IMG/VR virus record: IMGVR_UViG_3300044977_000034
Location: 14,059-78,058 of that record
Reading direction: 5' to 3' (one strand)
Origin: a virus
Length of the DNA stretch: 64,000 nt
Position numbers and translations under genes: made by a program. The notes beneath the pieces are model-generated. The model was not told where the DNA came from. It was given only the letters and a program-made list of their open reading frames with translations, and searched no databases. Positions 1-64,000 of this stretch are shown piece after piece. How positions within the stretch are numbered: the stretch's first letter is position 1; every line of letters starts with the position of its first letter.

Positions 1-1956
1 CATCATCGCCGCCTGCCCGGTGAGCATTGCGGCCTGCGCTTTCGGGTCCGGCGGCGGGCCTTGCGGCATCGGGTTGAGGAACTGGTCCGGATTCGAGAAC
101 CCGATTCCGCGAATGCACATGCGGCGGATCGTCAGGACGTTGAAGGCGCCCGGTTCGTCCTTAGCCATCTGATACAGGGCCGCATTGCGCAGCATGCGCT
201 GGAGATGCGAGGCCGTATTCGGGTCTGCGCGGGTGACAATCTCGCTGCGATCGAGCGCCTCAAGAAAGACCTCCGAGTCCCAGTTCCAGGCTTGCCGCTT
301 GTTGGCGCGGAAAAACGACTCGGGATCTTCGCGGAAGCGCTCGCACAGGAGTTGAAGCTCGTCGGACTGGGCCGCGCACAACCTCTTGTGCGTCGCCATA
401 AGCGGTTTGATCGCCTGCTCGATGAGCGCGAGCGTCGTGCCGACAGGGGCGTCCTGGCGGCCCTCGCCGACCATGATCTCGGCCGTGCCGCCGAGGCTCT
501 TGCCCTCCTGATTCAGCTGCTGAACGAAGCCCACCCAGACCGCGTCCGGGCTCTTGTAGGGCATGCCCATCGCGACTTGCTGAATCGGTAACCCGCCCGT
601 CTCGACTTCAGCTGAGCCCCCTGGCGGAATACGGAAGATGTTGTTATTCTGTCTAGCGGCTCCCTTGGCAACTAATAAGCCTGGGAAGTTGGCGAACATG
701 CCTGCGTCTACTATCTCTCGCCAAGCCGCCGTGATGCCGTTTGTAATATTGCCAAGTAGATGACTGAGGCCAATAGCATAAAATCCGAACCCACGGATGA
801 ACGGATATTGAACGAAATACGTCTTCGGCAGACACATCTCGTCGTCTTCGTTCCAATTCCTTCGCAAATCGAGGACGGTTCGCGTCTCCTTGTGAATCGC
901 CACCTTATAGGGAACCGCCAAGCCGTCCGGCTCGCCGTCTGTCTCGTGCTCGAACCCCTCAAGGTCCAGCTCGCAGTAGGTTTCGAGGATCTCGTGGTCC
1001 CGGTCGTCCTGCTCCCAGCTATCGAATCGCCGCACGCCTGAGATCTGTTCGCTCTGAAGCTCGGTGGGCGTCTTCTCGATGTACCCAGGCTCGCTGAGTT
1101 CGACGTCGCGATAGGCTCCGCAGAGCTGCATGCGGCGAATCATCGACGGGCGCATGAAAACGCGGTGCGTGATTCGGCCCGCGTCGTAGATCGAGGTCGA
1201 GCTATTGTTTACGATCAGATCGTCGCCGAACACCGCGCGCGAGATAGGCCGCCGGAGGATCGGATCGTGATAAATTTTCTTGAAGACACAACCATCCAGG
1301 CCGACACGCAACAACATCTGATCCGTATCGGGAACCCAAGGTTTATCGGTGACGGTCAGGTAGTGATTGAGGTCATGCTCCAGCGCGTCGGAGAGCGAGT
1401 CGAGGTCTTCAGTCGTCCCCGATGTATCTTCGGCGACTTTTGCAGGGCCGTCGGTGGGACACAATTCAGCGAAGGCATTGGCTCCGAAACGAATCACCGC
1501 TTCCGCCAATAAGGTCGCCCGGATCTGCGACTGACCTTCCAGCGGCGCCGAGCCGTCTGAGCCGTTCGAGCGCATTGCCTCGATACGTAGGCCCATCAGC
1601 TCCATACCGCGAGCGCGCGTGTCGAGCCATTCGCGGCGCGATTCGTTGTCCTGCTCGATGAGCCGGATCAGCTCGTCAGCGATATGGTTGAGCTGGGTTT
1701 CGGGGAGCGCCTCGGCGAGGTTGTCGCCGAACTCCGTGTCTTCTTTCGGGATGCGCCTGGGGCCGACCCAGACCACGACGCCGCCGTCGTCGGTTTCTAT
1801 CTTTGTCGCTTTGTCGTAATCGATGTCGCCGTCGTCGGCGTCGAGGTCGATATCCCGTGGCGCGAATCGGCTCGCTAAGTCGTCCGGGTCATCCAGGCTC
1901 CCGTCAATGGGGCTCGGCGGCAACCTGATGGCGCCGAGTCCCCCCAGTCCAGCCAT
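1..1956 (-). CDS. Portal protein (3' end runs off the window)
   Basis: Frame from ATG at 1956 (MAGLGGLGAIRLPP...FGDNLAEAL...IEQDNESRREW...GCVFKKIYHD) is in phase with the left edge, and no stop was seen in the parts I translated. It is absent from the ORF track, consistent with having no stop in the window. Motifs match P22-like podovirus portals; it lies downstream of terL. Confidence 0.85.
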   Translation of the reverse strand, partial: MAGLGGLGAIRLPPSPIDGSLDDPDDLASRFAPRDIDLDADDGDIDYDKATKIETDDGGVVVWVGPRRIPKEDTEFGDNLAEALPETQLNHIADELIRLIEQDNESRREWLDTRARGMELMGLRIEAMRSNGSDGSAPLEGQSQIRATLLAEAVIRFGANAFAELCPTDGPAKVAEDTSGTTEDLDSLSDALEHDLNHYLTVTDKPWVPDTDQMLLRVGLDGCVFKKIYHDPILRRPISRAVFGDDLIVNNSSTSIYDAGRITHRVFMRPSMIRRMQLCGAYRDVELSEPGYIEKTPTELQSEQISGVRRFDSWEQDDRDHEILETYCELDLEGFEHETDGEPDGLAVPYKVAIHKETRTVLDLRRNWNEDDEMCLPKTYFVQYPFIRGFGFYAIGLSHLLGNITNGITAAWREIVDAGMFANFPGLLVAKGAARQNNNIFRIPPGGSAEVETGGLPIQQVAMGMPYKSPDAVWVGFVQQLNQEGKSLGGTAEIMVGEGRQDAPVGTTLALIEQAIKPLMATHKRLCAAQSDELQLLCERFREDPESFFRANKRQAWNWDSEVFLEALDRSEIVTRADPNTASHLQRMLRNAALYQMAKDEPGAFNVLTIRRMCIRGIGFSNPDQFLNPMPQGPPPDPKAQAAMLTGQAAMM

Positions 1957-1973
1957 GGCGAACCCCAGTCAGA

Positions 1974-2327
1974 TCAGGGTTGCGGATCATCCGCGAGCAC
2001 GAGGTCTTGCTCCAAGACCTGTTTCTCGATGTCCTCGGTGACTGGGTAGCAGATGACCAGGGTATTGTGCAGTCTGAACGCCGCGAACCAGTTTTCCGGT
2101 GGATCGCCCCGTTTCTTGAGCCGGTGACCGGCGCGGAAGAGCTGCGCGGCCTCTTCTGGAGCGACCGTTCTCTCAGGCGGCGCTTCCTCTTCCGGCTGGG
2201 GCTGCTGATCGCGCTGGGCGACGCCGGGTCTGGCGGCTGGGGGCTGCGCCGGGTGGCGCGGGGGCTCATGTCGAGGGGGCGGCGCGGGCCTAGTGGACGC
2301 CGCCGGACGTTGTGGAGACTGTGCCAT
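1974..2327 (-). CDS. Hypothetical protein, Pro-rich N-terminus
   Basis: 117-aa ORF with GAGGA RBS, in the - strand operon. Confidence 0.6.
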   Translation of the reverse strand: MAQSPQRPAASTRPAPPPRHEPPRHPAQPPAARPGVAQRDQQPQPEEEAPPERTVAPEEAAQLFRAGHRLKKRGDPPENWFAAFRLHNTLVICYPVTEDIEKQVLEQDLVLADDPQP

Positions 2328-2381
2328 GGGGTTCCTCGCCTATTGCGGGGCGGGGATTTCGCGCATCGACGGGGAGGTTAG

Positions 2382-2570
2382 TCAAGACGTCCGCTGGACG
2401 TGCAACGCGAACTCCTGGCCACGAAACTTGAAAACGACCACTCCGCCAGCCCTTCCGATGATCTCGACGCCGCTCTGCGCCCGAAGAAGGTCTTCGAGTA
2501 ATGTCCCCCAGTGGGCGAGCCCTTCGTCCGCCGGGGCGGGCGGAGGCGGTTGAGTCGGTTCGTCAGCCAC
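2382..2570 (-). CDS. Hypothetical protein
   Basis: 62-aa ORF overlapping the upstream stop. Confidence 0.55.
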   Translation of the reverse strand: MADEPTQPPPPAPADEGLAHWGTLLEDLLRAQSGVEIIGRAGGVVVFKFRGQEFALHVQRTS

Positions 2571-2790
2571 GGTGCACCTTCGTGTCGGGTCCGATCGGCA
2601 TCAGCTTCGCCATATCCTCTTCAGTCTCGCCAGAGAAGATCATCACGTCGATCGGCAGATCCATCACCTTGCCGTCGATCTTGATGTACGTGTCTCCGGG
2701 CTCGTCAATGAACTTGCCGAGGTTGCCAAAGCTAAGGCCGATCACCAGAAGCTGGCGACCGTCTTCCCCCATTACCGTCGCTTTGATCAT
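2563..2790 (-). CDS. Hypothetical protein (MIKATVMGEDG...)
   Basis: Start reassigned to ATG 2790, giving an ATGA overlap with the upstream gene. Confidence 0.6.
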   Translation of the reverse strand: MIKATVMGEDGRQLLVIGLSFGNLGKFIDEPGDTYIKIDGKVMDLPIDVMIFSGETEEDMAKLMPIGPDTKVHRG

Positions 2791-3020
2791 CGCTTCCGCC
2801 CGAGTGAGGGCGCCTTCGCCGCGCCGCCGATCGCCAGCGGCTTCGCGTGCCTCTGTTTGCGACTCATTTTGCCGCGCTTCACGCCGAGCTTGGTCGGCTG
2901 ATTCGTCCCCTCCTTCAGCTCGCCAGCCTTTTGGAGAGTAGACGTCGCGACGGCCCACGGGTTCACACCGGGGCTCGATTTCTTAATGGCTTTGACCGCC
3001 TTTTCGAGGATGGCTGGCAT
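2787..3020 (-). CDS. Small basic hypothetical protein
   Basis: 77-aa Lys/Arg-rich ORF, tightly packed. Confidence 0.6.
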   Translation of the reverse strand: MPAILEKAVKAIKKSSPGVNPWAVATSTLQKAGELKEGTNQPTKLGVKRGKMSRKQRHAKPLAIGGAAKAPSLGRKR

Positions 3021-3033
3021 CCTTCGGCCTCCT

Positions 3034-3330
3034 TCACTGCGCCTTCCACTTCTTGTCGAGCAACGGCTTGGTGATGAACTCGTTGACCGGGGTCAGCTCC
3101 CGCACCGTCTTGATGAACACCTTCAGCGCATGCTCGCGCATCGCGTCCGTCTCACGCCGTTTCAGCTCTCCGGTCTGCTTGTCCGTGAGGAACATTCCGG
3201 CCAGCCACATGGAAACCAGATCGGCGAGCGCCGCGCTTTGCACGATCTCACTTTTCCCGGCGAGAAGCGGCCGGATCGATTCCATGAGGTCGAGCGCTGC
3301 GGTGGCTTGATCGCTGGTATCGTCGCTCAA
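3034..3330 (-). CDS. Hypothetical protein
   Basis: TTG start overlapping the upstream stop (TTGA). Confidence 0.55.
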   Translation of the reverse strand: MSDDTSDQATAALDLMESIRPLLAGKSEIVQSAALADLVSMWLAGMFLTDKQTGELKRRETDAMREHALKVFIKTVRELTPVNEFITKPLLDKKWKAQ

Positions 3331-3650
3331 TTGACGCCGCCCATCACGCGCCGGACGTGCTCCTGCGCGAAGCGCTCGCACAACGCGGCGAAGAAACAGC
3401 GCGGCGTGAAATACTTGAGGAAGTCGCCGCTCGCGATCTCCTCGTCGCTACAGCAGAGGATGTGCACCGGGCCGTCCTGCACGATCTCGCCGACGCCATT
3501 GATGAAGAACAACCCCTCGCTCGTGACATGGCTGACGCCGAGCGTGACGCCGTGCAACTTGCCGATCTCGGCGGCGATCTTGTCGAGGATCGGCCGCACC
3601 TCAAACGAGCTGCGGACCTTGGCCTGCTGCCGAATCTGATGCTCGCTCAT
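3327..3650 (-). CDS. Hypothetical protein
   Basis: ATGA-coupled ORF (MSEHQIRQQ...). Confidence 0.6.
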   Translation of the reverse strand: MSEHQIRQQAKVRSSFEVRPILDKIAAEIGKLHGVTLGVSHVTSEGLFFINGVGEIVQDGPVHILCCSDEEIASGDFLKYFTPRCFFAALCERFAQEHVRRVMGGVN

Positions 3651-3940
3651 GACAACCAATACTCCGCTTTTTGCTCGACGAGATCGGTCGCGGCCCACTT
3701 AGCGGCGAAGGCTGGATCGTAATCGTGGAGGTTGATCCAGTTGTCCGCCATCGGGCGCGACCAGCCGTGCGCCTCAAGGTCGACGCCGTTGCGGATCGCT
3801 TGATGGAGCCAGCTGGCCGGAACGTAGAGCGGCATGTGCCGCACCAGCGGAATCCGCATGAGCGACTCGACGCGGACGATCGCTGGCGCGGCGACCAGGG
3901 CTGCGAGCCCAGTGATGAATCCGCGTCGGCCGATGATCAT
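3647..3940 (-). CDS. Hypothetical protein with twin-arginine-like N-terminus
   Basis: N-terminus MIIGRRGFITGLAALVAAPA; ATGA coupling. Confidence 0.6.
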   Translation of the reverse strand: MIIGRRGFITGLAALVAAPAIVRVESLMRIPLVRHMPLYVPASWLHQAIRNGVDLEAHGWSRPMADNWINLHDYDPAFAAKWAATDLVEQKAEYWLS

Positions 3941-4212
3941 GGGGTTCGAGCCTTCTCGATCTGCTGGTAGCGGAGAAGCATACCCGCGCGGAACGCCCGG
4001 ACGGCAAAGTCATCAAGAAATTTGCCCGCCGTGATCTCCTCCAAGGTCGTCGCGATAACTTCTTCCCCGTCATTCGTGACCGGCTCGCCGTCGATGTCGA
4101 CGAAGATCAGCCGATCGCCGTTTTTAACAACCTCGACATCGATCCCGACAACCCGGCCGATCGCCCGCGCCATGCGGGTCAGCCGTTCCGCAACTTCATC
4201 AAGTTCTGCCAT
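3937..4212 (-). CDS. Hypothetical protein
   Basis: GGAGG RBS, first gene of the leftward unit. Confidence 0.65.
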   Translation of the reverse strand: MAELDEVAERLTRMARAIGRVVGIDVEVVKNGDRLIFVDIDGEPVTNDGEEVIATTLEEITAGKFLDDFAVRAFRAGMLLRYQQIEKARTP

Positions 4213-4305
4213 GTTTCCTCCAAAAAAGGCGGGCGGGCCCCATCCGCGAGCGTTGGGGGGCTTAACCGCTTAGGGAGCCGCCCGGTGAGACGGGAGTCTC
4301 ACAAT

Positions 4306-4360
4306 TTGCACGATACGCGAGTTCGCAGAACTTGCAAACCGTGTCTCGCTATGTTATAAT
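4306..4360. promoter_or_regulatory. Divergent sigma70-type promoters sharing a palindromic -35, with operator-like sites
   Basis: + strand: TTGCAA(4332-37)-17-TATAAT(4355-60) with extended -10 TG. - strand: TTGCAA-16-TATCGT(4315-10). TCGCA-N5-TGCAA at 4323-37. Confidence 0.75.
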
Positions 4361-4402
4361 TACCGGGACGGGCGGCCTATCGCCCGAATCAAGGAGTCGA
4401 AT

Positions 4403-4921
4403 ATGAAAACGAAAACCTTCGATCGCCCGATCGTTGACTTGCAAGCGGCCCGCAAGGCCGCCGCCGAGCGCTTCTACGCCATCGGCATGGCGTGTCTGCC
4501 GGAAGGCTGGACCTACACCTTCCGCAAGGCGCTGAGCGGCCGAGCCTTCCTCGAATTGAAGCGCATCGAGGCGCCGAAGCCGGTGACCCGCAAGGCGCTC
4601 TACATCTGGCTGCATGAGTGCGCGCACGCTCACCTCCACGTCGGATCGCGCAAGACGCGGCACGTCGAGGAGATGGAGGCCGAGAAATGGGCGCATGAGA
4701 AGATGCGCGAACACGGCGTCCCGGTGCCGAAGGCGATGACCAAGCGCGCCAAGCGCTACGTCGCCCACAAGATCAAGCAGGCCCAGGTGCGCGGCGCGAA
4801 GAAGATCGACGCGGAGGCCAAGGCCTTCGCCGAGGGGTCATACGCCAAGGCCAAGGCCGGATCGCGAGGTCCCATCCTGCTGGAACGGCTGCTGAACGGG
4901 ATGTTCAACCGCCGCCGCTAA
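4403..4921 (+). CDS. Zincin-like (HEXXH) metallopeptidase domain protein, ImmA/IrrE- or SprT-like
   Basis: WLHECAHAHLH...EMEAE motif; GGAGTCGAA RBS. Confidence 0.65.
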   Translation: MKTKTFDRPIVDLQAARKAAAERFYAIGMACLPEGWTYTFRKALSGRAFLELKRIEAPKPVTRKALYIWLHECAHAHLHVGSRKTRHVEEMEAEKWAHEKMREHGVPVPKAMTKRAKRYVAHKIKQAQVRGAKKIDAEAKAFAEGSYAKAKAGSRGPILLERLLNGMFNRRR

Positions 4922-5005
4922 ACGAAAAGGCCGCCGCGCTGCGGATGCGCGGCGGCCCCCGTCTCGCCCACAGAAAGGGACTGGAGGTCCCAACAGGAGT
5001 CTACC

Positions 5006-5653
5006 ATGAAACACGCCGTCGCCTACTTCAGAACCAGCTCAGCCACCAACGTCGGCCAGGACAAGGATTCGCTCGCCCGCCAGGAGAGCGCCGTCCGCAG
5101 CTACGCCGCGCGCAACGACATCGAGATCGTCGGCGAATATTACGACGCGGCGGTCAGCGGCGCCGATCCGGTCACGCAGCGCGAGGGATTCAGCCTCATG
5201 CTCCAGCGCATCGCCAGCAACGGCGTGCGGACAATCCTCGTCGAGACAGCGAATCGCTTCGCCCGCGACCTGATGGTGCAGGAGACTGGCTGGAAGATGC
5301 TTCAGGATCTCGGCGTCGAGCTGGTCGCCGTCGATTCGCCCATGAGTTTCGTCGAGGACACGCCGACGGCGAATATGGTCCGGCAGATCCTGGGCGCGGT
5401 GGCCGAGTTCGATAAGGCGCTGACGGTCGCCAAGCTCCGGGGCGCGCGCGAGCGCATGAAGGCCAAGACCGGCAAGTGCGAGGGGCGGAAGAGCTGGGCC
5501 GAGATGGACCCGGCGATGGTCGCGATGGCGCGCGAGCTGCGCCGGTCCGGCAAATCGCTAAACGCGGTGCGCGTAGCCCTGGCGAACCTGGGCTATGTCT
5601 CCGCGAGCGGGACGCCGTTCACGCGATCGGTCGTTTCTCGGATGACCGACTGA
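5006..5653 (+). CDS. Small serine recombinase (resolvase/invertase family)
   Basis: AYFRTSS catalytic motif, DAAVSGA, R.G, ANRFARD, ILGAVAEF and a C-terminal helical DNA-binding region. Confidence 0.9.
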   Translation: MKHAVAYFRTSSATNVGQDKDSLARQESAVRSYAARNDIEIVGEYYDAAVSGADPVTQREGFSLMLQRIASNGVRTILVETANRFARDLMVQETGWKMLQDLGVELVAVDSPMSFVEDTPTANMVRQILGAVAEFDKALTVAKLRGARERMKAKTGKCEGRKSWAEMDPAMVAMARELRRSGKSLNAVRVALANLGYVSASGTPFTRSVVSRMTD

Positions 5654-5760
5654 AACAAAACTTGCAAAAAAATGGTTGACAGCAACGCCAACCCATCGAA
5701 ATATGCGCCTGCGGCGTTCGTGGTGGAACGCCGCAGGCCTAAAAGTGATGGAGAAGCGTT

Positions 5761-7092
5761 ATGAGTATTTCTGCGACTGATAAGCTACGCCTTTTGGACA
5801 ACGTAGACCAGCCTCCCGGCCTCAACGTCGAGATCGTCGACAAATTCGAGGCCCTCCAACCCGGCAAGGCGACTCTGAACAAGGCCCAAACGGCCCTGTT
5901 CGGCTCGGCCTTCCTGCAAGGGCGCAGGCTGCAATTCACGACCTCGATGCCGCTCGGCGATTACCTCAATGTCGTCAGCATGCACCGCGCCGCCAAGGGC
6001 GCGACCGTCGAGGAACTGCGGACCGCCTCCAACCGGACCAAGATCGCCGCGCACGAAAAGGCGATTCGGGAATATCTGGCCGACACTGCGTTCGTCAGCG
6101 AGAAATTCATCTTCCCGAATTTCATGCTGAACTACGGCAGCGCGTGGGACGAGGGCATGCCCAAGGCCAAGCTGACCTTGCTGGCGACCGATCCGGAAAC
6201 CCTGGCGTGGCCAGCGGTCTTTGAGACGGCGACCGGAACCAAGATGCCGGTCACCGACGGCGCGCACCGCACCGGAAGCCTGATCGAGCTGATCGCGAAG
6301 CATCAGAACAAGGCGGGCATCGGCGCGCTTCTCAGCAACTCAGTCGGGCTGACGATTGTCATGGAGGCATCGAAGGACGATGCCCACCAAGACTTCGCCG
6401 ATTGCGGTCGCGCGAAGCCGATCGCGGACAGCGTTCTGGCGACCTTCGACATGCGCAATCAGGTCGTCGCCTTCGCGCGCGATCTGGTGGGCTCAAGCCC
6501 GTTCTTGAGTCGGCATGTCGATGCGACGAGCGCCTCGGTCAACCTGTCGAGCAACTCGACCAAGGTCTGGTCGATGTCGGCGGTGCGCGGCTATCTCATG
6601 GCGGCGATTCCCACGGACAAGCCGTTCCTCGACATGACGGCGGCCGAGCGCGCGGCGGTCTTGCACGAGCATAAGAAGCCGCTGGCGGAGTACATGCACG
6701 CGGTCGTCGAAGGCGTGCCGATCCTCACCGATCTGGCGTCGGAGAAGCCCGACCAGACGCCGGGGGCCTTGCGCAAGCAGCGCGGCGGCTGCGTTCTCAT
6801 GCGCGGCGCCGGATTCGGCGTCCTCATGCGGGCCTACCGGCACGGCCCCGGCAAGACCGGAACGGCGAACGGCGCGATCGCGGCGGCGGTCGAGAAGCTG
6901 GCGGCGGTCGACTGGTTTGTGTTCAAGCCTGGAGTCGGCCAGCAGCCGCTGATGGACGGAGACGCCTACGGCTGGCTCAAGGAGAACGTGCAGCCAGCTT
7001 GGTTTGAAATGATCGCGGTCGATCCCGGCAAAGGCTCGTATCGGCTCAAGGGGACGAACGCTATGATCGACGCCGCGTTCGCCGCCCTCTAA
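5761..7092 (+). CDS. DGQHR/DndB-like domain protein
   Basis: FIFPNFMLN, VTDGAHR, 'HQDFADC..AKPI' motifs typical of the DGQHR/DndB family. Confidence 0.75.
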   Translation: MSISATDKLRLLDNVDQPPGLNVEIVDKFEALQPGKATLNKAQTALFGSAFLQGRRLQFTTSMPLGDYLNVVSMHRAAKGATVEELRTASNRTKIAAHEKAIREYLADTAFVSEKFIFPNFMLNYGSAWDEGMPKAKLTLLATDPETLAWPAVFETATGTKMPVTDGAHRTGSLIELIAKHQNKAGIGALLSNSVGLTIVMEASKDDAHQDFADCGRAKPIADSVLATFDMRNQVVAFARDLVGSSPFLSRHVDATSASVNLSSNSTKVWSMSAVRGYLMAAIPTDKPFLDMTAAERAAVLHEHKKPLAEYMHAVVEGVPILTDLASEKPDQTPGALRKQRGGCVLMRGAGFGVLMRAYRHGPGKTGTANGAIAAAVEKLAAVDWFVFKPGVGQQPLMDGDAYGWLKENVQPAWFEMIAVDPGKGSYRLKGTNAMIDAAFAAL

Positions 7093-7127
7093 CGGCAAGG
7101 GCGCGAGGGCAACCTCGCGCCCGCTCC

Positions 7128-8150
7128 ATGATCGTCCGCCTCACCCATATCGACGGCAAACTGCCGAATCTGGCTTTGATGAAAATCGCCGCCGAGCATC
7201 GCCGCCGGGGCGATACCATCGTTTTCACCAAGGACGTTGAGCGCGGCATGTTCGAGGCCGCTTACGATCGCGTCTACGGTTCAGCCATCTTCGCCTACGA
7301 CCACTCGCTCGCCCGCGTCGAGCGGTTCAAGGCCGCCTTCCCCGACGCCATCCTCGGCGGCACCCATAACCGAGCCAAGCCGATCACCGTCGAGGCGGTC
7401 CTCGGGATCAGCGAGACGGCGCCGGTCGACTATTCGATCTACCCCAAGTTCGACGGCTCCATCGGCTTCACCCAGCGCGGCTGTCGGCTGAAATGCGGCT
7501 TCTGCGTCGTGCCGAAGAAAGAGGGCAAGAACCGCACGATCGCGACGATCTTCGATATCTGGCGCGGGCACGGCCATCCGAAGCATCTGCACCTCCTCGA
7601 CAACGATTTCTTCGGCCAGCCGCGCGACCAGTGGGAGGCGCGAATCGATGAGATCCAGCGGGGCAACTTCATGGTCTGCCTCAACCAGGGCATCAATGTC
7701 CGGATGATCGACGACGTCTCGGCCGCCGCGCTCGCCTCAATCCATTATTGCGACGACAGCTTCACCCGGCGACGGCTCTACACCGCCTGGGACAGCCTGG
7801 GCGACGAGGAGCGGTTCTTCTCCGGCGTCAACACGCTGGAGAAGCACGGCGTGCCGCCGAGCAACCTTCTGGTCTACATGCTGGTCGGCTACGACAAGCG
7901 CGAGACCTGGGAGCGCGTCCTCTATCGCTTCGACAAAATGGTCGCGCGCGGCATCCGGCCCTATCCGATGATCTTCGGCGACCGGCGCCGCAAGCTGCCG
8001 CTGGGCGGCACCAACCAGCGGCTCGACGAACGCACGCTTTCCGAGTTCCAGCGCTGGGCCGTCGGCCGGTTCTACAACGTCTCTTCATTCGAGAACTACG
8101 ACGCGAGCAAGCGCGGCCCGACCGCGACCGACCAGATGAGCCTGTTCTGA
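7128..8150 (+). CDS. Radical SAM protein
   Basis: TQRGCRLKCGFC (CxxxCxxC), LLDNDFF, N-terminal PNLALMKI. Confidence 0.9.
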   Translation: MIVRLTHIDGKLPNLALMKIAAEHRRRGDTIVFTKDVERGMFEAAYDRVYGSAIFAYDHSLARVERFKAAFPDAILGGTHNRAKPITVEAVLGISETAPVDYSIYPKFDGSIGFTQRGCRLKCGFCVVPKKEGKNRTIATIFDIWRGHGHPKHLHLLDNDFFGQPRDQWEARIDEIQRGNFMVCLNQGINVRMIDDVSAAALASIHYCDDSFTRRRLYTAWDSLGDEERFFSGVNTLEKHGVPPSNLLVYMLVGYDKRETWERVLYRFDKMVARGIRPYPMIFGDRRRKLPLGGTNQRLDERTLSEFQRWAVGRFYNVSSFENYDASKRGPTATDQMSLF

Positions 8151-8419
8151 TGCCTGGATTCTGGATGTTCGAGACGAGCGGCGTCCTGCGGCCCGCGATC
8201 GAGGCCTATCTGTTCACGCGCGGGCCGCTGACCGACAAACAGGTCGCGGCGATCAGAGTTTACCTTCGCCAGTGGATCGCCGGACCCTGGCACGCCGCCC
8301 CAGGCGCCGAGGCGCGCGTGCTCGAACGGCTGCGCAGCATGGTCGACCAGCTCGACGACCGGGCGAAGATCGACATCTGGCTGATGCAGGCGAACAGCAT
8401 CGATATCGATCCGCTCTAG
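8150..8419 (+). CDS. Hypothetical protein (MPGFWMFETSG...)
   Basis: TGATG coupling to the radical SAM gene. Confidence 0.65.
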   Translation: MPGFWMFETSGVLRPAIEAYLFTRGPLTDKQVAAIRVYLRQWIAGPWHAAPGAEARVLERLRSMVDQLDDRAKIDIWLMQANSIDIDPL

Positions 8420-8895
8420 CCGCCAAGCTTGACGAATTTCACCAGATCCAGCGGGCACGCGAAATTGCTCTCGACGTTGCCGGTATTACTGACCGGGCAC
8501 GTTCTGATGTACCACTCGTCCGAGGTGCGCTCCTCCACGATCGCGGCTGCGCCCAGGTCGTCGCTCACGCTCACCCAGGCGAAGACGTCACCGATCGCGC
8601 GCCGAACCGAATCCACGCTGGCGACGAAGACCTCGCGGTAGGGCCAATCCCTCCGGCCGGTGAAGGTCACCCCGAGCGTCTTGACCTCGATTCGGAGCCT
8701 CGGGCCGCCCTCTTCCCAGGCGAACACGTCGCCGTTGTCGCGGTAGTTCCTGTGCTCAGCCGCCGTCGGCGCCTCTCGGAGCGGCGGAATCGTGACCCAG
8801 TAGCCTTGCGAACTGAGCCAATAGGCGAAGGCCCACTGCCCACGCTTCGACCCGCGCAATCGGTCGAGGAATTTCGCATGTTGGCTGGTGCCCAA
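8416..8895 (-). CDS. Putative PD-(D/E)XK nuclease-like protein
   Basis: DNGD...IEVK motif; the annotated TTG start lies inside the tRNA 3' end. Confidence 0.55.
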   Translation of the reverse strand: MGTSQHAKFLDRLRGSKRGQWAFAYWLSSQGYWVTIPPLREAPTAAEHRNYRDNGDVFAWEEGGPRLRIEVKTLGVTFTGRRDWPYREVFVASVDSVRRAIGDVFAWVSVSDDLGAAAIVEERTSDEWYIRTCPVSNTGNVESNFACPLDLVKFVKLGG

Positions 8896-8961
8896 GGAAG
8901 GGATCGAACCTCCGACGCCCGCGCCTTCAACGCGGCGCTCTACCAGCTGAGCTACCTGGGC
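8886..8961 (-). tRNA. tRNA-Phe (GAA)
   Basis: 76-nt cloverleaf: GCCCAGG/CTTGGGC acceptor, GCTC/GAGC D-stem, CCGCG-TTGAAGG-CGCGG anticodon arm, GGAGG-TTCGATC-CCTTC T-arm, encoded CCA. Confidence 0.95.
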
Positions 8962-9251
8962 ATCGCGGGAGCCTCCGGGGTTGTGGATGCAGACGTCGTC
9001 CCGGCCGAGCCGTCACTCGTATCTGCGCACGCCCCGGAGGCCCGTAGGCCCGCTTTCTCGAACTCCCAAATGATCCCCAGCCCACCATCCAGCTGATCGA
9101 TCGCCCGACAGATCAAAACCCGCGACTCGACCGTCCGCCCCGACGCCAGCTCGAACTGCGCGTGCTCGACCATCCGCACCGCAAAGCTGACGCGCAGATT
9201 CACCCGCTCGTTCAAAACTTGCAAGCGCCGCTTGGCCAGCCGGTCAATCAT
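8952..9251 (-). CDS. Hypothetical protein
   Basis: MIDRLAKRR...; its stop codon falls inside the tRNA 5' end. Confidence 0.45.
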   Translation of the reverse strand: MIDRLAKRRLQVLNERVNLRVSFAVRMVEHAQFELASGRTVESRVLICRAIDQLDGGLGIIWEFEKAGLRASGACADTSDGSAGTTSASTTPEAPAMPR

Positions 9252-9456
9252 AGGCCTCCAGGCTGTCGATGAACGCGAGCACGCGCTCCTCGCCCAGGCA
9301 CGTCCAGGCCCGGTCATGCATAGCATGGTATGCAAACGCCGCCTTGGCGTGATCGAGATCCGGCGACTCCTCCAGGCAGATCGGCCACAGGATCTCCATG
9401 TCGATCGCCCGCTGCCGCTTATGCCACCACGCCTGAATCAGCGCCCAGAGACCCAT
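9244..9456 (-). CDS. Hypothetical protein
   Basis: 70-aa ORF with AAAGGA RBS. Confidence 0.6.
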   Translation of the reverse strand: MGLWALIQAWWHKRQRAIDMEILWPICLEESPDLDHAKAAFAYHAMHDRAWTCLGEERVLAFIDSLEAYD

Positions 9457-9498
9457 GTTCCTTTTTTGTCTCTCGATAGAGGCGGTATATCATTCGCC

Positions 9499-9617
9499 CG
9501 GTAGGGTGACGATAGCGTCCTCAAGACGTGTTCACCGATCCACGCCAGAAGGTTCGGTCCGCCCACGCGCCTGTCGGATGGACTGAAGGGGCCGGTTCCG
9601 GCGCTGGAGCCGGTCCC
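9499..9617 (+). ncRNA. Candidate three-hairpin small RNA
   Basis: TTGTCT-16-TATCAT upstream; three stems whose G.U pairs work only on the + strand. Confidence 0.35.
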
Positions 9618-9623
9618 ACCCCC

Positions 9624-11282
9624 TCAGACCGGATACAGCGGCATCGGCGGCATCGGGCTCTGCATCAGCTCCGCGTATTCCTCCATCTGAACCTCGGTGC
9701 TCTTCTTCAGCATCCCCCGATCGCGGAAAAACTTCAGCCCTTGGGTGACAGCGTCAACAATGTCGTCGTGCTTGCCCTTCGGGAAGCTCGCCATCTGCGA
9801 CATCGCCAGCTCCGCCCAGTCCCGAGGCCAAATCGCCCCATGGCTCTGAGTCTGCGCCGGAACCCAAACCACGCCCTTCCGCACCGAGCCGTCGGCCTGC
9901 TCCTCGCCCCACAGGTGACTCAGCGCATGCGCCCGCGAGGTCTTGTCCATGTTGCCCGGATCGATCCGCTGAACCGCGAACTCCTCGTCCCGCGTCAGCC
10001 GCGTCACCTCCTGGGCGACCGAGATCCCGCTCCCCTTCAGCTCGATGAGCAAGCGATCGACCTTGAGCTTGCGGCAGCTCTTGATCACCTCCTCGACCAG
10101 ATCGTTCAGCGGCAGCCGCTTCTGCCAGCACGCCATCAAAATCACTTGCTGGACGCCCTTGTGGTTCGTCCAAACCCCGAGCACGACGAACGCCGAATAG
10201 TCGTTCTCCTGCTTCTCGCCGTAAGCCGAATCCAGCGAGCCCACGATCATGTCCAGATCCGGAAATTGGCTCTCGTTGCGCCCATAGGTCACTGCGACGC
10301 TGCGCGACCATAGCTCCCAACCATTGTACGGAAAAATCCCGCCGCCACGCGGCGCAGGCCTTTGCTGGTACTGACCATTCCAGGCCCATTTGTCCATGTC
10401 GCGCTTGAGGTTCTCGACCTCCGGCCGAGCCCACCGCGCCGGAAACAACAGCTCCCCCTCCGAGCGCCGCCAGTCGCTGAAGCCGATCGACGTCTCGCAG
10501 TGCCGACCGCTCTCGTATTCCATCGGCAAAACCAGCTGAACGTAATCCGGCATGTGCTCCTGAATGACCCCCGAAATATCCGCCTCGTGCAGCCGCTGCA
10601 TCACCACAACGATCGCTGATTTCGCCTGATCGTTGAGCCGATTCACCGCGCTTTCTCTAAATCTACGTGTTGCCTTTTCTCGGTCGTTCTGGCTCTCTGC
10701 TTTCTCTACACTGTGAGGATCATCAAGTATAAGACGATCTCCTCTTCGGCTCGTAAGACTAGAGAAAGCAACACCATCCCTTGTCCCAGTAAGAGTGTTC
10801 TCAAAACTAAGTTCGCCGCCTCTGGTTAACTCAACGTGCGGCCAATGTCTTTGATACCAGTCGCTCGTTACTAGCAACCGCATCTTCCGAACGTCCCGAA
10901 CGCACGCGCTCTCCGCAAATGAACTCGAAATATACCGATAGCTCGTCAGACCCTTCGGTCCCCATTCCCACGCGGGCCACATCACCGACACGAGCAAACT
11001 CTTCGCGCTCCCTGGCGGGACATTGATCAGCAGCCGTGTGATCAGCCCAGCGGTCACCGATTCGAGGTGCTCGCAGATAGCCTCCACCAACATTCCACGT
11101 ACAAACGGCATCCTCGGTTCGAGGATCGGCCACGCCTCCTCTACAAACCCAACCAAGCTATCTCGGCACTTCTCCCTCACCGACGACATCGACTCCGTCG
11201 CCGCCATCGACGAGATCCCCAGCTCCCGCCGCATCAACTCGCTGACCACCGCCTCGTGACTGGGTAGATTCGACCTGGGCAT
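9624..11282 (-). CDS. terL: Terminase large subunit
   Basis: INVPPGSAKS Walker A, RGDRLILDDPH Walker B, MQRLHE, YQQRP, nuclease DSA...NDYSA and FPKGKHDDIVDA. Confidence 0.95.
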   Translation of the reverse strand: MPRSNLPSHEAVVSELMRRELGISSMAATESMSSVREKCRDSLVGFVEEAWPILEPRMPFVRGMLVEAICEHLESVTAGLITRLLINVPPGSAKSLLVSVMWPAWEWGPKGLTSYRYISSSFAESACVRDVRKMRLLVTSDWYQRHWPHVELTRGGELSFENTLTGTRDGVAFSSLTSRRGDRLILDDPHSVEKAESQNDREKATRRFRESAVNRLNDQAKSAIVVVMQRLHEADISGVIQEHMPDYVQLVLPMEYESGRHCETSIGFSDWRRSEGELLFPARWARPEVENLKRDMDKWAWNGQYQQRPAPRGGGIFPYNGWELWSRSVAVTYGRNESQFPDLDMIVGSLDSAYGEKQENDYSAFVVLGVWTNHKGVQQVILMACWQKRLPLNDLVEEVIKSCRKLKVDRLLIELKGSGISVAQEVTRLTRDEEFAVQRIDPGNMDKTSRAHALSHLWGEEQADGSVRKGVVWVPAQTQSHGAIWPRDWAELAMSQMASFPKGKHDDIVDAVTQGLKFFRDRGMLKKSTEVQMEEYAELMQSPMPPMPLYPV

Positions 11283-11739
11283 CTATCAAAACCGGATTCC
11301 GCGCCAAAGGCCGCAACGCCTTCTCCAGCTCAATCAATTGCGGCACGCTCAACCTTGTCAAATCCGGCCCGCGCTCCTCGTCCGCCTTCGGCGGCGCCCA
11401 GATCGGTCCGCCCCTCCGCTCCAGCCAAAACTTGTTCATGCTCGCGTCCGCCTGACGCCAGTTCTTCTCCGGCCCTCCCGTCGCCATCAAATACGCCGCC
11501 TGCGCGACCTCGTTCGTCCGCTTCGCTCCCCCCTTCATCATGAAGTCCTTGTACTTCCGGTACAGCCGCTCCGCGCTCAACCCCGTCAGCAGCGAGATCT
11601 CTTGAGGCGTCAGACCGTTCGCCGACATCTGCTCAACGCTCGCCTCCATCTCCTTCGCCTGCTTCTCTCGCTCCGCAAGCTCCTCCGTGCTCAGCGCCCG
11701 CGATCGCCGCGCCCTCGGCTTGCCCGCTTCTGCCATCAC
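11158..11739 (-). CDS. Probable terminase small subunit
   Basis: HTH-like GLTPQEISLLTGLSAERLYRKY and FWLERRGG; immediately upstream of and overlapping terL. Confidence 0.65.
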   Translation of the reverse strand: MMAEAGKPRARRSRALSTEELAEREKQAKEMEASVEQMSANGLTPQEISLLTGLSAERLYRKYKDFMMKGGAKRTNEVAQAAYLMATGGPEKNWRQADASMNKFWLERRGGPIWAPPKADEERGPDLTRLSVPQLIELEKALRPLARNPVLIDAQVESTQSRGGGQRVDAAGAGDLVDGGDGVDVVGEGEVPR

Positions 11740-12257
11740 TCGCCCTCATCATCCGCCTGGGGAGACCGAACACTGCGCAATTGCTGAACCGCAACCGGCA
11801 AACTCGACCCCCCATCTCCAGCCAACCGTACTTGGCTCGCCGGTAGCGAAATCCGCCGCATCGGACGCAAAACCGGCACAAAAATCACAGTGTCAAACCC
11901 CAAATGATAGAGCGCCAAAAGATCAACCTCATCCGACGTCAGCAACCTGTTCACATATCTCCCGCCACCAATCGACCGCTGCTTCGCAAGCTCCCAAGTA
12001 CACCGCTCCTTCAGCCCACCTTGATGGTAGTCACTCGTCGACTTCACATCCACACGATAAGACCGCCCCTCATAATCCAAAATAATGTCAAACCCTATCG
12101 TGTCTACATGCACACAGTAATGCCCCATCTTCGTCAAAAAAGCGCAAACCATAAACTCAGCATATCGCGGAAGTCGAGGAAACTTCTCAGCCTCAACTTC
12201 AGCAGAACTCGAAACGTCTACAATATTGCCAAATAAATCCTTCACTTCTCCCATCAC
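11736..12257 (-). CDS. PD-(D/E)XK endonuclease, possible free-standing homing endonuclease
   Basis: AEFMVCAFL...GFDIILD...RVDVKST; low GC. Confidence 0.7.
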   Translation of the reverse strand: MMGEVKDLFGNIVDVSSSAEVEAEKFPRLPRYAEFMVCAFLTKMGHYCVHVDTIGFDIILDYEGRSYRVDVKSTSDYHQGGLKERCTWELAKQRSIGGGRYVNRLLTSDEVDLLALYHLGFDTVIFVPVLRPMRRISLPASQVRLAGDGGSSLPVAVQQLRSVRSPQADDEGE

Positions 12258-12573
12258 ACATCTCCATTACGCTAATACTACACGGGGCAACCCATATTTT
12301 TGCCTCGTGGTTATAGGCTTAAAACTTTCCGACCAGCACTCCCCCCCCACCCTCCTGGCACCATTACGGCACCCTATCGGCACCGTTGCGGCACTGAATA
12401 CGCCCCTGGCAGTGGTGCAGAACGCCATGCGTTCTACGCCTGTCTCACAATCCGAAGATAGCGAGCGCGCAACGCCTGGAGATGCCCGCAATTGCTGGGC
12501 TTTCCGGGCCATGCGGTTGACCGGAGGCGGCGCTGCGCGGAAACCAGTTGACCGAGCGCGAAACCGGGCCGCA

Positions 12574-12987
12574 GGGACGCCCGACGCGCGCCGCGCGACA
12601 ATCAATCTTCGCATCCGGAGGAGGGAACCGGCGGGGAAGTGATCGAATCGTCGATCGCTGGCCGCTGCCCTCATGAACGTGAATGCAGGCTTTAGCGGCG
12701 GGACGAAGAAAGGGTTTGCCCAACGGGACGCGCAGCGCCCTTTCTTTGTCCCGGCGTGGGGACATTAGCGGGACAAAGGGCATCATTATTGACGTTTTCT
12801 CGCGGCGGAGCGCTAATGTTTGAACGCCTGGGGCCTGGGCGCTGCGGGACCTCGCTTAAACCGGGCGCTAGTCGCGCCCGCGCTCCGTCCCTTGGCCGCT
12901 ATGGGCTGGTGGAATGTGGCGGGGGGAGGGGGGATAGGGGGGAACCGTCACAATACTTGTCAAGAGGGACATGGCGGATAGCGGGAC
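12574..12987. repeat. GGGAC repeat cluster 1 (10 copies)
   Basis: Copies at 12574, 12700, 12725, 12748r, 12759, 12770, 12846, 12887r, 12966, 12983. Confidence 0.7.
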
Positions 12988-13092
12988 GGAATTGAAAATT
13001 TAATGTTTGAGGTGGGGCAAGCCACTGATTTGACTACCTCGCATTTTATGCAAGATTGGCCTTCAGACGCTCACAGAAGGCCGCTGGCGAGC

Positions 13093-13467
13093 ATGGCGAA
13101 CAATCCGGCGCTGATTCCTGCCCAATCAATCGACGAGGTTTTGAGGCCTCGTGGATGGCTCCAATTGCGGCTGCAAAGCCACAAGTCTGGGGTATGGTTT
13201 GGCTGGTCTCTGCGCCAGCGGCGCAACTGGTGGCGCGTGAGCGGCTGGGCCGACAAGTCCGAGTCGATCGTCATCGGCCATGTTGACTTTGACGCGCGCG
13301 TGTTCCGGCCGGTTCCGGGTCGAGGCGGCTTGCCTCAAACGGTGATGTTTGGATGGCTCTTGCGCCGTCTCGCGTCTGGCGAGCTACCGCTGGCTGACGC
13401 TGACCTGTACGCGCTGACGCTGAACGTCGAGACACTCCAAACCCGTCAACGGCGCCTTCGCCGATGA
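13093..13467 (+). CDS. Hypothetical protein
   Basis: MANNPALIP... ORF, ATGA-coupled to the next gene; start uncertain. Confidence 0.4.
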   Translation: MANNPALIPAQSIDEVLRPRGWLQLRLQSHKSGVWFGWSLRQRRNWWRVSGWADKSESIVIGHVDFDARVFRPVPGRGGLPQTVMFGWLLRRLASGELPLADADLYALTLNVETLQTRQRRLRR

Positions 13468-13646
13468 TCGATCGCGACGAGGCGTGCGACCGCCTGGAGG
13501 ATGAGAACCTCACCGACTGGGAGGCGGACTTTGTCGCCTCGATTCGCGACTGGCACGGTTCGCTGACTGACGCGCAGGCTGAGACGCTGGCGCGTTTGGT
13601 CAAGCGGCGGCTGGGCGAGGACTGTGACCCGACAGACTTTCAATGA
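13464..13646 (+). CDS. Hypothetical protein (LTDWEADFVASI...LTDAQ)
   Basis: 60-aa ORF with a helical motif seen in phage proteins. Confidence 0.65.
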   Translation: MIDRDEACDRLEDENLTDWEADFVASIRDWHGSLTDAQAETLARLVKRRLGEDCDPTDFQ

Positions 13647-13660
13647 GGAGGAACCGAGCC

Positions 13661-13819
13661 ATGGCGAGAGACAAGTATGAGCAACACGCCCGGATCGTGA
13701 TCGATCAATTGTTCCCGCAATGGCCGGACGAGGCGCGCGCGTCTCTGGTCTGGCTACTGGTTGATTTTCTCCTGAGTCTGGACGGCATCTGCGCCAAGAT
13801 GCCTGAAGGGCCGCAATGA
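13661..13819 (+). CDS. Hypothetical protein, 52 aa (MARDKYEQH...)
   Basis: GAGGAGG RBS; shorter than the ORFs in the track. Confidence 0.55.
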   Translation: MARDKYEQHARIVIDQLFPQWPDEARASLVWLLVDFLLSLDGICAKMPEGPQ

Positions 13820-14013
13820 CTTAGGCGGCAAATTTCTGAAAAGCACCTCGAGATCGGTAAACCGGGAAAACTCCTAGATCGCTGTTAACATCGCCAGTTA
13901 TCAGAACATCATCTTTCGGCTTTGCCGACTTTTTCTGCAAACCTGACTTTCCCGTAGCTTAGGGTAAATTCGGCGTATTTGGCCGCTGATGGGCCTTGCC
14001 GGAATCTCCGGGC

Positions 14014-14028
14014 TTGCACGGCGTGCAA
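14014..14028. promoter_or_regulatory. Palindromic operator TTGCA-N5-TGCAA
   Basis: TTGCACGGCGTGCAA, one of six exact intergenic copies. Confidence 0.65.
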
Positions 14029-14100
14029 AAATGGACCCCGCTCACGGGCGATCTATGGCCGTTTAATCGCCTATCGTCTTTTGTGGCTTGAGAGGCGTTT

Positions 14101-14376
14101 GTCCCTGGCTTGTCCCGTCTCAGTCCCGCCTGTTTAAGCGTGTCCGAGCCGAATCGACGCGCGGGACACGCGCGGGACATTGTGCAAGCATTCCGCCCGG
14201 AATTGCTCAGGTCGAGAGGGACAAGCGCGGGACGCAACCAGCCCTATGTATATAAAGCGTGCAAAAAGCGTCGTGATGGCGACGAAAACCTCTTGACCGC
14301 GCGTCCCGCAACGATCATATAGAGGGACATGCGCGCCGCCTACGGCGCCCCAAAAGAGGAGTCGAGATCATGTCCC
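14101..14376. repeat. GGGAC repeat cluster 2 (10 copies, several 11 bp apart)
   Basis: Copies at 14101r, 14112r, 14123r, 14163, 14174, 14218, 14229, 14303r, 14324, 14372r. Confidence 0.7.
14293..14365 (+). promoter_or_regulatory. Early promoter, CCUA-loop hairpin and GGAGTCGA box
   Basis: TTGACC-17-CATATA; GCGCCG-CCTA-CGGCGC hairpin; GGAGTCGA at 14358. Confidence 0.7.
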
Positions 14377-14606
14377 GTTTTGAAATGAAGGTGAACGATA
14401 CCGCCGATTGGGCCGAGCACGATTGGCTCGTTTTCGAGGACGGCGTGATGGTTCATGGGTTCGCTGGGTCCAATGCGGCCGAGCGTTTCATCGCCCGTCG
14501 TCAGGCTGCGATCGCGATCGACAAAGAGATTGCTCGCGCTCGCCGGACGTCTCGCGTGTCGAACGCCGAGGCGCGCCGCATCCACGCTCTTTTGCGGAGG
14601 CGCTGA
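14370..14606 (+). CDS. Early hypothetical protein
   Basis: 78 aa, GGAGTCGA RBS. Confidence 0.75.
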   Translation: MSRFEMKVNDTADWAEHDWLVFEDGVMVHGFAGSNAAERFIARRQAAIAIDKEIARARRTSRVSNAEARRIHALLRRR

Positions 14607-14608
14607 CA

Positions 14609-14671
14609 AGGCGAAACGCGATCGGCTATTGGCCGATCGCGTCCTGGCGTGAGGCGCCAGCTGACGAGCCT
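14609..14671 (+). ncRNA. Type II hammerhead ribozyme 1 (predicted cleavage after C14643)
   Basis: AGGC-GAAA-stem III hairpin-GUC-CTGGCG/TGAGG/CGCCAG-CTGACGA-GCCT; complete catalytic core. Confidence 0.92.
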
Positions 14672-14701
14672 ACCGTCTGCCATCCAACCGGAGTCGAATC
14701 C

Positions 14702-15118
14702 ATGTCACGCGAATCTGATCTGCGCCCGTTCTCGTTTGATGATCTGCCTTGCCGCGACGGCAAGCGCGTCGAGCCCGAAAAATGGGGACCGAAATATTCC
14801 CGGCCGGTGAAACCCGGCAAGCCGGTCGATCGCTGCCCCACCAATTGCGCGAGCGGGCAGAAGTATGACTTCGACGCGGGGAAACACCGGGCGAAGATCC
14901 GGGCGGAGTTCGTCGCCCAGGCTAACGCCGATCGGCGGTCCTGGGCGGAGGGCAAGCCGCGCGCGAAGGCCTGGGGCCTCACCGAGACGATTGTCGACGT
15001 CTACAAGGCGGCCATGCGCGACAAGCGCAAGCGTGAGTTCGCCGCGCAGTCCGCAAAAAATGCCGAGTACCTACAATTTTTTCTCGACGACGACGCCCCG
15101 ATCGCGAGGGCGGCATGA
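14702..15118 (+). CDS. Early hypothetical protein (MSRESDLRPF...)
   Basis: Start set by the GGAGTCGAA RBS at 14690. Confidence 0.7.
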   Translation: MSRESDLRPFSFDDLPCRDGKRVEPEKWGPKYSRPVKPGKPVDRCPTNCASGQKYDFDAGKHRAKIRAEFVAQANADRRSWAEGKPRAKAWGLTETIVDVYKAAMRDKRKREFAAQSAKNAEYLQFFLDDDAPIARAA

Positions 15119-15300
15119 TGACCAAGTGGATTGTGACCTATCCCGGCATCACTCAAGACCTAACCCGCGCCTTCGACAACGAGTCGGAGGCCAAGCAATT
15201 CGCGCGCGTCCGCCGGGATCGCGAACTGCATATGTGGCGCCATGTCCGCCTTGAACGGACCGAGGACAATTGCGTCACCATGATCCCGGTCAAGTTCTAA
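15115..15300 (+). CDS. Early hypothetical protein
   Basis: ATGA coupling. Confidence 0.7.
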   Translation: MMTKWIVTYPGITQDLTRAFDNESEAKQFARVRRDRELHMWRHVRLERTEDNCVTMIPVKF

Positions 15301-15365
15301 GGCGAAACGAGGAGGCCCGTCAGCGGGCTTCCTTGTCGCGCGGTGAGGCCGCGCCTGATGAGCCT
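15300..15365 (+). ncRNA. Type II hammerhead ribozyme 2 (predicted cleavage after C15337)
   Basis: AGGC-GAAA-13-bp stem III-GUC-GCGCGG/TGAGG/CCGCGC-CTGATGA-GCCT. Confidence 0.93.
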
Positions 15366-15383
15366 AACCAACAGGAGTCGAAT

Positions 15384-15668
15384 ATGACAGACCGCAAGAT
15401 TGATTACGTGACCTTTGACGATGACCCGGACGGGCTCGATTGGAAGGCGCCGATCTACGACAAGGACGGGACGCCTCGTCCGCAAATTGTCTTGATGGCG
15501 CTCGCCTACCGCGACGGGAGCGATGACCTCGTCGATTCGCTAAGCACCATCGATTTCTATCAGGAGCGCGGCGACTGGATTCGGGGGACGTTCCGGCGCG
15601 TGCGGGACATCCCGGCGCGTTGCGCCCATCTGCGTGAGGTCGCGGAACAGCTGGGGTTGAAGCAATGA
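15384..15668 (+). CDS. Early hypothetical protein (MTDRKIDY...)
   Basis: GGAGTCGAA RBS at 15374. Confidence 0.7.
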   Translation: MTDRKIDYVTFDDDPDGLDWKAPIYDKDGTPRPQIVLMALAYRDGSDDLVDSLSTIDFYQERGDWIRGTFRRVRDIPARCAHLREVAEQLGLKQ

Positions 15669-15955
15669 GACTGCCCACCATCCACCTGAACGGGACCGAC
15701 GCACAGTCGCTCTTTGACGGCTACAAGGCCGCCCATGAGGCGATCAAAGCCGCTCAAGAGGCGCTCGCCCAGTGCGCGCCCAATGGCCGCGACTACTACG
15801 TCCAAAAGACCGAGTCCGGCGACTGGACCGACGTACCCACCAACGAGGCGATATATGAGCACCGCGCCCGGATGGCGGCGCTGGAAACGATCGAGCGTGA
15901 CCTTGAGGCGCTCGCCCTGCACGTCATGGACGCTGACCCCAAGGTGCGGACGTGA
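15665..15955 (+). CDS. Early hypothetical protein (PTIHLNGT...PNGRDYY)
   Basis: ATGA coupling; motif seen in phage proteins. Confidence 0.75.
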   Translation: MRLPTIHLNGTDAQSLFDGYKAAHEAIKAAQEALAQCAPNGRDYYVQKTESGDWTDVPTNEAIYEHRARMAALETIERDLEALALHVMDADPKVRT

Positions 15956-16002
15956 TCGGCCTCGCCTGCCTGTTCGCGCTGTTCATGTTGGCGAGCGGCA
16001 GA

Positions 16003-16098
16003 ATATAAAAACGGTTGCCATGTTGACAAGTTTTGCAGTCAACGCTATCTGAGAGGGGCGCGGCGCCTACCGCGCCCCTTAACTTTTTTGGAGTCGAA
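16003..16098 (+). promoter_or_regulatory. Early promoter, CGCCUA-loop hairpin and GGAGTCGAA box
   Basis: TTGACA(16023)-17-TATCTG. Upstream ATAAAAACrGTyGCCATGTTG is shared with the 18.7-kb promoter. 10-bp hairpin at 16054-79. Confidence 0.75.
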
Positions 16099-16102
16099 TC
16101 CC

Positions 16103-17011
16103 ATGCGTGACCTACACCGAGAAATTACCGACAAAATCCTCGCCCAGCTCAAGACGGGCGTGGCGCCCTGGCGCAAGCCCTGGTCTGAGCACGTCCAGGC
16201 GCACGGTTCCGTGATGCCGCGCAACGCCGTCACCGGCCGCGCCTATTCGGGCGCCAACGTCCTGTTGTTGTGGGGCGTAGCGCAGACTGAGGGCTACGGC
16301 CCGAGGTGGCTGACGTTCAAACAGGCCAAGGCGGCTGGCGGGACTGTGCGCGCGGGCGAGCACGGCGTGGCCGTGATCTTCGTCAAGCGCATGCTGGTGC
16401 GCGATCGAAAGGACCCGGACGCGCACAAGACGATCGGTTTTCTCAAGGCCTATACCGTGTTCAACACGGCCCAGTGCGACGGCTTGCCGGACTCGGTCCT
16501 GGGCATTGGCGAGGCTCCCCTGCACCGCCCGGTGAACCCGGACGGGCGCGATGCTGACCTCGATGCCTTCGTCGCGGCGACCGAAATTCGCTTTGTCGAG
16601 CAAGGCATCAAAGCCCAATATTCGCCCCTGTTCGACCGCATCGAGATGCCGCCTTTCGCCCAGTTCAAGGGCGCCCATCCGTACTACGCGACCATGTTCC
16701 ATGAGATGGGGCACGCCACCGGCCACAAGAGCCGCCTGGACCGCAACCTCAACAACAAATTCGGCGACCGCTCCTATGCGGCCGAGGAGCTAATCGCCGA
16801 GCTAACGTCGGCCTTTGTGTGCGCGGAGTGGGGCATCGACATGGGCGAGGCTCCGGCCGCCTACATCGAGACCTGGGTCTCGCTCCTGGCCGAGAAGGAA
16901 ACGGCGATCGTGACCGCCGCTGCGGCGGCCTCGCGCGCGGTGGAGTGGATGCGGGGCGCGGCGAGCGCCGAGGAGGCGGACGAGGACGAACCCCTGCCCA
17001 TGGCCGCCTAA
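16103..17011 (+). CDS. ardC: Antirestriction protein ArdC (ssDNA-binding plus zincin domains)
   Basis: PWRKPW, PRNAVTGRAYSGAN, WLTFKQA, YTVFN..QC, HEMGHATGH..RLDR, YAAEELIAE. Confidence 0.93.
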   Translation: MRDLHREITDKILAQLKTGVAPWRKPWSEHVQAHGSVMPRNAVTGRAYSGANVLLLWGVAQTEGYGPRWLTFKQAKAAGGTVRAGEHGVAVIFVKRMLVRDRKDPDAHKTIGFLKAYTVFNTAQCDGLPDSVLGIGEAPLHRPVNPDGRDADLDAFVAATEIRFVEQGIKAQYSPLFDRIEMPPFAQFKGAHPYYATMFHEMGHATGHKSRLDRNLNNKFGDRSYAAEELIAELTSAFVCAEWGIDMGEAPAAYIETWVSLLAEKETAIVTAAAAASRAVEWMRGAASAEEADEDEPLPMAA

Positions 17012-17035
17012 TTCAATCCTGAGAGGAGTCGAGCA

Positions 17036-17266
17036 ATGTCTAAGCCACAGTACGTCGTAGTGATCACCTTCGCCAACGGTTCGATCGATCGCCTATCGTT
17101 CGATCGCTGGTCCCAGTGCCGGGACGTCTGCCAACACGGCATCAGCTACAGCGGCGGTCGCGTGCGCCGCGTCGAGGTGGATTGCGCCGCGCTTGGCGGC
17201 GGCCTGCGGGCTATGTGGGACGTCTCGTGGACGGCCGAGAGTCAGCACGCTGGTCTGTACAACTAA
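17036..17266 (+). CDS. Early hypothetical protein
   Basis: GGAGTCGA RBS at 17025. Confidence 0.7.
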   Translation: MSKPQYVVVITFANGSIDRLSFDRWSQCRDVCQHGISYSGGRVRRVEVDCAALGGGLRAMWDVSWTAESQHAGLYN

Positions 17267-17328
17267 GGGCGAAACGGCGGCCGAGCGATCGGCCGTTGTC
17301 GCGGCGTAAGGCGCCGCCTGATGAGCCT
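17267..17328 (+). ncRNA. Type II hammerhead ribozyme 3 (predicted cleavage after C17300)
   Basis: GGGC-GAAA-stem III with GCGA tetraloop-GUC-GCGGCG/TAAGG/CGCCGC-CTGATGA-GCCT. Confidence 0.93.
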
Positions 17329-17343
17329 AAACAGGAGTCGAAA

Positions 17344-17847
17344 ATGATTAGTGACGAAGACAAGCTTGCGGCGGCCGAGGCGCTCGACCGGGCCTATGCA
17401 AAGGCGGAGGCCTTTGACGCGGCGCAAGAGGAAGACCGCAAATTGGATGCCTACGGGCATCTGACGTGGACGCTTGGGGATGACGATTGGATGGCGTGTT
17501 TCGACGCCGTCCGGATAGGCTCCGAGATCGCCTACCACGTCGTGGTCGACTGTGAGTCGGGCGGTTTTATCTCCACAATCGAGAAGGGCGTCGTGCCAGT
17601 TAGCGAGGCCGCGCGCCTCATTAATCTGCCGAGCCAGTACGTTGATATGGCGATCGAGAACCATCTCGACGCGCGCCGTAAACGCGAACCCGTGGGCCGG
17701 TTCGCCTATCGCGGCTGCGAGAAGCGCTGGGCGCGACATATCAAGCAGCTCATCAAGCAAAAGCCGGAGCCCCAGGACGATGACGTCGAGGACGTTGACC
17801 AAGCGGCCGAGCTACGCAAGGCGGCGCTGAATCGGGGGCAACCATGA
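17344..17847 (+). CDS. Early hypothetical protein (MISDEDKL...)
   Basis: GGAGTCGAA RBS at 17334. Confidence 0.7.
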   Translation: MISDEDKLAAAEALDRAYAKAEAFDAAQEEDRKLDAYGHLTWTLGDDDWMACFDAVRIGSEIAYHVVVDCESGGFISTIEKGVVPVSEAARLINLPSQYVDMAIENHLDARRKREPVGRFAYRGCEKRWARHIKQLIKQKPEPQDDDVEDVDQAAELRKAALNRGQP

Positions 17848-18077
17848 GCCAAGTTATATTCACGCGCTGGTGCCTGGACCCCAAGGGGCGCACGCCGGTC
17901 TCGGTTGACCCGGCGCGCGTCGATTGCACCGAGCACTACGGCGATGCTTTCCAGGCGCCCTACGCTGACGGTGAAGCCTTCCCGGCGGCCACGCGGGTCA
18001 TCATGAAGGGCAAGCAAGAATATGTCGTCCAAGGGGCTCTGGCTGACGTCGTGGCGCGCCTGAACGTCAACGACTGA
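17844..18077 (+). CDS. Early hypothetical protein
   Basis: ATGA coupling. Confidence 0.7.
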   Translation: MSQVIFTRWCLDPKGRTPVSVDPARVDCTEHYGDAFQAPYADGEAFPAATRVIMKGKQEYVVQGALADVVARLNVND

Positions 18078-18151
18078 GAACGCGAGCGGGACGGCGTCGA
18101 GCAATCGTCGCCGCCTCGCGGGCGCTCTTGCCCGGTTAAGGAGTCGAACCC

Positions 18152-18454
18152 ATGCAGAAAGTAGCCGAAAAAACGATCAAACCCACCGAGCTGGTGAGCG
18201 AGGGGAGCTGGGGCTCCCGGCGTCTCGGCAAGCACGCCTCGACCATGACGCTGTACGCGGACGGTCCCCATTACACGATCGAGTGGGACATCCCCGCGCT
18301 CGATGAGGTCGAGCACATAGGCCTGACGTTCGAGCACAAAACGCTGACCGATTACGACGGCATCATGTCGCTGCCACGCGAGGCGGTCGCGTTCCTGCGC
18401 GAGCAGGGCTTCATCGTGCCTCGCGAGTTCGAGGACGACGAGGCGCTGTCGTGA
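18152..18454 (+). CDS. Early hypothetical protein
   Basis: GGAGTCGAA RBS at 18140. Confidence 0.75.
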   Translation: MQKVAEKTIKPTELVSEGSWGSRRLGKHASTMTLYADGPHYTIEWDIPALDEVEHIGLTFEHKTLTDYDGIMSLPREAVAFLREQGFIVPREFEDDEALS

Positions 18455-18672
18455 ACCCGGAGCTGGACAAGCGCCGGGATGCCCTCCTGCGGGCGATCTC
18501 CGCGCCCGATCTATATCGGATGCGCGCGGCGGTCGATGGGTGCTGGACGCGCGAGCTGGGCGACTTCAACGTGGTGAACGTGCGCTATTTCATCGCCGCC
18601 AACTGGCACCGCTACGCCGACGAGATTCGGCGGTGGTGCGAGTTCACGCTCACGGGCGAATCGACGCTCTAA
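18451..18672 (+). CDS. Early hypothetical protein
   Basis: GTGA coupling. Confidence 0.6.
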   Translation: MNPELDKRRDALLRAISAPDLYRMRAAVDGCWTRELGDFNVVNVRYFIAANWHRYADEIRRWCEFTLTGESTL

Positions 18673-18765
18673 AAATAAAAACAGTCGCCATGTTGCCTCT
18701 TTTCGCATAGCATGCCATATCAGGACCGGGCGGCGCCTACCGCCCGGTTTTCTTTTGGAGTCGAA
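18673..18765 (+). promoter_or_regulatory. Early promoter, CGCCUA-loop hairpin and GGAGTCGAA box
   Basis: TTGCCT(18693)-17-CATATC; ACCGGGCGG-CGCCTA-CCGCCCGGT; box at 18757. Confidence 0.7.
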
Positions 18766-18768
18766 ATT

Positions 18769-18972
18769 ATGTCCCGTATTGGAATCCTGCGACAAGCGCG
18801 CCGCCTCGCGCGCATGCCCAACCCCGAGGCGCGGCTCGCCTCTCTCGATCGCATCGCAGCCATTCTTGAGAAGGCCTGCGAGCGCAATGCGCGCCAACGT
18901 GCGCTGGCTAAATTCCAGCCGCGCGTCATCCCCTCAAAGCGCATCTACACGCGCAAAGGGAGGCCGCAATGA
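18769..18972 (+). CDS. Small basic hypothetical protein
   Basis: GGAGTCGAA RBS. Confidence 0.65.
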   Translation: MSRIGILRQARRLARMPNPEARLASLDRIAAILEKACERNARQRALAKFQPRVIPSKRIYTRKGRPQ

Positions 18973-19313
18973 TCACGATCACGCAAGAGGGCGGCCGGTA
19001 CGTCGCCCGATTCGCTTTCGACTACGCGACCAAGGATTTGGTGAAGGCGGCCGGATTCAGGTTCGACGGCGTCCGCAAAATCTGGTGGACCGACAAGGCC
19101 GAGATCGCCGCGCAAGTTTCGGCCGATCCTGGCGAGCTGGCGGCGCGTCTCAACGCCGAGCGGCAGGCGCAACATCAGGCTCGCGAGGCGTCAATTGTCG
19201 CATCGCACGCGACCGATGCCGCGATCGAGATTCCGGTGCCGCAGGGGCTCGAATATTTGCCCTACCAAAAGGCAGGCATCGCTTACGCGCTCCGAGTTTT
19301 CGGGGACCTCTGA
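18969..19313 (+). CDS. N-terminal part of a split SNF2/HARP-like helicase (HARP-like domain plus Q motif)
   Basis: F.Y..KDLVK..GFRFD...K.WW and C-terminal YLPYQKAGIAYA (SNF2 Q motif). Confidence 0.8.
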   Translation: MITITQEGGRYVARFAFDYATKDLVKAAGFRFDGVRKIWWTDKAEIAAQVSADPGELAARLNAERQAQHQAREASIVASHATDAAIEIPVPQGLEYLPYQKAGIAYALRVFGDL

Positions 19314-19696
19314 TGCCCGTCGCGATCGTCTGCGCGATTTGTTCGACGCAATTTTTTGTGGTGCCGAGCCGCGTCAAAAAGGGCGCGAAATATTGCAGCT
19401 ACGCTTGCCACCAGATTGGCGAGGGCCGCAAGGGCGGCACTGCCCGAGGCGAACAAGTCAAGCAGGCGAGCAAGGGCAAGACTTACACCAAGACCAAAGG
19501 GCGCCACACGCATCGTGTCGTCGCCGAGAAGGTTCTCGGGCGGCCACTGCGTCCAAAAGAAACCGTCCACCACGCGGACGAAAACATACTGAACAATGAC
19601 CCCGGCAACATCGAAGTCCTGCCGGACCAAGCAACCCATATGCAGAAGCATCGCAAAGCGCTGCTGGCTGCCAGGAAGGTGAAACATGGCTACTGA
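19313..19696 (+). CDS. HNH homing endonuclease with N-terminal Zn finger
   Basis: CAIC...YCSYAC; HRVVAEKVLGRPL...VHHADENILNNDPGNIEV; overlaps both neighbours. Confidence 0.88.
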   Translation: MPVAIVCAICSTQFFVVPSRVKKGAKYCSYACHQIGEGRKGGTARGEQVKQASKGKTYTKTKGRHTHRVVAEKVLGRPLRPKETVHHADENILNNDPGNIEVLPDQATHMQKHRKALLAARKVKHGY

Positions 19697-21341
19697 TGGC
19701 GTATTGATCGGCGACGAAATGGGATTAGGAAAAACAATACAGGCGCTTGGTATCGTCAATGCGGTTCCGAGCATTAAGTCGGTACTTGTTATATGCCCTG
19801 CCTCGCTAAAACTAAACTGGCTGCGCGAGGCCCAGAAGTGGCTTGTGCGCCCAGTGACAGTGGGCGTTGCTAATGGATCGTTTCCAACGACTGACGTCGT
19901 GATTGTCAATTACGACGTGCTGACCAAGTTCGACGCCCAGATCAAAGCGGTGAACTGGGACCTCGCGATTCTCGACGAATGTCATTTTGCCAAGAACGCC
20001 AAGGCGCAGCGGACTCAGGCGATATTCGGCAAGTGGGACGCTGAGACGAAGGCGTGGAAGGTCGCGCCGGTTCGCGCCGCGCGCCGCCTGTTTTTGACCG
20101 GCACGCCCATCCTGAACCGGCCAAAAGAACTGTGGACGATTGTCCACGCGCTGGACCGGCAAGGGCTGGGTGCCAATTGGAGGGCGTTCCACACTCGCTA
20201 TTGCGCTGGTCACCAGACCCGGCACGGTTGGGATATCGACGGCGCATCGAACCTCGCCGAGCTGAATAGCAAGCTTCGCGCGGCGTTCATGATTCGCCGC
20301 CTCAAGAGCGAGGTTCTCACCGAGCTACCGCCCAAGCGCCGACAGGTGATCGTGCTTGAGCCGTCGAAAAAGGCGCGCGCCCTGATCGAGCGGCAGAACG
20401 CCCTCGCCGATCGCGTCAGCAAGGCCAAGGAAGCCCTCCAGGCGTCGAAGGCCTCAGAGGACCCCAAGGCGTTCGAGGCGGCTGTAGCCGCCCTGGAGGA
20501 CGCCTCTGGGGCCGCTTTCGAGGAGATGAGCGCGCTCCGGCACGAGATCGCCCTGGCCAAGCTTCCCCAGGTCATCGAGCACGTTCGCGATGCCCTGGAC
20601 GGCAGCGAGGGCAAGATCATTGTTTTCGCCCACCACCGGGATGTGGTCGAAGCCCTGGCGAAAGAGTTTTCCGACGTCGGCGCCGTCAAGCTTATGGGCG
20701 GCGATAGCGCTGACGACAAACAGTCGGCGGTCGATCGCTTCCAGACTGATCCGAGCTGCCGCGTGTTTGTCGGTTCGATCAAGGCGGCAGGCGTAGGCAT
20801 TACTCTGACGGCGGCGACTCACGTTCTGTTCGCGGAGCAGGACTGGACTCCTGGCTGGAATCAGCAGGCCGAGGACAGGGCGCACCGCATCGGGCAGCGC
20901 GAGTCGGTGCTCATCCAATACGTGGTGCTCGACGGTTCGTTGGATGCGCACATTGCGCAAGTCAATGTCGATAAGGCGGCCATTGCCGACAAGGCGCTCG
21001 ACAAGCCGGGGGCCGCGCTCGTCGCGCTCGCCGAGTTGGTGACGCCACCGGCTCCCAAAGCCCCAGAGAGCCTCGTGGAGCCGCGTCCGGCCGCTCCGGC
21101 TCCCAGCCTAGCCCCGGAGGTCGTGGAGGCGGTCCACGCTGGTCTGAAGGTGATTGCGGGCCTATGCGACGGCGCCCAGGCGCTCGACGATCACGGGTTC
21201 AACAAGCTGGACAGCACGTTTGGCAAGAGCCTTGCGGCGGCGCCGTTCCTTTCGCCGCGTCAGGCCGATCACGGGCGGCGCCTCTGCATCAAGTATGGGC
21301 GGCAGCTCCCGGCCGATTTGCTGGCGACCATCAAAGGCTGA
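19686..21341 (+). CDS. SNF2-family helicase, C-terminal part
   Basis: DEMGLGKT, ILDECH, LTGTPILN, AAGVGITL, QAEDRAHRIGQ; Walker A starts at residue 10, with no Q motif. Confidence 0.93.
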   Translation: MATDGVLIGDEMGLGKTIQALGIVNAVPSIKSVLVICPASLKLNWLREAQKWLVRPVTVGVANGSFPTTDVVIVNYDVLTKFDAQIKAVNWDLAILDECHFAKNAKAQRTQAIFGKWDAETKAWKVAPVRAARRLFLTGTPILNRPKELWTIVHALDRQGLGANWRAFHTRYCAGHQTRHGWDIDGASNLAELNSKLRAAFMIRRLKSEVLTELPPKRRQVIVLEPSKKARALIERQNALADRVSKAKEALQASKASEDPKAFEAAVAALEDASGAAFEEMSALRHEIALAKLPQVIEHVRDALDGSEGKIIVFAHHRDVVEALAKEFSDVGAVKLMGGDSADDKQSAVDRFQTDPSCRVFVGSIKAAGVGITLTAATHVLFAEQDWTPGWNQQAEDRAHRIGQRESVLIQYVVLDGSLDAHIAQVNVDKAAIADKALDKPGAALVALAELVTPPAPKAPESLVEPRPAAPAPSLAPEVVEAVHAGLKVIAGLCDGAQALDDHGFNKLDSTFGKSLAAAPFLSPRQADHGRRLCIKYGRQLPADLLATIKG

Positions 21342-21413
21342 AGGCCAGCGCGCGCGCCTCGACGTTTCGGGGCGCGGTCGCGGGCAATCCGCCCGGTAGA
21401 GAGAGTCGAACCA

Positions 21414-21662
21414 ATGGACATCACAAAAGACGGCGCCATCGCGCGTGCGAAGGCGGTGGCGGGGTTTTCGGTGAACGCCGTACACCACATCACCCAGGAC
21501 GATTGGGCGGCCCTTGGGCATGCCCTCCTGGGCATCGAGCGGACGTTGGGCGAGCTACGCGAATATTGGGAGACGAAGGAGGAGACTCCGCCGCGCTTCA
21601 ATATGTTCGCGATCCGCGTGACCCACGACGATGACGTCGAAGAGCGCGGATCGGAGGGCTGA
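21414..21662 (+). CDS. Hypothetical protein
   Basis: AGAGTCGAA RBS at 21402. Confidence 0.65.
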   Translation: MDITKDGAIARAKAVAGFSVNAVHHITQDDWAALGHALLGIERTLGELREYWETKEETPPRFNMFAIRVTHDDDVEERGSEG

Positions 21663-21666
21663 AGCA

Positions 21667-21864
21667 ATGACTGCACGATGGACAATCTACCTTCGCCAAA
21701 CGCCCAAGGGCTGGGAGTGGGGGCGCAAGCCAGACGTCATGCACTGGGGGCCTTACAAGACCAAAGGTCACGCGACCAGTGCGGCCAAGCGGTCGATCAA
21801 TCCGGTTGTCGGCGGCAAGACCCAACCCTCCGATTGGAATTTCGTCGTCGTGGCGGAGGGCTGA
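21667..21864 (+). CDS. Hypothetical protein
   Basis: GGAGG upstream, operon packing. Confidence 0.6.
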   Translation: MTARWTIYLRQTPKGWEWGRKPDVMHWGPYKTKGHATSAAKRSINPVVGGKTQPSDWNFVVVAEG

Positions 21865-21867
21865 CCA

Positions 21868-22350
21868 ATGGACCTAGAACAGATGCTCAAGCTTGCCGAG
21901 GATCAGGCGCGGCGCGTCCTGATTGGCACGCGCGAAGAGCTGATGCCGATATGGCTCGTCCAGTCGGAGGGCAAGGTCGAGGTCACCGCCACGCCATGGG
22001 CGAATAACAACCAAAAGCGTATGACGGTCGAATTTATGCGGAGGCGGATGCGCGAGCAAAACGCGACCGCCTACAGCCTCCTGACTGAGGCTTGGTACAG
22101 CGTGATTTCTGTCTTGGAGGCGGCCAAGGAATACACCGGACCGCCGCCGAGCGAGCGCGCCGATCGCAAAGAGGCGGTTGTCGCCATGGCCGCCGATCGC
22201 GACGGCAAGCACATTTACCGGCACTGGGAGATCATCCGCGACCATCAAGGGCGCACGCGCGAGCTGCGGCGCCTGGACGGTCCCGAGGACCTGATCTCGT
22301 CGGGGATCTTCGACAACCTCCTGATGGACGATCGCGGGAGGGCGAATTGA
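21868..22350 (+). CDS. Hypothetical protein
   Basis: 160 aa, GGAGG RBS. Confidence 0.75.
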   Translation: MDLEQMLKLAEDQARRVLIGTREELMPIWLVQSEGKVEVTATPWANNNQKRMTVEFMRRRMREQNATAYSLLTEAWYSVISVLEAAKEYTGPPPSERADRKEAVVAMAADRDGKHIYRHWEIIRDHQGRTRELRRLDGPEDLISSGIFDNLLMDDRGRAN

Positions 22351-22562
22351 GGCAGCGCTACACGATCGATCTGGAGCGGGTTCCGGTCCAACACCTCACA
22401 CTCACGGTTGTCGCGGAGGGCATCGCCGAGGCTCAACGCAAAGCGCTGGCCCATATGCGCGACTATCCCGAGCAATGGGTGACCGAGGAGCATCCGCTGT
22501 CTGACGCGCGGGTGACCAAGGTCATCTGTCACGCTGGCGAGGCGCCCGATGAGCAGGATTAG
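22347..22562 (+). CDS. Hypothetical protein
   Basis: TTGA coupling, GGAGG RBS. Confidence 0.55.
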   Translation: MRQRYTIDLERVPVQHLTLTVVAEGIAEAQRKALAHMRDYPEQWVTEEHPLSDARVTKVICHAGEAPDEQD

Positions 22563-22827
22563 GCGCCGCGTCTACCCAAAACATAGCGGGGACGCCTACG
22601 ACCGATTCCTTACCGAGCGGTCGCGCGGCCAGGACGGCGAGTTCTCGTTCGAGCGATTCGTCGCGCTGATCGACTCGCTCGACTGCCCGCCCGACACGAT
22701 CCCCAAGGACGGGAACAACGGGACCAAGCGCATGACCGCCGGGATTCTTCTGCGGTCATGGTTCGCGGACGGCGTGCTCCGTTTTCGAGACGGCTCGACC
22801 GTCCAGCTAAATCTTGAGGACTCGTAA
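22549..22827 (+). CDS. Hypothetical protein
   Basis: 92-aa overlapping ORF. Confidence 0.6.
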   Translation: MSRIRRRVYPKHSGDAYDRFLTERSRGQDGEFSFERFVALIDSLDCPPDTIPKDGNNGTKRMTAGILLRSWFADGVLRFRDGSTVQLNLEDS

Positions 22828-22828
22828 A

Positions 22829-23056
22829 ATGATGCAAGTTACTAAGATGCGCCGAGGCTGGCGCCTGCGGCTCACCGACAATGAAATGGAGATGCTGCGG
22901 CATGCCGTCGCGCGCGGCCTCCCAGACTTCCAACGCGTGAACGTCCGCGAGCGGCTGCCCTACAAAGTGCGCAAGGTGCTCATGCATGACCCTCGTTGGG
23001 CGCTGCCGCACGGCCCGCTCGTTCCTGACGAAGACAGGAGGCTGCATGAGCAATGA
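22829..23056 (+). CDS. Hypothetical protein
   Basis: GAGGA RBS. Confidence 0.55.
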   Translation: MMQVTKMRRGWRLRLTDNEMEMLRHAVARGLPDFQRVNVRERLPYKVRKVLMHDPRWALPHGPLVPDEDRRLHEQ

Positions 23057-23318
23057 GATTATCGACACTTGGTTCAGGCTTCACGATGCGATGTTCCGCG
23101 ACGGGCACCCCGGCGACGTAACCGCGCTGCGTCCGCCGTCGCTGCGTGACGCCTGCTATGCGCGCGCGCTCGCGGCGCGGAAACAGGATACCGAGACGAC
23201 GCCCGAGACGATCGAGGCGTTTGTGAATGGGCTTGAGCTGGGCGCATTGAGCGCGCTGCGCGCGGCCTGGAAGGTGCAGCATGCGCGGGCGGAGCCATAT
23301 CCGCCGCAGGAGGGCTAG
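23046..23318 (+). CDS. Hypothetical protein
   Basis: AGGAGG RBS; converges on the MTase gene. Confidence 0.6.
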   Translation: MSNEIIDTWFRLHDAMFRDGHPGDVTALRPPSLRDACYARALAARKQDTETTPETIEAFVNGLELGALSALRAAWKVQHARAEPYPPQEG

Positions 23319-23824
23319 CGCCCGATGAACGTGGCGCGGCGCCCGTCCTTGTAAAACAGGAGCCAAGCCGCGTTGTCCTTACCGACATGGGGCGAGTCCG
23401 GAATCCACCGCACGCGACCGACAGCGACGACTCGGCGCAACCGCTTGGCGATGATGGGGCCGGACGACTTGTTGAATAGCCAATCGGCGCTCATCAAGAG
23501 CCACGTCGGCGCCTGATCGGACAAGTTTTCGATCAGAGGATGCAGCTCTTTCGGGCGGCCCCATGAGGGAGGATTCGTGATGAAGATCACTCCAGGCGCC
23601 AAATGGAGGCGATAGGAGTGAAAGCGCGCGTCAGTCGGCAGATCGAACGCGCCGACGTTTCGATGCCCAGAAGCCTCTAGGGCGCCCGCTAGCGCCCCTT
23701 CGCCGTAGCAGGGGTCAATGAACCAAGTCCCGCGCTTGAGCCAGCGCAAGAGCGGCCTGACGGCTGCGGTGGGCGTATTGTAGAGATCTCGCGGAACCCT
23801 CTCGAACGTGGAACGCTTGCCCAT
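23315..23824 (-). CDS. Phage DNA amino-methyltransferase-like protein (motif IV reads NPPS)
   Basis: RDLYNTP, IDPCYGEGAL (motif I), ITNPPSW, VGRVRWI. Confidence 0.75.
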   Translation of the reverse strand: MGKRSTFERVPRDLYNTPTAAVRPLLRWLKRGTWFIDPCYGEGALAGALEASGHRNVGAFDLPTDARFHSYRLHLAPGVIFITNPPSWGRPKELHPLIENLSDQAPTWLLMSADWLFNKSSGPIIAKRLRRVVAVGRVRWIPDSPHVGKDNAAWLLFYKDGRRATFIGR

Positions 23825-24010
23825 GGCCGCCTCAAAACGCGGGAAGAAACCGGAAGTGATGCCGCCAGGGCCGAATCCGGCCGCTAGCCGCCCGCTGCAT
23901 ATCGCGCCCTTTGGCAAGGTCTGGGCCGTCGTCGAGGGGCTAGGGGTTTTCTTCGCGAGCTGCGATCGAGCGGAGGTCGAGGCGGAGCTGGCGCGGCTCC
24001 AGGCGAAGCG

Positions 24011-24367
24011 TCAGAAGTCCCCGGACGCGCCGCCGCCGCCGGAGGAGCCGCCGCCGGGATCGATGGTCGAGGGCGGGTCCATGGGTGCCGTTGGAGCCTC
24101 AGAGGAGGCCGCTGGCGGCTCATAGGGCGTGAATGTGAACGGAGAGGGCGGATCGCTGTCCGAGGGCGCGGGCGGCCTTCTCTGGGCCTCCTGATGGCGG
24201 CGGAAGCGAGCGCGCTCCCGCTCGTAGAGCGCCTGGACGTTGTCATCGAATGTATGGCAGCGCCCGCAATAGCGCTCGCGGATGTCGTTCAGGTTCCAAC
24301 TTTTCGCGCCGCACCTGGGACAGGTGAAATGATCCTTGCGCTCCCAGTGCTCCCTAAGCGTCGTCAT
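24011..24367 (-). CDS. Zn-ribbon hypothetical protein with low-complexity tail
   Basis: CPRCG...YCGRCH; ends GGGSSGGGGASGDF. Confidence 0.65.
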   Translation of the reverse strand: MTTLREHWERKDHFTCPRCGAKSWNLNDIRERYCGRCHTFDDNVQALYERERARFRRHQEAQRRPPAPSDSDPPSPFTFTPYEPPAASSEAPTAPMDPPSTIDPGGGSSGGGGASGDF

Positions 24368-24708
24368 GGCAGCGTGTCCTCGAACGTCTCATGCTGGGGG
24401 CCGCGCAGCCGGATCGCCTTGGCGTTGTCGCAGAACATCAGCGAGATGCGGAGGTGGAGGTTGTTGCCGGGTCCGGCCTGATGGACAAGCCAGCCGATGC
24501 AATGGCCGTCCTGGGTCTCGTGGCACGCCATCACCGGCATCGGTTCCCCGCGCAGGAACGGCCCCAGGTCGCCCTCAATCGCGATCGTCTGCGCGAGCGC
24601 CTTATGCCTCTCGACGGTGTACCCGTTTGGGATCTCGTGCGGGTTTGTCGCCTTTCGCCAAGGGCACTTTTCGCACTGTCTTGTGCGCTTGAGCTTCCAC
24701 CGTTCCAT
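24364..24708 (-). CDS. Cys-rich hypothetical protein
   Basis: CEKCPWRK...MACHE...CIGWL. Confidence 0.7.
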   Translation of the reverse strand: MERWKLKRTRQCEKCPWRKATNPHEIPNGYTVERHKALAQTIAIEGDLGPFLRGEPMPVMACHETQDGHCIGWLVHQAGPGNNLHLRISLMFCDNAKAIRLRGPQHETFEDTLP

Positions 24709-24804
24709 GCCGACTCCGCAGATCATTGATGTAGGCCTCGATCTCATCGATCGAGCATTGGCAATGGTCGATCGTCGCCTTCAACTTCTCGTCGTGAGGC
24801 GTCC

Positions 24805-25110
24805 TCACTGTCGGGTGCCGATAGGCGGCTCCGGCATGCTCGGCTCCGGCTGCGGCTGCTGCGGCTGCGGCTGCGGCTGAAGCGGCTCCATCGCCTTGGT
24901 GACAATCGTATGATCCATGCACCGGATGCCGCCGATCAGGTCCGTTTGCGGCCGGTTGCCGAAATGCCAACGCCACCCAACGATTCCGTTCGGGTCCACG
25001 GTGATGACGGCGAAGGCGGCGATCTTCGCGTCGTGCGCGCGCTTGAGGATCTCCTCGAACGCCTCGACGCTGCGCGGGAACGGGTGGGCCTGCTTTTGGG
25101 TCTCGTTCAT
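24805..25110 (-). CDS. Hypothetical protein
   Basis: ATGA coupling; QP-repeat tail. Confidence 0.65.
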   Translation of the reverse strand: MNETQKQAHPFPRSVEAFEEILKRAHDAKIAAFAVITVDPNGIVGWRWHFGNRPQTDLIGGIRCMDHTIVTKAMEPLQPQPQPQQPQPEPSMPEPPIGTRQ

Positions 25111-25319
25111 TGTTGCGGGGTCCCTGGTATGTCAGCCTCGATTTGATCGGCGATCGATCTCAGCATCGCGGGCAAGTTGAGCAGGACGGGAAGCGTCGTT
25201 TGACACGCGAACCCTTCGCCCTTGTCGCCGCCGATCACGATCACGATCACGCCCGAGGCGTTGGTCGCTTTTTGAACCATCGTGGCTTGGTCGTCGTATC
25301 TGCCGGGGCCGATGGTCAT
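25107..25319 (-). CDS. Hypothetical protein (MTIGPGRYDD...)
   Basis: ATGA coupling. Confidence 0.65.
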   Translation of the reverse strand: MTIGPGRYDDQATMVQKATNASGVIVIVIGGDKGEGFACQTTLPVLLNLPAMLRSIADQIEADIPGTPQQ

Positions 25320-25774
25320 ACCGGGTTCTTCCCTTCCATTCGTTCCTCGAACGCGCGTTCCATTTCGGCTGGGTCCTTCTCGGCGCACGCCTTGCAGACC
25401 CACTGGCGCACGCCGTTCGCCTGTTTCTTGCCGTAGGGGCGCAGCTCTTTGAGCTTGCCGCAGTCCTGGCAGATCTCCGGCGGCAGTTCCTCAAGGACCA
25501 GAACCTTCACCTCCCCCTTGAGGGCGGCACGGAAAGCGCGGGTGCGGGCGAGCGCCTGCTTAAGGTCCGGCTCAGTCTCCAGCTCCTTCATCGCCGCTTC
25601 CGACAACTCGGCGAAACCCTCGCCGCCCCATTCCATGACGTAGGAGCAATAGCCGCAGACCATGATGGAGCCCTTCTGCGGGTCGTGCCCTTTCGGCCCG
25701 GAGATGCCATCCAGCTCCTTGCCGCAATGCAGGCAGGCGCCCTGCTTGAAACGACGGTTGTCCCACTCTTCCAT
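25316..25774 (-). CDS. Hypothetical protein with four CxxC motifs
   Basis: CLHC, CGYC, CQDC, CKAC. Confidence 0.7.
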   Translation of the reverse strand: MEEWDNRRFKQGACLHCGKELDGISGPKGHDPQKGSIMVCGYCSYVMEWGGEGFAELSEAAMKELETEPDLKQALARTRAFRAALKGEVKVLVLEELPPEICQDCGKLKELRPYGKKQANGVRQWVCKACAEKDPAEMERAFEERMEGKNPV

Positions 25775-25776
25775 GG

Positions 25777-26013
25777 CTAATGCGCCGTATGGTGTTCACA
25801 GACGGCGCCGTCGTTCGTCTCGCCGTCGATCTGGCGCATCACGCCCGCGAGGAACGAAACCCAACCCTCGCGGTCCCAGCCGAATACCGCCATTGGTTTC
25901 TCATGCTTGTCGAGGAGCACGGCGTTGTACGAGCCGCAGCCGCAAGGGCAGAGGCCCCACCACTGCACCTCTTCGGCTTGCGGGATGCGCTCCGGAACCA
26001 GTTTTTTGGCCAT
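25777..26013 (-). CDS. Hypothetical protein
   Basis: 78 aa, CPCGC motif, tight packing. Confidence 0.65.
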   Translation of the reverse strand: MAKKLVPERIPQAEEVQWWGLCPCGCGSYNAVLLDKHEKPMAVFGWDREGWVSFLAGVMRQIDGETNDGAVCEHHTAH

Positions 26014-26014
26014 G

Positions 26015-27340
26015 TCAAAAATCCACGTCAGCTATAGGCTCCGAATCTTCGCTCTCGGGCTTTGGGCGGGGTTGCGTGTCCGGAAACGCACGCAAAGGTT
26101 TGCCGGTGAAGTACACGAACGTCTTCCCGTCGTGGCGGACGACGCCCAGGATGCCGAGCGCTTCCAAATCCTCGCGCATTCTTTGAATCCGCTTCTTCAT
26201 TGTCTCGCGCCAGCGCCGATCAGCGATCTCCGCCTCCGCCGTCGTTTGCTGGTCCGGAGTCAGGGCGTCGGACGGGCTCTTGTCGGCAAAGAGACGTTTC
26301 ACATCCTCCCACGGGGCGAGAGAACGGACAGAGGCGGCCAAGGAGACCTCTCGCGGAACCGGCGTGCCATATCGGCGCTCCGCGTCAAAAAACGACGCCA
26401 TAAACAGCTCTTGAGTTTTGTTGAGGCGGAAGCCCTTCAGCTCCTCCTCGCGGCGCACGGCGTCCTTCTCGCCCACCGGCAGACAGATGCAGCTCGTGAT
26501 CTTCTCGCCGTCCTCATCGACGCCGATCACCACTTGCATCAGCTCGAATTTCATCGTCCGCCCGTCTTCGTCATCCTTTTGCTTGTCGAGCTTGACGGTC
26601 CTGATTCCGGTCTCCTCGTCTCTCTCCACCAGCATCACTTGGCCGACGTTGGCGTAGACCGAGGTGTGGCCACGTAACTTTCCGCCCGCCGCATTGAGGT
26701 GATGCACGAGCATGACGTGGCAGCCGCACTTATCGCTGATGCGCGCGACGTTCCCGAGAACGGTCGACATGTCGCGGCCCGAGTTTTCATCGGCTCCAGG
26801 CGTTGCGGTCGCGAGCGTGTCGATAACCACGAGCCTCAAAGGGTCCTCGAACACTTTGGCGTGGGCCAGGATCTCGGCGATCAGCGAGTCGACCTCTTCG
26901 GTCGAATGATAGATGTCGATTGGCCGCTGGAGGAGGACGAACGGCGTCTCGCGGGTCCAGACCCTGCCGTGATGTTGGCGCCATGCGCGCAGGCGTTTTT
27001 TGACTCCCGTCGCCCCCTCGCCTGCCTGATAGACCACTGAGCCGTGCTTGACCTTGAGCCCGAAGAGCGGGCGCGCCTCCGCGACGCACAGCCCGGTTTC
27101 GAGCGCGAGAAATGACTTGCCCGAGCGTGAGGCCCCGGCGAGGACGCTGACCTCGTTGGCGGCGAGCCAACCCTGCACCAACCAGTTGTGCTCCGGGCCG
27201 GGATTGTCGAGTTCGTCCAAGTAGAGGGCTCCAAACTTGCTCTTCACCGGCTGGTCGAAGATCCAGGCGATGCGGTTGAGGAAGTCATCACCGGATTCGA
27301 TGCCTACCGGGTGCTCAAGAATCGCCGGAAAAGCGGTCAT
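26015..27340 (-). CDS. RepA-like (AAA_25) replicative helicase
   Basis: GASRSGKS Walker A, YQAGEG, LVVIDTL, DENS, VHH...LRGHTS, KQKD; start reassigned to ATG 27340. Confidence 0.9.
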   Translation of the reverse strand: MTAFPAILEHPVGIESGDDFLNRIAWIFDQPVKSKFGALYLDELDNPGPEHNWLVQGWLAANEVSVLAGASRSGKSFLALETGLCVAEARPLFGLKVKHGSVVYQAGEGATGVKKRLRAWRQHHGRVWTRETPFVLLQRPIDIYHSTEEVDSLIAEILAHAKVFEDPLRLVVIDTLATATPGADENSGRDMSTVLGNVARISDKCGCHVMLVHHLNAAGGKLRGHTSVYANVGQVMLVERDEETGIRTVKLDKQKDDEDGRTMKFELMQVVIGVDEDGEKITSCICLPVGEKDAVRREEELKGFRLNKTQELFMASFFDAERRYGTPVPREVSLAASVRSLAPWEDVKRLFADKSPSDALTPDQQTTAEAEIADRRWRETMKKRIQRMREDLEALGILGVVRHDGKTFVYFTGKPLRAFPDTQPRPKPESEDSEPIADVDF

Positions 27341-27356
27341 GAGCCTACCCCGGCAT

Positions 27357-27371
27357 TTGCAGTTCGTGCAA
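27357..27371. promoter_or_regulatory. Operator TTGCA-N5-TGCAA
   Basis: TTGCAGTTCGTGCAA between the primase and helicase genes. Confidence 0.65.
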
Positions 27372-27377
27372 GTCGCA

Positions 27378-28574
27378 TCAACGGCCCTCCTCCAGCAAGA
27401 GCTGGTTGTAGTCTTTGCCGGTCGGCGGCCAGCTAATCTCGACGTTGAGTTCCTGCGCCTTGAAACGACGCACCGCGACCGCGAGAACGCCTGCCGTGGC
27501 GTAGCTCTCCGAGTCGGTGTCCGCGATGATGATGACGGAGCGGATGCCCTGCGGCAGGATGAGGCCTGGAGCCTTTGGGTCCGGCAGGCCGTTGGGCATG
27601 CGCCTGGGGCGCCCTTCCGGGTCGACGAGGGTCTTGTGGGCAATGTTGCCGGTGGCGCGCCCCGCTAGGTTGCCCAGGTCGACCGCCGCCGCCAGCATGA
27701 CCTCTTCAGGCCCAAGCCCGAGCTGGTGCCAAGCCAGGGCGTTCTCCCAGCCCTCCGCTATCGCGATCGTCTCGGCAGGCCGCCCCAGGCGGATCATGCC
27801 GCCGTGCTTCTTGCCCCGGATCTTCTTCGGGCTGTTTCGCGGGCTCCCGGTGGGTTGCCATTTTCGGGGCTCGTTGGGGTCGAGGTAGGTCTGCGAGATG
27901 CCGATGACCTCGCCCAGCGCGTCGCGGATAATCGCGATCAGCGCGGGGACGCTGGCGAGGAGGACCGGCTCGTTCGAGCCATTGTCCCCGGCGCCCCAGT
28001 AATCGAGAGCGGTCACGAATCGTAAGTCGCCCGTGAGCCAGCGCGGCGGGGTCAGCCCGCGTGTTTCGCGCATGTAGCGATCGGCGTGGGTTGTCCCATC
28101 GAGCGGCTTGGCGCGCTTGATGATGTCGGAGACCTTGGCCTCGTCCGCCGCCGCCTTGGCCTCCAGGGCGGCCCGCTCGTCCGCCTCGCGCTTGGCATAT
28201 TCGGTCGCCAGCGCGGCGTGCCGTTGCTCCCGCTTCTTCCGCTCTTCGGCGCTCTCATCGCGGGTCCGGTCCGGGCGCGGCGTGCCGGTGATTCGCTCTA
28301 CCGCCTCGATGAAGTCACAGCCGATGACGTGCATCACGAGATTGATGGCGTCGCCCGCGCCATACGAGCCTTCGCCCGAGCCTCGGCAGTTAAAGATGCG
28401 CTTCTGTTGGTTTACGGCGAAGCGGTCTCGGCCGCCGCAGATCGGGCAGGGGCCGATCCACTCATGGCCCTCTCTTTTGAGGTGGGCGCCATGCTCGACC
28501 GCGACGTCGTGGATGTCCCGCGTGCGGGCGACCGCGATCCAATTCTCCCATTCTGCTCGACTTGCACGCGCCAT
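27378..28574 (-). CDS. DNA primase (Zn finger plus TOPRIM, P4-alpha-like)
   Basis: GPCPICGGRDRF, IAEGWENAL, IIADTD, GKDYN. Confidence 0.88.
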   Translation of the reverse strand: MARASRAEWENWIAVARTRDIHDVAVEHGAHLKREGHEWIGPCPICGGRDRFAVNQQKRIFNCRGSGEGSYGAGDAINLVMHVIGCDFIEAVERITGTPRPDRTRDESAEERKKREQRHAALATEYAKREADERAALEAKAAADEAKVSDIIKRAKPLDGTTHADRYMRETRGLTPPRWLTGDLRFVTALDYWGAGDNGSNEPVLLASVPALIAIIRDALGEVIGISQTYLDPNEPRKWQPTGSPRNSPKKIRGKKHGGMIRLGRPAETIAIAEGWENALAWHQLGLGPEEVMLAAAVDLGNLAGRATGNIAHKTLVDPEGRPRRMPNGLPDPKAPGLILPQGIRSVIIIADTDSESYATAGVLAVAVRRFKAQELNVEISWPPTGKDYNQLLLEEGR

Positions 28575-28634
28575 TCGCTCGGTCCGCCTTCCGAATTGGG
28601 CGCTAAATTCAACGTCTGGTTCGTCGCAGCATCC

Positions 28635-28943
28635 TCACTGGAACGCCGAGGTAAATGTCGCCATCGCCTGCTTGGCGATCGTCCTCACCCACTCTGGGCG
28701 CGGGTGCTTCTCATCGACGTTCTGCCATGCGCCGACAATGTGCGTGAATACGTCCGCCGCCGCCTCCATGGCGATCAGGCGCTTGAGGTGCTCCTTGCCC
28801 TCCTTGCTCTGGCAGTACAGGAAGGAATTGGCCTCAAAGCCGGTGCGCAGCCCATAGGCGCGCTCGATGAGCACATCGCGGATGAAGCAGAGCATGCGCT
28901 CGCGCTTCTCGTCCTTGGCGTCGATGACGGGCGCGTCGGTCAT
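28635..28943 (-). CDS. Hypothetical protein
   Basis: ATGA coupling, GGAGG RBS. Confidence 0.65.
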   Translation of the reverse strand: MTDAPVIDAKDEKRERMLCFIRDVLIERAYGLRTGFEANSFLYCQSKEGKEHLKRLIAMEAAADVFTHIVGAWQNVDEKHPRPEWVRTIAKQAMATFTSAFQ

Positions 28944-29494
28944 GCGGCCCGCCTCCGGAACGGAACGACCTCGACGCATTGTTTGTGCATAAGCTTGGAG
29001 ATCAGCGGCGCTTGGCCGTGGGCGAGGCTGGCGAACCAGAACAGGCAGCCCGCGTCCGCCTCATCGTCGTTCTGCGGATTCCAGCCGAGCAACCGGCACA
29101 TCGCGCGCGAGCGCCGCTTGGCGACGTCGCGCTTGAGCCCGCCATGGCCCAAAAACCCCTTGCGGGCGGTCGTGATCCTGACGGGGTGCACCGGCACGCC
29201 CTTGAGGCGCGCGGCAGAGCCAATGATCATGTAAAGGCCGTTAAGCCGCACGCGGGACGCGGCGCTCGATTGGCCTTCCTTCCCCCCAAACGCCATCGGC
29301 TCCTCCATCCAGATTTCGTCCGGGCGATCATCAGTCAGCCGATGGGCGATCCATCTCAAGGCCCGAGCGCCCACCTCCAGCTGGTTGTCCCCGATATCCC
29401 CAAAGTGAACAGTTTCGAGTCGTGGCTTCTCCCCCGCCTCGCCGGAAGCGAGGCCGCACTGCGTTGCCGCATCGATGGCGAGGATCTTGGGCAT
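28940..29494 (-). CDS. RuvC-like Holliday junction resolvase
   Basis: ILAIDAA..CG, IWMEEP, NDDEADA. Confidence 0.8.
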   Translation of the reverse strand: MPKILAIDAATQCGLASGEAGEKPRLETVHFGDIGDNQLEVGARALRWIAHRLTDDRPDEIWMEEPMAFGGKEGQSSAASRVRLNGLYMIIGSAARLKGVPVHPVRITTARKGFLGHGGLKRDVAKRRSRAMCRLLGWNPQNDDEADAGCLFWFASLAHGQAPLISKLMHKQCVEVVPFRRRAA

Positions 29495-29505
29495 GGTCGG
29501 CCGCC

Positions 29506-29955
29506 TTATTCGGCGGCGGCGGCATCTTCTTCGGGCGCCGGATCTTCCTCGCGCACCAGCTCATCGATGGGATCGCGCCGCTTCTTGCGCGGGCGCGGCG
29601 CGCTAGCCGTCCTGGCCGCATCCATGGCGGCCTTGCCGAGCGGGGAATCGGCGAACGTCCCGAGGTGGAGCTGGAGCCTGTCGAGGGCCGTCTGGGTGAC
29701 CTCGTCCAGCTCGTTTTCGAGCAGCTCCATCTTGCGCACATATTCGCGCTGCTTCACGCCCACCTTCAACGCTTTTTTGTCGAAACCCTTGGTTTTGACG
29801 GCGTCTTCGATGGTGTCCTTGATGGCTTCATGAAGGGGTTTGCAGCGGTTCATATAGAGGGATTTTTCGGCCCTCAGATCGGCCATGTAGCCTTCGATGG
29901 CGTGGACGACGTTTTCGGTTTCCTCTTGCGTCGGCCCATTCGGTCGCTCGGTCAT
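29506..29955 (-). CDS. GapR/DUF2312-like DNA-binding protein
   Basis: IKDTIEDAVKTKGFDKKALKVGVKQR resembles the GapR signature. Confidence 0.6.
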   Translation of the reverse strand: MTERPNGPTQEETENVVHAIEGYMADLRAEKSLYMNRCKPLHEAIKDTIEDAVKTKGFDKKALKVGVKQREYVRKMELLENELDEVTQTALDRLQLHLGTFADSPLGKAAMDAARTASAPRPRKKRRDPIDELVREEDPAPEEDAAAAE

Positions 29956-30179
29956 ACTGCCTCCTTGGCATCGGGTTTCGACTGGGAGGAGACAGCAAAC
30001 ATCAGATCGCTAATGTCGACTTCGCCCTCGGTCGCCTCAATGATTTTAATGAGGTTTTGGCGCTTGGGGATCGTCGCGCCCGAGAGCAGTCGATAGATCG
30101 TGGTTGGATGGACGCCCACCTTCGCCGCGAATTGCTCGGGATTCATTTCGTGGCTAGCTAGATATTCGCTCAAGCGCAT
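29952..30179 (-). CDS. Cro/C1-type HTH regulator (probably leaderless)
   Basis: MRLSEYL...FAAKVGVHPTTIYRLLSG..IP...IIEATEGEV; TTGCAT-16-TATCGT ends 6 nt before the ATG. Confidence 0.88.
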   Translation of the reverse strand: MRLSEYLASHEMNPEQFAAKVGVHPTTIYRLLSGATIPKRQNLIKIIEATEGEVDISDLMFAVSSQSKPDAKEAV

Positions 30180-30185
30180 CCGCCT

Positions 30186-30251
30186 ACGATAGCGCGAGTT
30201 GCGGTCGATGCAAATTCCCACTTGCTTCTCATCTTGCAGATCGTGCAAGAT
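30186..30251. promoter_or_regulatory. Divergent control region with two operators
   Basis: TTGCGGTCGATGCAA (30199-213) and TTGCAGATCGTGCAA (30234-48). Confidence 0.7.
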
Positions 30252-30407
30252 TGAGTCGCCCATCGATCAGCGGTTCGGCCGATTCGAGCGCTGTCGTCGG
30301 GAACGGCAAGCGAAGTAGGCCGCTAAGGCGCGCGCCAACCGCCGATCGGTCCACGGGAGGTCGGGGGGCGGCCCCAGTCAGGGTCGTCCCCCGCAGGAGT
30401 CGAAAAC

Positions 30408-30896
30408 ATGAGATATCGCATTCAAGTTTTGGTCGATAGCGATCGTCTGCCAGCCGTCATCGAGGCCGCCTTCGGTGGCGAGCTGGGCTATGACCCCGAG
30501 CTGAAGGTCTGGCCTGCGTCGCAGCCGGAGACGCCGCAAAATGCGGCCTACGCAGCCACGCGGAGGATGATCGACAGGAACCTCTACAAGGCGCCGGAGA
30601 GGCCGAAAGACCACTCGCAAGTCGGCGGCGTTCACCGCGAGACGCTCCTCGCCCAAAGGGCGGCGCGGAGCCGCTACAGCAAGCCAAACATGCGCGCCGA
30701 GTTGGTCGAGGCGGCGCTGAAGACGGGGCCGAAACGCTGGAGCGATCTAAGGACGGCCCTCGCGACGGGCGGGCTCTCCGAATCGTCGCTGAACAGCTTG
30801 ATCAGCAAGTGGCAGAAAGCGGGCAAGATCGTCCGGCAGGACGGTGGCCTCTGGAGCTTGACCTATGCGGAAGCGCAAAAAGCGCATGCTGGATGA
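30408..30896 (+). CDS. Hypothetical protein with C-terminal winged-helix-like domain
   Basis: GGAGTCGAA RBS; helix-turn-helix plus beta hairpin (GKIVRQDGGLWSL). Confidence 0.65.
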   Translation: MRYRIQVLVDSDRLPAVIEAAFGGELGYDPELKVWPASQPETPQNAAYAATRRMIDRNLYKAPERPKDHSQVGGVHRETLLAQRAARSRYSKPNMRAELVEAALKTGPKRWSDLRTALATGGLSESSLNSLISKWQKAGKIVRQDGGLWSLTYAEAQKAHAG

Positions 30897-31290
30897 CTTT
30901 CCGGATCTGGAATGGCTCGGCCAGTACATCCTCGGCGGCGAGGACGGGCATACGCCGGTCCCCTGCTACAGCCTGCACAAATGGGGCAGATGGCTGGAGG
31001 AGAAGGTCGAGCATCGGAGCCTCTGGTGGACCGGCAATGAGACCAAGTGGGTCTCGACGGTCTTCCTTGGCCTCGATCATCAGCATTGGCGCGGCCCGCC
31101 GCTTCTCTTTGAGACCATGGCATTCGTCCACGAGGGCCGAATGATGGACCTCGGCAACGGTCCGCAGCCAGTCCCCGAGACCCTCTGCCAAGAGCGCTAC
31201 AGCTCTTGGGACGATGCGGAAATAGGGCATCGGTCGGCGGTCCGGAAATATCTCGTCAACCAAAAGACCCGCGCGGTGAAGGCAGAATGA
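30886..31290 (+). CDS. Hypothetical phage protein (VSTVFLGLDH...PLLFETM)
   Basis: Motif seen in phage proteins. Confidence 0.75.
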   Translation: MLDDFPDLEWLGQYILGGEDGHTPVPCYSLHKWGRWLEEKVEHRSLWWTGNETKWVSTVFLGLDHQHWRGPPLLFETMAFVHEGRMMDLGNGPQPVPETLCQERYSSWDDAEIGHRSAVRKYLVNQKTRAVKAE

Positions 31291-31778
31291 TCGGGCGACA
31301 ATTCGGAAGGCTCCAAGTCATTGGGCTTCGGAGCGACGGAAGGCGCATTCTCGCGGTTTGCCGCTGTGACTGCGGCGGGCAAAAAGAGACGCGGCGGGAT
31401 GCTTTGGCATCCGGAGCCACACGATCATGCGGATGTTTAAACAGAGAGCTGTCAACGGCGAGAGCAATCCGCGCTGGAGAAACAAACCGAAAGCATGGGG
31501 AAAGCTGGCCGCCCACGAAGGAATATAAGGCGTGGCAGTCGATGTGGCAGCGATGCGGCAACCCAAAAAACGCGAAATATGACCTCTATGGCGGTTGCGG
31601 AATCACAGTCTGCGAACGCTGGCGCGAGTACGGCAACTTCCTCGCGGCCCTCGGCCGCGCGCCGTCACCTACGCATTCGCTTGATCGTTGGCCTAATCCA
31701 AGCGGGAATTACGAGCCAGGGAACGTTCGCTGGGCGACGGCGGAGGAACAGCGCGCGAACAGGAGGGACGCGCAGTGA
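31287..31778 (+). CDS. HNH-type homing endonuclease
   Basis: GRQFGRLQV, CRCDCG, SCGC, GITVCERW, HSLDR.P...GNYEPGNVRWAT. Confidence 0.88.
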   Translation: MIGRQFGRLQVIGLRSDGRRILAVCRCDCGGQKETRRDALASGATRSCGCLNRELSTARAIRAGETNRKHGESWPPTKEYKAWQSMWQRCGNPKNAKYDLYGGCGITVCERWREYGNFLAALGRAPSPTHSLDRWPNPSGNYEPGNVRWATAEEQRANRRDAQ

Positions 31779-32716
31779 TCCATTCCGCGCCAATCGGAAG
31801 TCGCGAGCAATGGCTTGCGCGCCGCCGCCTCAACGTCAACGCCTCTGAGGCCGCCGCGCTATTCGGACCCGACATCCACCCATATCTGAGCCCGTTTAAG
31901 CTCTGGGCGCTCAAGAGCGGCAAGCTCCCCGATCAGGAGGACAGCCCGATCCTCCAGCGCGGGCGCAAGTTCGAGCCGGTCGTCATCGAGATCCTCAAGG
32001 AGGACTATCCCGACTGGCACCTTAGCCCAGCCAACGTCTATTACTGGGACGATTCGACGAGGATCGGCGCCACGCCCGACGTCTACGCCACCCGGCCTGC
32101 CGACTACGGCCGAGGGACGGTACAGATCAAAACCGTCGGCCAGTTCGCGTTCAAGCGCCGCTGGCATGACGAACACGGGAACATCGCGGTGCCCACCTGG
32201 GTGGCCGTCCAGGCCAGCGTCGAGGCCTATCTGATCGGGGCGTCATGGGCTGGCGTGGCGGCGATGAAGCTCGGGGACGGCGGCATCGAGATCGCCTACA
32301 TCGACATCCCGCTCAAGCCTCACCTGATCCACAAGATCGAGGATCTGACCGGCGAGTTCTGGCGCCGGGTGCAGGCCGACGAGCCCTATGACCCGGACTT
32401 CGGCCGCGACCGCAAAGTGATCTTCGACCTGTACGCGGAAGGCTCCGGGCCGATCATCGACCTCACTGACGACGCCGAGTTCCGCGAGATCCTGGCCGAG
32501 CGCGCGCAGTTCAAGCAAGTCGAGAAGGCGGGCACCAACGCGGCCGAGGAGCGCAAGATTCTCGACGCCCGGATCATCCAGAAGCTCGGCAATGCTCCGG
32601 CCGCGCGCAGCGGCGCGCGCTTGGTGACGGTCAGAGTGGTTAAAAAGAAAGCCTACCAAGTGAAGGCCACGCAATATCCGCAAGTGACCGTGAAAGGGGC
32701 CGATGATGGCGACTGA
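31775..32716 (+). CDS. YqaJ/lambda-exonuclease family recombinase
   Basis: WLARRR..VNASEAA, RGRKFEP, GATPD, QIKT. Confidence 0.88.
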   Translation: MIHSAPIGSREQWLARRRLNVNASEAAALFGPDIHPYLSPFKLWALKSGKLPDQEDSPILQRGRKFEPVVIEILKEDYPDWHLSPANVYYWDDSTRIGATPDVYATRPADYGRGTVQIKTVGQFAFKRRWHDEHGNIAVPTWVAVQASVEAYLIGASWAGVAAMKLGDGGIEIAYIDIPLKPHLIHKIEDLTGEFWRRVQADEPYDPDFGRDRKVIFDLYAEGSGPIIDLTDDAEFREILAERAQFKQVEKAGTNAAEERKILDARIIQKLGNAPAARSGARLVTVRVVKKKAYQVKATQYPQVTVKGADDGD

Positions 32717-33965
32717 GTCGAGGGATCTCACGATCGCGCAAGACCTTGGCCACAGGTTGCCTCAGTTCGAGGCCGCGCTGACCGGGACCGGCGTCGATCC
32801 CAAGCGGTTCATCCGAGTGGTGATGACGGCCATTAACATAAATCCGGACCTCCTCGCTTGTGAAAGGCGGTCTTTAATGAACGCGGCCATGCGCGCCGCG
32901 AGCGACGGTCTCGTGCCGGACGGAATCGACGGCGCCCTGGTCCCATTCGAGGGCAAGGTCACATGGATGCCGATGATCGCGGGCATCCGAAAGAAGGTCC
33001 GCCGGAGTGGCGAGGTGACCAGCTGGGACGTGACGGCGGTCTTCCAAAAGGATCGCTTCGACTACGAGCTGGGCGACGATCCGTTCATCAAGCACAAGCC
33101 CTACGATGCGCCGGAGCTGCCGCGCGCCGACGGCGAAGCCGATGAGGATTACAACCGGCGGCTGCGCAAACATCTCGACCACGGACAGCTGACCCACGTC
33201 TATTCGGTCGCGAAGATCAAAGGCGGCGACAAGTCGCGCGACGTCATGACGCGGGCCGAGGTCGAGCTGGTGCGCGATAGCTATGCGCGGAAGAACAAGA
33301 AGGGCGAGTTCTCGCCAGCCTGGAGGAAATCGTTCGCTGAGATGGCGAAGAAGACGATCGCGCGGCGGCACGCCAAGCAGCTGCCGATGTCCACGGACAT
33401 CCTGGCTTTGCTCTCTCGCGATGATGACCTATATGATGTGGACAGAGAGCGCGCGGACCGCATTCAAGCGCCCAGCGTGCTCGATGACCGCCTAGAGCTT
33501 CTCGTCGGAGTCGATCCTGAGACTGGCGAATTTGGTTCTGCTGAAGGGGTGTCGACTCCCCCATCGCAGGAACGCGCGGCCCCCCATGACATCTCCGGAG
33601 TAGGCGCCGGGGACGAGGGGGCCGCGCAACATCTCGAATCCCGAGCGGTGATCCCCGCCGCTCCGGATGGCGCGGCGGACAGGGGCTCGCAGCCGACCGC
33701 CGCGCAGCCCGAGCTGGCGACTACCGCACTAGAACCCAGCTCGCCAGCGCCACCGGGAGTCTCGCAAACCCCCGCACCAGCTCCCGGTGGTACTCCCCGC
33801 GATCTCCTGACGCCGCCGGTCGAGCAGCGCGGCGCAGACATGGCCAAAAGAGGTAGGCCGGAGCTGGAGCGCTGGGTGAACGAATTGCCGCCCGATGAAA
33901 TGGCGAAGATCTCCCTGGCCCAGCTCAAGGCATGGCGCGGCGTCGCCGACAAGGTGGCGACCTGA
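32703..33965 (+). CDS. recT: RecT-family single-strand annealing protein
   Basis: RFIRV, LLAC...SLM.A...A...GL.P, LVPF, F.YELG, EMAKKT. Confidence 0.9.
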   Translation: MMATESRDLTIAQDLGHRLPQFEAALTGTGVDPKRFIRVVMTAININPDLLACERRSLMNAAMRAASDGLVPDGIDGALVPFEGKVTWMPMIAGIRKKVRRSGEVTSWDVTAVFQKDRFDYELGDDPFIKHKPYDAPELPRADGEADEDYNRRLRKHLDHGQLTHVYSVAKIKGGDKSRDVMTRAEVELVRDSYARKNKKGEFSPAWRKSFAEMAKKTIARRHAKQLPMSTDILALLSRDDDLYDVDRERADRIQAPSVLDDRLELLVGVDPETGEFGSAEGVSTPPSQERAAPHDISGVGAGDEGAAQHLESRAVIPAAPDGAADRGSQPTAAQPELATTALEPSSPAPPGVSQTPAPAPGGTPRDLLTPPVEQRGADMAKRGRPELERWVNELPPDEMAKISLAQLKAWRGVADKVAT

Positions 33966-34177
33966 TGACGAAGGAAGAATGGCTCGCCGATCTGAAGAAG
34001 CGCGCGCTGGAGCTGGCCCGCGCCGGGGATCTCCAGCACGCGGTCAGCCTGATGGGCGTCGAGATCAACCGGCGGCAGGACATGAAGGTCCACCACGCCT
34101 TTGTCCTGGCCGGTACAATGCACGCGATGAACGATGATTCGCCTGCGGTCATCCACTGGATCGAGTCAATCCAATGA
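33965..34177 (+). CDS. Hypothetical protein
   Basis: TGATG coupling. Confidence 0.65.
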   Translation: MTKEEWLADLKKRALELARAGDLQHAVSLMGVEINRRQDMKVHHAFVLAGTMHAMNDDSPAVIHWIESIQ

Positions 34178-34434
34178 AAACGGTCGCGGAAGGTGACCTA
34201 ATCCAAGTCAATGAGGACGGACCCGCCAATTGGTTCCGGTGCATCCTCGTGGTCGACACGGTCAGGACCTCGTGGGTCCGGGCCTATGCGATCCTTCCCC
34301 AGGCGCGCGGCAAGCCCTCGGCCGACGCTTTCATGCAGCTCGACTGGGAAGAGTTCGATACACTCGGGGTGAAATCCAAGTTCATCATCGCCCCGACGAT
34401 GGATATGTTTGAAGGACAGGGAGAGCCACAATGA
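34174..34434 (+). CDS. Hypothetical protein
   Basis: ATGA coupling. Confidence 0.65.
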   Translation: MKTVAEGDLIQVNEDGPANWFRCILVVDTVRTSWVRAYAILPQARGKPSADAFMQLDWEEFDTLGVKSKFIIAPTMDMFEGQGEPQ

Positions 34435-34913
34435 TGAGCTGGGTACTTGCGCTCCTACCGGGCGCTATCGCGGCGCGGCTGAAAGAGCCGAAGCCGAACG
34501 GGACCGTCGCTCTGCTCGCGCTCAAAGAGCGAAACGCCGAGCTGAAGGAGAAGCTGCGCCTTTGCGAAGCGGCCCGCGACGCAGCTCGCGCCGATCGCGA
34601 CCAAAGCGACGCCCAGCTGCGCATGGTCCTTCGCAGATTCGCGGAGGAACAGGCCGCGCGCCTTCAGCTCCAACGCGACCTGATCGAGGCGCAGGCGTTC
34701 CAGCGCGCCGAGCGCGAAGTCTTGGGGCCGCTCCTCGCCCAAAGCGTCATGCTGCCGCTGCCAGCGCGCGCCATGCTGCCGCTGCCAGCGCCGACGATCG
34801 TGCCGCTGACGCAGAGCCTGGAGAACGCCATGCGGCAAATGGACGAGTTCATCTGCAACTGCGCGCCTGGGCGCCATGAGATCCTCAACCTCAACCGCCT
34901 GTTCGAGGAGTAA
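34431..34913 (+). CDS. Coiled-coil hypothetical protein
   Basis: ATGA coupling; internal MLPLPA tandem repeat. Confidence 0.65.
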   Translation: MMSWVLALLPGAIAARLKEPKPNGTVALLALKERNAELKEKLRLCEAARDAARADRDQSDAQLRMVLRRFAEEQAARLQLQRDLIEAQAFQRAEREVLGPLLAQSVMLPLPARAMLPLPAPTIVPLTQSLENAMRQMDEFICNCAPGRHEILNLNRLFEE

Positions 34914-34954
34914 AACCAACCGGGCCGCCTACGGCCCCTCGGGGGAAGAGTCGA

Positions 34955-35275
34955 ATGAGTGGACGAGCGAAGTGGTCGCTTGCGCAGCGTTTTTGGGCGC
35001 ATGTCGATATTCGGGGGCCAGACGAATGCTGGCCGTGGATGGGCTGCAAGCCCGACAGATATCCATTCTTCCGGGCTGGAACGAAAGCTTATCACGCCTC
35101 TCGCATCGCCTTCATGCTCGCGACCGGGCGGTGGACTGATTACTTGCGGCACTCCTGTGACTATCCGCCGTGCGTCAATCCCGGCCATCTGGTCGAAAGT
35201 ACTCATGCCGAGAACGTCGCCGACATGTACGCGAAGGGGCGCGATCGTTGCTGGGGATGGGGGGTAAGCCGATGA
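34955..35275 (+). CDS. HNH endonuclease (His-Cys type)
   Basis: RFWAHV...CWPWMG, ASRIAF, RHSCDYPPCVNPGHL...ENVAD. Confidence 0.88.
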   Translation: MSGRAKWSLAQRFWAHVDIRGPDECWPWMGCKPDRYPFFRAGTKAYHASRIAFMLATGRWTDYLRHSCDYPPCVNPGHLVESTHAENVADMYAKGRDRCWGWGVSR

Positions 35276-35805
35276 GGCGCGAGTGCGGCGACTGTCAATT
35301 GTGCTGTAAATTATTGCCCGTCAAAGGAATCAACAAGCCCGCGAACACGCGGTGCCAGCATCAGCGGCACGGGAAGGGGTGCGCCGTCTACCACAAGCCC
35401 CAGAAAGGGTTCCCGTGGGAGTGCGGCTACTGGAATTGCGTCTGGCTTCAGGGTGATGACGCGGCGGAGCTGCGCCGCCCGGATCGCGCTCATTACGTTT
35501 TGGATATCATGCCCGATTACGTGACTGCACAGGACCCCAAGCTCGGCGAGGTCCGAATCCCCTGCATCCAGATCTGGTGCGATCCGAAATACCCTGACGC
35601 CCACCGAGACCCCGCGCTGCGGGCATGGCTGATCCGGCGCGACGGATTCGTCGGCCTCGTCCGCTACAGCAACGACAGCGGGGACTTCGTGCTGATCCCG
35701 CCGTACATGATGGAAAACGGCGAGTGGCTTGAGAAGCGCCAAGGCAATGTTCAAGAGGGCAATCATTCGTTCGGCCAAATCCTCGATGCTCTGAGTGGCG
35801 CATGA
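35272..35805 (+). CDS. Cys-cluster (YkgJ-like) protein
   Basis: CGDCQLCC...C.H...GCAVY...C...C. Confidence 0.7.
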   Translation: MRRECGDCQLCCKLLPVKGINKPANTRCQHQRHGKGCAVYHKPQKGFPWECGYWNCVWLQGDDAAELRRPDRAHYVLDIMPDYVTAQDPKLGEVRIPCIQIWCDPKYPDAHRDPALRAWLIRRDGFVGLVRYSNDSGDFVLIPPYMMENGEWLEKRQGNVQEGNHSFGQILDALSGA

Positions 35806-36074
35806 GACGGGCCGCCCTGGCTGTGATCGCCATCACACTGGCGACCGATTCGGCCGCCGCATGCCGCAAGCACGCCATCTGGAAATACCCGTGGCCCCAA
35901 CCGTGCTTCACCGCCTATGCGCCGCAGCCGCTCCGGCATCGCGCCGATGAGCAAAGCCACGACTGGACCGTCGAGATCACCAAGCTGCCGCCGAGGTGGA
36001 ACCTCGACGAGCCGCGCCTGGAAGACCCTGATCGGGCCAAGGGGCTCGATTTACTAAAGGAGCAACTCAAATGA
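35802..36074 (+). CDS. Hypothetical exported protein
   Basis: Signal-peptide-like N-terminus. Confidence 0.55.
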   Translation: MRRAALAVIAITLATDSAAACRKHAIWKYPWPQPCFTAYAPQPLRHRADEQSHDWTVEITKLPPRWNLDEPRLEDPDRAKGLDLLKEQLK

Positions 36075-36409
36075 GTGACGAGTCGAACCACTTCGCTGAT
36101 CACGAAGGACAAGCCATTCGCCCCGGCGTCGGCATCCCAGTGAGCGCGCCACTGCGCGAAACCCCCGCCTTCAAGCGCATGCTCGGGGCCATCCCGCCCT
36201 CCGAGAAAGAGATCCTGGCCGACGCCGATCACGGAATCGCCGCCGTCGCCAACGGCAATGCTGTCAAGCGCTCCGAGGCGCGGCGCGACGCCATTCTCGC
36301 AGTCTCGCTAGCGATCGTGCGGCGCGGCCAGAACCCGGTCACGGACTGGACGACGCGGGACACGGACACGGCCTACGCCATCGCGGACCAGCTCATCGCG
36401 CTGTCATGA
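36071..36409 (+). CDS. Hypothetical protein
   Basis: AAGGAG RBS, ATGA coupling. Confidence 0.65.
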   Translation: MSDESNHFADHEGQAIRPGVGIPVSAPLRETPAFKRMLGAIPPSEKEILADADHGIAAVANGNAVKRSEARRDAILAVSLAIVRRGQNPVTDWTTRDTDTAYAIADQLIALS

Positions 36410-36433
36410 ACCGCCTACAAACGGAGTCGAACC

Positions 36434-36733
36434 ATGCCAAAATTCAGCCATCAAGACCTAGCGGAAGCGTTCCAATTCACCAGCGAGTACGGACCCGGAT
36501 TCGGCGAAAGGTGGTCACTGTCCCAGTCTCGGCAGGAGACAACGAGGCTGAGAAGACGCCTGGAGAGATACGCCATGCCGTTCGAGCTGGTCGACCACGG
36601 AAACGACGTCTGGGAGCTGATTCAAGAGGCTCCGATGAGCCGGTCGGACTATATGGGCCGCCTGTTTGGGCCTGAACGAAAGGACGACAGCAACCGTTGC
36701 CGCGTTGGCGCGTTTGCCTACGACCATTTGTGA
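36434..36733 (+). CDS. Hypothetical protein
   Basis: GGAGTCGAA RBS at 36423. Confidence 0.6.
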   Translation: MPKFSHQDLAEAFQFTSEYGPGFGERWSLSQSRQETTRLRRRLERYAMPFELVDHGNDVWELIQEAPMSRSDYMGRLFGPERKDDSNRCRVGAFAYDHL

Positions 36734-36762
36734 CGAAAGCCCAGGCGTTCACCTAAAAGCAT

Positions 36763-36791
36763 TTGCACGTTGTGCAAAATCTGCCTAAATT
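36763..36791 (+). promoter_or_regulatory. Promoter overlapped by an operator
   Basis: TTGCAC-17-TAAATT; operator TTGCACGTTGTGCAA. Confidence 0.65.
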
Positions 36792-36797
36792 GACGGC

Positions 36798-36910
36798 GTT
36801 GGCCGGAGCCCACACTCCGGCCCACACTTCGCCCCTCAAGCGCACCAAGGGGGCGGAGGGAGGGGGACCCGCTGCCCGAGACCGCCTCTCCTAAAGCCGG
36901 TCCCCCTCTA
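36798..36910 (+). ncRNA. Candidate three-hairpin small RNA with C-rich loops
   Basis: Three stems downstream of the promoter; no ORF; loop 3 contains CCGCCUCUCCU. Confidence 0.45.
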
Positions 36911-36911
36911 C

Positions 36912-37094
36912 CTACCCGAGCCTTCCTGTCAGCAGCAAGACAATCACGATGATCAACAGAATCGTGATCAAGCTGATGCCGCCATTGCCGAATCCGTAGC
37001 CGGGTTGCCAGGGCGCGCCGGAATAGAAGCGCGGGCCGACGCCTCCCACCAGAATCACGATCAGAATGATGAGGAGGATGGTTCCGAGGCTCAT
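36912..37094 (-). CDS. DUF3309-family small membrane protein
   Basis: MSLGTILLIILIVILVGG...GYG..GG...ILLIIVIVLLLTGRL. Confidence 0.8.
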   Translation of the reverse strand: MSLGTILLIILIVILVGGVGPRFYSGAPWQPGYGFGNGGISLITILLIIVIVLLLTGRLG

Positions 37095-37095
37095 A

Positions 37096-37338
37096 TCACT
37101 GTCCCAGGATTCTGATTGCTCCGAGCACTCCGACTACGATCGCGACGAACTCCAGGGCAAACTTCGATATCGAGCCGTTGGTGCAACCCTCCGGCACTGG
37201 CTTGCTCACGAAAACAAACTGGAAGCACGCCCACTCGGCGTAGAGCGTGCCAAACGCGAACAGGAACAGGATGCCGAAGATCGACAAAATGGCGATGAGC
37301 AGCAGCTGCCGATAAGTTTTTTTGTCCTCATCGCTCAT
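37096..37338 (-). CDS. Two-TM membrane protein, possible holin
   Basis: Two hydrophobic segments; ATGA-coupled to the endolysin. Confidence 0.55.
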   Translation of the reverse strand: MSDEDKKTYRQLLLIAILSIFGILFLFAFGTLYAEWACFQFVFVSKPVPEGCTNGSISKFALEFVAIVVGVLGAIRILGQ

Positions 37339-37787
37339 GCAAAGCCGCTGCGGGTGCCCTTGTTGTCGATGGTCAAGGCTTGATGGCGCGGCTCGCCAGC
37401 GGTCAGACCGAGATGCACCCAAGTGTCATATTCGTGGATGAGCTGGTCGATACCCAGCTCCTTCATGTGTGAGTGGAGATGCTTGCAAATCTTCAGCGGC
37501 GTGCCGAAACCAGGGCAGCTGAAGTCGACCGCGAGCGCGCTCATGTGCGCGGATGACTTGCTGCCCCCGACTGCCGCATTGACCTGGGGGCTGCGATAGC
37601 CGGAACTGACCAGAATCGGCTTGTCGCCAAGCAAGGTGCGAACCTTCTCCATCACCTCGGCGGTGCGGGTGAGGTTCTTGCGCTCCTGACTGCTGGCAGG
37701 CGGCACGTTGTTGAGGCCTTTGCGGGCCGCCGTCTGGCTGTCTGTAAATTCCTCAAGCGTGAAATGCGGCGTAAGTTGAGTGGCCAT
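37335..37787 (-). CDS. Endolysin, peptidase M15 family
   Basis: LTPHFTLEEF, SSGYRS..VN..VGG...SAH...AVDF, DQLIHE...WVH. Confidence 0.92.
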   Translation of the reverse strand: MATQLTPHFTLEEFTDSQTAARKGLNNVPPASSQERKNLTRTAEVMEKVRTLLGDKPILVSSGYRSPQVNAAVGGSKSSAHMSALAVDFSCPGFGTPLKICKHLHSHMKELGIDQLIHEYDTWVHLGLTAGEPRHQALTIDNKGTRSGFA

Positions 37788-37881
37788 GGGATTCCCTCCC
37801 ATTGCCGACCGGCTAGCCCGCCGCAGTTATGCCACAGATCGACGGCGGCTGTCCCCATTCGCGATTCGTTCTTCGAGGAAC

Positions 37882-37907
37882 AAAAAGGGGGCGGCCAAAG
37901 CCGCCCC
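37882..37907 (-). terminator. Rho-independent terminator
   Basis: GGGGCGGC-TTTG-GCCGCCCC-CTTTTT on the - strand, after the PEP-CTERM gene. Confidence 0.75.
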
Positions 37908-37934
37908 AATGTCCTTCTACGCGAAAGGAAAACC

Positions 37935-38585
37935 TCAGAACGCGAGACGCTCCTTGGCGCGCCTGTGCAGCCCGAGCAGGCTCAGCAAGCCGAAGCCGAG
38001 CACCAGCATGGCCCAGGTCGAGGGCTCCGGAACGCCGGTCACCAACTGAACCGAGCCGCCGAACGACTGCCTCGGCGCCGTGAAGTCGATGGCGAATTGG
38101 GCCTCGTCCGAGGTGAACGCGCCAGCCGCCGCCGAAACCGGACCAAAGGAGCCGTCGAGCAGCGTGGCTGGGAACGTGTGCGTGGCGAGCAGCCCGCCAT
38201 CGGCGAAGGTCCGCTCGGTCGTCGGGCCTGGATCGTTGGTCAGGCCGTTGACCGTGAAAGTTGACAGCGTGTTCCCTGTCCCCGTGATGGCGCTTTGGAT
38301 GACGTCGATCGTCAGCTCGTGCGAGCCGCTGAATCCCGCCGCCGCAGTGGCGTCGAGCGTCACGGCGGAGAGGTCCGCCTTGGGCAGAATCGGCGAGCCT
38401 TGAGCGTTGATGGTGATGTTGGCGAAGTTCGCGTCGTTGGCCGTGAGGCTCGCCGCGCCGGTCGTGATCCCCGTGATGTTGTCGATCAAGGTTCCGTTGT
38501 CGAACACCTCGATGCTCAACGTCGCCTTGGCCGGACCCGCGCCGATCGCCGCGAGAACCGCCGTAGTCAGTAGCAATCTATGCAT
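37935..38585 (-). CDS. PEP-CTERM (PEPxxWA-CTERM) surface protein
   Basis: Signal peptide (…AGPAKA), Thr/Gly-rich body, VPEPSTWAMLVLGFGLLSLLGLHRR tail. Confidence 0.9.
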   Translation of the reverse strand: MHRLLLTTAVLAAIGAGPAKATLSIEVFDNGTLIDNITGITTGAASLTANDANFANITINAQGSPILPKADLSAVTLDATAAAGFSGSHELTIDVIQSAITGTGNTLSTFTVNGLTNDPGPTTERTFADGGLLATHTFPATLLDGSFGPVSAAAGAFTSDEAQFAIDFTAPRQSFGGSVQLVTGVPEPSTWAMLVLGFGLLSLLGLHRRAKERLAF

Positions 38586-38660
38586 GGAAAGACCCCTAGA
38601 GTTGGATGCCGAATCGTAGCCTTTCTACAACTCGATGAATACAAATAAATTACATCCGTC

Positions 38661-38722
38661 TTGCAGTCCATGCAAAAAAATCAGCGGCGGAGGCGCAGTG
38701 GGAGGAACGCGCCGCCGCCGCT
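38661..38722 (-). terminator. Terminator abutting a TTGCA-N5-TGCAA operator
   Basis: Long GC stem with loop GUUCCUCCCACU and a U7 tail; TTGCAGTCCATGCAA at 38661-75. Confidence 0.7.
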
Positions 38723-38770
38723 TCAACCGCCTATTGCCCCTGCGCTAGAGACCTCGGCGATTCAGCCTGT

Positions 38771-39469
38771 TTACCGCTTGGGCTGTCGCTCCGGAGGCGT
38801 CGGCAACGGCTGGCCTGGAGCCGGACGGCTTGGCGGCAGGCCTTGGCCCGGACGCGGCGGAATCCCCGGCCTAGTCGGCGGCAGGGGTTGGCCTGCGGTC
38901 GGGGGACGGCCCGGTCGGCCGCCGGGGAGGCTTTGGTCGGGGTGCTCCTCGCCAACGCCATAGTCAGGATCGGTCGGCCGCTCCGGCCGCACCGGAACAT
39001 CGATCACCGCCCACCGCGAGCCGACGCCCGAAATAAAGATCACCGCGAGCGCCTTGCCCGGAGGGACGCTCGGAGGCAGCGGCGGCCAGACGGAGCCCGG
39101 AGGCAGCTCTGGAAGACCGGGAGGAACCTCCGGCGGCAAGCCCTGATCGGGACTCTCTGGATCGATCGGGTAGACCGGGAGCTGACCCGATTCGGCGCCT
39201 TCATCTACGCCATAACCCGGATCGCGACCGCCCCAACCGCCCCACGAACCCGGAGGACGATTGCCCGGATGCTCGCCGCCGCCCCAACCCCAGCCCGGAT
39301 CGACCGGACGGCCAGGACGACCGGGCAAATGGCCGGGACGCTCGGGACGGCCGGGAAGCCCGCCGCCGATTTCAGCGCCTTCGTCAATGCCATAGTCGGG
39401 GTCGACAGGGCGCCCCGCGTGATCAAAGTGAACTGGTTGAAGCCAGACTAACTGCTTTCCTCGTGCCAT
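38771..39469 (-). CDS. Pro/Gly-rich repeat protein
   Basis: AGGAG RBS; repeats RPVDPDYG/RPVDPGWG/RDPGYG/PTDPDYG and P.Q.LP. Confidence 0.7.
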   Translation of the reverse strand: MARGKQLVWLQPVHFDHAGRPVDPDYGIDEGAEIGGGLPGRPERPGHLPGRPGRPVDPGWGWGGGEHPGNRPPGSWGGWGGRDPGYGVDEGAESGQLPVYPIDPESPDQGLPPEVPPGLPELPPGSVWPPLPPSVPPGKALAVIFISGVGSRWAVIDVPVRPERPTDPDYGVGEEHPDQSLPGGRPGRPPTAGQPLPPTRPGIPPRPGQGLPPSRPAPGQPLPTPPERQPKR

Positions 39470-39540
39470 GCGTTTCTCCTTCTTGGGGTTCGCCTCTCCC
39501 TTGTGCGCCTTGGCGGTAGCACGAATCGATGACGGGCGGG

Positions 39541-40536
39541 CTACCACTTGATGATTTTCATCGTGCAAGTTGTGGGCTGGATGTTGTTGTGGGCGCCCGA
39601 GCTGCCCGCAGGGGCGAGGTTAGCGTAGCCGGTTCCGATATAGACGCCGCTGGCGGACGCGCCCCCGGTGTTTGCAGCGCTTTGAGAGACAGCGCCAGTA
39701 CTGGGGTACGTCCCGCCATAAAGGGCGAAATTCGTCGCCTCGGTGTAGCCGTGGGTGTGGTTGTCCTGAGACGCGGCATGGCCATGGCCATAGTCGCCGT
39801 GGGTGTGGGACGGCATCTCGGCCGCCGACAACGTGTGATAGGCCTCGCCCGCGAAGGTCACCACGCCCCAGCTGTTGAGGATGCCCCGGTTGCCCTCGTT
39901 CTGGGCGTAAGGCCCCGAGGGAGGAACCGTGCCGATCTGGTCCGCCATCGCGGTCACCGTGCCGCGATAATCGGGGACCCTGAACGAGCCGCCGCTGACC
40001 CCCCAGGTCCCGCCGATGATGTCGTACAGCAGATCATGCTGGGCCTGACTCACATATCGGCCGTCGCACGGCAGCCAGCCGTTGTGGATAAAGGTCGTCG
40101 GCATATCCGCCACCGTCCCCGGAGGGCAACCGGCGTAATCCCAATAGACCCGGCTCGGGGTGACGATGATCGGATAGGGGATGCCGAAGCTGGTGAAGAA
40201 ATAAATCCCGATCTGGTCGTTGAAGTTGTTGCCGCGCACATAGAGCGCGTGGCCGTTGAGGTTGATCCCCTGAATGACGATCCGGCGACCTCCGATCGGC
40301 GGGTAGCTGATGTACTGGTCGCTGCTCAGCGTGCCGGTCAGATAGAGGATCGGATTGGCGGCCTGGGCGATGGTGAGTTCGATCGTTCCGCCTGAACACG
40401 AGAGGACGTACTGCCCGCCATACGCCGTGTCGAGCGTATTGAGCGAGCCATCCATAGGGGTGTCCCAGCCGGTCGCGGCGTAGTCTCCATGAGCGGGAAT
40501 TTCCAAACTTAAGTTAGGTGTAAAAGTGCTAACCAT
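39541..40536 (-). CDS. Tail-collar domain (short tail fibre) protein
   Basis: GWLPCDG..VS....LLYDIIGGTWG...FRVPDYRG, HTLSAAEMPSHTH, HNNIQP...IIK. Confidence 0.85.
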   Translation of the reverse strand: MVSTFTPNLSLEIPAHGDYAATGWDTPMDGSLNTLDTAYGGQYVLSCSGGTIELTIAQAANPILYLTGTLSSDQYISYPPIGGRRIVIQGINLNGHALYVRGNNFNDQIGIYFFTSFGIPYPIIVTPSRVYWDYAGCPPGTVADMPTTFIHNGWLPCDGRYVSQAQHDLLYDIIGGTWGVSGGSFRVPDYRGTVTAMADQIGTVPPSGPYAQNEGNRGILNSWGVVTFAGEAYHTLSAAEMPSHTHGDYGHGHAASQDNHTHGYTEATNFALYGGTYPSTGAVSQSAANTGGASASGVYIGTGYANLAPAGSSGAHNNIQPTTCTMKIIKW

Positions 40537-40551
40537 CGGTATTTCCAGATC

Positions 40552-40601
40552 TTGCAGTTCGTGCAAAAAGCGCTATATTTGGGCGGCCTACAGGAGTCGA
40601 A
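40552..40601 (+). promoter_or_regulatory. Operator-overlapped promoter with GCCTAC and GGAGTCGAA box
   Basis: TTGCAG-16-TATATT; TTGCAGTTCGTGCAA. Confidence 0.7.
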
Positions 40602-40604
40602 ATC

Positions 40605-40790
40605 ATGCCAGAACCAAGCCTAGAATTTATCCAGCGCAATTTGCGGATGATCCAGTTGGATCAGCGGCTGATGCGCAGCGAGATGCAAACCCTGCACACG
40701 AAACTGGACACGCTGAGCGACAAGTTTGATTTGCTGATGGAGGCGTTTGGCAGCTTGGAAACCGCCGTCAAAGCGAAGCTGGGGGACTAG
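40605..40790 (+). CDS. Small coiled-coil protein (moron)
   Basis: Own promoter and RBS; antisense to the late operon. Confidence 0.7.
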   Translation: MPEPSLEFIQRNLRMIQLDQRLMRSEMQTLHTKLDTLSDKFDLLMEAFGSLETAVKAKLGD

Positions 40791-40794
40791 GGCC

Positions 40795-40944
40795 ATGTGG
40801 TTCCTTATTTTCCCGCACCCGTTCAGTTTCTCGCCGAGAGAGAAGCCGCCCCAGGACCCCGACCAGATATCATGGAGGACTGTGATCCTCGTGATCGTCC
40901 TCTGTTCGTTAGCCAGCGGCCTCTTTAATTATCTCGTTCATTGA
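40795..40944 (+). CDS. Small single-TM protein
   Basis: MWFLIFPHP...TVILVIVLCSLASGLFNYL. Confidence 0.5.
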   Translation: MWFLIFPHPFSFSPREKPPQDPDQISWRTVILVIVLCSLASGLFNYLVH

Positions 40945-42827
40945 GGCACGTTTCCGCTCTGGTCCCCGGCCCCCTCGCCTTCATGCTCCGTGTAATGCTG
41001 TAGCGCCCAAGCGGCGAGCGGCTTTGGGTCAATCTTCGCGCCGAGCTGCGCCCCTGCGGTTGCTGCGGTCCGCACCGCCGCATTGCGGATGGCTTCGGCG
41101 TTGCCGCTCCCCACCGCGCGCGTCCAATTCGTTACCGCTCCAGAGCCAGCGGGGCTCGCCAGGAATTTGCCCATCGCTTTGAACCCAAGAAAAGCCGTGA
41201 TGGCTTCTGCGGGATGCCTTGCTCCCTCCACCATCGCGACCGGGCCGACGGCGTGCATGCCGGAATGGGTTGGATTGGCGTAGCGGCCGAGGCTTTTCCA
41301 CTGCTGCGAGACAGTCGCCAGATCATCGAGGTTCTGACGCAGCGCGGGGTTCTGATTGAACAATATGTCCTTCGCTTTGTCGTCGATTTTCGAGTAGCCG
41401 GTCAGAAATCTCGCGGTGCTAAAGCTGCCATCAGTCGGGTCTCGCCCCAGGTTTGAAACGAAGCCTCGCGAAATCTGATCCCAGTCGTTCGCCGGAACGG
41501 CTTGCTGCGCCCGCTGCAAGAGATCGAGGTCGCCTGCTTTTCCCGGCTGGGCGGCGGCCTGAATATTCCCGAACACGTTTTCGGGTTGAGCGTCCATCTT
41601 TGAGCCGCCCAGCAGCTCCTGCAACCTTTGCCGATTGTCGGTGATGGCTTTGAACGTGGCGCTCGCAGTGTTATTCGCGTCCACGGCGTCCTGGCCGCCA
41701 GCGCGCCTAGCGGCGTTGGTGAGGTCGCCGGAGAGCGCGCCCCAAAGGTGCTCGACCTCGTTGTCTTCCAGCTCCTTCGGCCCGACTTGGCCCCAGCTAT
41801 CCGTCAGGGAGCCCAACCTCGTGCGCAGATCCTTCATCGCGTTGTAAGTGAGGCCGCCAGGGACGTTGTTCGCGTCCTGAATCAGCTTGGCGACTGGCCC
41901 CGTCATTTTCTCGCCATAGGCACCGCGTTTCCCCATGATCTGGTTGAACGCACCGACGGTGTTCGAGATCGGCGATTGAACCCGTTGGTTCATGAGGCTG
42001 TTGGCGTAGGCGTAGCGCTGGTCGACGATGTTCTGAGAGGTTGGCCCGATCCAATTCTTGAGGCTCGTGCTCGCCGTCTTGCCAGCGCCTCTCGTCGTTG
42101 CGCCCGCCGCCGCCTGCGTGGCGGCATCGCCGAGCCCCTCTATGGATTTCGCCGTGCCCTCTTCAAGCGGCGCCGCAGCGCCAGGAATGCTGAACCCAAG
42201 CTTGCCCGCCATTTGAGTGATCGGCAGGCCGACCGAGTAGCGCGGCATCGTGACATTGAGCCGCTTCGCCGCATCGAGGATGGTCTGGCGCGCGACGCCT
42301 CCGACTGCGGGAAGAACCGAGTTTGCGAGCGCGGCGCCGCCTGCGCCGCCCGCCGCGCCAAGGGTTCCCTTAACGAGCGAGCCACCAACGCTCTCGCCCT
42401 CACCAGCGCCAAGCGCGCCGCCGTAGATCGCGGCCCCTTTCGCCGTGGCAGCCCCTGGCGTCATGATCATGGGGAGAGATTGCCCACCCGCGTAGAGCCA
42501 GGGATGCGCCTCGGCCGCCTGTCCGCCCTTCGTCGCCAGCGCCTCGCTTGCCGAGGTGTAATCCTGCGGCAGGCCCGCGACGGCTTTCTTCTGGTCCTCA
42601 TTAAGAAGGCCGTATTCGTCGGCCTTGCGCGCGAGCCATCCGATGCCCGCGTTCCCGGCGGCGGCGATCTTTGAACCGCCAGGAATGCCCTTGATCACGC
42701 CGTAGCCGAAGGCGCCCGCGCTGCTGTCGGCGTCGCTCGTTGGCCCGCCATCAGTCGACGTCGGCGGAGGCGGCGCCGCTGGCGTTACGACGTTTCCATC
42801 CGCGTCAACGATATCGCCGATTGCCAT
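40938..42827 (-). CDS. Internal virion / DNA-ejection protein
   Basis: 629 aa, Ala/Gly-rich, follows the large ejection protein. Confidence 0.65.
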   Translation of the reverse strand: MAIGDIVDADGNVVTPAAPPPPTSTDGGPTSDADSSAGAFGYGVIKGIPGGSKIAAAGNAGIGWLARKADEYGLLNEDQKKAVAGLPQDYTSASEALATKGGQAAEAHPWLYAGGQSLPMIMTPGAATAKGAAIYGGALGAGEGESVGGSLVKGTLGAAGGAGGAALANSVLPAVGGVARQTILDAAKRLNVTMPRYSVGLPITQMAGKLGFSIPGAAAPLEEGTAKSIEGLGDAATQAAAGATTRGAGKTASTSLKNWIGPTSQNIVDQRYAYANSLMNQRVQSPISNTVGAFNQIMGKRGAYGEKMTGPVAKLIQDANNVPGGLTYNAMKDLRTRLGSLTDSWGQVGPKELEDNEVEHLWGALSGDLTNAARRAGGQDAVDANNTASATFKAITDNRQRLQELLGGSKMDAQPENVFGNIQAAAQPGKAGDLDLLQRAQQAVPANDWDQISRGFVSNLGRDPTDGSFSTARFLTGYSKIDDKAKDILFNQNPALRQNLDDLATVSQQWKSLGRYANPTHSGMHAVGPVAMVEGARHPAEAITAFLGFKAMGKFLASPAGSGAVTNWTRAVGSGNAEAIRNAAVRTAATAGAQLGAKIDPKPLAAWALQHYTEHEGEGAGDQSGNVPQ

Positions 42828-42829
42828 GG

Positions 42830-45800
42830 CTATGGCTCGTATTCGACTTGGAAAGTGCCGTCTGGCTGAGCCCGCACAATCTTGCCGTTAGGCAACGAAT
42901 AACGCTCGCCGGGTTGAGCGCCCGTCTTCGGGAGCGGCGCGGGCCAATCCTCGCCGGTCACGTTCTTCATCGTCTCCGGCGTGATGCCCTTGAAGATCGG
43001 CACCTCTTTCCGCGCCTTGCCCAGATAGTCGCCGTACTTGTGCGCCTTGGTGAAGGTGTCCATGTCGTCGCCGACGTTCAGATTATGGCCGGGGACGTTC
43101 GAGTACATGTCGTGCTGGTAGTCGAGCGTCGCGAGCTGGTCGGTGAGGATCTTGCGCAGCGCGGCGGGATCGCGGGTCGGCGAGGCGACCATCATCGTGG
43201 CCTCGCGCAGTCCGGCGCGCGGCGCTTTCTGGAGACCTGAGTTGGCGACCGCAGCGAAGGCCTGCTGAATCGCCGACTTCATCGCCGCGTCGGCGCTCGC
43301 CGCCTGCGGCAGCTTGAAGCCGAAGGCGTTGGCCCAGCTCGCCAGCTCGGCCTGCGCCTCGGACGAGCGACCAGCCTGGAAGTGCTGGTAGATGTTCGAC
43401 AGCTCGGAGATTTCGCTGCGGGTCTGGTCGTAGGTCGACTCAAATTTCTCCCTGTTCTCCAGATAGGACTGAAGGACGGGCTTCTGCGCCTCGGTCGTCG
43501 CCGAGGTTACCGCCTCTTGCCCCTTGGACGAGATCTCCGCCTGCTTCTCCCAATTCGATTTTGCGGCCTCCTGCTGGGCCTTGCCTTGCGTGATGAGATC
43601 GTCGCCTAGCCCAGGATGGATCAGGTTTTGCTGATTGCCCTGCGCGATCAGGTTGGTGCCCGCCTTGTAGGCTGGATCTTGGTTGAGGTCGGGGACGCCG
43701 CCCGCAGGAGCCGCCCCGGCAGGAGCCGCCCCGGCAGGAGCTGCGCCAGACGGCGCGCCTCCGGATGGCGCAGCCGCGCCGCTAGGAGCCCCGCTGGGGG
43801 CCGCTCCGCCGCCGAGGGTCGGAAGTGTGGGGAGCCCGCCCGAGGGCGCTCCCTGGCCTCCTGTTGGCGCTGGCGCAGCCGTTCCTCCGCTCCCGCCGCC
43901 GAGCAAGCCCTTGCTGCGCAGCATCTGGATGTAGACCTTGTTCATCATCGCGCCGATCTGGAGCTGCTGGACCTTCAGATCCGCGTCCGCGCCATGCTCG
44001 CGCGCTTCCTGCGACAGGTTGTTGATCTGCGCCTGCGCCTCTCCCCATTGCTTCTCCAGCCCCTTTTGCGCTTGGAGGTAATTGTTCCCGGCCGTTAAGC
44101 CCTCGCCGATCGCCGTGCCGAGCTGGGGGGCGCGCGAGGACATCATCGCCGCGCCGACGCTCATCAGGTAGCCGCCAGGATCGTGCCGCAGCTCGTCGCC
44201 CATGGTGGGCGCTTGCAGATTGCGCCGGTCCAACTGCCCCGGAGGGGGACCGCTTTGGCTTGGGCCGGGGAGCATGAAGCCGCCGCCGTAGGACGACGTG
44301 TCCGCCTCGGCGGGCTGGACGTCCTGCCCCGGTACGTTGGCGCCGCCCGCTATCTTGTCGGCCTGACCTTTCGTCGACCAATCGTGCCAGCCGTGCTGAG
44401 CGGTGTAGTCCGCGACAAACTTGACTTGGTCGGGCACGGTCTTCGGATCGCGCGGATCGAGGCCGGTCTGTTTCTTGAACTCATCGCCGAGGCCGGAGTG
44501 CGGCATGTCGGGGTTAATGCCGCCCATGTGCAGCTGGAACGGGCCGAACGAGGAGCCGCCGTCGCCGACATAGGACTTGCCCATGCCGCTTTCGAGCGAG
44601 GAGATCGTCGAGGCGTACCCGGCGCGATTGCCGAAGTTCTGCTTGATCAGGTCCGGCACCGCAGGAGCGGCGCCGCCGCCGCTAGGAGCTGGAGCCGCTA
44701 CCGGCGGCGCTGGCGGCCCCCCGCCCGCGACTTCGGCGTCGATGGCGTCGAGGTTCGGCGTCCCGCCATCTGAAAAGCCACCGCGCAGGGAGCCAAGCCC
44801 CACGCCACCTCCTGTCCTAAAGCCGAGATCCTGCCCTACGTCGAAGGCGTTGTCCGAGAGATTGGAGAAGTCCGGTGTCCCGGCCATGCTCCCCCATCCT
44901 CCAGAGGCGTCGCTCGGGTCGCCCGCCGGAGCCGTCTGCTGGCCGCCTGCCTGACCCGCGAATTTCTTCACCGCGTCGCCGAGCTTGCCGAGGCCGTCAC
45001 CGCCGAGAGGCCCGCCGCCTGCGGCCGGTGGCGGCGCCGAACTAGGCGGCGCAGGAGGCCCGTGCCCGCCGCCGCCTTGCATCGGCGTCGCCGAGGCCGT
45101 GATCTCCGCCAGGAACGGATCGCCGATGTCGGCCCCAGTCAGGCCGCCGCTGGCCCCGCCGCTGGCGAAACCGGCGCGGTCGCCGCCGCCGAACAGGTCG
45201 CCGAATCCACCGGCCGCCTTGTTGGCGGTCGCGATCGAGCCGAGGCCTCCGCCCTGCGAAGTCTGGCCGGTCACGCCCGCGCCCTGCGGGGTGTAGGCGC
45301 CCGCGTTCATCATGGGCGAGGAGCCGAGCACGCCGCCGCCGCCCTGGAAGCCAGCATAGGCTCGCGAGAGGGAGTCATCGCCCGTGATGCCGCTCGCCAC
45401 ACTGGTCGCAGGATGCATCCTCTTCTGATTGGCGATGATGCTCGGGTCCATCGGCCCTGGACCGGCCATGTTCTGGCGCGCCACGATCTCCGGATCGACG
45501 ATTCCCGTTCCCAGCGAAGACCCCGAGCCCCGCGCGCGCATCGCGTCATGCTGCCGCACGATGTGCCGCATGGTCGTGATCGCCGGGTGCTCCGGCGCCT
45601 GTGCACGAGCATTCGGACTGATCCCCGCGCCTGCTCCGCCGCCGCCCGAGCCGGGGACATAGGTCGCGCCGCGCGCGTTGCCGGTCGTCGGCGTGTAGTG
45701 CCCCGAGAGGTCGAGCGCGGAGATCGGCGGCCCACCCATGTTGGAGACCTGGGTAAAGTGCGGGCCGCCGCCTCCGCCGCCAGCGCCCTGGAAGCTCGGC

Positions 45801-48800
45801 GCTTCGGCGACAGCTCGCGGATCGATCTGGGCGCGCTGCGGACCGCGACTGGGGCCAAGATCGAAAGTGTCATCGGGGAGCGAAGAGAAGTCCGGCGTCC
45901 CAACCCCTCCCCCATTCCCGCCGAAGATCGAGTCCCAATCGATATTGCTGAGATCCGGCGAGGCAGGCGTGCCAGTGGGCGCTTCCATGACATTGCCAGC
46001 GCCGCCGCCGATCGGGATCGAGCCACCGTCATCGCGGCCGATTCGCCCTCCCCAGTAGCGAGGAACCCGGCCGCCGCGCGCCTCGGCGGCGATCCCTTGG
46101 CCACCGCCTCGGAAGACGCCGGGGAGGTCGACGTCCCAGCCCGTGTGCATGGGCGCTTCGTCGCCCGAAGGCGGCGCGATAGCCAGCGGGCGCTGCCCGA
46201 ACGGGTCGCCGCCGACGAGCCTCGGCGCCATCAGCGGTCGCCCGCCCGCCTCTGAAAATTCGGCGCTCTCGCGCGGCGCCTCGACCTCGGCCGATGGCTT
46301 GTTCCACTCCTGCGTGCCCTCAAGCGGCGGGGCTCGCGTCGCCGGGAGGTTCTGCTTCGGGACGCCACCGAAGAACGCCGCCCTGGTCATCGGCGCGTTC
46401 GACGGCGTTCCTGCCGCCTCCGGCGGGACCAAGCCCAAGGTCGGATAGCCCATGCCAGGACCGCGCGAGCCAGGAACGGACGGCTCTCGCATAGTCAGCG
46501 AATCGCGCAGGGTCGCAGGCGCTTGGCCGCCGACCGGCGCCACCGATCGCGGCGCCGTCATCGGTAGCCCGCCAGGGCCAGGAGGCTGCGGGCGCGGGTC
46601 GTCCTCCGGTCGATAAGGCGTGATGTCGTGGTGCTCGCCGGTCACCGGGTCAGGCGCGATGACGCGCGGCCTGACGACGCCGCGCTGGACCGCCGCCTTG
46701 GCGCGCGCCTGCCCGAGCTGACGCTGCATCTGGATGGCGCGCGGCGTTTGCTGCTGCTGACCGCCGCCGAACAGGTGCGAGAGGTCGAGCGCGGTATAGG
46801 TCGGCGGATTGCGCGCCGGATTCGCCGTGGGCTGGTAGGTCGTGAACTGCGGGAAGCCGCCGCGCTGGAAGCCGGATCGCATGTTCACTCCTCCGCCGCC
46901 CGCCCTGCTCATCCCGGCAGGCACCCATTCATTGTGAAAGACATTGCCCGTCGGCGCGCCCATGCCAGCGTTTTCGCCGCCAGCTGCGCCACCAGTGGTC
47001 GTCCCGCCAACGCTAGTCCAGTACCCCCCCTGCGGCTGCTGTGCGGCGGGCGCCGCTGCGGCAGCTGGCGCCGTCTTCGGGTTTTGAACCGGCGTCGATC
47101 CGGGCGTGTAGCCGAAGCCGCCGCTGCCGCCAGCGCCGCCAGCGCCGCCGCTTCCCTGTGTGCCGAAGTATTCATCGACAATTTGGCCGAGCCCACCGCG
47201 AGACAGCCCGCCTTCCGTCGCCCCCGCCGCGCCCATCGGACCGGGCATCCTCGCGCCGCCCACCGGCATCGGGCCGCTATTCGCGGCAGGCGCAGTGCCC
47301 ATGGAGGCTTGCGTGCCGCCGAAGGCGCCCGCGAGCGAAGCCTCGGCCGAGCCGAACTGCGGCGAGTTCTGGAGGTTCTGATAGTCCGGCTGCGGCGAAA
47401 CCGGGAACCCCGTCGCAGGCTGCGGCGGCAACCATTCCCCGCCGCCGATCGCGGCGCCCTGGTCGACATCGATGCCGGTGTAGGGCGACTTCGACCCGGC
47501 GCTCTCCTCGCCGAACAGCGCCTCGGAGATGCCCGCTTGGGAATTGAGCAGCGTTCCCGGCTGCCAGCCCTCGCTGTAGCTGGCGCTCGATCCGGACCCG
47601 ATCGGGATGACGCCAGGAGGAAGCACCACGCCGCCCTCTTGGAAGCTCTGGCGCGGCTGGGCGAGCGCAGTCTCGGGCTGGGGATGCATAGTCGTCCCGC
47701 CCATGAGAGCGAACGAGCCCATGCCCGAGCGTGCGCTGGGGTCGCCCATGAACATGAGCGCCTGATCCGGCGACATCGACTGCGGCTTTTGCTGCGGCTG
47801 GATGCCCTGCGTCACGCCTTGCGTCACGCCGCCAGGAGGCGGCTCCGCCTCGCCGCCGTCGGCGTAGTGTCCGCGCTCGGCCGCGCCTTGCGTCGCGCGC
47901 CCATAATCGATGCCAAGCAAGTCCCCCATGCCGATGCGGTGGACGCTGCCAGGATCGTGGTAGGCCTCCTCCTGCGCGATCAAGCCGATCTGCGTGCGCG
48001 GATCGCCCTTGAAGTTGTAGCGGTAGATGTTCTGACCGTCGTAGGTCTTGCCGATTTCCTCCACGTTCTCTTTCGCGCGCTCGTCCGACATGCCGACGAG
48101 GCTGCCAAGAAGACCGAGGCCGGATGTCGCCGCGCCGAGGCCTTGCGCGATCGAGTTCGGCCCCGGCGAAGTGGTCTGGCTCTGTCCCCCCGAGAGGCTG
48201 CCGGTTCCCTCGATGAGGTTGCCCAACCAGCCGGTCGTCGTGAATGGATAGGCTTGGCCCTGCTGGTACATCTGCTGAGCGGCAGTATCGATCGCTTGCT
48301 GTTCCTGCTGCGGGATCATGCCAGCTTGGATATCGGCCTGCGCCCCTTGCAGGCCCGCCTGCTGCGCAGACTGGCCGATCTCCCCGAGCTGGGCGGCCCC
48401 TGACATCTGGCGCGCGGCGTTGGCCTGCTGCGCCGCAAGGTTGGTGGATTGCTGCCCCGTCCAATCGCCCATCGCCTGGGTGAAGTTGGCTTGATTCAGG
48501 CCCGCGATCGTCGGCGCTTCGGCGAGGTTCTGCTGGTTCGCCAGGATCGATTGGCCGATGCCAGCGCGGTCGCCGCCGAAAGCCCCAGAACTAATGTTCG
48601 CGGAATTTAAGAACTGAGCCTGTTGCTCGTTCTGGTTGTTCATCTCCGCTTGGGTTGTGTCAACGACCGAGCTGGTGTACGGGTTCATAAACGGGGCTAA
48701 CGAACCCATGCCTTGGAATTGCATCGGGTTGACCGGCGCAGACGCGCCCATCGTCATCGCCCCGGCCGCGCCGAGATAAGGCTGCGCGGCGTTCGCGTAC

Positions 48801-49039
48801 TGGTTGATTCCCCCGAGCCCCGCGTTGGTCTGGCTCGTCAGCGGGGCGACCTGTTCGCCCTGGTAGGGCTGATAGGGCTGGTTCGCGACGTTGGTCGCGC
48901 GGTCGACAAGGCTCTGGTACTCAGCCATCACCTGGGGCGGCGGCCCCGAAGAGGATGATGTCTGCTGAGTGGTGCCGCCCTTTGAGCCGCCCTCGAAACA
49001 GAATGGCTGGCGAAAAGAGGCTTCTCTGGGCGGCCTCAT
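42830..49039 (-). CDS. Large ejection/pilot protein (2069 aa) with S74-like and lysozyme-like domains
   Basis: Gln/Ala-rich N-terminus (YQPYQGEQVAPL, MNPY, GAFGG.R); SDERAKEN...IYRYNFK...GLIAQE; LESG...SSFGPFQLH. Confidence 0.75.
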   Translation of the reverse strand: MRPPREASFRQPFCFEGGSKGGTTQQTSSSSGPPPQVMAEYQSLVDRATNVANQPYQPYQGEQVAPLTSQTNAGLGGINQYANAAQPYLGAAGAMTMGASAPVNPMQFQGMGSLAPFMNPYTSSVVDTTQAEMNNQNEQQAQFLNSANISSGAFGGDRAGIGQSILANQQNLAEAPTIAGLNQANFTQAMGDWTGQQSTNLAAQQANAARQMSGAAQLGEIGQSAQQAGLQGAQADIQAGMIPQQEQQAIDTAAQQMYQQGQAYPFTTTGWLGNLIEGTGSLSGGQSQTTSPGPNSIAQGLGAATSGLGLLGSLVGMSDERAKENVEEIGKTYDGQNIYRYNFKGDPRTQIGLIAQEEAYHDPGSVHRIGMGDLLGIDYGRATQGAAERGHYADGGEAEPPPGGVTQGVTQGIQPQQKPQSMSPDQALMFMGDPSARSGMGSFALMGGTTMHPQPETALAQPRQSFQEGGVVLPPGVIPIGSGSSASYSEGWQPGTLLNSQAGISEALFGEESAGSKSPYTGIDVDQGAAIGGGEWLPPQPATGFPVSPQPDYQNLQNSPQFGSAEASLAGAFGGTQASMGTAPAANSGPMPVGGARMPGPMGAAGATEGGLSRGGLGQIVDEYFGTQGSGGAGGAGGSGGFGYTPGSTPVQNPKTAPAAAAAPAAQQPQGGYWTSVGGTTTGGAAGGENAGMGAPTGNVFHNEWVPAGMSRAGGGGVNMRSGFQRGGFPQFTTYQPTANPARNPPTYTALDLSHLFGGGQQQQTPRAIQMQRQLGQARAKAAVQRGVVRPRVIAPDPVTGEHHDITPYRPEDDPRPQPPGPGGLPMTAPRSVAPVGGQAPATLRDSLTMREPSVPGSRGPGMGYPTLGLVPPEAAGTPSNAPMTRAAFFGGVPKQNLPATRAPPLEGTQEWNKPSAEVEAPRESAEFSEAGGRPLMAPRLVGGDPFGQRPLAIAPPSGDEAPMHTGWDVDLPGVFRGGGQGIAAEARGGRVPRYWGGRIGRDDGGSIPIGGGAGNVMEAPTGTPASPDLSNIDWDSIFGGNGGGVGTPDFSSLPDDTFDLGPSRGPQRAQIDPRAVAEAPSFQGAGGGGGGPHFTQVSNMGGPPISALDLSGHYTPTTGNARGATYVPGSGGGGAGAGISPNARAQAPEHPAITTMRHIVRQHDAMRARGSGSSLGTGIVDPEIVARQNMAGPGPMDPSIIANQKRMHPATSVASGITGDDSLSRAYAGFQGGGGVLGSSPMMNAGAYTPQGAGVTGQTSQGGGLGSIATANKAAGGFGDLFGGGDRAGFASGGASGGLTGADIGDPFLAEITASATPMQGGGGHGPPAPPSSAPPPAAGGGPLGGDGLGKLGDAVKKFAGQAGGQQTAPAGDPSDASGGWGSMAGTPDFSNLSDNAFDVGQDLGFRTGGGVGLGSLRGGFSDGGTPNLDAIDAEVAGGGPPAPPVAAPAPSGGGAAPAVPDLIKQNFGNRAGYASTISSLESGMGKSYVGDGGSSFGPFQLHMGGINPDMPHSGLGDEFKKQTGLDPRDPKTVPDQVKFVADYTAQHGWHDWSTKGQADKIAGGANVPGQDVQPAEADTSSYGGGFMLPGPSQSGPPPGQLDRRNLQAPTMGDELRHDPGGYLMSVGAAMMSSRAPQLGTAIGEGLTAGNNYLQAQKGLEKQWGEAQAQINNLSQEAREHGADADLKVQQLQIGAMMNKVYIQMLRSKGLLGGGSGGTAAPAPTGGQGAPSGGLPTLPTLGGGAAPSGAPSGAAAPSGGAPSGAAPAGAAPAGAAPAGGVPDLNQDPAYKAGTNLIAQGNQQNLIHPGLGDDLITQGKAQQEAAKSNWEKQAEISSKGQEAVTSATTEAQKPVLQSYLENREKFESTYDQTRSEISELSNIYQHFQAGRSSEAQAELASWANAFGFKLPQAASADAAMKSAIQQAFAAVANSGLQKAPRAGLREATMMVASPTRDPAALRKILTDQLATLDYQHDMYSNVPGHNLNVGDDMDTFTKAHKYGDYLGKARKEVPIFKGITPETMKNVTGEDWPAPLPKTGAQPGERYSLPNGKIVRAQPDGTFQVEYEP

Positions 49040-49044
49040 GGTCG

Positions 49045-49611
49045 CTACTCCGCCGCGACTTTGTTCGCGGGCGGCATATCAGCGAGGCGTTCGGCGAAAG
49101 GTGTTCGGTTCGGCGGGGCGTAGCAGAAGAAAGCCCCGAACTGCGGGACCCAGCGGCGATAGAGTCGGATCTTCGCAGCGGTCCGGATGTTCGAGTACAC
49201 GCCGATGGTGAGGTCGAGGCCGATCTGATCGGAGCATTGCTTCGCGTAAGCGATCAGGTCGTTGGCGAAGCCCATGCGCCGATATTCCGGGCGCACGAAA
49301 TTGAAAAATTCGAGCAGCTGCCAGTCGTCCGAATACCAGATCGGTTCGATGAGCAGGAAGATCGCGCCCTTGAGATGATCCCTCTCACCGATGACGCCGA
49401 GAATGCCGCGCCGCTCCGGCCCCTGGTGGATGGCAAGGCGAATCATCGCCGCGACCTTGCCCATGTTCAACGGGTGATAAGGTTGTTCGCGATGCATGAG
49501 TCGGCACATGTCCAAGATCGCCAGCTCGTCGTCGTCGTCGGCTAAGCGGATCGGCGTGCGCGGTGGCGTCGAGCGCAGCTCCTCTTCGTGTTCGCGGCTG
49601 AACTCTTTCAC
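49045..49611 (-). CDS. GNAT-family acetyltransferase (virion-module associated)
   Basis: IRLA...D, WYSD...LLE, FVRPEYRRMG. Confidence 0.8.
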   Translation of the reverse strand: MKEFSREHEEELRSTPPRTPIRLADDDDELAILDMCRLMHREQPYHPLNMGKVAAMIRLAIHQGPERRGILGVIGERDHLKGAIFLLIEPIWYSDDWQLLEFFNFVRPEYRRMGFANDLIAYAKQCSDQIGLDLTIGVYSNIRTAAKIRLYRRWVPQFGAFFCYAPPNRTPFAERLADMPPANKVAAE

Positions 49612-49621
49612 GCCACTTCTC

Positions 49622-50365
49622 CTATTTCGCCGGACCAGGGAGCTGCTTGAGTGTTTGCGCCGCTTCCTTCTTCAGGGCGACGACCCACTTGTCGAGGACG
49701 AGGTGTCCTTTGTCGACATTGCCGTCGCCGATTCGCGCGACCTCGTCCGGCTCGATGACGAACTCGCCGCCGCTCGCATTGATCGGGACCGCCGGACCGG
49801 GGCCGCGCGCCGCGCCGCCATGCTTCTGCTTCCCCTCCTCCAGCGCCGGGTTCTGCGCCGTGTAGCCAGGAGGACCGAAAACGGGCGGCTGAAAGTGCGC
49901 GGGCGGCGGCTTCGGAATCCCCACGCCCTTGCTAACCGGGAGCTTCGGGCTCGGCGCGCCGAACGGCGTCTTCTGCGCCCCCCACGGGCTGCCGAACATG
50001 CCCTTGAGCATGCTCATGCCGTTGATGGTGTTCCCCTCGCCCATATGCGAGACCGCCCAGGCTGGCACGACGTAGGCCCCGTCGGGGACATGCATCGGGA
50101 CGTCATCGGCGCGGCCAGCTCCGGCCGAGAGGATGCCGCCTGTGAACGGCGAGTCGGGACTGTCGTTGATCGCGCCGCCGCTCGCGCGCGTCGGCCGATT
50201 GAGCGGGAGCCCGCCGCCCTCCGCCATGGGCCGCATCAGCATGCGATCGTTGATCGATGACTTGAGTTTCGGCGTCGCCATCGGCTTCGGGAGCTTCGGC
50301 GGCTGAATCGGTCGCGAGGCCCCGAGCATGCGCTGGATGCGGACCGACGAGGGATTGTAGGCCAC
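49622..50365 (-). CDS. Putative virion protein
   Basis: GAGRADDVP...DGAYVVPA..VS..GEGN; SGGEFVI.P. Confidence 0.65.
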   Translation of the reverse strand: MAYNPSSVRIQRMLGASRPIQPPKLPKPMATPKLKSSINDRMLMRPMAEGGGLPLNRPTRASGGAINDSPDSPFTGGILSAGAGRADDVPMHVPDGAYVVPAWAVSHMGEGNTINGMSMLKGMFGSPWGAQKTPFGAPSPKLPVSKGVGIPKPPPAHFQPPVFGPPGYTAQNPALEEGKQKHGGAARGPGPAVPINASGGEFVIEPDEVARIGDGNVDKGHLVLDKWVVALKKEAAQTLKQLPGPAK

Positions 50366-50368
50366 GCC

Positions 50369-50647
50369 CTACCCTCCCGAATAATACGGAACGTATCGAG
50401 GCCCCACGCCAGGAATGTCGATGGTGATATAGCCGTCCGGCTCGGGCGGCAGCGGCCCATCAGCAGCTGTCGAATCACCGAGCCTCGTACCGATCGCGGC
50501 CGACGCGAGGACGTTCATCTGCGATGTCAGCGAGGACAAGCTCGTCACGACAGTGCCGAGCTGTTTATAGATATGCCCTAATTGCGTGTTCCCGTTCTGT
50601 AATGTGGAGATGAGCGTTTGAAGCTCTCCACCGGAAACTTCCGTCAT
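50369..50647 (-). CDS. Hypothetical virion-module protein
   Basis: 92 aa, ends LPPEPDGYITI...YVPYY. Confidence 0.65.
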   Translation of the reverse strand: MTEVSGGELQTLISTLQNGNTQLGHIYKQLGTVVTSLSSLTSQMNVLASAAIGTRLGDSTAADGPLPPEPDGYITIDIPGVGPRYVPYYSGG

Positions 50648-50659
50648 GGCCGCCCTCCA

Positions 50660-51163
50660 TTAGAACCGGGCGAACTCCCCGTGTTCCCGAATGGCGGCGT
50701 CCCGGTAGGCGCGGGCCGCCTCTTCTTCCGTCTTATGTCGGCTGCGCCACAGCTGCTTACCGTTGGCCCAGGTCTGGGCGATATAACGCCCTTTAGTACG
50801 GTCAAACCAGACCCCCTTGACGCCAAGGGCGTTATCTTTGCGCACCTGTGTGTTACAGCGGTTCTGGCTCCGCGACGCGGGTCGAAGGTTCTTCCAGCGA
50901 TTGTTGCTCGGGTCTAGGTCGCGGTGATCGATGTCAGCCTGCGGCCATTCTCCAGTGACCATAAGCCAAATAAGGCGCGCCGCGATATAGGCGCGTCCGT
51001 CAATCTTTAGACGTCTTCTTCCATCTTTTTGCCGACGCCCAGCTATTTCCCCAGCTCTCGATCTCTGAGATACCGTCTTAACCCATCGCAAATCTCCAGA
51101 GAGCGGATCATATGACAGAAGAGATCGAACGTGTTCTGCCGAGAGATCGTTGATGGCTTTCAT
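50660..51163 (-). CDS. HNH-AP2 homing endonuclease
   Basis: YIAARLIW...GEWP...IDHRD....NNRWKNLR plus AP2 (GVKGV...EEAARAY...HGEFA). Confidence 0.92.
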   Translation of the reverse strand: MKAINDLSAEHVRSLLSYDPLSGDLRWVKTVSQRSRAGEIAGRRQKDGRRRLKIDGRAYIAARLIWLMVTGEWPQADIDHRDLDPSNNRWKNLRPASRSQNRCNTQVRKDNALGVKGVWFDRTKGRYIAQTWANGKQLWRSRHKTEEEAARAYRDAAIREHGEFARF

Positions 51164-53379
51164 CAGTTGCGTCCGTCTGGAGAAAAGCGAAATTTAATTC
51201 CACCTAGTCTGGCAAATGAGCCAAGGTCATTCCCCTGAATCAACGCACCAAAATAGCGACCACGACAGCGCGGCTCAAAGGCACCCGTCGCATTGGTGAC
51301 GAGGAAAGGTCCGTAGTAAACCCACTGTTCTTGCGGATCATCCGGATATTCGGCGGTGTAAAGGGTGATCTGGACCTGGGCGCTGACGGTCTGCGGCTGC
51401 TGCCAGCGCCGCCAGCGAAAATCGGGGATAACCAAGTCAACGAATGTTTTATCCTCCCCGTCGCTCAGCATGAAGAACCCAGTCTGCACGAGCCAGTTCA
51501 TCGGCGCGCCGTTGGCGTCATTGCCCATTTCCATCTGCATGATCAGCGAGTTCGCGCCGGTTGGGTCGATCATCGATGAAATTGGATGACCAAAAATATT
51601 GTTGTCGATCCAAGCCGTCACATTGATCGGCGTATTGCCAACCATGCCCTGCTGCGGGACCGAGAGCGCGTAGTCCCACTCTCCGGTGACGGCGTTGAAT
51701 TTGACCCAGCTGTCGTTCTCGCCGGTCGTCGAGGCCTGTGACGGAAAGTGCCACATGACCTCGTCGTAGCCCGAGTTCGCCGCGCCCCTTATGTGGTTGA
51801 AGTAGACATAATTTCCGCTGGCGTCCTTCGTGTTGTTCAGGTTTTTGATGATCACGTCCCAGACGTCGCACTGCAATCTTTGCACGACGCCGTTCGAGTA
51901 CATCCAGAAGGCGTCGCGGCTCATCCAGAACACCTGTGGGCCGTAGACGGCGATGGCGTCCTTGGCGATCAGTCCGCAGCCTTGCGCCACCTCGTTGAAA
52001 CCGAACACGTCAGGGTATCCGATATAGGCCATGGCCCACAGACCAACGTCGGTCCAAAGCATCGCCTGTTGGGGCCCCTGGATGCCTCCTATGATCTTAC
52101 TTCCGCGCGTCAGCCGGAATGTTCCGGCCTGATTGGAAACACTTGCGGTCCAGGCGTTGTAGTTGGCGTTGTCGCACCACGCGACGAGCATCAGATCCTG
52201 CACCTGACCCGTGCTTGCTCCATAGGCGATGATCTGTTGCTCGGGCATGCCGACGAAAAAGCCGGTGCAATTGCTCGGCCCGTTGGCGATCATCTGCGCG
52301 TTCTGAATGCCGCTGGTCGGGTCCCAAGCGAACAGCGGACCGTTGGTCGCATTCGCGATCAGCTGCGAGCCCCAGTTGCCGAGCGACCAACTATCCTCCG
52401 AGATGTTGCCGAACCCCGGCGTGCCGGGAGCGGGCGGGAACGGAGTCGCGGCGATCGGCTGCGGCTGCTCGCCGGAGCCCCAGCCGCCGACGCCCCAGCC
52501 GCCGACGCCCCAGCCCGAGTTGGGGAGGAGCGGCGCTTGCGTGACCCAATAGAGGATCTGCGGCGCGCCTGAGAGATTGCCCTCCTGCACGGTCGCCGCT
52601 GTCGGGATGGAGAACGGCGCGAAGATGATGAAGTTGTTCGCATCGATGATGAGCTGGACGGTGAAGAAGCCCTGAAGCGTGACCTCCCCATTGGCGCCGA
52701 CGGCAGTCGGAATCGGCAGGGCGAAAGTCGAGCCCTGCACGAGCCCGTGATTGGGCAGATTGACCTCGATCACTTCGCTGTTGGCGACCGAGGTGAAGGT
52801 CGCGACTATCGGCGCGCCGCTCGGACCCGCGTTCGAGACCGCGCTGAACGGCAGCGTGATCGTGTACTGCTCCGCCGTCAGCATCGCCGTGATCGGGAAC
52901 GCGCCGAAGATGACGATGCCGCCGATCGCGACATGGCATTGGATCTGGACCGAGCCGTAATTGTTAACCGCCGCACCGGGGTCAAAGATCGTCACGACCG
53001 GCGAGCCCGCCACGGTCGTGAAGGTCTGCCCCGAGGTGCTCAGCGCATATTGCGGCGAGATATCCTGCTTCGCCGGGATGCCACTCTGGGTCGGCGTCAG
53101 AGAGACAAGGCCTGCCGTTCCGGCGACCGCAAGGTGATTGAATAGGTTGAGGTCAGACCAAGCGCACATCTCGCGCGACAGGCCGGGGATCGTGACGTTC
53201 GACGGGCCGCCAGCCGATGGTCCCAGGATGCTCGAAAAGAAGTTCATCCACCCGCCCATTTTTTCGGGCAGGCCGCCGCGCCAGCGGATCAGGTTCGAGG
53301 CGACGACGTTCGCCTGGAGCAGCGTCGGGGTTTGGGCCGTTTTGACCCCCGGCATCAGCTTCACGGTGGAAAAGGGCAA
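51163..53379 (-). CDS. Tail nozzle/stabilisation protein (P22 gp10 / tubular B-like)
   Basis: 738 aa, beta-rich; PEKMGGW, WSLGNWG, GSKIIG, RCRGR; position after the adaptor. Confidence 0.75.
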   Translation of the reverse strand: MPFSTVKLMPGVKTAQTPTLLQANVVASNLIRWRGGLPEKMGGWMNFFSSILGPSAGGPSNVTIPGLSREMCAWSDLNLFNHLAVAGTAGLVSLTPTQSGIPAKQDISPQYALSTSGQTFTTVAGSPVVTIFDPGAAVNNYGSVQIQCHVAIGGIVIFGAFPITAMLTAEQYTITLPFSAVSNAGPSGAPIVATFTSVANSEVIEVNLPNHGLVQGSTFALPIPTAVGANGEVTLQGFFTVQLIIDANNFIIFAPFSIPTAATVQEGNLSGAPQILYWVTQAPLLPNSGWGVGGWGVGGWGSGEQPQPIAATPFPPAPGTPGFGNISEDSWSLGNWGSQLIANATNGPLFAWDPTSGIQNAQMIANGPSNCTGFFVGMPEQQIIAYGASTGQVQDLMLVAWCDNANYNAWTASVSNQAGTFRLTRGSKIIGGIQGPQQAMLWTDVGLWAMAYIGYPDVFGFNEVAQGCGLIAKDAIAVYGPQVFWMSRDAFWMYSNGVVQRLQCDVWDVIIKNLNNTKDASGNYVYFNHIRGAANSGYDEVMWHFPSQASTTGENDSWVKFNAVTGEWDYALSVPQQGMVGNTPINVTAWIDNNIFGHPISSMIDPTGANSLIMQMEMGNDANGAPMNWLVQTGFFMLSDGEDKTFVDLVIPDFRWRRWQQPQTVSAQVQITLYTAEYPDDPQEQWVYYGPFLVTNATGAFEPRCRGRYFGALIQGNDLGSFARLGGIKFRFSPDGRN

Positions 53380-53382
53380 AGG

Positions 53383-54183
53383 TCACCCCGCAGGAGCCGG
53401 AGCTGGTTGAGCCGCCTGCGTCGCGCTGTACGAGGACAGCTGGTTCCAGCCGAGGAATCTCTTCCGGGTCTCTTCGTTCTTCGCCGAGCCCAGGAGTTCG
53501 TTGTACTGCCCCTCCCAACTCACCGCCATGCGGGGATCGTCGGACTGAGCGCCGAAGTTGTGCCTGTAACCGCTGGCCGCGACCATAGCGGCGGCAAGGA
53601 ACAGATCCGGCAGGACCTGGGTCAGGAAGGTCGTCTGCGTCCCATCTCCTGGCGGCGCAAGGTAGAGCGGGACCGGGCGACACTTGCCGTGAACGATGAA
53701 GGAATAGGCCTGATCCGGAGTGGGGCCGAAGGCGAGGACCGTGTCGGTAAGCGGGGCGAAATTGACCGGCCGCCCGAAGGGACCCGGATTCGGGAAGACG
53801 CCGCTATAGACCGCATCGAGATAGTCGACGGTCGCCGGACGGGCGGGCTCGCCTCCGAGAGTCGGCTGCACGCCAGCAATGGGGGGAGCGGCGCCGACCG
53901 GCTCGATCGTGACGCGCTCGACGATGAGGATCTGCTGCGCCGGAGACGGATTCGCCGAGGTCGCGGCGCTGGCCAGGAAGGCCTGCTCGCGCTGATAGGG
54001 GACCATGGGGAACCACTGCCGCGTCTCGGCGTGCAGGCAATCGATCTCGCGATAGATTCGTTGCTCGGCGTAGTCGATGATGGTCGGCAGGATGAGGACG
54101 AAATTGGGATCGTTCACGTTGTTGTTCGGAACGACCATTTCGCTCGCGAGCGCGGTCTGGAAGCTGGCGTAGGTGTAGCTCAT
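53383..54183 (-). CDS. Head-tail adaptor (tubular A-like)
   Basis: IIDYAEQRIYRE, FGPTPD..Y, PDLFL.A. Confidence 0.7.
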   Translation of the reverse strand: MSYTYASFQTALASEMVVPNNNVNDPNFVLILPTIIDYAEQRIYREIDCLHAETRQWFPMVPYQREQAFLASAATSANPSPAQQILIVERVTIEPVGAAPPIAGVQPTLGGEPARPATVDYLDAVYSGVFPNPGPFGRPVNFAPLTDTVLAFGPTPDQAYSFIVHGKCRPVPLYLAPPGDGTQTTFLTQVLPDLFLAAAMVAASGYRHNFGAQSDDPRMAVSWEGQYNELLGSAKNEETRKRFLGWNQLSSYSATQAAQPAPAPAG

Positions 54184-54380
54184 CTACGGGCTGGCCTTTG
54201 CGCCGGTTGATCAGGCGCGGTCGCGGGCGTCGGCTCGTTGCCCTCATCGAGCCAGCGCACGTATTCCTGGCAATCGACGTTATCCATGTCCATGGGGATG
54301 AAGGCGCCGTCCTCGTCGCGCTGGATGATGCTGTCGCTGGGTTGGTTGCGCGTATGGTCCCAGACTTGGCTGTAGGTCAT
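54180..54380 (-). CDS. Small tail-fibre accessory/chaperone-like protein
   Basis: MTYSQVW...DGAFIPMD..N.DCQEY..W...GNEPTPA, a type found next to fibre genes. Confidence 0.7.
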   Translation of the reverse strand: MTYSQVWDHTRNQPSDSIIQRDEDGAFIPMDMDNVDCQEYVRWLDEGNEPTPATAPDQPAQRPARR

Positions 54381-54382
54381 GA

Positions 54383-55639
54383 TCAAAGCTCCGCGCTCGC
54401 AGTCCAACCGAATTGCGTTTCAATAACTCCTGCTAAAGCATACCCAGAATAAAAACCGGCAATTGCACCCGTAGGGACAACAGACCAAGTCGGAGATCCG
54501 GTAGCCCATGTAGAAATATAATACGAGACATTCCCGGCTACTCCATTATTATCATATATCAAAATTGTCGGAGCGGCGCGTTTCGTTACCTTAAACGGTA
54601 CTTCTGCCCTATAGATACCAGAAGAATTGTGACTTATGCCAAACATTTCTCCAGTATTAAGAGCCAATGGGCTTCCCACTGCCGAAGAGAAACTTTTCTC
54701 GAAATACCTCTGGCAATCAGCCATGCTCTTAGCCAACGACTGCCGATTGTACGGCGTTGCTACCGTGCCGATTTCCAACTTCACGCCGGTCACATAGAAG
54801 GTCGCGGCATTGGTGGCAGCAACCTGAACTGAGCCGGTCGCGCCAGCGTAAAACGCCGTCGCCCATACGTTAGCTGGACCGAGAGAATTAGTTCCTGAGC
54901 CTAGGTTGAAAAGCAGGCCCACAGAAGCACCGCTGCCGCTCATCGACCACGCCCCAGCGGTATCGCCGGGGATCGTGATAGTGATCTTCGTCCATGTGTT
55001 CGCGACAGGGATGGAGAACTGGAACGGGTAGCTGCGCGTTCCAGCTGGCACTAACACTATCGAGCCGCTGAATGTGCCAGTCTGGTTTGAATAGGCCCAA
55101 AATGACAAGGTCACCGGCTGCGCGTTGGGCGTTCCCCAGGCGAAATCGCTGACCATGTCAGCTTCGATGTATTGACGAACGAAGAAATTATCTGTCGCCG
55201 TCAGCACGTAAGTCGATGATGATTGAAATCCCCAGTAGTATGGAAATCCAGGCGGACTTGCAACGGCGTTTACGTTACGCCCCCATGTTCCTTTCGCTGG
55301 TTGTGTGGAGCTGTAGTACCATCTGTCTATTGTGTACGTACTCGTCCCACTACCGCTGGCCCCTGCGTTGCGCTGGTCTATACGCATGTCCCCATTGATG
55401 ATGCGGCTGTCGCCGATCATCGGATAGCGGTCGAACATCTGAAGCGTCACCGGCTCCAGCGGCGCGGTGGGGTCGGCTTCCAGAACAAGCGGCCCCAGCA
55501 TGGTGCCGCCCCGCAAGGGCAAATAAGCCACGTTCAACCCAGCCGCCGTCCACTTGACCCCATCCCAGGTCCAAGTGGCGCCAGACGCAGGGTCTGTGAA
55601 CTCCTCACCGACGGTCGGATTGGCGGGGAAGTCGATCAT
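54383..55639 (-). CDS. Tail-fibre/receptor-binding-like paralogue 3
   Basis: [40 protein letters not shown], ends TASAEL. Confidence 0.75.
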   Translation of the reverse strand: MIDFPANPTVGEEFTDPASGATWTWDGVKWTAAGLNVAYLPLRGGTMLGPLVLEADPTAPLEPVTLQMFDRYPMIGDSRIINGDMRIDQRNAGASGSGTSTYTIDRWYYSSTQPAKGTWGRNVNAVASPPGFPYYWGFQSSSTYVLTATDNFFVRQYIEADMVSDFAWGTPNAQPVTLSFWAYSNQTGTFSGSIVLVPAGTRSYPFQFSIPVANTWTKITITIPGDTAGAWSMSGSGASVGLLFNLGSGTNSLGPANVWATAFYAGATGSVQVAATNAATFYVTGVKLEIGTVATPYNRQSLAKSMADCQRYFEKSFSSAVGSPLALNTGEMFGISHNSSGIYRAEVPFKVTKRAAPTILIYDNNGVAGNVSYYISTWATGSPTWSVVPTGAIAGFYSGYALAGVIETQFGWTASAEL

Positions 55640-55665
55640 GGCTCAGACTTGCGTGTAGGTCATGA

Positions 55666-56736
55666 TCAAAGCTCCGCGCTCGCAGTAAAAGTTGCAATTG
55701 CAACAAACATCCCCGCAGCGACAACTACGGCATTAAGATGAACGTCTTGATTACTATCCGCGATAAATTGAAAGGTTGTGCAATTGGTAGCCGTTACTGG
55801 ATTAAATGTCATTGTTGGAGTAGCCCGCATGGCGACCTCTAACGAACGACTTTGCGTTACCGATCCGCTAGTAAGTCCGTAAGCGGCAAACAAGATTTCC
55901 CCAGTCTGGTAATACCTCTGGCAATCGGCCAAAGACTTCGCCAGCGACTGGCGGTTGTAGGGCGTCGCGATCGAGCCGATCTCCAGCTTGACGCCGGTCA
56001 CGTTGAAAGTCGCGCCGTTAGTCGCAACCACGTTGACTGCGCCGTTCGCGCCAATGCGAAGCCCCGCCCCCCAAACGCCAGCCGCAGCGCGATAATTCGC
56101 GCCAGAACCAAGATCAAATGTAAGAAGCAAAGATCCTGCGTTACCGCTCATCACCCATGTCCCGGCGCTGTCGCCGGGTATGGTGATGGCGATCTTCGTG
56201 AAGGTGCTCGCAGTCGGCAGGGAAAAAGTGAATGGATAAGTGCGCGTGCCTGCATAATTGGAAATCGCGCCGCTGAACGTGCCGGTCAGAGTAGAATAGG
56301 CCCAAAACGACAAGGTGACCGACTGCGCTTGCGATGTTCCCCACGCGAAGTCGCTGACCATGTCAGCTTCGATTGGCTGGGCGAAATAAAAAGTGTCGGA
56401 AGCTAGCGGCGTGTAGGCCGAAGAGGATTGGAAACTGAGGCTGTAGGGAAATTGCGGGAAGGCTGCGGAGTTGGGATTGCGCTGCCATGTTCCCTTGGAC
56501 ACTTGCGTTGCATTGTAGCTCCATCGATCAACCGTATAGGCGCTCGCCGTTCCGCTCGCCCCGTTGTTGCGTTGGTCTCGAAGCATGTCGCCGTTGATGA
56601 TGCGGTTGTCGTTGATCCCCGGCACGACGGTGGGGCTCAACCCGCTCGGCAACCACTTCACCCCGTCCCAAAACCAAGTCACGCCCGCAGCGGTGAATTG
56701 CTGGCCGACAGTGGGGCTGGCGGGGAAGTCAAGCAT
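55666..56736 (-). CDS. Tail-fibre/receptor-binding-like paralogue 2
   Basis: Same architecture; ends TASAEL. Confidence 0.75.
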   Translation of the reverse strand: MLDFPASPTVGQQFTAAGVTWFWDGVKWLPSGLSPTVVPGINDNRIINGDMLRDQRNNGASGTASAYTVDRWSYNATQVSKGTWQRNPNSAAFPQFPYSLSFQSSSAYTPLASDTFYFAQPIEADMVSDFAWGTSQAQSVTLSFWAYSTLTGTFSGAISNYAGTRTYPFTFSLPTASTFTKIAITIPGDSAGTWVMSGNAGSLLLTFDLGSGANYRAAAGVWGAGLRIGANGAVNVVATNGATFNVTGVKLEIGSIATPYNRQSLAKSLADCQRYYQTGEILFAAYGLTSGSVTQSRSLEVAMRATPTMTFNPVTATNCTTFQFIADSNQDVHLNAVVVAAGMFVAIATFTASAEL

Positions 56737-56763
56737 GCGTTCAAACTTGCATATAAGTCATGA

Positions 56764-57843
56764 TCATAGCTCCACATTTGCGTTAAAATACCTAACAAAC
56801 TGCGCAGTTCCAGCAGCAGCAGCTCCACTATAGGCACGACAGCCACTTACAGTAATATTATCGATGGTCATCGATGTTAAGTTAACATCACCCGCAATCA
56901 AGCCGGATGTAACCGTCGGGATTGCACGCATTGTAACAGGAAAGACCACAGACGTTGCTAAAAACTGACCAGCAGCAGTCGCAGATATAAGAGCGTTACC
57001 GTTCGTTTGAGAATAATACCTCTGGCAATCGGCCATGCTCTTGGCAAGCGACTGCCGATTGAACGGCGTCGCCACCGAGCCGATCTCCAACTTGACGCCG
57101 GTCACCCAGAGGCCCGCGCCGTTGACAGCGACGACGCTGACCGCGCCGTTCGCACCGTTATAGGCCCCCGACGCCCACGCCCCGGCAGGAGCGCGCATGG
57201 TCGCACCGGAGCCAAGATCGAAAATAACCCGCACGCCCATCGCGTTGCCGCTCAGCGTCCACGTTCCGGCGGTATCGCCGGGGATGGTGACAACGATCCG
57301 CGTCCAGACGTTCACGGTCGGGATCGAGAAGGTGAAGGGATAGGAGCGGGTAATATTGCTCAACGAACCGCTGAATGTTCCCGTCAAGCCGCCGGTTAAA
57401 GCCCAAAAGCTCAGTGTAACCGGCTGAGCGTTTGCGCCGCCCCATTGAAAGTCCGCAATTACATCGGCTTCGATGGGCTGAAAGAAGATGAAAGTGTCCG
57501 CCGCGAGTGGCGTGTAGGCCGAAGATGATTGAAACGACAAGGAATAGGGAAATCCAGGCGCGAGTGCGCCAGTTGGACCGCCGCGCTGCCACGTTCCTTT
57601 AGCCGCCTGGGTTGCCCCGTAAACCCACCGATCCACCGTATAGACGCTGACCGCCGTTCCGCTCGCGCCGTTGTTGCGCGCGTCGATCCGCATGTCGCCA
57701 TTGATGATGCGGTTGTCGCCGGTCGCCAGCGGCGGCATCACCAAGGTGCCGCTCGGCGCCCACTTGGTCCCGTCCCAGGTCCAGCTTTGCGCGCCGCTGA
57801 CGAACACCTGACCGACAGTGGGAGAGGCGGGGAAGTCGATCAT
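56764..57843 (-). CDS. Tail-fibre/receptor-binding-like paralogue 1
   Basis: Same architecture; ends NANVEL. Confidence 0.75.
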
Positions 57844-60467
57844 CGCGCCGCCTCAAGCGCCTCGACGCGAGCGGCAAGCGTCTTGATCGCGTTGACGAGG
57901 GCGTAAATCAGTTCGCCATTATTGAGCGTCCGCAAGTCCGTGACCGCCTCGCCGTCAATCGTCCCGGCTCGTTGTTCGACCATTCCCGGCATGATCGTTT
58001 CGACCTCTTGCGCGACGAGCCCGACGAACGCCTTGTCGGTGGTTTGCTGAAGCCCGACGACTTCATCAGAGCCGAACCGTGCGTTGCCCTTGTAGCGGTA
58101 GACGATCGGGCGAAGCGCCAAAACCTCGTCCAGTCCGAGGGCATAGTCGCCCTCGACCGTCTTGATGCGAGCGTCCGAAATCGCTCCCCAAGGTCCGCCG
58201 CCGACGCATAGCGCCGCGCCTTGCGTCAATTCGAGAATGTTCCCCGAGGCGTTTGGCGTGATGAGACAATTTCCCGCCGCGCTGAAATTGATGTTTCCGC
58301 CGTTGGCGACGTTGCTAAGAGTGACGCCCCCCGCCGCGCTGGCGGTCCATTGCGACATGCCTACGGTAGCGGCATTGAGCAATTGCATGACCGGATTGGT
58401 CCCGCCGCTCGCGGTCGAGACGTTGAAAACGCCCGCATTGGCCGACAGCGTTCCTTGGCATGAGGTCGCGCCACTGACGACCAAGCTACCGCTGATTGTC
58501 CCGCCCGCGAGAGGCAGCATCTTGTCGGCGTACTCTTTAGTCGCCGCACCAAGCGGAACGGTCGGATCAGCGGCGAGCAACAACGGCCCGGTCAGAGTTC
58601 CGCCCGACAGCGACAAATATCCGCCGCCCAACTGGTTAGTGGTCGGCACCCACTGGCTCGAATTGCCGTCGTTGTACCAGCAATACAATTGCGCGCTGTT
58701 GGCGTCGAACCAGAGCGCGCCTGGGTTCGGATTGGTCGGTGGCGTCACGCCGACCGTGATCGAAGCCAAGCCGCCGGTGTTGACCGCGACCACCCACTGC
58801 GAGCTATTCGCGTCCGAGAACCAAAGGTACAATTGCCCGCCGACACTGTCCCACCACAGAGCCCCTACGGCGGGCGCTGAAGGGGGTGTATCGCTGACGG
58901 TGATCGAAGCCCCACCTCCGGCCCCCCCGCCCGCGTTGTTGACGACAATGACCCACTGGGACGAGGTCGCATCGACGAACCAGACGTACATCTGAGCGCC
59001 GACCGAATCGAACCAGAGCTGGCCCTCGACGGGGTTCGCGGGCGGCGTGTCGCTGATGGTGACCGGAGGCGCGCCGCCGCCAGTGGGCACCTCCCAGGTC
59101 AGCGTTCCCGCGCCGTCCGTAGTTAGCACATCGCCAGCCGCGCCGCCTGGGATGCTCGGCAGCGTCTCGAACGTGACGAGGCCGCTCGATCGGAGGATGT
59201 GCAGCGGCGTGTGGACAAGCGAACCGGCGTTGTTGATGGTGTTCAGGGCGAAGTTCGAGCCGTCGCTCACCCCGCCTTCCGCCGTCCCATCGCCGAGCAC
59301 CAGCTGCCAGCGATTGGCGGCGTTGGTCTGCGACAGAATGGCGCGCTGAGCGCCGACCGGACCGTTGAGCACCAGGGAGTTGCTGCCCTGAACAGTCAGG
59401 AACTGGACGCTGACCGGCGCCTGGGCGGTGAAAGTGGTCGGCCCGGTGACCGTGCCGCCGCTCAGCGGCAAGAGGCTGGTGTCGGTCGGGTGGACGTGAT
59501 CGGCGAGCGCAAAGGAGGTGGCATCGCTGCCGATGTTTGCCGCTCCATCCATCAGCGGCAGCGTGGTCGACGCCAGCGGAACGTCCGGCATCGGTGCCCA
59601 GGCGCCGTCCTCGCGACCATAGATGATGCCGTTGGACGGCGCGTCGTCCTGAATCGGCACCTGAACCCAGCCGCCGTCGTAGCGGCCATAGACGACGGAA
59701 TCGGTCGGAGCCTCGTCGACCGGCCCTGCCGGTCCGACCGGCCCTGCCGGACCCTCTATGCCAGCCGGACCTTCAGGACCGACCGGCCCCTGCGCGCCGG
59801 TCGGACCAGCGATCCCCTGCGGACCTTCCGGTCCCTCCGGCCCCACAGGACCGGGAATGCCTTGCGGCCCCTGGATGCCGGGTGGGCCTTCGATTCCCTG
59901 CGGTCCAACCGGACCTTGCGGGCCTTGAATGAGGCCAGCGTCGAGCCAGCCTGCGGGGTTTATGCTGGTCCCGACAAAGACCCAGACATGGCCGGTGCCG
60001 GTGTAGATCAGGCCATACCCTTGCTGCATCTGGACGGCGGCGGGCGGGTTGCCTGGGCCATCCCAACCGCCTGGGATCGACCCGGACGGCGGCAGATCGG
60101 CGGGCGTCTGCAACGCGCCGAACGATCCGACGAGCGTGCCGATCTCGCCCGGATCGCCTTGTATGCCCTGCGGACCTTCCGGTCCCTCCGGCCCTGTCGG
60201 ACCCGCCACTCCTGGCGGGCCTTGCACCCCCGGCAGTCCTGGCGGCCCTTGGGCGCCGTTCGCGCCGTCCTGTCCTGGCGGTCCCTGCGCGCCCCCTGGC
60301 CCCGCCGGACCGACGGGTCCCTGCGGCCCTGGCGGTCCCTGCGCGCCGCCAGAGTTGGGCCACCATGTGGTCTGGAGCGGGTTGGTCCCGGTGACCTGAA
60401 CGACGTCGCCGACATTCGGCGTCGAGGTCGGAACGAATTGCGACAGGTCGATCGATTGACTAGTCAT
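57840..60467 (-). CDS. Collagen-repeat tail fibre with C-terminal S74 chaperone domain
   Basis: Gly-X-Y runs, three G.LW.D..G.QLY.W repeats, SDARIK...GLVAQE...AIKTL. Confidence 0.85.
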
Positions 60468-60820
60468 GGCGGAGCCATCTCGTAGGCGTCGAGCCAGCCG
60501 GTCTGGACAAGGCTAACCTCGCCTTGCGGCGTGCGGTGCGAGTACACGCACCAAGCGTGACCGACCGGCGCGCCGCCGAGAAAGGTGAACTCGTGCTTGC
60601 AGTCCTTCTCGATCAGGACATGGAACGGGCCGTCGCGCTGGAAGTCGAAGCGGGTTTCGCCATCTGGAGCCCACTTCACGATGCGCCAGCGACCGCAGAA
60701 GAAGATGCTGGTGTGATCGAAGTTATGCTTGTGGCCGCCGACGACCTCTCCGGGCTTGAGGCCCATGCCGCCCTCGCCCATGGCGCGGATGTAGACGTTG
60801 CCGCTCACCCACTCGGTCAT
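60464..60820 (-). CDS. Cupin-fold protein
   Basis: GHKHNFDH...KHEF metal-binding pattern. Confidence 0.7.
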
Positions 60821-63800
60821 AGGCCATGCGCGGCGAGCCGCGCCTCCAGCTGCTTGATCTTGGCCGTCAGAACCGCGACGACGCCAGCGAGGTCGAAGCT
60901 CTTGCCTTCCTCGGGGTGGGTCTGCACCAGATCGGGCGCGCCGCCCTCGATGTCTTGAGCGACAAAGCCCCAGTTCAACCGCTGCGGATCGGGGTGCGGG
61001 CCTTCGCTGACCTGTCCGGGTGCAGCCAAGGGGTTCGGCACGGAGGGCGGTTTCCAGCGGTAGCGCACCGGCTTCAATTGCTCGAACGCCGTCGCGACTT
61101 CGGCGTCATCGACCGGAGCAACGTCCATCTTTTTGTTCGCGTCAGAGGTCAGTAGCACCCCATTAGCGTAGACATTGCTTTGAACACGTAAATTTTCCCC
61201 TTCACAATACATCGTGCGACGCTCTGTAGCGCCGCCATATCCGACCCAGAACTCCAAAATCCCATAGTCAGCATAAGCGTAAAACTGGCCAGTTTGAACG
61301 CACCGAATACGGCCTAGCCGGTTGCTGCCGCCCCTGTTATTGGTGAATCGAATTTCCGGGCAAGCTGAATTGTTTCTATTTGCCTTATACAGTTCAATGC
61401 CTACAGTATTTTCTGCCCTATTGACGGTCAATTGGCCGGTCATCGTGTCGCCCGCCTTGGCGACCCGGCTATTGGCGTTGTTGGTGACCGTCGTTATTGC
61501 AGTATCGACATAGTCTTTCCGGGTGGCATGCGCAGCGGCAGTTGGCGCGGCAGGCAGCGCTAGATTGTTCTGATCGAACGTATAGCGCAGGACGCTCGCA
61601 AAATAGAGCCGGTACTGATTAGTCGCTGCGGCGTTGTTGAACCACATCGCGCTGGGCTCGATGCCAATCGCGATGTCATTGCCGTTGGTCGCCGGGTTGG
61701 CCTGCGGCCATAAAACTAGCTTGGTTCCGTTGCTGCGCAATGCCGCCGAAGGCGGATTGGTCGTCGTTGGGAATGTTATAAAATGGCTTGGGGTGATGTT
61801 GCCGACCTTATCAATACCGAATGCGATCGTCTCGACCCCGGCCGGATCAACATAGCCAAATGACAAATTGGTATTGCCAGCGTTCCGGAACACCTCGAAA
61901 TAACTATTATCGTCCGACGCGCCGAACCTTGCAGTAATTCTAGCCGTTCCAGTTGAGTTGTAGAGAGCCAATAGAGGCGATGCTGAAACAATGGTTAGAT
62001 TGCCGGTCATCGTGTCGCCAGCTTTTTGCACCTTTCTGTCTTCAAGCCCCTGCATTTGAGTTAGAATCGCTTCCAACTCAGTCTGCACATTATTCGTGCC
62101 GAAAACCGGCGGGATGACGCCGACGTTGGAAGCGATCAGATCGGGCGTGCTGACCTCGATATGCAGCCAGACCGCGCCGCTCGAAATCCACCAGTCGCCT
62201 TGCTGCGCCTGGACCTGGGTCTCTGGCGGCCCAACATTCGGCGTGCCGCTGACCACCACGATAACGTAATGGCCCGCAACCACGGTCGTAGCAGGCGGCA
62301 AGAGGCCGGGAGGAAGGCCGCTCTCAGGGGTGAATATGCACTGCCCAGTGGCGGCGTTGAACGCACCGATCAGTTGCTGAGCGTTGGTGACAAAGTTATC
62401 GACGTAGAGCTTAGTCGCCGCCTGCATCGGTAGCGTCGGCTCGCGATCGAGCAACACCGCGCCAGCCAAATTGATCGCTGCATTGCCAGCAACGCCGGGA
62501 GATGGATTTGAGATACTCAATGGCGTGTCGAGCTGCGCGCCCGTCTCACTGAATCGCAGCAGCGCGAAATTAGTATTGACAGTAGGCTCTACATACATCG
62601 CCCAGAATGTAGTCTGTAACGGATCGCCCTGCGCATAAAACCCCACTCCCGGCGCATACATCGCCCCGGTCAATGTGCCGCCGCCGATCGGCAGATAGCG
62701 CGCGTCAAAGTTGGCGTTGCGCAGCGTCCGCGACGTGACCGGATTGATGTTGTCCGTTCCGGCTGCGACTTGCGCGTCGGTGGCGACGGTGAGACTCAAT
62801 TCCACCGCGTTGGTGACCGCGAGCGCGCTGTCGGGGTCGAGGGCGATGGTCAGCAATTGACCAATGGCCCCGCTCCTCAACGCCCCTGGCGTCGACATGA
62901 TCGGGCTGCCCGGATCGGCATCGACGCTGATCTCGCCGTTGGCGGTTATGTTGAGCGCGCTGCCAGCCGGAACGCTGACGATCCCCAGCGTCGTTTCGGT
63001 GGCGGTGACCACACTCAAGGGCGTCACCGAGCCGTCGCCGGTCATCGTTTGATCGTGGGTGACGACCAGATGGAAGGTGGTTTCGCGCAGCTCGACGTCG
63101 ACCGATAGGACCGAGCGAAGCGTCGCGCCTTGGCTCAAGGAGACGGTCGAAGTCGGATAATCGATCGTGTAGTCGCCCGCATATTGGTCGCTGGTCGCGG
63201 TCAGCTTCACGCCGTTGAGCCAGACGGTGAGCTTCTCGCTGCCGTCGAGCGTGTAATCGTTGCCGTAGATATCGCCGACGGCCAGATCGAAATCGGTCTG
63301 GCCGAGCGTGGCCAGATAGAACAGCGACACGGCCTGAATCGCGACCGGCCCCATCGGACCTTCCGGGCCATCCGGGCCTTCGACGCCTTGCGGGCCTTGC
63401 GGCCCTGGCGGCCCCTGGACATTCCCCAGATTGATCCACCCAGCCGCGTTGGTGGCTGTGGTGACGAACAGCCAGACGTCATCGGTTTGGGTTTCGAGAA
63501 GCCCTTGACCGGGCTCCAACTGAAGGTCAGCAGGCGGGTTGCCAGGGCTGTCCCAGTCGGCGGGGAGGAAGCCGTCCGGCGGCAGCGTCGATGGGTCCTG
63601 AACGCTGAACGAGCCGACGAGGATCGCCGTCTGCCCCGGCGGCCCTTGAATGCCTTCCGCTCCCTCCGGTCCTTGTGGCCCCTGCGGCCCCACAGGGCCT
63701 TCAGGACCGATGGGACCGGGTCGCCCAGTGGTGCCCCTATCCCCTTGCTCGCCCTGCGGCCCTTGGACGCCTGGAGGCCCCTGTGGGCCGGGAGGACCGC

Positions 63801-63999
63801 CTGCGCCGCCCAGGTTCACCCAGGCGACTTGATTCCACGCCGTGCTGACAAAGCCCCAGATGTCCTGGGTCACGGTGTAGAGAAGCGCTTGGCCGGGATA
63901 GAACTGAATCTCTTGCAGAGGATTGTTCTGGCCGTCCCAATTGGCCGGGACATAGCCGTCGCTCGGCAGCTCGCTCGGGTCCCGGTTGGTGAACGAGCC
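60817..63999 (-). CDS. Collagen-repeat tail fibre with S74 domain (5' end beyond the window)
   Basis: Frame stays open to the right edge; Gly-X-Y runs, KAGDTMTG repeats, SDANKK...GFVAQD. Confidence 0.85.
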
Positions 64000-64000
64000 G

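Follow-up and report, generated by a model that had tools for sequence, protein, structure and literature searches.

A short box precedes the start codons of independently translated early genes in an uncultured soil phage and its clade

The closest described counterpart of the element analyzed here is the start-associated sequence (SAS) of Cluster K mycobacteriophages (Pope et al., 2011, PMC3203893; surveyed again in 2025, PMC12699233). It is a 13-nt asymmetric repeat, GGGATAGGAGCCC, with a Shine-Dalgarno (SD) core, and each genome holds 11–19 copies. These all point the same way, lie a few nt 5' of start codons among which ATG is strongly preferred, and stand before unrelated families of non-structural genes. 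Some of its conserved letters are unable to pair with 16S rRNA, it is often accompanied by a second upstream element (17-bp inverted repeats are its partners), and neither a reader nor a function has been reported for it since 2011 (PMC3203893, PMC12699233). The T4 RegB/S1 target is an 11-nt site with GGA followed by a downstream consensus; it is single-stranded, and one temporal class of mRNA is inactivated through it (PMC1702504). A mobile counterpart is the PeSL cassettes of T4-type phages, a sigma-70-like early promoter plus a stem-loop that flank non-essential ORFans in variable regions (PMC2839356, PMC4122927). Finally, the stoperators of Cluster A mycobacteriophages are 13-bp asymmetric oriented repeats in short intergenic spaces (PMC3203893).

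We have analyzed a 64,000-nt stretch (the window) of an uncultured soil phage, an IMG/VR record of 78,058 bp. A box, GGAGUCGA(A), stands just 5' of the start codon wherever an early gene is translated independently. The 15 sites listed in a first-pass annotation were all present (15/15), on the + strand and with the end of the 9-mer 0–4 nt before an ATG, including the overlap at 34947 and the variant at 4996 (Table 1). Their consensus is (G/A)GAGUC(G/U)A, and the last G of GGAG lies 4–11 nt from the ATG. The comparison with a shuffled background that the annotation had proposed gave 24 copies of GAGTCGA in the window; dinucleotide shuffles had 12.5 ± 3.6 and never reached 24. Twenty of these copies are on the + strand and 4 on the - strand, and 14 of the 20 are followed by an ATG within the next few bases (background rate 0.13, binomial P ~7e-9). 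The lone - strand copy adjoining an ATG (11195) falls within the ORF of the terminase and lacks conservation in relatives. Over the complete 78,058-bp record, GGAGTCGAA appears 10 times forward and 0 times in reverse, with 0 hits for its reversed-pattern control.

Table 1. Boxes found in the window (window coordinates), with the start codon that follows each one, the gene behind it and its leader or situation in relatives.
Box	Position	Strand	Start codon	Gene	Leader and relatives
GGAGTCGAA	4393..4401	+	1 nt before ATG 4403	172 aa; orthologue in 0/4 relatives	TTGCAA-17-TATAAT promoter, then GC hairpin with GCCTA loop
GGAGTCTAC (variant)	4996..5004	+	1 nt before ATG 5006	serine recombinase/invertase	variant also in G006, G008; decayed to GGAGTTTA in G001, G007
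GGAGTCGAG	14358..14366	+	3 nt before ATG 14370	78 aa; conserved in G006/G008	promoter-like site and hairpin with GCCTAC loop
GGAGTCGAA	14690..14698	+	3 nt before ATG 14702	138 aa	hammerhead-like element ending in CTGACGAGCCTAC; G001 orthologue behind unrelated promoter-hairpin leader
GGAGTCGAA	15374..15382	+	1 nt before ATG 15384	94 aa	type II hammerhead 15300-15373 directly 5'
GGAGTCGAA	16090..16098	+	4 nt before ATG 16103	ArdC-like anti-restriction protein, 302 aa	8-mer kept in 4/4 complete relatives; hairpin stem, U run and spacer differ
GGAGTCGAG	17025..17033	+	2 nt before ATG 17036	76 aa; this genome only	
GGAGTCGAA	17334..17342	+	1 nt before ATG 17344	167 aa	type II hammerhead 17267-17332 directly 5'
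GGAGTCGAA	18140..18148	+	3 nt before ATG 18152	100 aa	double hairpin, before an unrelated gene in G008
GGAGTCGAA	18757..18765	+	3 nt before ATG 18769	67-aa ORF, 18769 to 18972; heads split SNF2 helicase operon	promoter-hairpin-U-run leader, before other genes in four relatives
AGAGTCGAA (variant)	21402..21410	+	3 nt before ATG 21414	82 aa	AGAGTCGA form at this site common to G006 and G008 orthologues
GGAGTCGAA	30396..30404	+	3 nt before ATG 30408	162 aa; core gene, first of divergent + strand unit	8-mer kept in 4/4 complete relatives; spacer 1 to 3 nt
AGAGTCGA (variant)	34947..34955	+	overlaps ATG 34955	HNH endonuclease, 106 aa; this genome only	
GGAGTCGAA	36423..36431	+	2 nt before ATG 36434	99 aa; this genome only	CCGCCTAC 5 nt upstream of box
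GGAGTCGAA	40593..40601	+	3 nt before ATG 40605	61 aa	TTGCAG-N4-TGCAA promoter/operator, CCTACA; same leader before other genes in G001, G007, G008

The box marks the first gene after a gap and not the coupled genes, and is absent from - strand gene starts, both as annotated at first. Of the gap-preceded gene starts of the + strand 15/~22 carry it, versus 0/~24 coupled ones and 0/65 of the - strand genes in this genome, tallies that rest on our own gene calls and in which ~22 and ~24 are approximate. The genes behind the boxes resemble real genes, several being conserved in relatives or matching families (ArdC-like anti-restriction protein, serine recombinase, HNH endonuclease). A reading of GAGTC or TCGA as CcrM/GANTC methylation or restriction sites was rejected, the observed/expected ratio of GANTC and TCGA elsewhere being 0.82–1.17 with no depletion; the excess arises only from the start sites.

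The annotation had named the Cluster K sequences as an analogue, and we judge this to be the right one (PMC3203893). Like the SAS, the box is a short asymmetric repeat with an SD core, in similar numbers (9–15 per genome). Its copies share an orientation, lie a few nt 5' of start codons that are strongly biased to ATG, and head unrelated families of non-structural genes (across five genomes, box-led gene groups are mostly single-member); it also has conserved letters that are unable to pair with 16S rRNA (U5 and C6) and often a second upstream element. However, it is only 8–9 nt long, GGAG alone is common to both, and the box did not match the SAS consensus when up to two deviations were allowed. 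Its extension lies only 3' of the SD, its partners are hammerhead ribozymes and CCUAC hairpins, and the phages are unrelated, with a host that is probably a Gram-negative soil bacterium. We tentatively read the box as a start-associated sequence of the Cluster K kind, with a shorter element.

Conservation in related phages, another check put forward at the outset, was clear. The box was found, with sharp edges, in seven further IMG/VR genomes (G001, G006-G011), with 9–15 copies each on one strand, at ~78% nucleotide identity to this genome (four genomes compared). The reversed-pattern control GGAGTCGA had 0 hits in six of the clade genomes, and G011, scanned with the 7-mer GAGTCGA, gave 14 forward versus 6 for the reversed control. 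When 54 contexts that do not resemble one another were compared, the letters G-G-A-G-U-C-G-A never varied and the ninth position was A in 40 and G in 11; the spacer from box to ATG is 0–7 nt, the two positions that follow the box show a mild preference for C, and the information content is ~0 outside the 9–10 nt core. An ATG follows within a few nt in 75/99 family copies of GAGTCGA, with GTG at a few. When orthologous starts were compared, the 7-mer was kept in 82/118 cases versus ~7% expected from a third-codon-position identity of 68%. At the vertically inherited core sites (the ArdC-like and 30408 families, five genomes each) the 8-mer is constant although its surroundings differ in stems, U runs and spacers, which indicates that UCGA itself is under purifying selection, and the clade-wide conservation with razor-sharp edges likewise shows that UCGA itself is constrained.

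In relatives the box is also found on a few small opposite-strand genes, so the rule is gene-start-specific and not strictly strand-specific. More distant relatives are without it: L020 has a private box AACCGGGAGG, L029/L030 have AAGGAACCGAAAC, and G012 has none. Judged by these genomes, the box is a trait of the clade. There was no nucleotide match among GenBank phages, the nearest cultured phages sharing 29–43% protein identity, and the search of public reads listed no RNA run and a single soil DNA run, in which few of the words occur. The host of the clade is probably among the Alphaproteobacteria.

Read directly, the GGAG of the box is the SD of self-initiating genes on the early, host-promoter-driven strand, and box-led genes have no SD other than the box. 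Late and - strand genes have AGGAGG-like sites with varied spacers, indicating that the host ribosome can do without the box. The conserved anti-SD tail of 16S rRNA is GAUCACCUCC. Against this conserved tail, used in place of the host's own 16S, only GGAG pairs (plus the preceding A in 28/54 contexts), and UCGA gives two mismatches and then two pairs. It had been claimed from the start that only GGAG is explained by such pairing, and this holds: UCGA is not accounted for because U5 and C6 stand opposite C and A in the anti-SD. An extended anti-SD pairing was rejected, the invariant U and C being precisely the mismatched letters. We also discarded the idea that UCGA keeps the SD unpaired, since the box is no more accessible than the controls (predicted unpaired probability 0.48, versus 0.40 at other starts and 0.44 in shuffled leaders) and UCGA is no optimum, ranking 78/256 among all 4-mers in native contexts for the box and 187/256 for accessibility of GGAG.

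Our preferred reading, put forward tentatively, is that the box may be a private start-associated ribosome-binding module of one uncultured soil phage clade, acting in mRNA and read by a factor. The invariant 3' extension UCGA(A>G) would travel with the SD and not with the start codon, and a sequence-specific trans-acting factor, most likely a phage protein, would read GGAG and extension as a single ~9-nt unit. Such reading would let the phage switch, cut or boost the entire class of box genes together, while the late genes with AGGAGG-type sites would stay untouched. That some factor reads the box is probable, and a reader on the host side or a motif used throughout the host is a further possibility. 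RegB/S1 is a concrete precedent for the reading of an SD plus a 3' extension, having like the box GGA(G) at the 5' end of early-gene SDs followed by a downstream extension. There, however, the extension read by the RegB endoribonuclease is degenerate and A-rich instead of an invariant UCGA. A more elaborate version strikes us as possible though doubtful: the leaders would form a system of standard parts in which hammerheads or 5' hairpins cut or cap each cistron, all cistrons then bear an identical 9-nt box, and a phage-encoded factor reads GGAG+UCGA as a single word. The whole set of accessory and early genes would thereby be switched off (or on) after take-over, with the AGGAGG sites of late genes spared.

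The first-pass annotation had proposed a phage-wide translational regulon read by a protein, nuclease or antisense RNA. The start association, the restriction to one gene class and the excess beyond chance all stand, but the protein, nuclease or RNA reader was not found; regulon is thus still an interpretation, because neither a reader nor an intergenic anti-box, a trans-hammerhead strand or a tRNA link turned up. Among ~80 proteins scanned with PHROGs or Pfam, none matched an RNA-binding or RNase family and no RegB homologue was detected, leaving ~19 conserved small proteins without annotation. For 29506-29955, which has a weak HEPN_Apea match, a GapR-like DNA-binding protein is the better reading. 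An internal GGAGTCGAT inside the RecT-like gene is conserved, so that any nuclease directed at the box would need to leave this copy alone or tolerate it.

As had been described, the box follows promoters, hammerheads, hairpins or other gaps, and box-led genes initiate independently. A sigma-70-like promoter plus stem-loop is found in a subset of leaders and not in those of hammerhead type. The promoter at 4332-4360 was flagged by the promoter scanner; the hairpin and U run at 16053-16080 lie downstream of a promoter-like site recognized by eye and unflagged by the scanner, and the 18757 leader is similar. The layout of hammerhead plus box occurs at three window sites and many times in relatives, the ribozymes being predicted. 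In RiboJ-type synthetic parts a hammerhead-type ribozyme trims the upstream RNA and leaves a hairpin and a constant RBS, giving a uniform 5' UTR; the succession of hammerhead and constant box is alike, but here the system is natural and its ribozymes are predictions.

A junction role of the box for mobile cassettes of leader and gene, which the first reading of the window had not considered, is visible in the data. We have found 39 inter-genome pairs in which a like leader precedes an unrelated gene, and at least three clear pairs in which the same gene lies behind unrelated leaders and homology stops within the box or spacer. These comparisons show that leaders and accessory genes are swapped among phages and that the breaks fall at the box; exchange takes place there because the box terminates every leader, whether of the promoter-hairpin or of the hammerhead type. 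PeSLs are similar in being breakpoints of modular shuffling between relatives, with like leaders before unlike genes. However, they are defined by promoter plus terminator, whereas the common element here is the RBS box, including that of promoterless hammerhead leaders.

Such exchange is the basis of the strongest rival, in which there would be no dedicated reader. The box would be the standard RBS part of the clade, used by the host ribosome only and kept uniform as the 3' end of mobile cassettes, the leaders recombining mutually like PeSLs and accessory genes entering or leaving at the box. We regard this as possible, though less so than a module read by a factor. Besides the two kinds of pairs and the documented shuffling by PeSLs (PMC2839356), it is favoured by the 9/15 box-led genes of this genome that have no orthologue in the four complete relatives, by the RecE/RecT-like recombination proteins that the phage encodes, by the complete promoter-leader-box cassette repeated 17 times in L020, and by the drift of boxes at some core or coupled genes, from GGAGTCTA to GGAGTTTA, GAAGTCGA and GGAGTCGG. 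However, gene conversion would drag neighbours along, and the flanks are not homogenised beyond the 9–10 nt core; the inherited core sites keep the 8-mer despite altered flanks; no known sequence preference of the ribosome fixes U-C-G-A, which is no accessibility optimum either; and 9 bp is short for RecT-type annealing.

It is rather unlikely that the box reflects a peculiarity of host translation, an extended or interrupted SD or a host-factor site copied by the phage for its early genes. Early genes do need the unmodified host machinery, GGAG..GA.CC agrees with the perfect anti-SD complement GGAGGUGAUCC at 8/11 positions, and the mild C preference after the box would fit as well. But the box is never seen at the late and replication genes, which the same host translates, and the mismatches fall exactly on the two invariant letters U and C. 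When bacterial genomes (185,579 species) were scanned for the pattern of hammerhead tail plus box, a pattern narrower than plain host RBSs, there were 13 hits, all coding and about what chance predicts, and no prophage or host.

Still less probable is a DNA site of the stoperator kind, where a repressor or another DNA-binding protein would block or time transcription of the early units. The box shares with stoperators its asymmetry, its single orientation relative to transcription and its short intergenic spaces, Cro/CI-type HTH proteins are encoded (29952-30263), and some box leaders have a separate TTGCA-N5-TGCAA operator. Stoperators, however, act in DNA via a repressor and have no fixed relation to SD or ATG, while the box is itself the SD, always the sole one and at SD spacing; it also lies behind intra-operon hammerheads, where the RNA is predicted to be cut just upstream, and its distance to the promoter varies widely but that to the ATG does not.

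Pairing of the box with an antisense RNA, a trans-acting ribozyme or a tRNA T-arm is highly improbable, and a phage-encoded RNA partner is largely refuted: GGAGUCGAACC does complement a T-arm variant by direct reading, but the T-arm match claimed earlier fails because it requires a CC extension present in only ~1/3 of the sites and the T-arm of the phage's own tRNA-Phe is mismatched, the T-arm is moreover buried in folded tRNA, near-exact anti-boxes of this genome (exact or with up to one G-U) are all on the opposite strand of boxes or in coding sequence, and the conserved enzyme strand of a trans-cleaving hammerhead with arms for GGAGUC|GAA was not found. In the four complete relatives, by counts only, the exact anti-box 8-mer is almost entirely on the opposite strand of boxes, with 1–4 elsewhere per genome. 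The two phage antisense RNA candidates, near 12038 and 12170, were rejected, being located in an AT-rich - strand gene.

The box thus has a sharply bounded core of 8–9 nt that is kept in at least eight genomes at ~78% nucleotide identity, and it has a physical link both to putative self-cleaving hammerheads and to the exchange of cassettes. Since the four letters UCGA can be altered without touching the SD or the spacing, the question of a reader is easy to test. In genomes of the clade the box also provides an annotation rule that pinpoints the true starts of small ORFan genes. If there is no reader, the box would show a fixed RBS serving as a joint at which anti-defence and take-over genes are exchanged in plug-and-play fashion. 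A reader, if there is one, would be a post-transcriptional switch of a new, class-wide kind, and possibly a source of a ready-made orthogonal pair of RBS and regulator. Were the system of standard parts to be true, the box would amount to a sequence-specific translational operator for a whole gene class, sharper than what has been described for T4 RegA/RegB, for which different lineages would have evolved different words.

All 15 + strand sites at which the first-pass annotation had placed the box (GGAG, the Shine-Dalgarno or SD sequence, extended 3' by UCGA) were recovered, and at every one the end of the 9-mer lies 0–4 nt before the ATG. At 18757 the box stood but the gene start had to be corrected to 18769, where a 67-aa ORF begins with the N-terminal fragment of an SNF2 helicase coupled behind it. 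GAGTCGA is in excess over a shuffled background, with 24 copies in the window (20 on the + strand) against 12.5 ± 3.6 in the shuffles, and in the whole record the 9-mer GGAGTCGAA appears 10 times forward and 0 times in reverse. An ATG follows within the next few bases in 14 of the 20 + strand copies (background 0.13, P ~7e-9). Gene calls were made with a codon-usage model trained on long ORFs, and + strand genes with a gap of at least 20 nt upstream were counted as gap-preceded. The box was found at 15 of about 22 such genes and at 0 of about 24 overlapping or coupled ones, as expected if it marks the first gene after a gap. Its reported absence from - strand starts also held (0 of 65 genes in our own calls); among these genes are the replication operon and all virion genes, and they carry AGGAGG, GGAGG or AAGGAG as SD at variable spacers. 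The box is the ribosome-binding site of independently initiated genes of the early strand.

The IMG/VR virus record, of which the window covers bases 14,059–78,058, is 78,058 bp long with 63% G+C and is 100% complete by CheckV. No nucleotide-level match to the window was found among GenBank phages. The window encodes a large terminase, virion and tail-fibre proteins, a primase and a DnaB-like helicase, RecE/RecT-like recombination proteins, an ArdC-like anti-restriction protein and an SNF2 helicase interrupted by an HNH gene, a split read off the gene map; behind the leader of box 18757 in relatives the N-terminus looks intact. The closest cultured phages (29–43% protein identity) mostly infect Alphaproteobacteria (Paracoccus, Rhizobium, Rhodobacter, Aurantimonas). 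Since these phages and a protein that by eye resembles GapR, a family characteristic of Alphaproteobacteria and their phages, point the same way, the host is probably an alphaproteobacterium. A PEP-CTERM motif suggests that the host has an exosortase system. Among the other features of the window (see table), the gene set adjoining the tRNA is likely a DNA-modification module, and the repeat-rich stretch could be an origin or regulatory region.

Coordinates of the box sites, their leaders and other features in the window
Feature	Position	Strand	Remarks
Box sites	4393, 4996, 14358, 14690, 15374, 16090, 17025, 17334, 18140, 18757, 21402, 30396, 34947, 36423, 40593	+	
Leader: sigma-70-like promoter, then GC hairpin	before 4393, 14358, 16090, 18757		GCCUA(C) in loop
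Leader: very short	before 40593		behind TTGCA-N5-TGCAA promoter/operator
Leader: type II hammerhead ribozyme (predicted)	before 14690, 15374, 17334		end CUGAUGAGCCUA
Leader: other hairpins			
Predicted type II hammerheads	14609-14689, 15300-15373, 17267-17332	+	directly 5' of boxes
GCCUA(C) examples	4376-4380, 14340-14345, 16066-16071, 18735-18740, 40586-40591		
Terminator-like GC hairpins with U run	16053-16089, 18722-18756	+	between promoter-like site and box
Operon of box 18757	18769-21341	+	67-aa ORF first
SNF2 N-terminal fragment	18969-19313	+	
HNH endonuclease	19313-19696	+	
SNF2 helicase core	19686-21341	+	
DndB-like (DGQHR) protein, radical-SAM protein, 89-aa ORF	5761-8419	+	adjoin tRNA-Phe; missing in most relatives
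tRNA-Phe	8886-8961	-	sole tRNA
AT-rich gene	11736-12257	-	173 aa, foreign composition
Stretch without coding potential	12260-13000		~0.75 kb; many GGGAC repeats and inverted repeats
Conserved 149-aa protein	29506-29955	-	GapR-like by eye (GFDKKAL motif); Pfam match weak, E 0.03
Cro/CI-type HTH protein	29952-30263	-	adjoins GapR-like gene; first gene of replication operon
GGAGTCGAT	33507-33515	+	sense strand of RecT-like gene, also in relative G001; sole box-like 8-mer within a + strand gene
216-aa protein	37935-38585	-	PEP-CTERM sorting motif at the C-terminus, scoring 28.1 bits against a cut-off of 20.7

Searches of IMG/VR based on the helicase and primase, and on the pattern of a hammerhead tail plus box, yielded seven or more additional genomes besides numerous fragments. 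The box is conserved in related phages: G001 and G006, G007, G008, G009 and G010 carry 9–15 copies of GGAGTCGA on one strand and 1–4 on the other, and the reversed-pattern control gave 0 in the same genomes. G011, with a primase 77% identical, retains about ten boxes, some ahead of GTG. Four complete relatives align with this genome over ~60% of its length at ~78% nucleotide identity. GAGTCGA copies followed by ATG were pooled and contexts kept if, of 50 flanking positions, more than 10 differed, which left 54 independent contexts. The 7-mer is preceded by G in 48 of these and, one position further out, by A or U in 43; the position after it is A 40 times and G 11 times, and elsewhere around the box the information content is ~0. 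Because this core is fixed and the spacing between GAGUCGA and the ATG varies (0–7 nt, mode 4), the conserved unit is (A/U)GGAGUCGA(A>G), tied to the SD and not to the start codon. No box was found in helicase relatives at 45–52% identity, nor in the G012 lineage (primase 53%, equal G+C).

For an unbiased test of conservation, orthologues of the box-led genes were located by tblastn irrespective of the presence of a box. GAGUC(G/U)A was kept in 82 of 118 comparisons; third-codon-position identity of the same genes was 68%, and therefore, by our own arithmetic, a neutral 7-mer would be kept in only ~7%. Losses were mostly found where the box overlaps the end of the upstream gene (e.g., the RecT-like gene), or had drifted to GGAGTTTA, GAAGTCGA or GGAGTCGG. 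Two leaders (the upstream part ending in the box), those of the ArdC-like gene and of the 30408 family, are clearly vertical in five genomes each; their stems show compensated changes and the U run and spacer differ, with the 8-mer constant throughout. Because of this constancy, UCGA itself, the half of the box outside the SD, is under purifying selection. The conserved anti-SD tail is GAUCACCUCC and, as proposed in the first pass, only GGAG pairs with it, the following U and C standing opposite C and A. Anti-SD pairing does not explain UCGA, its invariant letters being the mismatches. Neither does accessibility: the box has an ordinary predicted unpaired probability (0.48, vs 0.40 at other starts and 0.44 in shuffled leaders), and when each of the 256 possible 4-mers is set behind GGAG in the native contexts, UCGA comes 78th for the box and 187th for GGAG.

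Leader types were sorted by eye. Among the promoter-hairpin leaders the promoter scanner confirmed only 4332–4360; it also marked a terminator-like hairpin with U run at 16053–16080. The stem of hairpins of this type covaries across genomes, and one of them contains UUAACUUU, the sequence of the 'epsilon' enhancer of T7 gene 10. Two of the three predicted hammerheads were matched by Rfam at E 0.14–0.22 (24.7 and 23.9 bits, short of the gathering score of 37), with a complete core, and the pattern CTGAYGAGCCTA ... box recurs in 14 IMG/VR stretches on about 11 contigs. GCCUA lies 2–21 nt 5' of the box at 33 of 71 distinct sites from five genomes, vs 2.6% of random windows, and so the two-part signal is real; it is absent upstream of more than half of the boxes, and in G011 the element is CCUAC. 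At some sites the element forms the 3' strand in stem II of the hammerhead; at others it is the loop of a promoter-proximal hairpin.

When every site was compared between genomes, 39 inter-genome pairs had like leaders and unrelated genes. The 18757 leader has three different genes behind it across five genomes, and that of 40593 another gene in each of four. The converse, a like gene behind unrelated leaders, was found in at least three pairs: the gene at 14702 has a hammerhead leader here and a promoter-hairpin leader in G001, and a gene of G006 and G008, 100% identical over its first 60 nt, has a hammerhead before one copy and a double hairpin before the other. The homology breakpoint falls in the box or spacer, and of the 15 genes led by a box here, 9 lack an orthologue in the four complete relatives. 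For these two reasons the box is a recombination joint, at which accessory early genes are exchanged in plug-and-play fashion. The same pattern of leader and gene exchange has been described for the PeSL cassettes of T4-type phages (PMC2839356).

The best model, which we hold tentatively, is a trans-acting reader: GGAG and UCGA would be recognised sequence-specifically as one unit, and the factor would handle the mRNAs bearing the box as a group. The RegB/S1 target of T4, with GGA at its 5' end and a downstream extension (11 nt in total) within early mRNA SDs (PMC1702504), shows that such a layout is workable. The protein reader supposed in the first pass was not identified among the ~80 proteins scanned with PHROGs and Pfam; about 19 conserved small proteins are without annotation. 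No dedicated reader would be needed if the box were a standard ribosome-binding site carried on mobile leaders, a somewhat less likely reading with which the exchanges agree and the retention of UCGA does not. A host-side signal is improbable: the box is dispensable for this host's ribosome because - strand genes work with their own SD sequences. We give very little credit to an RNA partner. A trans-acting hammerhead was considered because GUC occurs within the box, and no enzyme strand was found; for the antisense RNA suggested earlier, every match to the anti-box in this genome (exact or with at most one G-U pair) falls within coding sequence or on the opposite strand of a box; and pairing with a tRNA T-arm, also suggested, requires a CC extension present at about a third of the sites, the phage tRNA-Phe being unfit. 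Slight too are the chances of a stoperator acting at the DNA level, the box always supplying the only SD; DNA methylation or restriction was rejected, GANTC and TCGA showing no avoidance elsewhere.

The start-associated sequences of Cluster K mycobacteriophages are 13 nt long and present in 11–19 copies in a single orientation, 3–7 nt before the starts (mostly ATG) of non-structural genes, with conserved non-pairing letters and no known reader (PMC3203893, PMC12699233). The likeness to them drawn in the first pass was a sound one, and in kind the box is a start-associated sequence, although by sequence and lineage it is not one of the Cluster K family. What is new is the short 3' extension with sharp bounds, the coupling to predicted hammerhead ribozymes and the breakpoints demonstrable at the box; the kind itself is already known. 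A distant relative (L020, IMGVR_UViG_3300032164_003159; helicase 47% identical, 52% G+C) has another box, AACCGGGAGG, which occurs 17 times within 16 kb, always at the start of a small gene and each behind its own TTGACA/TATAAT promoter; in two others (L029 and L030) about five starts bear AAGGAACCGAAAC. Private start boxes are recurrent in this broad group of phages and lineage-specific in sequence.

Follow-up and report, generated by a model that had tools for sequence, protein, structure and literature searches.

The early genes of a soil phage raise the question of why one short element, CCUA, recurs ahead of their start codons in hairpin loops, in hammerhead ribozymes and in unpaired leaders, and whether these settings belong to a single RNA-level control system. 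The phage genome comprises 78,058 bp, and the window analysed here is a stretch of 64,000 nucleotides of it, numbered from its first letter. Its start box, GGAGTCGA, has 13 exact copies on the + strand, 12 of which directly precede an ATG, and the RNA form of the box, GGAGUCGA, consists of the Shine-Dalgarno GGAG followed by UCGA. The initial annotation had described GCCUA as usual shortly upstream of the box, and GCCTA is indeed found within 30 nt of 11 of the 13 exact copies; given a total of 59 + strand GCCTA in the whole genome, which corresponds to a chance of about 2% per 30-nt window, the probability of such an association is, by our own arithmetic, of the order of 1e-17. Sense-strand GCCTA is itself over-represented genome-wide, mainly as GCC-TAx (Ala-Tyr) codons, 34 of the 49 coding copies being in frame 0. 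Some other roles for these sequences were considered and discarded. The box contains GAGTC, which matches GANTC, and a CcrM role was dropped because GANTC depletion is only mild and the boxes make up a small minority of the sites; judged by eye on the alphaproteobacterial 3' tail of 16S rRNA, which may not be that of the host, neither the box nor CCUA pairs with it past GGAG, and the complementarity needed for CCUA to pair with the box in cis is absent.

Outside the ribozymes, the element occurs at these sites:

4369-4386, + strand: P0 leader hairpin, loop CCUA with a G.U closing pair, after TTGCAA-17-TATAAT; box 4393-4400, ATG 4403
14333-14348, + strand: P1 leader hairpin, loop CCUA, after TTGACC-17-CATATA; box 14358-14365, ATG 14370
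16054-16079, + strand: P2 leader hairpin, loop CGCCUA, then a U-run, after TTGACA-17-TATCTG; box 16090, ardC ATG 16103
17006-17010, + strand: GCCTA at the end of ardC, last Ala codon plus stop codon; box 17025, ATG 17036
18725-18748, + strand: P3 leader hairpin, loop CGCCUA, then UUUUCUUUU, after TTGCCT-17-CATATC; box 18757, ATG 18769
34922-34937, + strand: P4 intergenic hairpin, loop CCUA, no promoter-like site; box variant AGAGTCGA 34947-34954, HNH endonuclease ATG 34955
36413-36417, + strand: unstructured GCCUA, 4 nt past a stop codon; box 36423, ATG 36434
40586-40590, + strand: GCCUA about 7 nt after a -10-like TATATT (-35 TTGCAG); box 40593, ATG 40605

CCUA is predicted to be unpaired in all of the hairpin leaders. 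The putative promoters (P0-P3 and 40586) were read by eye as a -35 element, 17 bp and a -10 element, at places where a consensus scan made no promoter call. At 40586 the -10-like sequence is so near that the transcript would probably begin at or next to GCCUA; this class of promoter and leader (GCCUACAG-GAGUCGA) is kept in four genomes, where it stands ahead of four different genes. In two relatives (G001 and G004) the P0 orthologues carry the loop ACCUAC and the P4 orthologues a different stem with the loop GCGCCUA, and in the 9 aligned P1 orthologues both GCCTA and the box are invariant. Two hairpin classes take the form of intrinsic terminators, i.e. a G+C-rich hairpin with a U-run (16053-16080, which was called terminator-like, and 18725-18748 followed by UUUUCUUUU), and no U-run follows the hairpins of P0, P1 and P4. 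An ops/RfaH-like GGCGGTAG was found only antisense, in one hairpin class, and the hairpin leaders cannot be read as degenerate hammerheads, no CUGANGA or GAAA core being present near them. As for the unstructured copies, GCCTA at 17006 needs only a coding explanation because it is formed by the Ala codon and stop of ardC, and at the junction equivalent to 36413 the relative G003 has no GCCUA and a different gene follows.

Type II hammerheads are recognised by the CUGANGA and GAAA core, the A15.1-U16.1 pair and a UH cleavage site, with stems I and III closed by loops and stem II open. Three such elements lie in the window:

14609-14672, + strand: HH1, type II hammerhead, core CUGACGA, predicted cut after C14643; GCCUA 14668-14672, box 14690, ATG 14702
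15299-15366, + strand: HH2, type II hammerhead, predicted cut after C15337; GCCUA 15362-15366, box 15374, ATG 15384
17267-17329, + strand: HH3, type II hammerhead, stem II GGGC/GCCU, predicted cut after C17300; GCCUA 17325-17329, box 17334, ATG 17344

Direct reading and a pattern/pairing scan agree that the core is complete in all three (CUGANGA, GAAA, the A15.1-U16.1 pair and a GUC cleavage site), with C at the free position N7 in HH1. Stem I has 7 bp and stem III 11-13 bp, both loop-closed, and the open stem II, built from the 5' and 3' ends of the element, has 4 bp, its GCCU strand pairing with AGGC or GGGC and running on into an A. Thus, the earlier description of GCCU as the 3' strand of stem II, with A after it, is correct for HH1, HH2 and HH3 alike, and the coordinates given there for the five CCUA hairpins, the three GCCUA sites outside hairpins and the three hammerheads were all verified. 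At gathering thresholds an Rfam search returned one tRNA only. The hammerheads differ from the RF02276 class in scoring under its gathering cut-off of 37 (HH2 24.7 bits, HH3 23.9 bits, HH1 unlisted at E <= 5), the score being lowered by a long stem III and by two additional stem II bases, although the core and helices that define the class are there; weak PtaRNA1, BjrC68 and snoRNA matches in the permissive scan were judged to be chance. Across the clade, about 25 distinct hammerhead copies combine many different paired stem I and III sequences with an unchanged core, that is, compensatory changes.

The initial annotation had tied the GCCUA of the hammerheads to that of the hairpin leaders, and had stated that an identical GCCUA stem II in hammerheads of unrelated contexts would refute this tie. 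Such cases exist: the same stem II (CUGAUGA-GCCUA) is found in 23 of 132 unrelated viral type II hammerheads (90 loci), none of which is followed by the box. All 23 carriers belong to the short-stem-I subclass, in which they account for 23 of 49 members (47%; locus GC 40-59%) and to which HH1-HH3 also belong. GCCUA in the hammerheads is therefore an ordinary part of this ribozyme type, the commonest form of its short-stem-I subclass in many unrelated phages; being stem II plus one A, it needs no special explanation, which weakens the claim that cleavage gates the recruitment of a factor. In the unrelated phages with GCCUA-type hammerheads, CCUA-loop hairpins are not enriched.

The CCUA leader, for its part, is kept in at least 14 related IMG/VR phage contigs. 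Protein searches yielded relatives, four full relative genomes were compared, and a composite pattern search of IMG/VR retrieved 13 loci, several often on one contig. The 116 distinct box leaders of the clade divide into 25 with a hammerhead, 36 with a CCUA-loop hairpin, 8 with CCUA in another setting and 47 without CCUA, so the box does not require CCUA. When a strong hairpin lies within 20 nt of the box in leaders other than hammerheads, its loop holds CCUA in 31 cases and another sequence in 14. Among these 31 hairpins, 11 different inner stems are represented, in which pair positions 2-6 are occupied now by G-C and now by C-G, and CCUA is placed towards the 3' end of a loop 4-7 nt long. 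Conservation of CCUA in orthologous leaders had been set beforehand as a test of the initial annotation, which it passes. All 9 orthologues of the ArdC leader retain CCUA, and their sole invariant blocks are GCCTA and the box; stems vary and the loop is kept, with modest covariation (one pair changed on both sides in MAFFT-based pair counting, partly through alignment shifts). A CCUA-loop hairpin is not a general feature of the other terminators of these phages, and the more distant relatives G005, L015, L016 and L017 have no CCUA leaders, those of L016 carrying AACCCCAAACCA and GGAGUC instead. No close relative turned up in the phage and plasmid collections searched, and the composite pattern gave 12 single matches in genome contigs, all in coding DNA of unrelated phyla (e.g. 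the Walker-B-like LADEP), with no hammerhead and no prophage or host among them. A search of sequencing runs listed no RNA run that contains the phage, and one soil DNA run with a small share of the sampled phage words.

Hammerhead and promoter-hairpin leaders exchange before one and the same orthologous gene. The 138-aa gene starting at 14702 follows the HH1 leader here, whereas in two relatives (G003 and L002) it is preceded by the P1 promoter-hairpin leader; both relatives lack a cassette made up of the 78-aa gene and HH1, with the break at the leaders. Past GCCUA, moreover, the P1 leader resembles the hammerhead tails, both reading GCCUACG..CCAA(A)CU ahead of the box. The claim that a ribozyme-made 5' end would mimic a promoter leader is borne out in part by this exchange and by the predicted refolding of the 3' product of cleavage. 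In the minimum-energy fold of 15 of the 24 clade 3' products, CCUA lies in a loop closed by the catalytic strand and the tail, and pairing of the tail with 5 or more core nucleotides is seen in 65% of clade hammerheads as against 35% with shuffled tails (binomial p 0.003). In those 15 the tail is complementary to the catalytic strand, so that the predicted 3' product can refold with CCUA in the loop. This refolding does not extend to HH2 and HH3, whose spacers are too short for an alternative CCUA-loop hairpin; among the three hammerheads of the window HH1 alone has one, and it is weak (GACG / AGCCUAC / CGUC). Because the alternative hairpin takes its 5' arm from the invariant ribozyme core, covariation cannot confirm it; at N7, the single position free to vary, a covariation test gave no significant result (p = 0.11).

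The best explanation for these data as a whole, which we consider on balance to be probably right, is that the early genes are organised as small interchangeable cassettes, each with a standard RNA leader. The 5' end of this leader would be set either by a sigma-70-type promoter or by self-cleavage of a type II hammerhead placed right after the preceding stop codon, and a G+C-rich hairpin, a single-stranded spacer of 6-17 nt, the box GGAGUCGA and AUG would follow in that order. CCUA is the invariant portion of the hairpin loop in promoter leaders, and GCCU in hammerheads serves primarily as the 3' strand of the 4-bp stem II, with the A after it unpaired. In about 60% of clade hammerheads the tail after GCCUA is complementary to the catalytic strand CUGAnGA(G), so that the cut, by freeing the short stem II, may let the 3' product refold into a second hairpin that shows a (AG)CCUA loop at the usual distance from the box. 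As the refolded product would match the promoter-leader hairpin, the two leader types may be regarded as structural equivalents that were swapped in evolution. By analogy with the engineered RiboJ part, we infer that hairpins at the 5' end shield the mRNA and keep the ribosome site insulated.

It is tempting to speculate that the invariant CCUA loop is read by a phage or host factor, a conjecture that we regard as possible, if rather doubtful. Still less probable is a further step, in which the spent hammerhead is recycled, the refolded GCCUA loop acts as the promoter-leader signal, and a dedicated factor reading the loop controls stability or translation of the entire set of early genes; if this were true, ribozyme cleavage and refolding would create a binding site, i.e. 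a natural ribozyme-to-leader switch. We grant a similarly low probability to the model of the initial annotation, where single-stranded CCUA is a factor site that stem II hides until the ribozyme has cut itself and the product has left, so that cleavage would gate the binding of the factor. The conservation and exposure of CCUA in non-ribozyme leaders speak for it, together with the interchange of hammerhead and promoter leaders and a stem II of only 4 bp, from which the products should separate after the cut; against it, unrelated phages that lack both the box and CCUA-loop hairpins elsewhere use GCCUA more often than any other stem II strand in this hammerhead subclass, so that its presence in the ribozymes is no pointer to a shared factor, and 40% of the clade box leaders do without CCUA. 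The proposed link to a boxB-like antitermination or translation factor found no counterpart either, no factor, boxB-like site or antitermination element being detected. In lambda-type nut sites, of which there are two per genome, a boxA is joined to a boxB hairpin with a GNRA-like pentaloop that is bound by N. The clade leaders are alike in having a conserved-loop hairpin shortly downstream of early promoters, but their loops (CCUA, GCCUA, CGCCUA or CGCCUAA, 4-7 nt) include no GNRA-like pentaloop, boxA is not adjacent, and the sites are many per genome and immediately precede the Shine-Dalgarno. Scans of at least 20 early proteins against Pfam and PHROGs, which small arginine-rich proteins can escape, recognised no RNA-binding or N-like family and thus no candidate factor. 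The interpretation of the initial annotation is in sum partly supported, and an integrated ribozyme-gated control system is not established.

Two other accounts were weighed. In one of them, GCCUA in the hammerheads is purely structural and the CCUA loops, with no functional tie to the ribozymes, are a separate signal that the clade has in promoter-proximal or terminator hairpins, where for instance an RNase or a factor acting in termination or antitermination might bind. The base rate of 47% in the subclass makes a chance match not unlikely, the U-runs after two hairpin classes are like those of intrinsic terminators, and HH2 and HH3 can form no CCUA-loop hairpin; we nonetheless hold this coincidence to be unlikely, since 15 of 24 clade hammerheads have tails that give predicted CCUA-loop hairpins, the P1 leader after GCCUA is similar to such tails, and the two leader types substitute for each other at the same gene. 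In the other account, GCCTA and GGAGTCGA are not RNA signals but short homologies for the insertion, deletion or swap of cassettes. Indels that break at the leaders, as that of the 78-aa gene with HH1 relative to G003 and L002, would be expected of such joints, as would the 40586-class leader ahead of four genes in as many genomes, and the PeSL elements offer a precedent (PMC2839356; PMC4122927). Yet 5 plus 8 bases, parted by a spacer that varies, offer very little length for homologous recombination, and the strand specificity, the fixed distance to AUG, the position of CCUA in the loop and the compensatory stem changes all argue for selection at the RNA level, so that we judge these joints to be the least probable of the readings weighed here.

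The preferred reading of standard leaders on exchangeable cassettes has partial parallels in known systems. PeSL are promoter/stem-loop elements of T4-type phages that were proposed to act as short homologies for gene-cassette exchange (PMC2839356; PMC4122927). The clade resembles them in the association of its units with indels and replacements between close relatives (the gene and HH1 indel; one leader before four genes), and may do so in the repeated series of putative sigma-70-type promoter (read by eye, P0-P3 and 40586), stem-loop, Shine-Dalgarno and start among small early genes. It differs in that the stem-loop lies downstream of the promoter, within the transcript, whereas that of PeSL lies upstream, in that the loop (CCUA) and not the stem is conserved, and in that ribozymes replace some of the units. 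Type II hammerheads have been reported in clusters around single genes of phages and prophages (Perreault et al. 2011, PMC3088659); those of prophages, which border an anti-restriction gene among others, cleave in vitro. The hammerheads of the clade share with them the complete core, closed stems I and III and open stem II and the location among small early genes near an anti-restriction gene, and presumably serve likewise to divide a long transcript into messages of one gene each; they differ in the fixed downstream leader (GCCUA, spacer, GGAGUCGA) common to promoter-started genes, and in a tail that often pairs with the catalytic strand, beside or in place of the loop I pseudoknot. RiboJ places a ribozyme and a 23-nt hairpin before the ribosome-binding site, where the terminal hairpin may stabilise the mRNA (PMC6206723). 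On paper the likeness is close, with a ribozyme that would strip away what lies upstream and a hairpin that would remain at the resulting 5' end, just ahead of the ribosome site, giving a uniform leader. The clade leaders are however natural and not engineered, contain a type II hammerhead as opposed to the type III sTRSV hammerhead of RiboJ, and have a second hairpin predicted to be made from the spent catalytic strand.

The clade offers a clean comparison for the role of bacterial and phage hammerheads, with a ribozyme-made and a promoter-made leader before the same genes; both leader types end in a module of hairpin, CCUA, spacer and ribosome site, so that the idea of the ribozyme as an insulator or 5'-end maker can be tested with reporters. 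The complementarity between catalytic strand and tail is widespread among GCCUA-type type II hammerheads. The tail pairs with 5 or more nucleotides of the core in 74% of the 23 unrelated GCCUA-type hammerheads as against 38% after shuffling (binomial p 0.0005), and in 67% as against 35% of an independent larger set of 84 (82 loci; p = 6e-9), the figures for other hammerhead types being 34% as against 30-33%. If real, this complementarity bears on product release and on the prevention of re-ligation.

The box, a fixed ribosome-binding sequence before AUG (Shine-Dalgarno GGAG plus UCGA), occurs in its exact form GGAGTCGA 13 times on the + strand, with ATG directly after it in 12 cases, and in 11 of the 13 GCCTA lies at most 30 nt upstream. 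This association is far beyond chance, since the 59 GCCTA on the + strand of the genome correspond to a chance of about 2% per such 30-nt window; the genome-wide excess of sense-strand GCCTA has to be read with caution, consisting mostly of GCC-TAx codons. All boxes (window 4393-40600) also contain GAGTC, a GANTC site, the CcrM methylation motif of Alphaproteobacteria; genome-wide depletion of GANTC is only mild and the boxes make up a small share of these sites. The elements found upstream of boxes are the following.

Hairpins and ribozymes of the leaders
P0, 4369-4386, CCUA-loop hairpin
P1, 14333-14348, CCUA-loop hairpin
P2, 16054-16079, CCUA-loop hairpin
P3, 18725-18748, CCUA-loop hairpin
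P4, 34922-34937, CCUA-loop hairpin
HH1, 14609-14672, + strand, type II hammerhead
HH2, 15299-15366, + strand, type II hammerhead
HH3, 17267-17329, + strand, type II hammerhead

All five hairpins and their loops match the initial annotation exactly. It had also listed three unstructured GCCTA sites, which fare differently.

GCCTA sites outside hairpins
17006, Ala-stop end of ardC, coding sequence
36413, absent from the corresponding junction of the relative G003, where another gene follows
40586 type, conserved in four genomes

The source virus record is a single contig of 78,058 bp and ~63% G+C, of which the window represents bases 14059-78058. The window encodes collagen-like tail fibres, virion proteins, a DNA-ejection protein, a large terminase, a primase, an AAA helicase-type protein, a YqaJ-type exonuclease, RecT, a SNF2 helicase, an ArdC anti-restriction protein and a DndB-like protein; a tRNA lies at 8889-8961 on the - strand (Rfam, 59 bits; anticodon GAA (Phe) read by eye). 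Phage and plasmid collections yielded no close relatives, and IMG/VR contains a clade whose contigs, 46-78 kb long, carry the same leaders, and of which G001-G004 were compared in full together with one distant relative, G005. Every GAGTCGA directly before a start codon in the clade was collected and duplicates were removed.

Leaders of the clade (n = 116)
Hammerhead leaders, 25
Hairpin leaders with CCUA in the loop, 36
CCUA leaders without a clean hairpin, 8
Leaders without CCUA, 47

When strong hairpins ending at most 20 nt from the box were chosen regardless of the motif, 31 of 45 carried CCUA in the loop, on 11 different inner stems and with both G-C and C-G found at every pair position from 2 to 6; loop sequences are CCUA, GCCUA, CGCCUA, CGCCUAA or ACCUAC, with CCUA on their 3' side, and folding predictions leave the motif unpaired in every hairpin leader. 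Once leaders were grouped by downstream protein, CCUA proved to be kept in 9/9 ArdC leaders, on at least six different stems, and in all P1 and P3 orthologues, bearing out its expected conservation in orthologous leaders. GCCTA and the box are the sole invariant blocks of the ArdC and P1 alignments, the spacers varying freely; formal pair counting on the ArdC set (MAFFT alignment) gave a weaker result, in which a single pair had both of its bases changed. Loops of the other terminators of these phages are unrelated to CCUA. The changing stems and the invariant GCCTA and box show that selection acts on CCUA in no fewer than five independent classes of leader, although a box can do without it. 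The motif was not found in the distant relatives G005, L015, L016 and L017; at L016:2200-7500 a different standard leader, AACCCCAAACCA then GGAGUC, precedes most early genes, CCUA is absent and no hammerheads were detected.

HH1, HH2 and HH3 are complete type II ribozymes by sequence and pairing (stem I 7 bp, stem III 11-13 bp, cleavage triplet GUC), each starting at or adjoining the previous stop codon; Rfam scored two of them, both below cut-off. In all three, as initially read, GCCU forms the 3' strand of stem II and is followed by A; its partner strand is AGGC or GGGC. An IMG/VR scan for type II hammerheads leaving the bases after CUGAUGAG unconstrained returned 132 distinct ribozymes (90 loci outside the clade), and CCUA continues CUGAUGAG in 23 of these 132 unrelated hammerheads, all belonging to the short-stem-I subclass (23/49) into which HH1-HH3 also fall. 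None of the 23, whose loci have 40-59% G+C, is followed by the box, and elsewhere in their sequence the unrelated phages carrying them are not enriched in CCUA-loop hairpins. A GCCUA stem II in hammerheads from unrelated contexts is one of the outcomes that the initial annotation had named as refuting its proposal; judging from these comparisons the ribozyme GCCUA is generic, and the CCUA loop of promoter leaders clade-specific. The coupling originally proposed, in which cleavage would gate the recruitment through CCUA of a boxB-like antitermination or translation factor, draws on the stem II arrangement and on the conserved loops; set beside the 23 boxless ribozymes, it seems rather unlikely. 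As a separate observation, the AUG within the CUGAUGA core of HH2 (15357-15386) and HH3 (17320-17346), with no Shine-Dalgarno sequence upstream, opens a 9- or 8-codon frame whose UGA stop overlaps the start codon of the following gene (AUGA).

The tail 3' of GCCUA frequently complements the catalytic strand (CUGAUG/CAUCAG, CUGACG/CGUCAG, CUGAUGAG/CUCACCAG). When the 3' products of the predicted cut were folded at minimum energy, 15 of 24 clade hammerheads gave a second predicted hairpin, closed by these two strands and with CCUA in its loop. Tail pairing reaches 65% in clade hammerheads vs 35% with shuffled tails, 74% vs 38% in the 23 unrelated GCCUA-type ribozymes and 67% vs 35% in a further independent sample (84 hammerheads, 82 loci among L048-L212; p = 6e-9), the enrichment being absent from other hammerhead types. 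In GCCUA-type hammerheads of unrelated phages the alternative hairpin holds GCCUA(A) in its loop, the tail pairing with CUGAUGA(G). This structure could represent a general conformer, either post-cleavage or inactive. Its pairing differs from the known pseudoknot of loop I with the tail (PMC3088659), and some copies have both. Covariation cannot confirm it because one arm is invariant core, and the test at free position N7 was not significant. HH1 is the sole window hammerhead able to form it, and weakly; the spacers of HH2 and HH3 measure 8 and 5 nt.

We propose that early-gene leaders would act as interchangeable cassettes, the promoter or ribozyme cutting setting the 5' end of a message that would start with a G+C-rich hairpin, or two of them, and continue through a short single-stranded spacer to the box. 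By analogy with established knowledge or the engineered RiboJ (PMC6206723), 5'-terminal hairpins and 5'-hydroxyl ends would slow 5'-end-dependent decay, and removal of upstream context would render translation independent of the neighbouring gene. Promoters were read by eye (TTGCAA-17-TATAAT, TTGACC-17-CATATA, TTGACA-17-TATCTG, TTGCCT-17-CATATC, TTGCAG-16/17-TATATT), none of the five being called by a consensus promoter scan. Two hairpin classes are followed by a U-run and resemble terminators of the upstream unit as well. The most natural guess for the promoter-leader CCUA loop is recognition by a sequence-specific reader, protein or RNA; Pfam and PHROGs scans of 20 or more early proteins found no candidate. 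The literature has described phage operons punctuated by hammerheads since 2011 (PMC3088659), and PeSLs are repeated promoter/stem-loop/Shine-Dalgarno cassettes tied to gene shuffling (PMC2839356, PMC4122927). What appears new is the clade-specific invariant CCUA loop that several promoter leaders have in common, the generic nature of GCCUA in the ribozymes, demonstrated here, and the modelled catalytic-strand/tail hairpin as a possible bridge between ribozyme and promoter leaders.

Ribozyme and promoter leaders are also linked by replacing each other before the same gene: the orthologous 138-aa gene at 14702 has the HH1 leader here and the P1 promoter-hairpin leader in G003 and L002, because these two lack the cassette made up of the 78-aa gene and HH1. 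In the comparison of 14323-14702 with L028:4044-4086 and L002:2639-2681, the P1 leader of both relatives lies directly before the 138-aa orthologue. One promoter and leader (40586 class; window 40540-40604) recurs in this genome and in G002, G003 and G004, each time before a different gene; its leader reads GCCUACAG-GAGUCGA, and a TTGCA-N5-TGCAA-like site covers the -35 of its promoter. The gene behind P4 (34955-35275) encodes an HNH endonuclease (PHROG E = 1.5e-21) and is likely a mobile gene bringing its own leader. Another conserved leader, with two hairpins, occupies the same slot as the hammerheads at 18078-18151 and about 21342-21413; GCCUC replaces GCCUA, the second loop is GCUCUU (boxA-like), and the arrangement is kept in at least five relatives.

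Follow-up and report, generated by a model that had tools for sequence, protein, structure and literature searches.

Clusters of type II hammerhead ribozymes that flank genes in prophages were described by Perreault et al. 2011 (PMC3088659). Examples include a triple set flanking ardA in a prophage of Agrobacterium tumefaciens C58 and a tandem set in Azorhizobium caulinodans (PMC3088659). In vitro cleavage was shown for the prophage clusters of Agrobacterium, Azorhizobium, and Clostridium, and for the Agrobacterium set cleavage was seen in E. coli as well (PMC3088659). Processing of phage transcripts into gene-length mRNAs has already been hypothesized for such elements (PMC3088659; review PMC6765202), and a processing role has been proposed for twister and other self-cleaving ribozymes that occupy the same bacterial and phage gene neighborhoods (PMC6765202).

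Here, we describe three hammerhead elements (HH1–HH3) in a 64,000-nt stretch of DNA (the window) from an uncultured phage. The virus record to which it belongs is complete at 78 kb and encodes a terminase, ArdC, and an SNF2 helicase. Phages and prophages have been known since 2011 to carry such arrangements; HH1–HH3 are a clean new example, not a discovery, and they leave current understanding unchanged. They add a complete-genome case to the many phage hammerhead clusters, and this case is again tied to an anti-restriction early block.

HH1–HH3 resemble the clusters of Perreault et al. in ribozyme class and topology, in the presence of two to three same-strand copies flanking single genes or short blocks, in the G+C-rich genome, and in an anti-restriction context, provided by ArdC here and by ardA in Agrobacterium. 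The majority form of those clusters carries a pseudoknot between loop I and the 3′ tail, whereas HH1–HH3 lack one and have a 5-nt loop I and a 4-bp stem II. One validated sequence, partly reconstructed from an antisense oligonucleotide (Table S1, PMC3088659), combines a 7-nt loop with a 4-bp pseudoknot. Other differences are the unusually long stem III of HH1–HH3 and the type of evidence: the prophage copies were cleaved experimentally, whereas HH1–HH3 are known from sequence. With twister and related ribozymes, HH1–HH3 have in common the intergenic position in phage operons and a proposed role in cutting polycistronic transcripts into pieces that differ in stability or in how efficiently they are translated, although the fold differs. 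A further point of comparison is RiboJ, an engineered type III hammerhead of satellite-RNA origin that is placed just upstream of a ribosome-binding site (RBS), where it removes the preceding RNA and leaves a 5′-OH hairpin on the message. RiboJ insulators standardize translation and raise mRNA levels. Unlike RiboJ, HH1–HH3 are natural, and their cut would also give the upstream message a 3′ hairpin.

Three complete type II hammerhead motifs

At the level of sequence, HH1–HH3 are confirmed as bona fide hammerhead motifs (Table 1). The sequence-only reading had proposed three elements that each run in the order stem II, GAAA, stem III hairpin, GUC, stem I, CUGAYGA, and stem II; all three lie where it placed them, with (A/G)GGC and GCCU as the 5′ and 3′ strands of stem II, and the cleavage sites it predicted, 14643/44 (HH1), 15337/38 (HH2), and 17300/01 (HH3), have correct coordinates. 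We judged the core against that of the hammerhead clan (CL00010), namely C3 U4 G5 A6 N7 G8 A9, G12 A13 A14, A15.1-U16.1, and H17 (not G). The invariant core is complete in every element (CUGA(C/U)GA, GAAA, and GUC, correctly ordered and spaced), and each also has the core-adjacent pairs G10.1-C11.1, C/G1.1-G/C2.1, and A15.1-U16.1. Loops close stems I and III, while stem II is open and bears the 5′ and 3′ ends, which is the type II topology.

Stem I is always 6 bp with a U(G/A)AGG loop. HH1 combines stem II AGGC/GCCU, a stem III of ~11–12 bp, stem I CUGGCG-UGAGG-CGCCAG, and the core CUGACGA. The core reads CUGAUGA in the other two elements; HH2 has a 13-bp stem III and stem I GCGCGG-UGAGG-CCGCGC, and HH3 has stem II GGGC/GCCU with a terminal G-U pair, an 11-bp stem III, and stem I GCGGCG-UAAGG-CGCCGC. 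Stem II strands are identical or compatible among the three copies, which are found on the plus strand only and are spaced 691 and 1967 nt apart.

Table 1. Elements, genes, and signals of the hammerhead region, in window coordinates
Feature	Coordinates	Strand	Remarks
Promoter-like TTGACC-17 nt-CATATA before first gene	14293..14321	+	Identified by eye
First gene of block, 78 aa, no family match	14370..14606	+	Stop 2 nt before HH1
HH1, type II hammerhead	14609..14671	+	69.0 bits with R2
Two overlapping small genes (14702-15118, 15115-15300), HH1-to-HH2 unit	14702..15300	+	
HH2, type II hammerhead	15300..15365	+	65.3 bits with R2; 24.7 bits with RF02276
Two small genes (15384-15668, 15665-15955) downstream of HH2	15384..15955	+	
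TTGACA box, 11-bp G+C-rich hairpin, U-run	16023..16088	+	Between HH2 and HH3
ArdC-type anti-restriction protein (ArdcN domain and zincin-like metallopeptidase)	16103..17011	+	
76-aa gene	17036..17266	+	TAA stop abuts HH3
HH3, type II hammerhead	17267..17328	+	67.2 bits with R2; 23.9 bits with RF02276
167-aa gene downstream of HH3	17344..17847	+	

Our own loose type II descriptor (stems of at least 4, 4, and 2 bp), applied to the complete 78,058-nt record on both strands, matched HH1–HH3 only, compared with a mean of 0.005 matches in 200 dinucleotide-preserving shuffles. A covariance model, R2, for which only hammerheads of other viral contigs (113 in total) were used, detected the three elements with E-values of ~1e-18 (scores 65–69 bits); nothing else in the window scored above 16.8 bits. 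No further copies were found in the whole record by the descriptor, nor with R2 and a second model, R1, when both were run with filters off. The minimum-free-energy fold of each isolated element is the hammerhead three-way junction (z = -3.2 to -4.5). When 60–150 nt of flanking sequence were included in ViennaRNA, the 4-bp stem II had a probability of ~0 in HH1 and HH2 and of 0.1–0.4 in HH3, in a model that leaves out the non-canonical pairs of the core.

Covariation and relatives

Selection on structure, suggested earlier from stems that differ yet still pair, is borne out by comparison with other viruses. Among 11 sequences (the phage and its syntenic relatives), pairing holds in 98.2% of cells, and compensatory changes, located in stems I and III, occur at 15 of 21 pairs. 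The wider set of 108 distinct viral sequences is 96.5% paired, with a covariation of 0.675 versus 0.05–0.09 in slid controls. Stem II hardly varies in these comparisons, in part since the search pattern fixed its sequence.

Orthologous slots in five related viral contigs (L014, L030, L045, L071, and L082) also bear hammerheads, with different stems, and slot occupancy varies among the relatives. Homologs of the first gene of the block in L071, L082, and L014 are likewise followed by a hammerhead, and the L045 homolog of the 167-aa gene is likewise preceded by one. Similarity of stems does not follow the slots: stem III of HH3 is close to that of L014a, which occupies the HH1 slot, and HH3 and L045b share an identical stem I but differ in stem III. 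The median spacing of hammerheads in other viral contigs is 710 nt.

Relatives outside these contigs are sparse. A blastn search with 12500-20400 against named cultured phages matched only in helicase genes, at 66–79% identity, indicating that the phage has no near relative among them. A strict pattern run over 185,579 bacterial genomes gave only two matches, in Microvirga lupini and in a Saccharibacteria metagenome-assembled genome (MAG), neither of them syntenic. Among sequencing runs, no RNA run matched 14300-17500, and one soil-metagenome DNA run shares a small portion of its words.

A compact subclass below the Rfam cutoff

A search with the Rfam Hammerhead_II model (RF02276), which the sequence-only reading had put forward as a check, did not recover the elements: nothing in the window reached the gathering threshold as a hammerhead, and E-value mode returned sub-threshold matches only, with HH2 at 24.7 bits and HH3 at 23.9 bits against a gathering score of 37 and HH1 not listed. 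The two matched elements nevertheless align over the full model (positions 1–66) in core, topology, and helix order. They lack two features that the RF02276 consensus expects, a loop I of greater length and a conserved, pseudoknot-forming 3′ tail (AGCC...). We attribute the low scores to this difference, as HH1–HH3 belong to a compact, pseudoknot-free subclass that is absent from the Rfam consensus. Since the Hammerhead_II cutoff misses this subclass, database annotation undercounts phage ribozymes.

Members of the compact subclass have a 6-bp stem I, a 5-nt U-R-A-N-R loop, a 4-bp stem II, and a conserved A at position -1 (41 of 44 members). Potential pairing between loop I and the 3′ tail extends to at most 1–2 bp in HH1–HH3, short of the at least 4 bp we took as a pseudoknot. 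Pairing of 4 bp is reached by 2% of the compact subclass versus 7% of shuffled sequences, and by 69% of the long-loop subclass versus 29% of shuffled sequences. We also considered pairing of the loop I AGG with CCU and rejected it, as this CCU is already a strand of stem II and the class-wide loop is U-R-A-N-R rather than AGG. With no pseudoknot, the tertiary contact for fast cleavage at physiological Mg2+ is putative, with the loop I U and the A at -1 as candidates. Searches of the window for twister, pistol, and hatchet gave no match.

Placement between stop codon and RBS

The order of stop codon, ribozyme, and RBS is stereotyped. Each element had been described as starting 0–2 nt after an upstream stop codon, which holds for HH1 (2 nt after the TGA at 14604-06) and HH3 (0 nt after the TAA at 17264-66) but not for HH2, which begins on the final A of the TAA at 15298-300 (a 1-nt overlap). 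Downstream, GGAGUCGA boxes begin 18 nt (HH1), 8 nt (HH2), and 5 nt (HH3) past the element ends, in agreement with the 5–18 nt claimed before. Of 116 cases examined class-wide, 86 have the stop of the upstream open reading frame (ORF) at -4 to +2 nt from the ribozyme, and in 109 the next ORF starts at most 90 nt away (median 25). This order offers a simple system in which to address questions of stability, insulation, or translation sensing.

The ArdC assignment is supported by matches to PF08401 (1.4e-35), PF18818 (1e-40), and phrog_7245 (3e-80). Long ORFs that read through the elements (14408-15118, 15270-15668, and 17116-17847) were rejected as genes because alignments with homologs begin at, or close to, the ATG downstream of each GGAGUCGA box. 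The phage encodes neither RtcB nor an RNA ligase.

The sequence-only reading treated the region as a single early polycistron. Our analysis does not support one clean unit: between HH2 and HH3, directly 5′ of the ArdC RBS, lies a terminator-like and possibly promoter-proximal element with a strong hairpin and U-run (16053-16080; fold z = -3.84) and a promoter-like box. HH2 and HH3 may therefore lie on separate transcripts. An R1 match of 19.5 bits at 16028-16085 on the minus strand is the reverse reading of this terminator hairpin and lacks a hammerhead core. The promoter-like sequence ahead of the first gene was given no call by a consensus promoter scan.

Discussion

We consider it likely that HH1–HH3 are type II hammerheads of the compact subclass that self-cleave, producing one- or two-gene messages with an effect on stability or insulation. 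The elements would be co-transcribed with the rightward early/anti-restriction gene block, and each, once folded, would most likely cleave itself after C17. The predicted products derive from hammerhead chemistry: the upstream mRNA piece would end in the G+C-rich stem III hairpin (11–13 bp) bearing a 2′,3′-cyclic phosphate, and the downstream piece would start with a 5′-OH flush on the stem I hairpin, 20–35 nt before the next GGAGUCGA RBS. Cleavage at both HH1 and HH2 is predicted to excise an RNA of 694 nt (14644-15337). Long transcripts would thereby probably be converted into one- or two-gene messages, whose hairpin-capped ends may set their stability and whose translation may be insulated from upstream sequence. 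Ranked by length, stem III of HH1–HH3 falls in the top 8% of 204 viral hammerheads, as would suit a hairpin that protects the 3′ end. It should be noted that 5′-OH ends are not protective everywhere; in Bacillus, RNase J1 degrades the 5′-OH product of the glmS ribozyme. Motif identity, its statistical significance, covariation, and the stereotyped placement are shown here, whereas self-cutting by the phage RNA and its effect on stability or insulation are inferred.

Other readings of the same features differ mainly in what cleavage would depend on or achieve. The ribosome that ends translation of the upstream gene could decide whether stem II forms, so that the cut is not constitutive but reports or depends on upstream translation. 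The conserved A at -1 and the 5′ strand of stem II abut or overlap the upstream stop codon, the stop offsets and the -1 preference recur across the class and the compact subclass, and the flanks, unless kept unfolded, are predicted to out-compete stem II. However, simple genome compaction also predicts tight spacing, the stop-codon offset is variable (-4 to +2), and hammerhead folding and cutting are normally co-transcriptional and take seconds to minutes; we regard such a translation-coupled switch as rather unlikely. A broader version, in which compact pseudoknot-free hammerheads form a distinct ribosome-sensing subclass with the upstream stop in the ribozyme edge and termination gating stem II and cleavage, is unlikely in our judgment; if true, it would also account for the Rfam cutoff missing compact forms.

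Alternatively, the hammerheads (the core plus GCCUA...GGAGUCGA box) might be portable junctions between exchangeable, possibly selfish cassettes, with cleavage of little consequence. Unrelated stems in orthologous slots, near-identical stems in different slots (HH3 versus L014a and L045b), and inconstant slot occupancy are what such exchange would produce, but the strict core and compensatory pairing indicate selection on an RNA fold and not on a DNA junction only, and the position relative to stop and RBS is stereotyped. We consider the cassette explanation quite improbable. Type II topology also permits an excised piece (5′-OH-stem I-CUGAUGA-GCCU ... AGGC-GAAA-stem III-GUC>p) to re-form a chimeric hammerhead from its own ends, given the compatible stem II strands, and so, by religation, to give a circular mRNA or a rearranged series of pieces. 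In their work on tandem prophage hammerheads, Perreault et al. searched for RNA that had been spliced or circularized and detected none (PMC3088659). A 4-bp stem II would be weak over 0.7–2 kb, and the phage lacks RtcB and RNA ligase; we consider ligation or circularization very improbable. Finally, Rfam scores under the cutoff would be expected if ordinary intergenic hairpins, such as stability or terminator elements, resembled hammerheads by chance, but three elements were found where 0.005 were expected, an independent model recovers them at E ~1e-18, all invariant core bases are present, and the stems covary. The chance look-alike reading is effectively refuted.

Identification of three type II hammerheads

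As the sequence-only reading described, three elements on the plus strand (HH1-HH3; see table) share one layout: (A/G)GGC and GAAA lead into a long hairpin, GUC separates this from a 6-bp hairpin whose loop is U(G/A)AGG, and CUGA(C/U)GA and GCCU complete the element. In hammerhead numbering, C11.1 ends the 3' strand of stem II and is followed by G12 A13 A14 and A15.1; U16.1 closes stem III, C17 is the cleavage site, stem I spans 1.1 to 2.1, the core reads C3 U4 G5 A6 N7 G8 A9, and G10.1 is the first base of the stem II 5' strand. The predicted cut positions and the distances to the downstream GGAGUCGA box given in that reading agree with the sequence. Its gap of 0-2 nt from the upstream stop codon holds for HH1 (2 nt) and HH3 (0 nt), but the first base of HH2 is itself the last A of a TAA stop.

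Features of the window, with predicted cut sites and distances to the downstream box
Feature	Position	Strand	Remarks
tRNA, phage-encoded	8889-8961	-	59.2 bits; just downstream of large terminase gene
Large terminase	9624-11282	-	
Promoter-like TTGACC-17-CATATA	14293-14321		Read by eye; not called by promoter scan
HH1	14609-14671	+	Cut 14643/44; GGAGUCGA box at 18 nt
HH2	15300-15365	+	Cut 15337/38; GGAGUCGA box at 8 nt
TTGACA box, then 11-bp G+C-rich hairpin, loop CGCCUA, run AACUUUUUU	16023-16088	+	Fold z = -3.84
ArdC anti-restriction protein	16103-17011	+	
HH3	17267-17328	+	Cut 17300/01; GGAGUCGA box at 5 nt
Spacer, stop to RBS	18078-18151	+	Without hammerhead core
SNF2 helicase	from 19686		
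Spacer, stop to RBS	21342-21413	+	Without hammerhead core

In the full 78,058-nt record, searched on both strands, our loose descriptor (core plus stems of at least 4, 4 and 2 bp) matches exactly HH1-HH3, against a mean of 0.005 matches in 200 dinucleotide-preserving shuffles. For each element folded in isolation, the minimum-free-energy structure is the hammerhead three-way junction (z = -3.2 to -4.5). The Rfam Hammerhead_II search proposed earlier falls short of its gathering score of 37: HH2 reaches 24.7 bits and HH3 23.9 bits, and HH1 does not appear among the hits. This is due to the model, not the motif. A covariance model trained only on 113 foreign viral sequences from the IMG/VR scan described below, with HH1-HH3 left out, scores HH1, HH3 and HH2 at 69.0, 67.2 and 65.3 bits with E near 1e-18; the runner-up in the window reaches 16.8 bits.

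Covariation and distribution

Five viral contigs (L014, L030, L045, L071 and L082) are syntenic with the window, sharing the 78-aa first gene, 138-aa and 61-aa genes, ArdC, a 167-aa gene and the SNF2 helicase. When their hammerheads are aligned with HH1-HH3, 98.2% of positions are paired (34-51% in slid controls) and compensatory changes occur in 15 of the 21 pairs. In a set of 108 different viral sequences, pairing holds in 96.5% of cells and covariation is 0.675, against 0.05-0.09 in slid controls. Both results lend stem II little independent support because the descriptor and pattern pre-selected hairpins and fixed most of that stem, and the set of 113 other viral hammerheads was fitted to the model; stems I and III carry much independent support. 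The earlier proposal of selection on structure is thereby strengthened. Chance look-alikes are excluded by this covariation in relatives, by the shuffles and by the covariance-model E-value.

Hammerhead slots turn over among the related phages (L014:1266-2963, L030:3258-3725, L045:8219-10487, L071:5524-5589, L082:1392-1452), and their stems are mosaic, with the same stem I joined to unrelated stems III and near-identical stems III in different gene slots. This pattern in the sequences suggests recombination at or between ribozymes.

A pattern scan of IMG/VR found at least 120 viral loci bearing type II hammerheads with the same stem II; among the 120 listed, 40 carry two or more, and some hold as many as 9 in roughly 14 kb. 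Judged by such matches, viral contigs very commonly contain predicted type II hammerheads. Among bacterial species-representative genomes, only two match the strict compact pattern with a GCCUA tail, Microvirga lupini Lut6 (L122:2271-2337) and a Saccharibacteria MAG (L121:2675-2729); neither locus shows synteny with the phage.

A compact architecture

The 116 viral type II hammerheads (HH1-HH3 plus the 113 others) separate cleanly into two architectures. Long-loop, pseudoknotted members have a stem-loop I of at least 21 nt, and 69% (29% when shuffled) can form a pseudoknot of at least 4 bp between loop I and the 3' tail; they match the consensus of Perreault et al. 2011 and Rfam, in which compact members are not represented. 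In the compact form, stem-loop I measures 17 nt, a 5-nt loop on a 6-bp stem, and a pseudoknot of that size is possible in 2% (shuffled, 7%). The 44 distinct compact members have a 4-bp stem II, a G-C loop-closing pair (40/44), A at position -1 (41/44) and A directly after stem II (29/44). Their loops follow U-R-A-N-R, and 42 of the 44 begin with U; the AGG noted earlier is not what is conserved in the loop. At 11-13 bp, the stems III of HH1-HH3 rank in the longest 8% among 204 viral hammerheads.

HH1-HH3 are compact, with loop I-tail complementarity of only 1-2 bp, which explains their sub-cut-off Rfam scores; the Rfam cut-off misses this architecture. Natural hammerheads need a tertiary contact for fast cleavage at physiological Mg2+, and in HH1-HH3 such a contact can therefore only be inferred; it would probably link the loop-I U to the conserved A's on either side of stem II. 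When ViennaRNA folds the elements with 60-150 nt of flank, stem III forms at a probability of at least 0.95 in HH1 and HH2 and 0.43-0.65 in HH3, and stem I has a mean pair probability of at least 0.66. The stem II probability, near 0 in HH1 and HH2 and 0.1-0.4 in HH3, is a caution, not a refutation, because non-canonical pairs of the core lie outside the energy model.

Gene context and proposed function

The virus record is linear and estimated to be 100% complete. After a non-coding stretch of ~550 nt, and with the promoter-like TTGACC-17-CATATA at its head, a rightward block opens with the 78-aa gene and HH1; two genes, HH2 and two further genes follow, then the TTGACA box and hairpin, ArdC, a 76-aa gene, HH3, the 167-aa gene and onwards. 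The hairpin and its U-run lie directly ahead of the ArdC RBS and resemble an intrinsic terminator, a 5' hairpin close to a promoter, or both, so HH2 and HH3 need not share one transcript. The "early polycistron" proposed previously is thus a simplification, and a single transcription unit is doubtful. At the equivalent position in L045, after the homologue of the small gene at 15665-15955 (+), there is a hammerhead instead.

In 86 of the 116 ribozymes, the stop of an upstream ORF (40 codons or longer) falls between -4 and +2 nt relative to the first base; in 109, a downstream ORF begins no more than 90 nt away (median 25 nt). Consecutive hammerheads lie a median of 710 nt apart in viral contigs, and 691 and 1967 nt apart in the window. 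The favoured reading is constitutive self-cleavage, by which long early transcripts would become messages of one or two genes, with hairpins capping their ends and their ribosome-binding sites insulated. From hammerhead chemistry, the upstream message would end in a strong 3' hairpin with a 2',3'-cyclic phosphate, and the downstream message would begin with a 5'-OH immediately next to the stem I hairpin. The effect of 5' stem-loops and the 5'-monophosphate dependence of RNase E are established in E. coli and make protection of both message ends plausible; as a counter-example, the 5'-OH product of glmS is degraded by RNase J1.

Three rival readings are less likely. Cleavage could be gated by translation, given that the stop codon adjoins the conserved A at -1 and that stem II is weak. 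The stem II strands common to HH1-HH3 make circularisation or reshuffling through chimeric hammerheads possible, but the phage lacks RtcB and RNA ligase, and spliced or circular products were sought and none found by Perreault et al. 2011 (PMC3088659). A rival account of why the hammerheads persist treats them as module-boundary cassettes: orthologous slots show mosaic stems, the HH3 stem III resembling that of L014a, which occupies the HH1 slot, and the HH3 stem I being identical to that of L045b, whose stem III differs.

Bacteria commonly carry type II hammerheads, often near integrases and prophages; cleavage in the course of in vitro transcription was reported for tandem sets of Clostridium scindens, Azorhizobium caulinodans and Agrobacterium tumefaciens, and the Agrobacterium triple set, around the anti-restriction gene ardA, also cleaves in E. 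coli (PMC3088659). A 2019 review restated the stability/translation hypothesis as open (PMC6765202). Given these precedents, the window's set is, as judged from sequence, a further example of a published arrangement. It resembles the published sets in G+C-richness and anti-restriction context (ArdC here, ArdA there) but belongs to a compact subclass without a pseudoknot. The proposed cutting of the early message into units is a reasonable and partly supported reading, but not a new one.

An extended start box, GGAGTCGA, occurs at 15 sites in the window (3.3 expected), including 14358, 14690, 15374, 16090, 17025, 17334, 18140 and 18757; 13 of the 15 are on the plus strand. It is also found downstream of hammerheads in L014, L030 and L045. 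The two spacers in the table have no Rfam match and non-significant folds (z = -0.6 and -1.3); they share a layout of, in order, a long hairpin, a short GGGC-N5-6-GCCC hairpin, GGU and a (G)GAGUCGA box.
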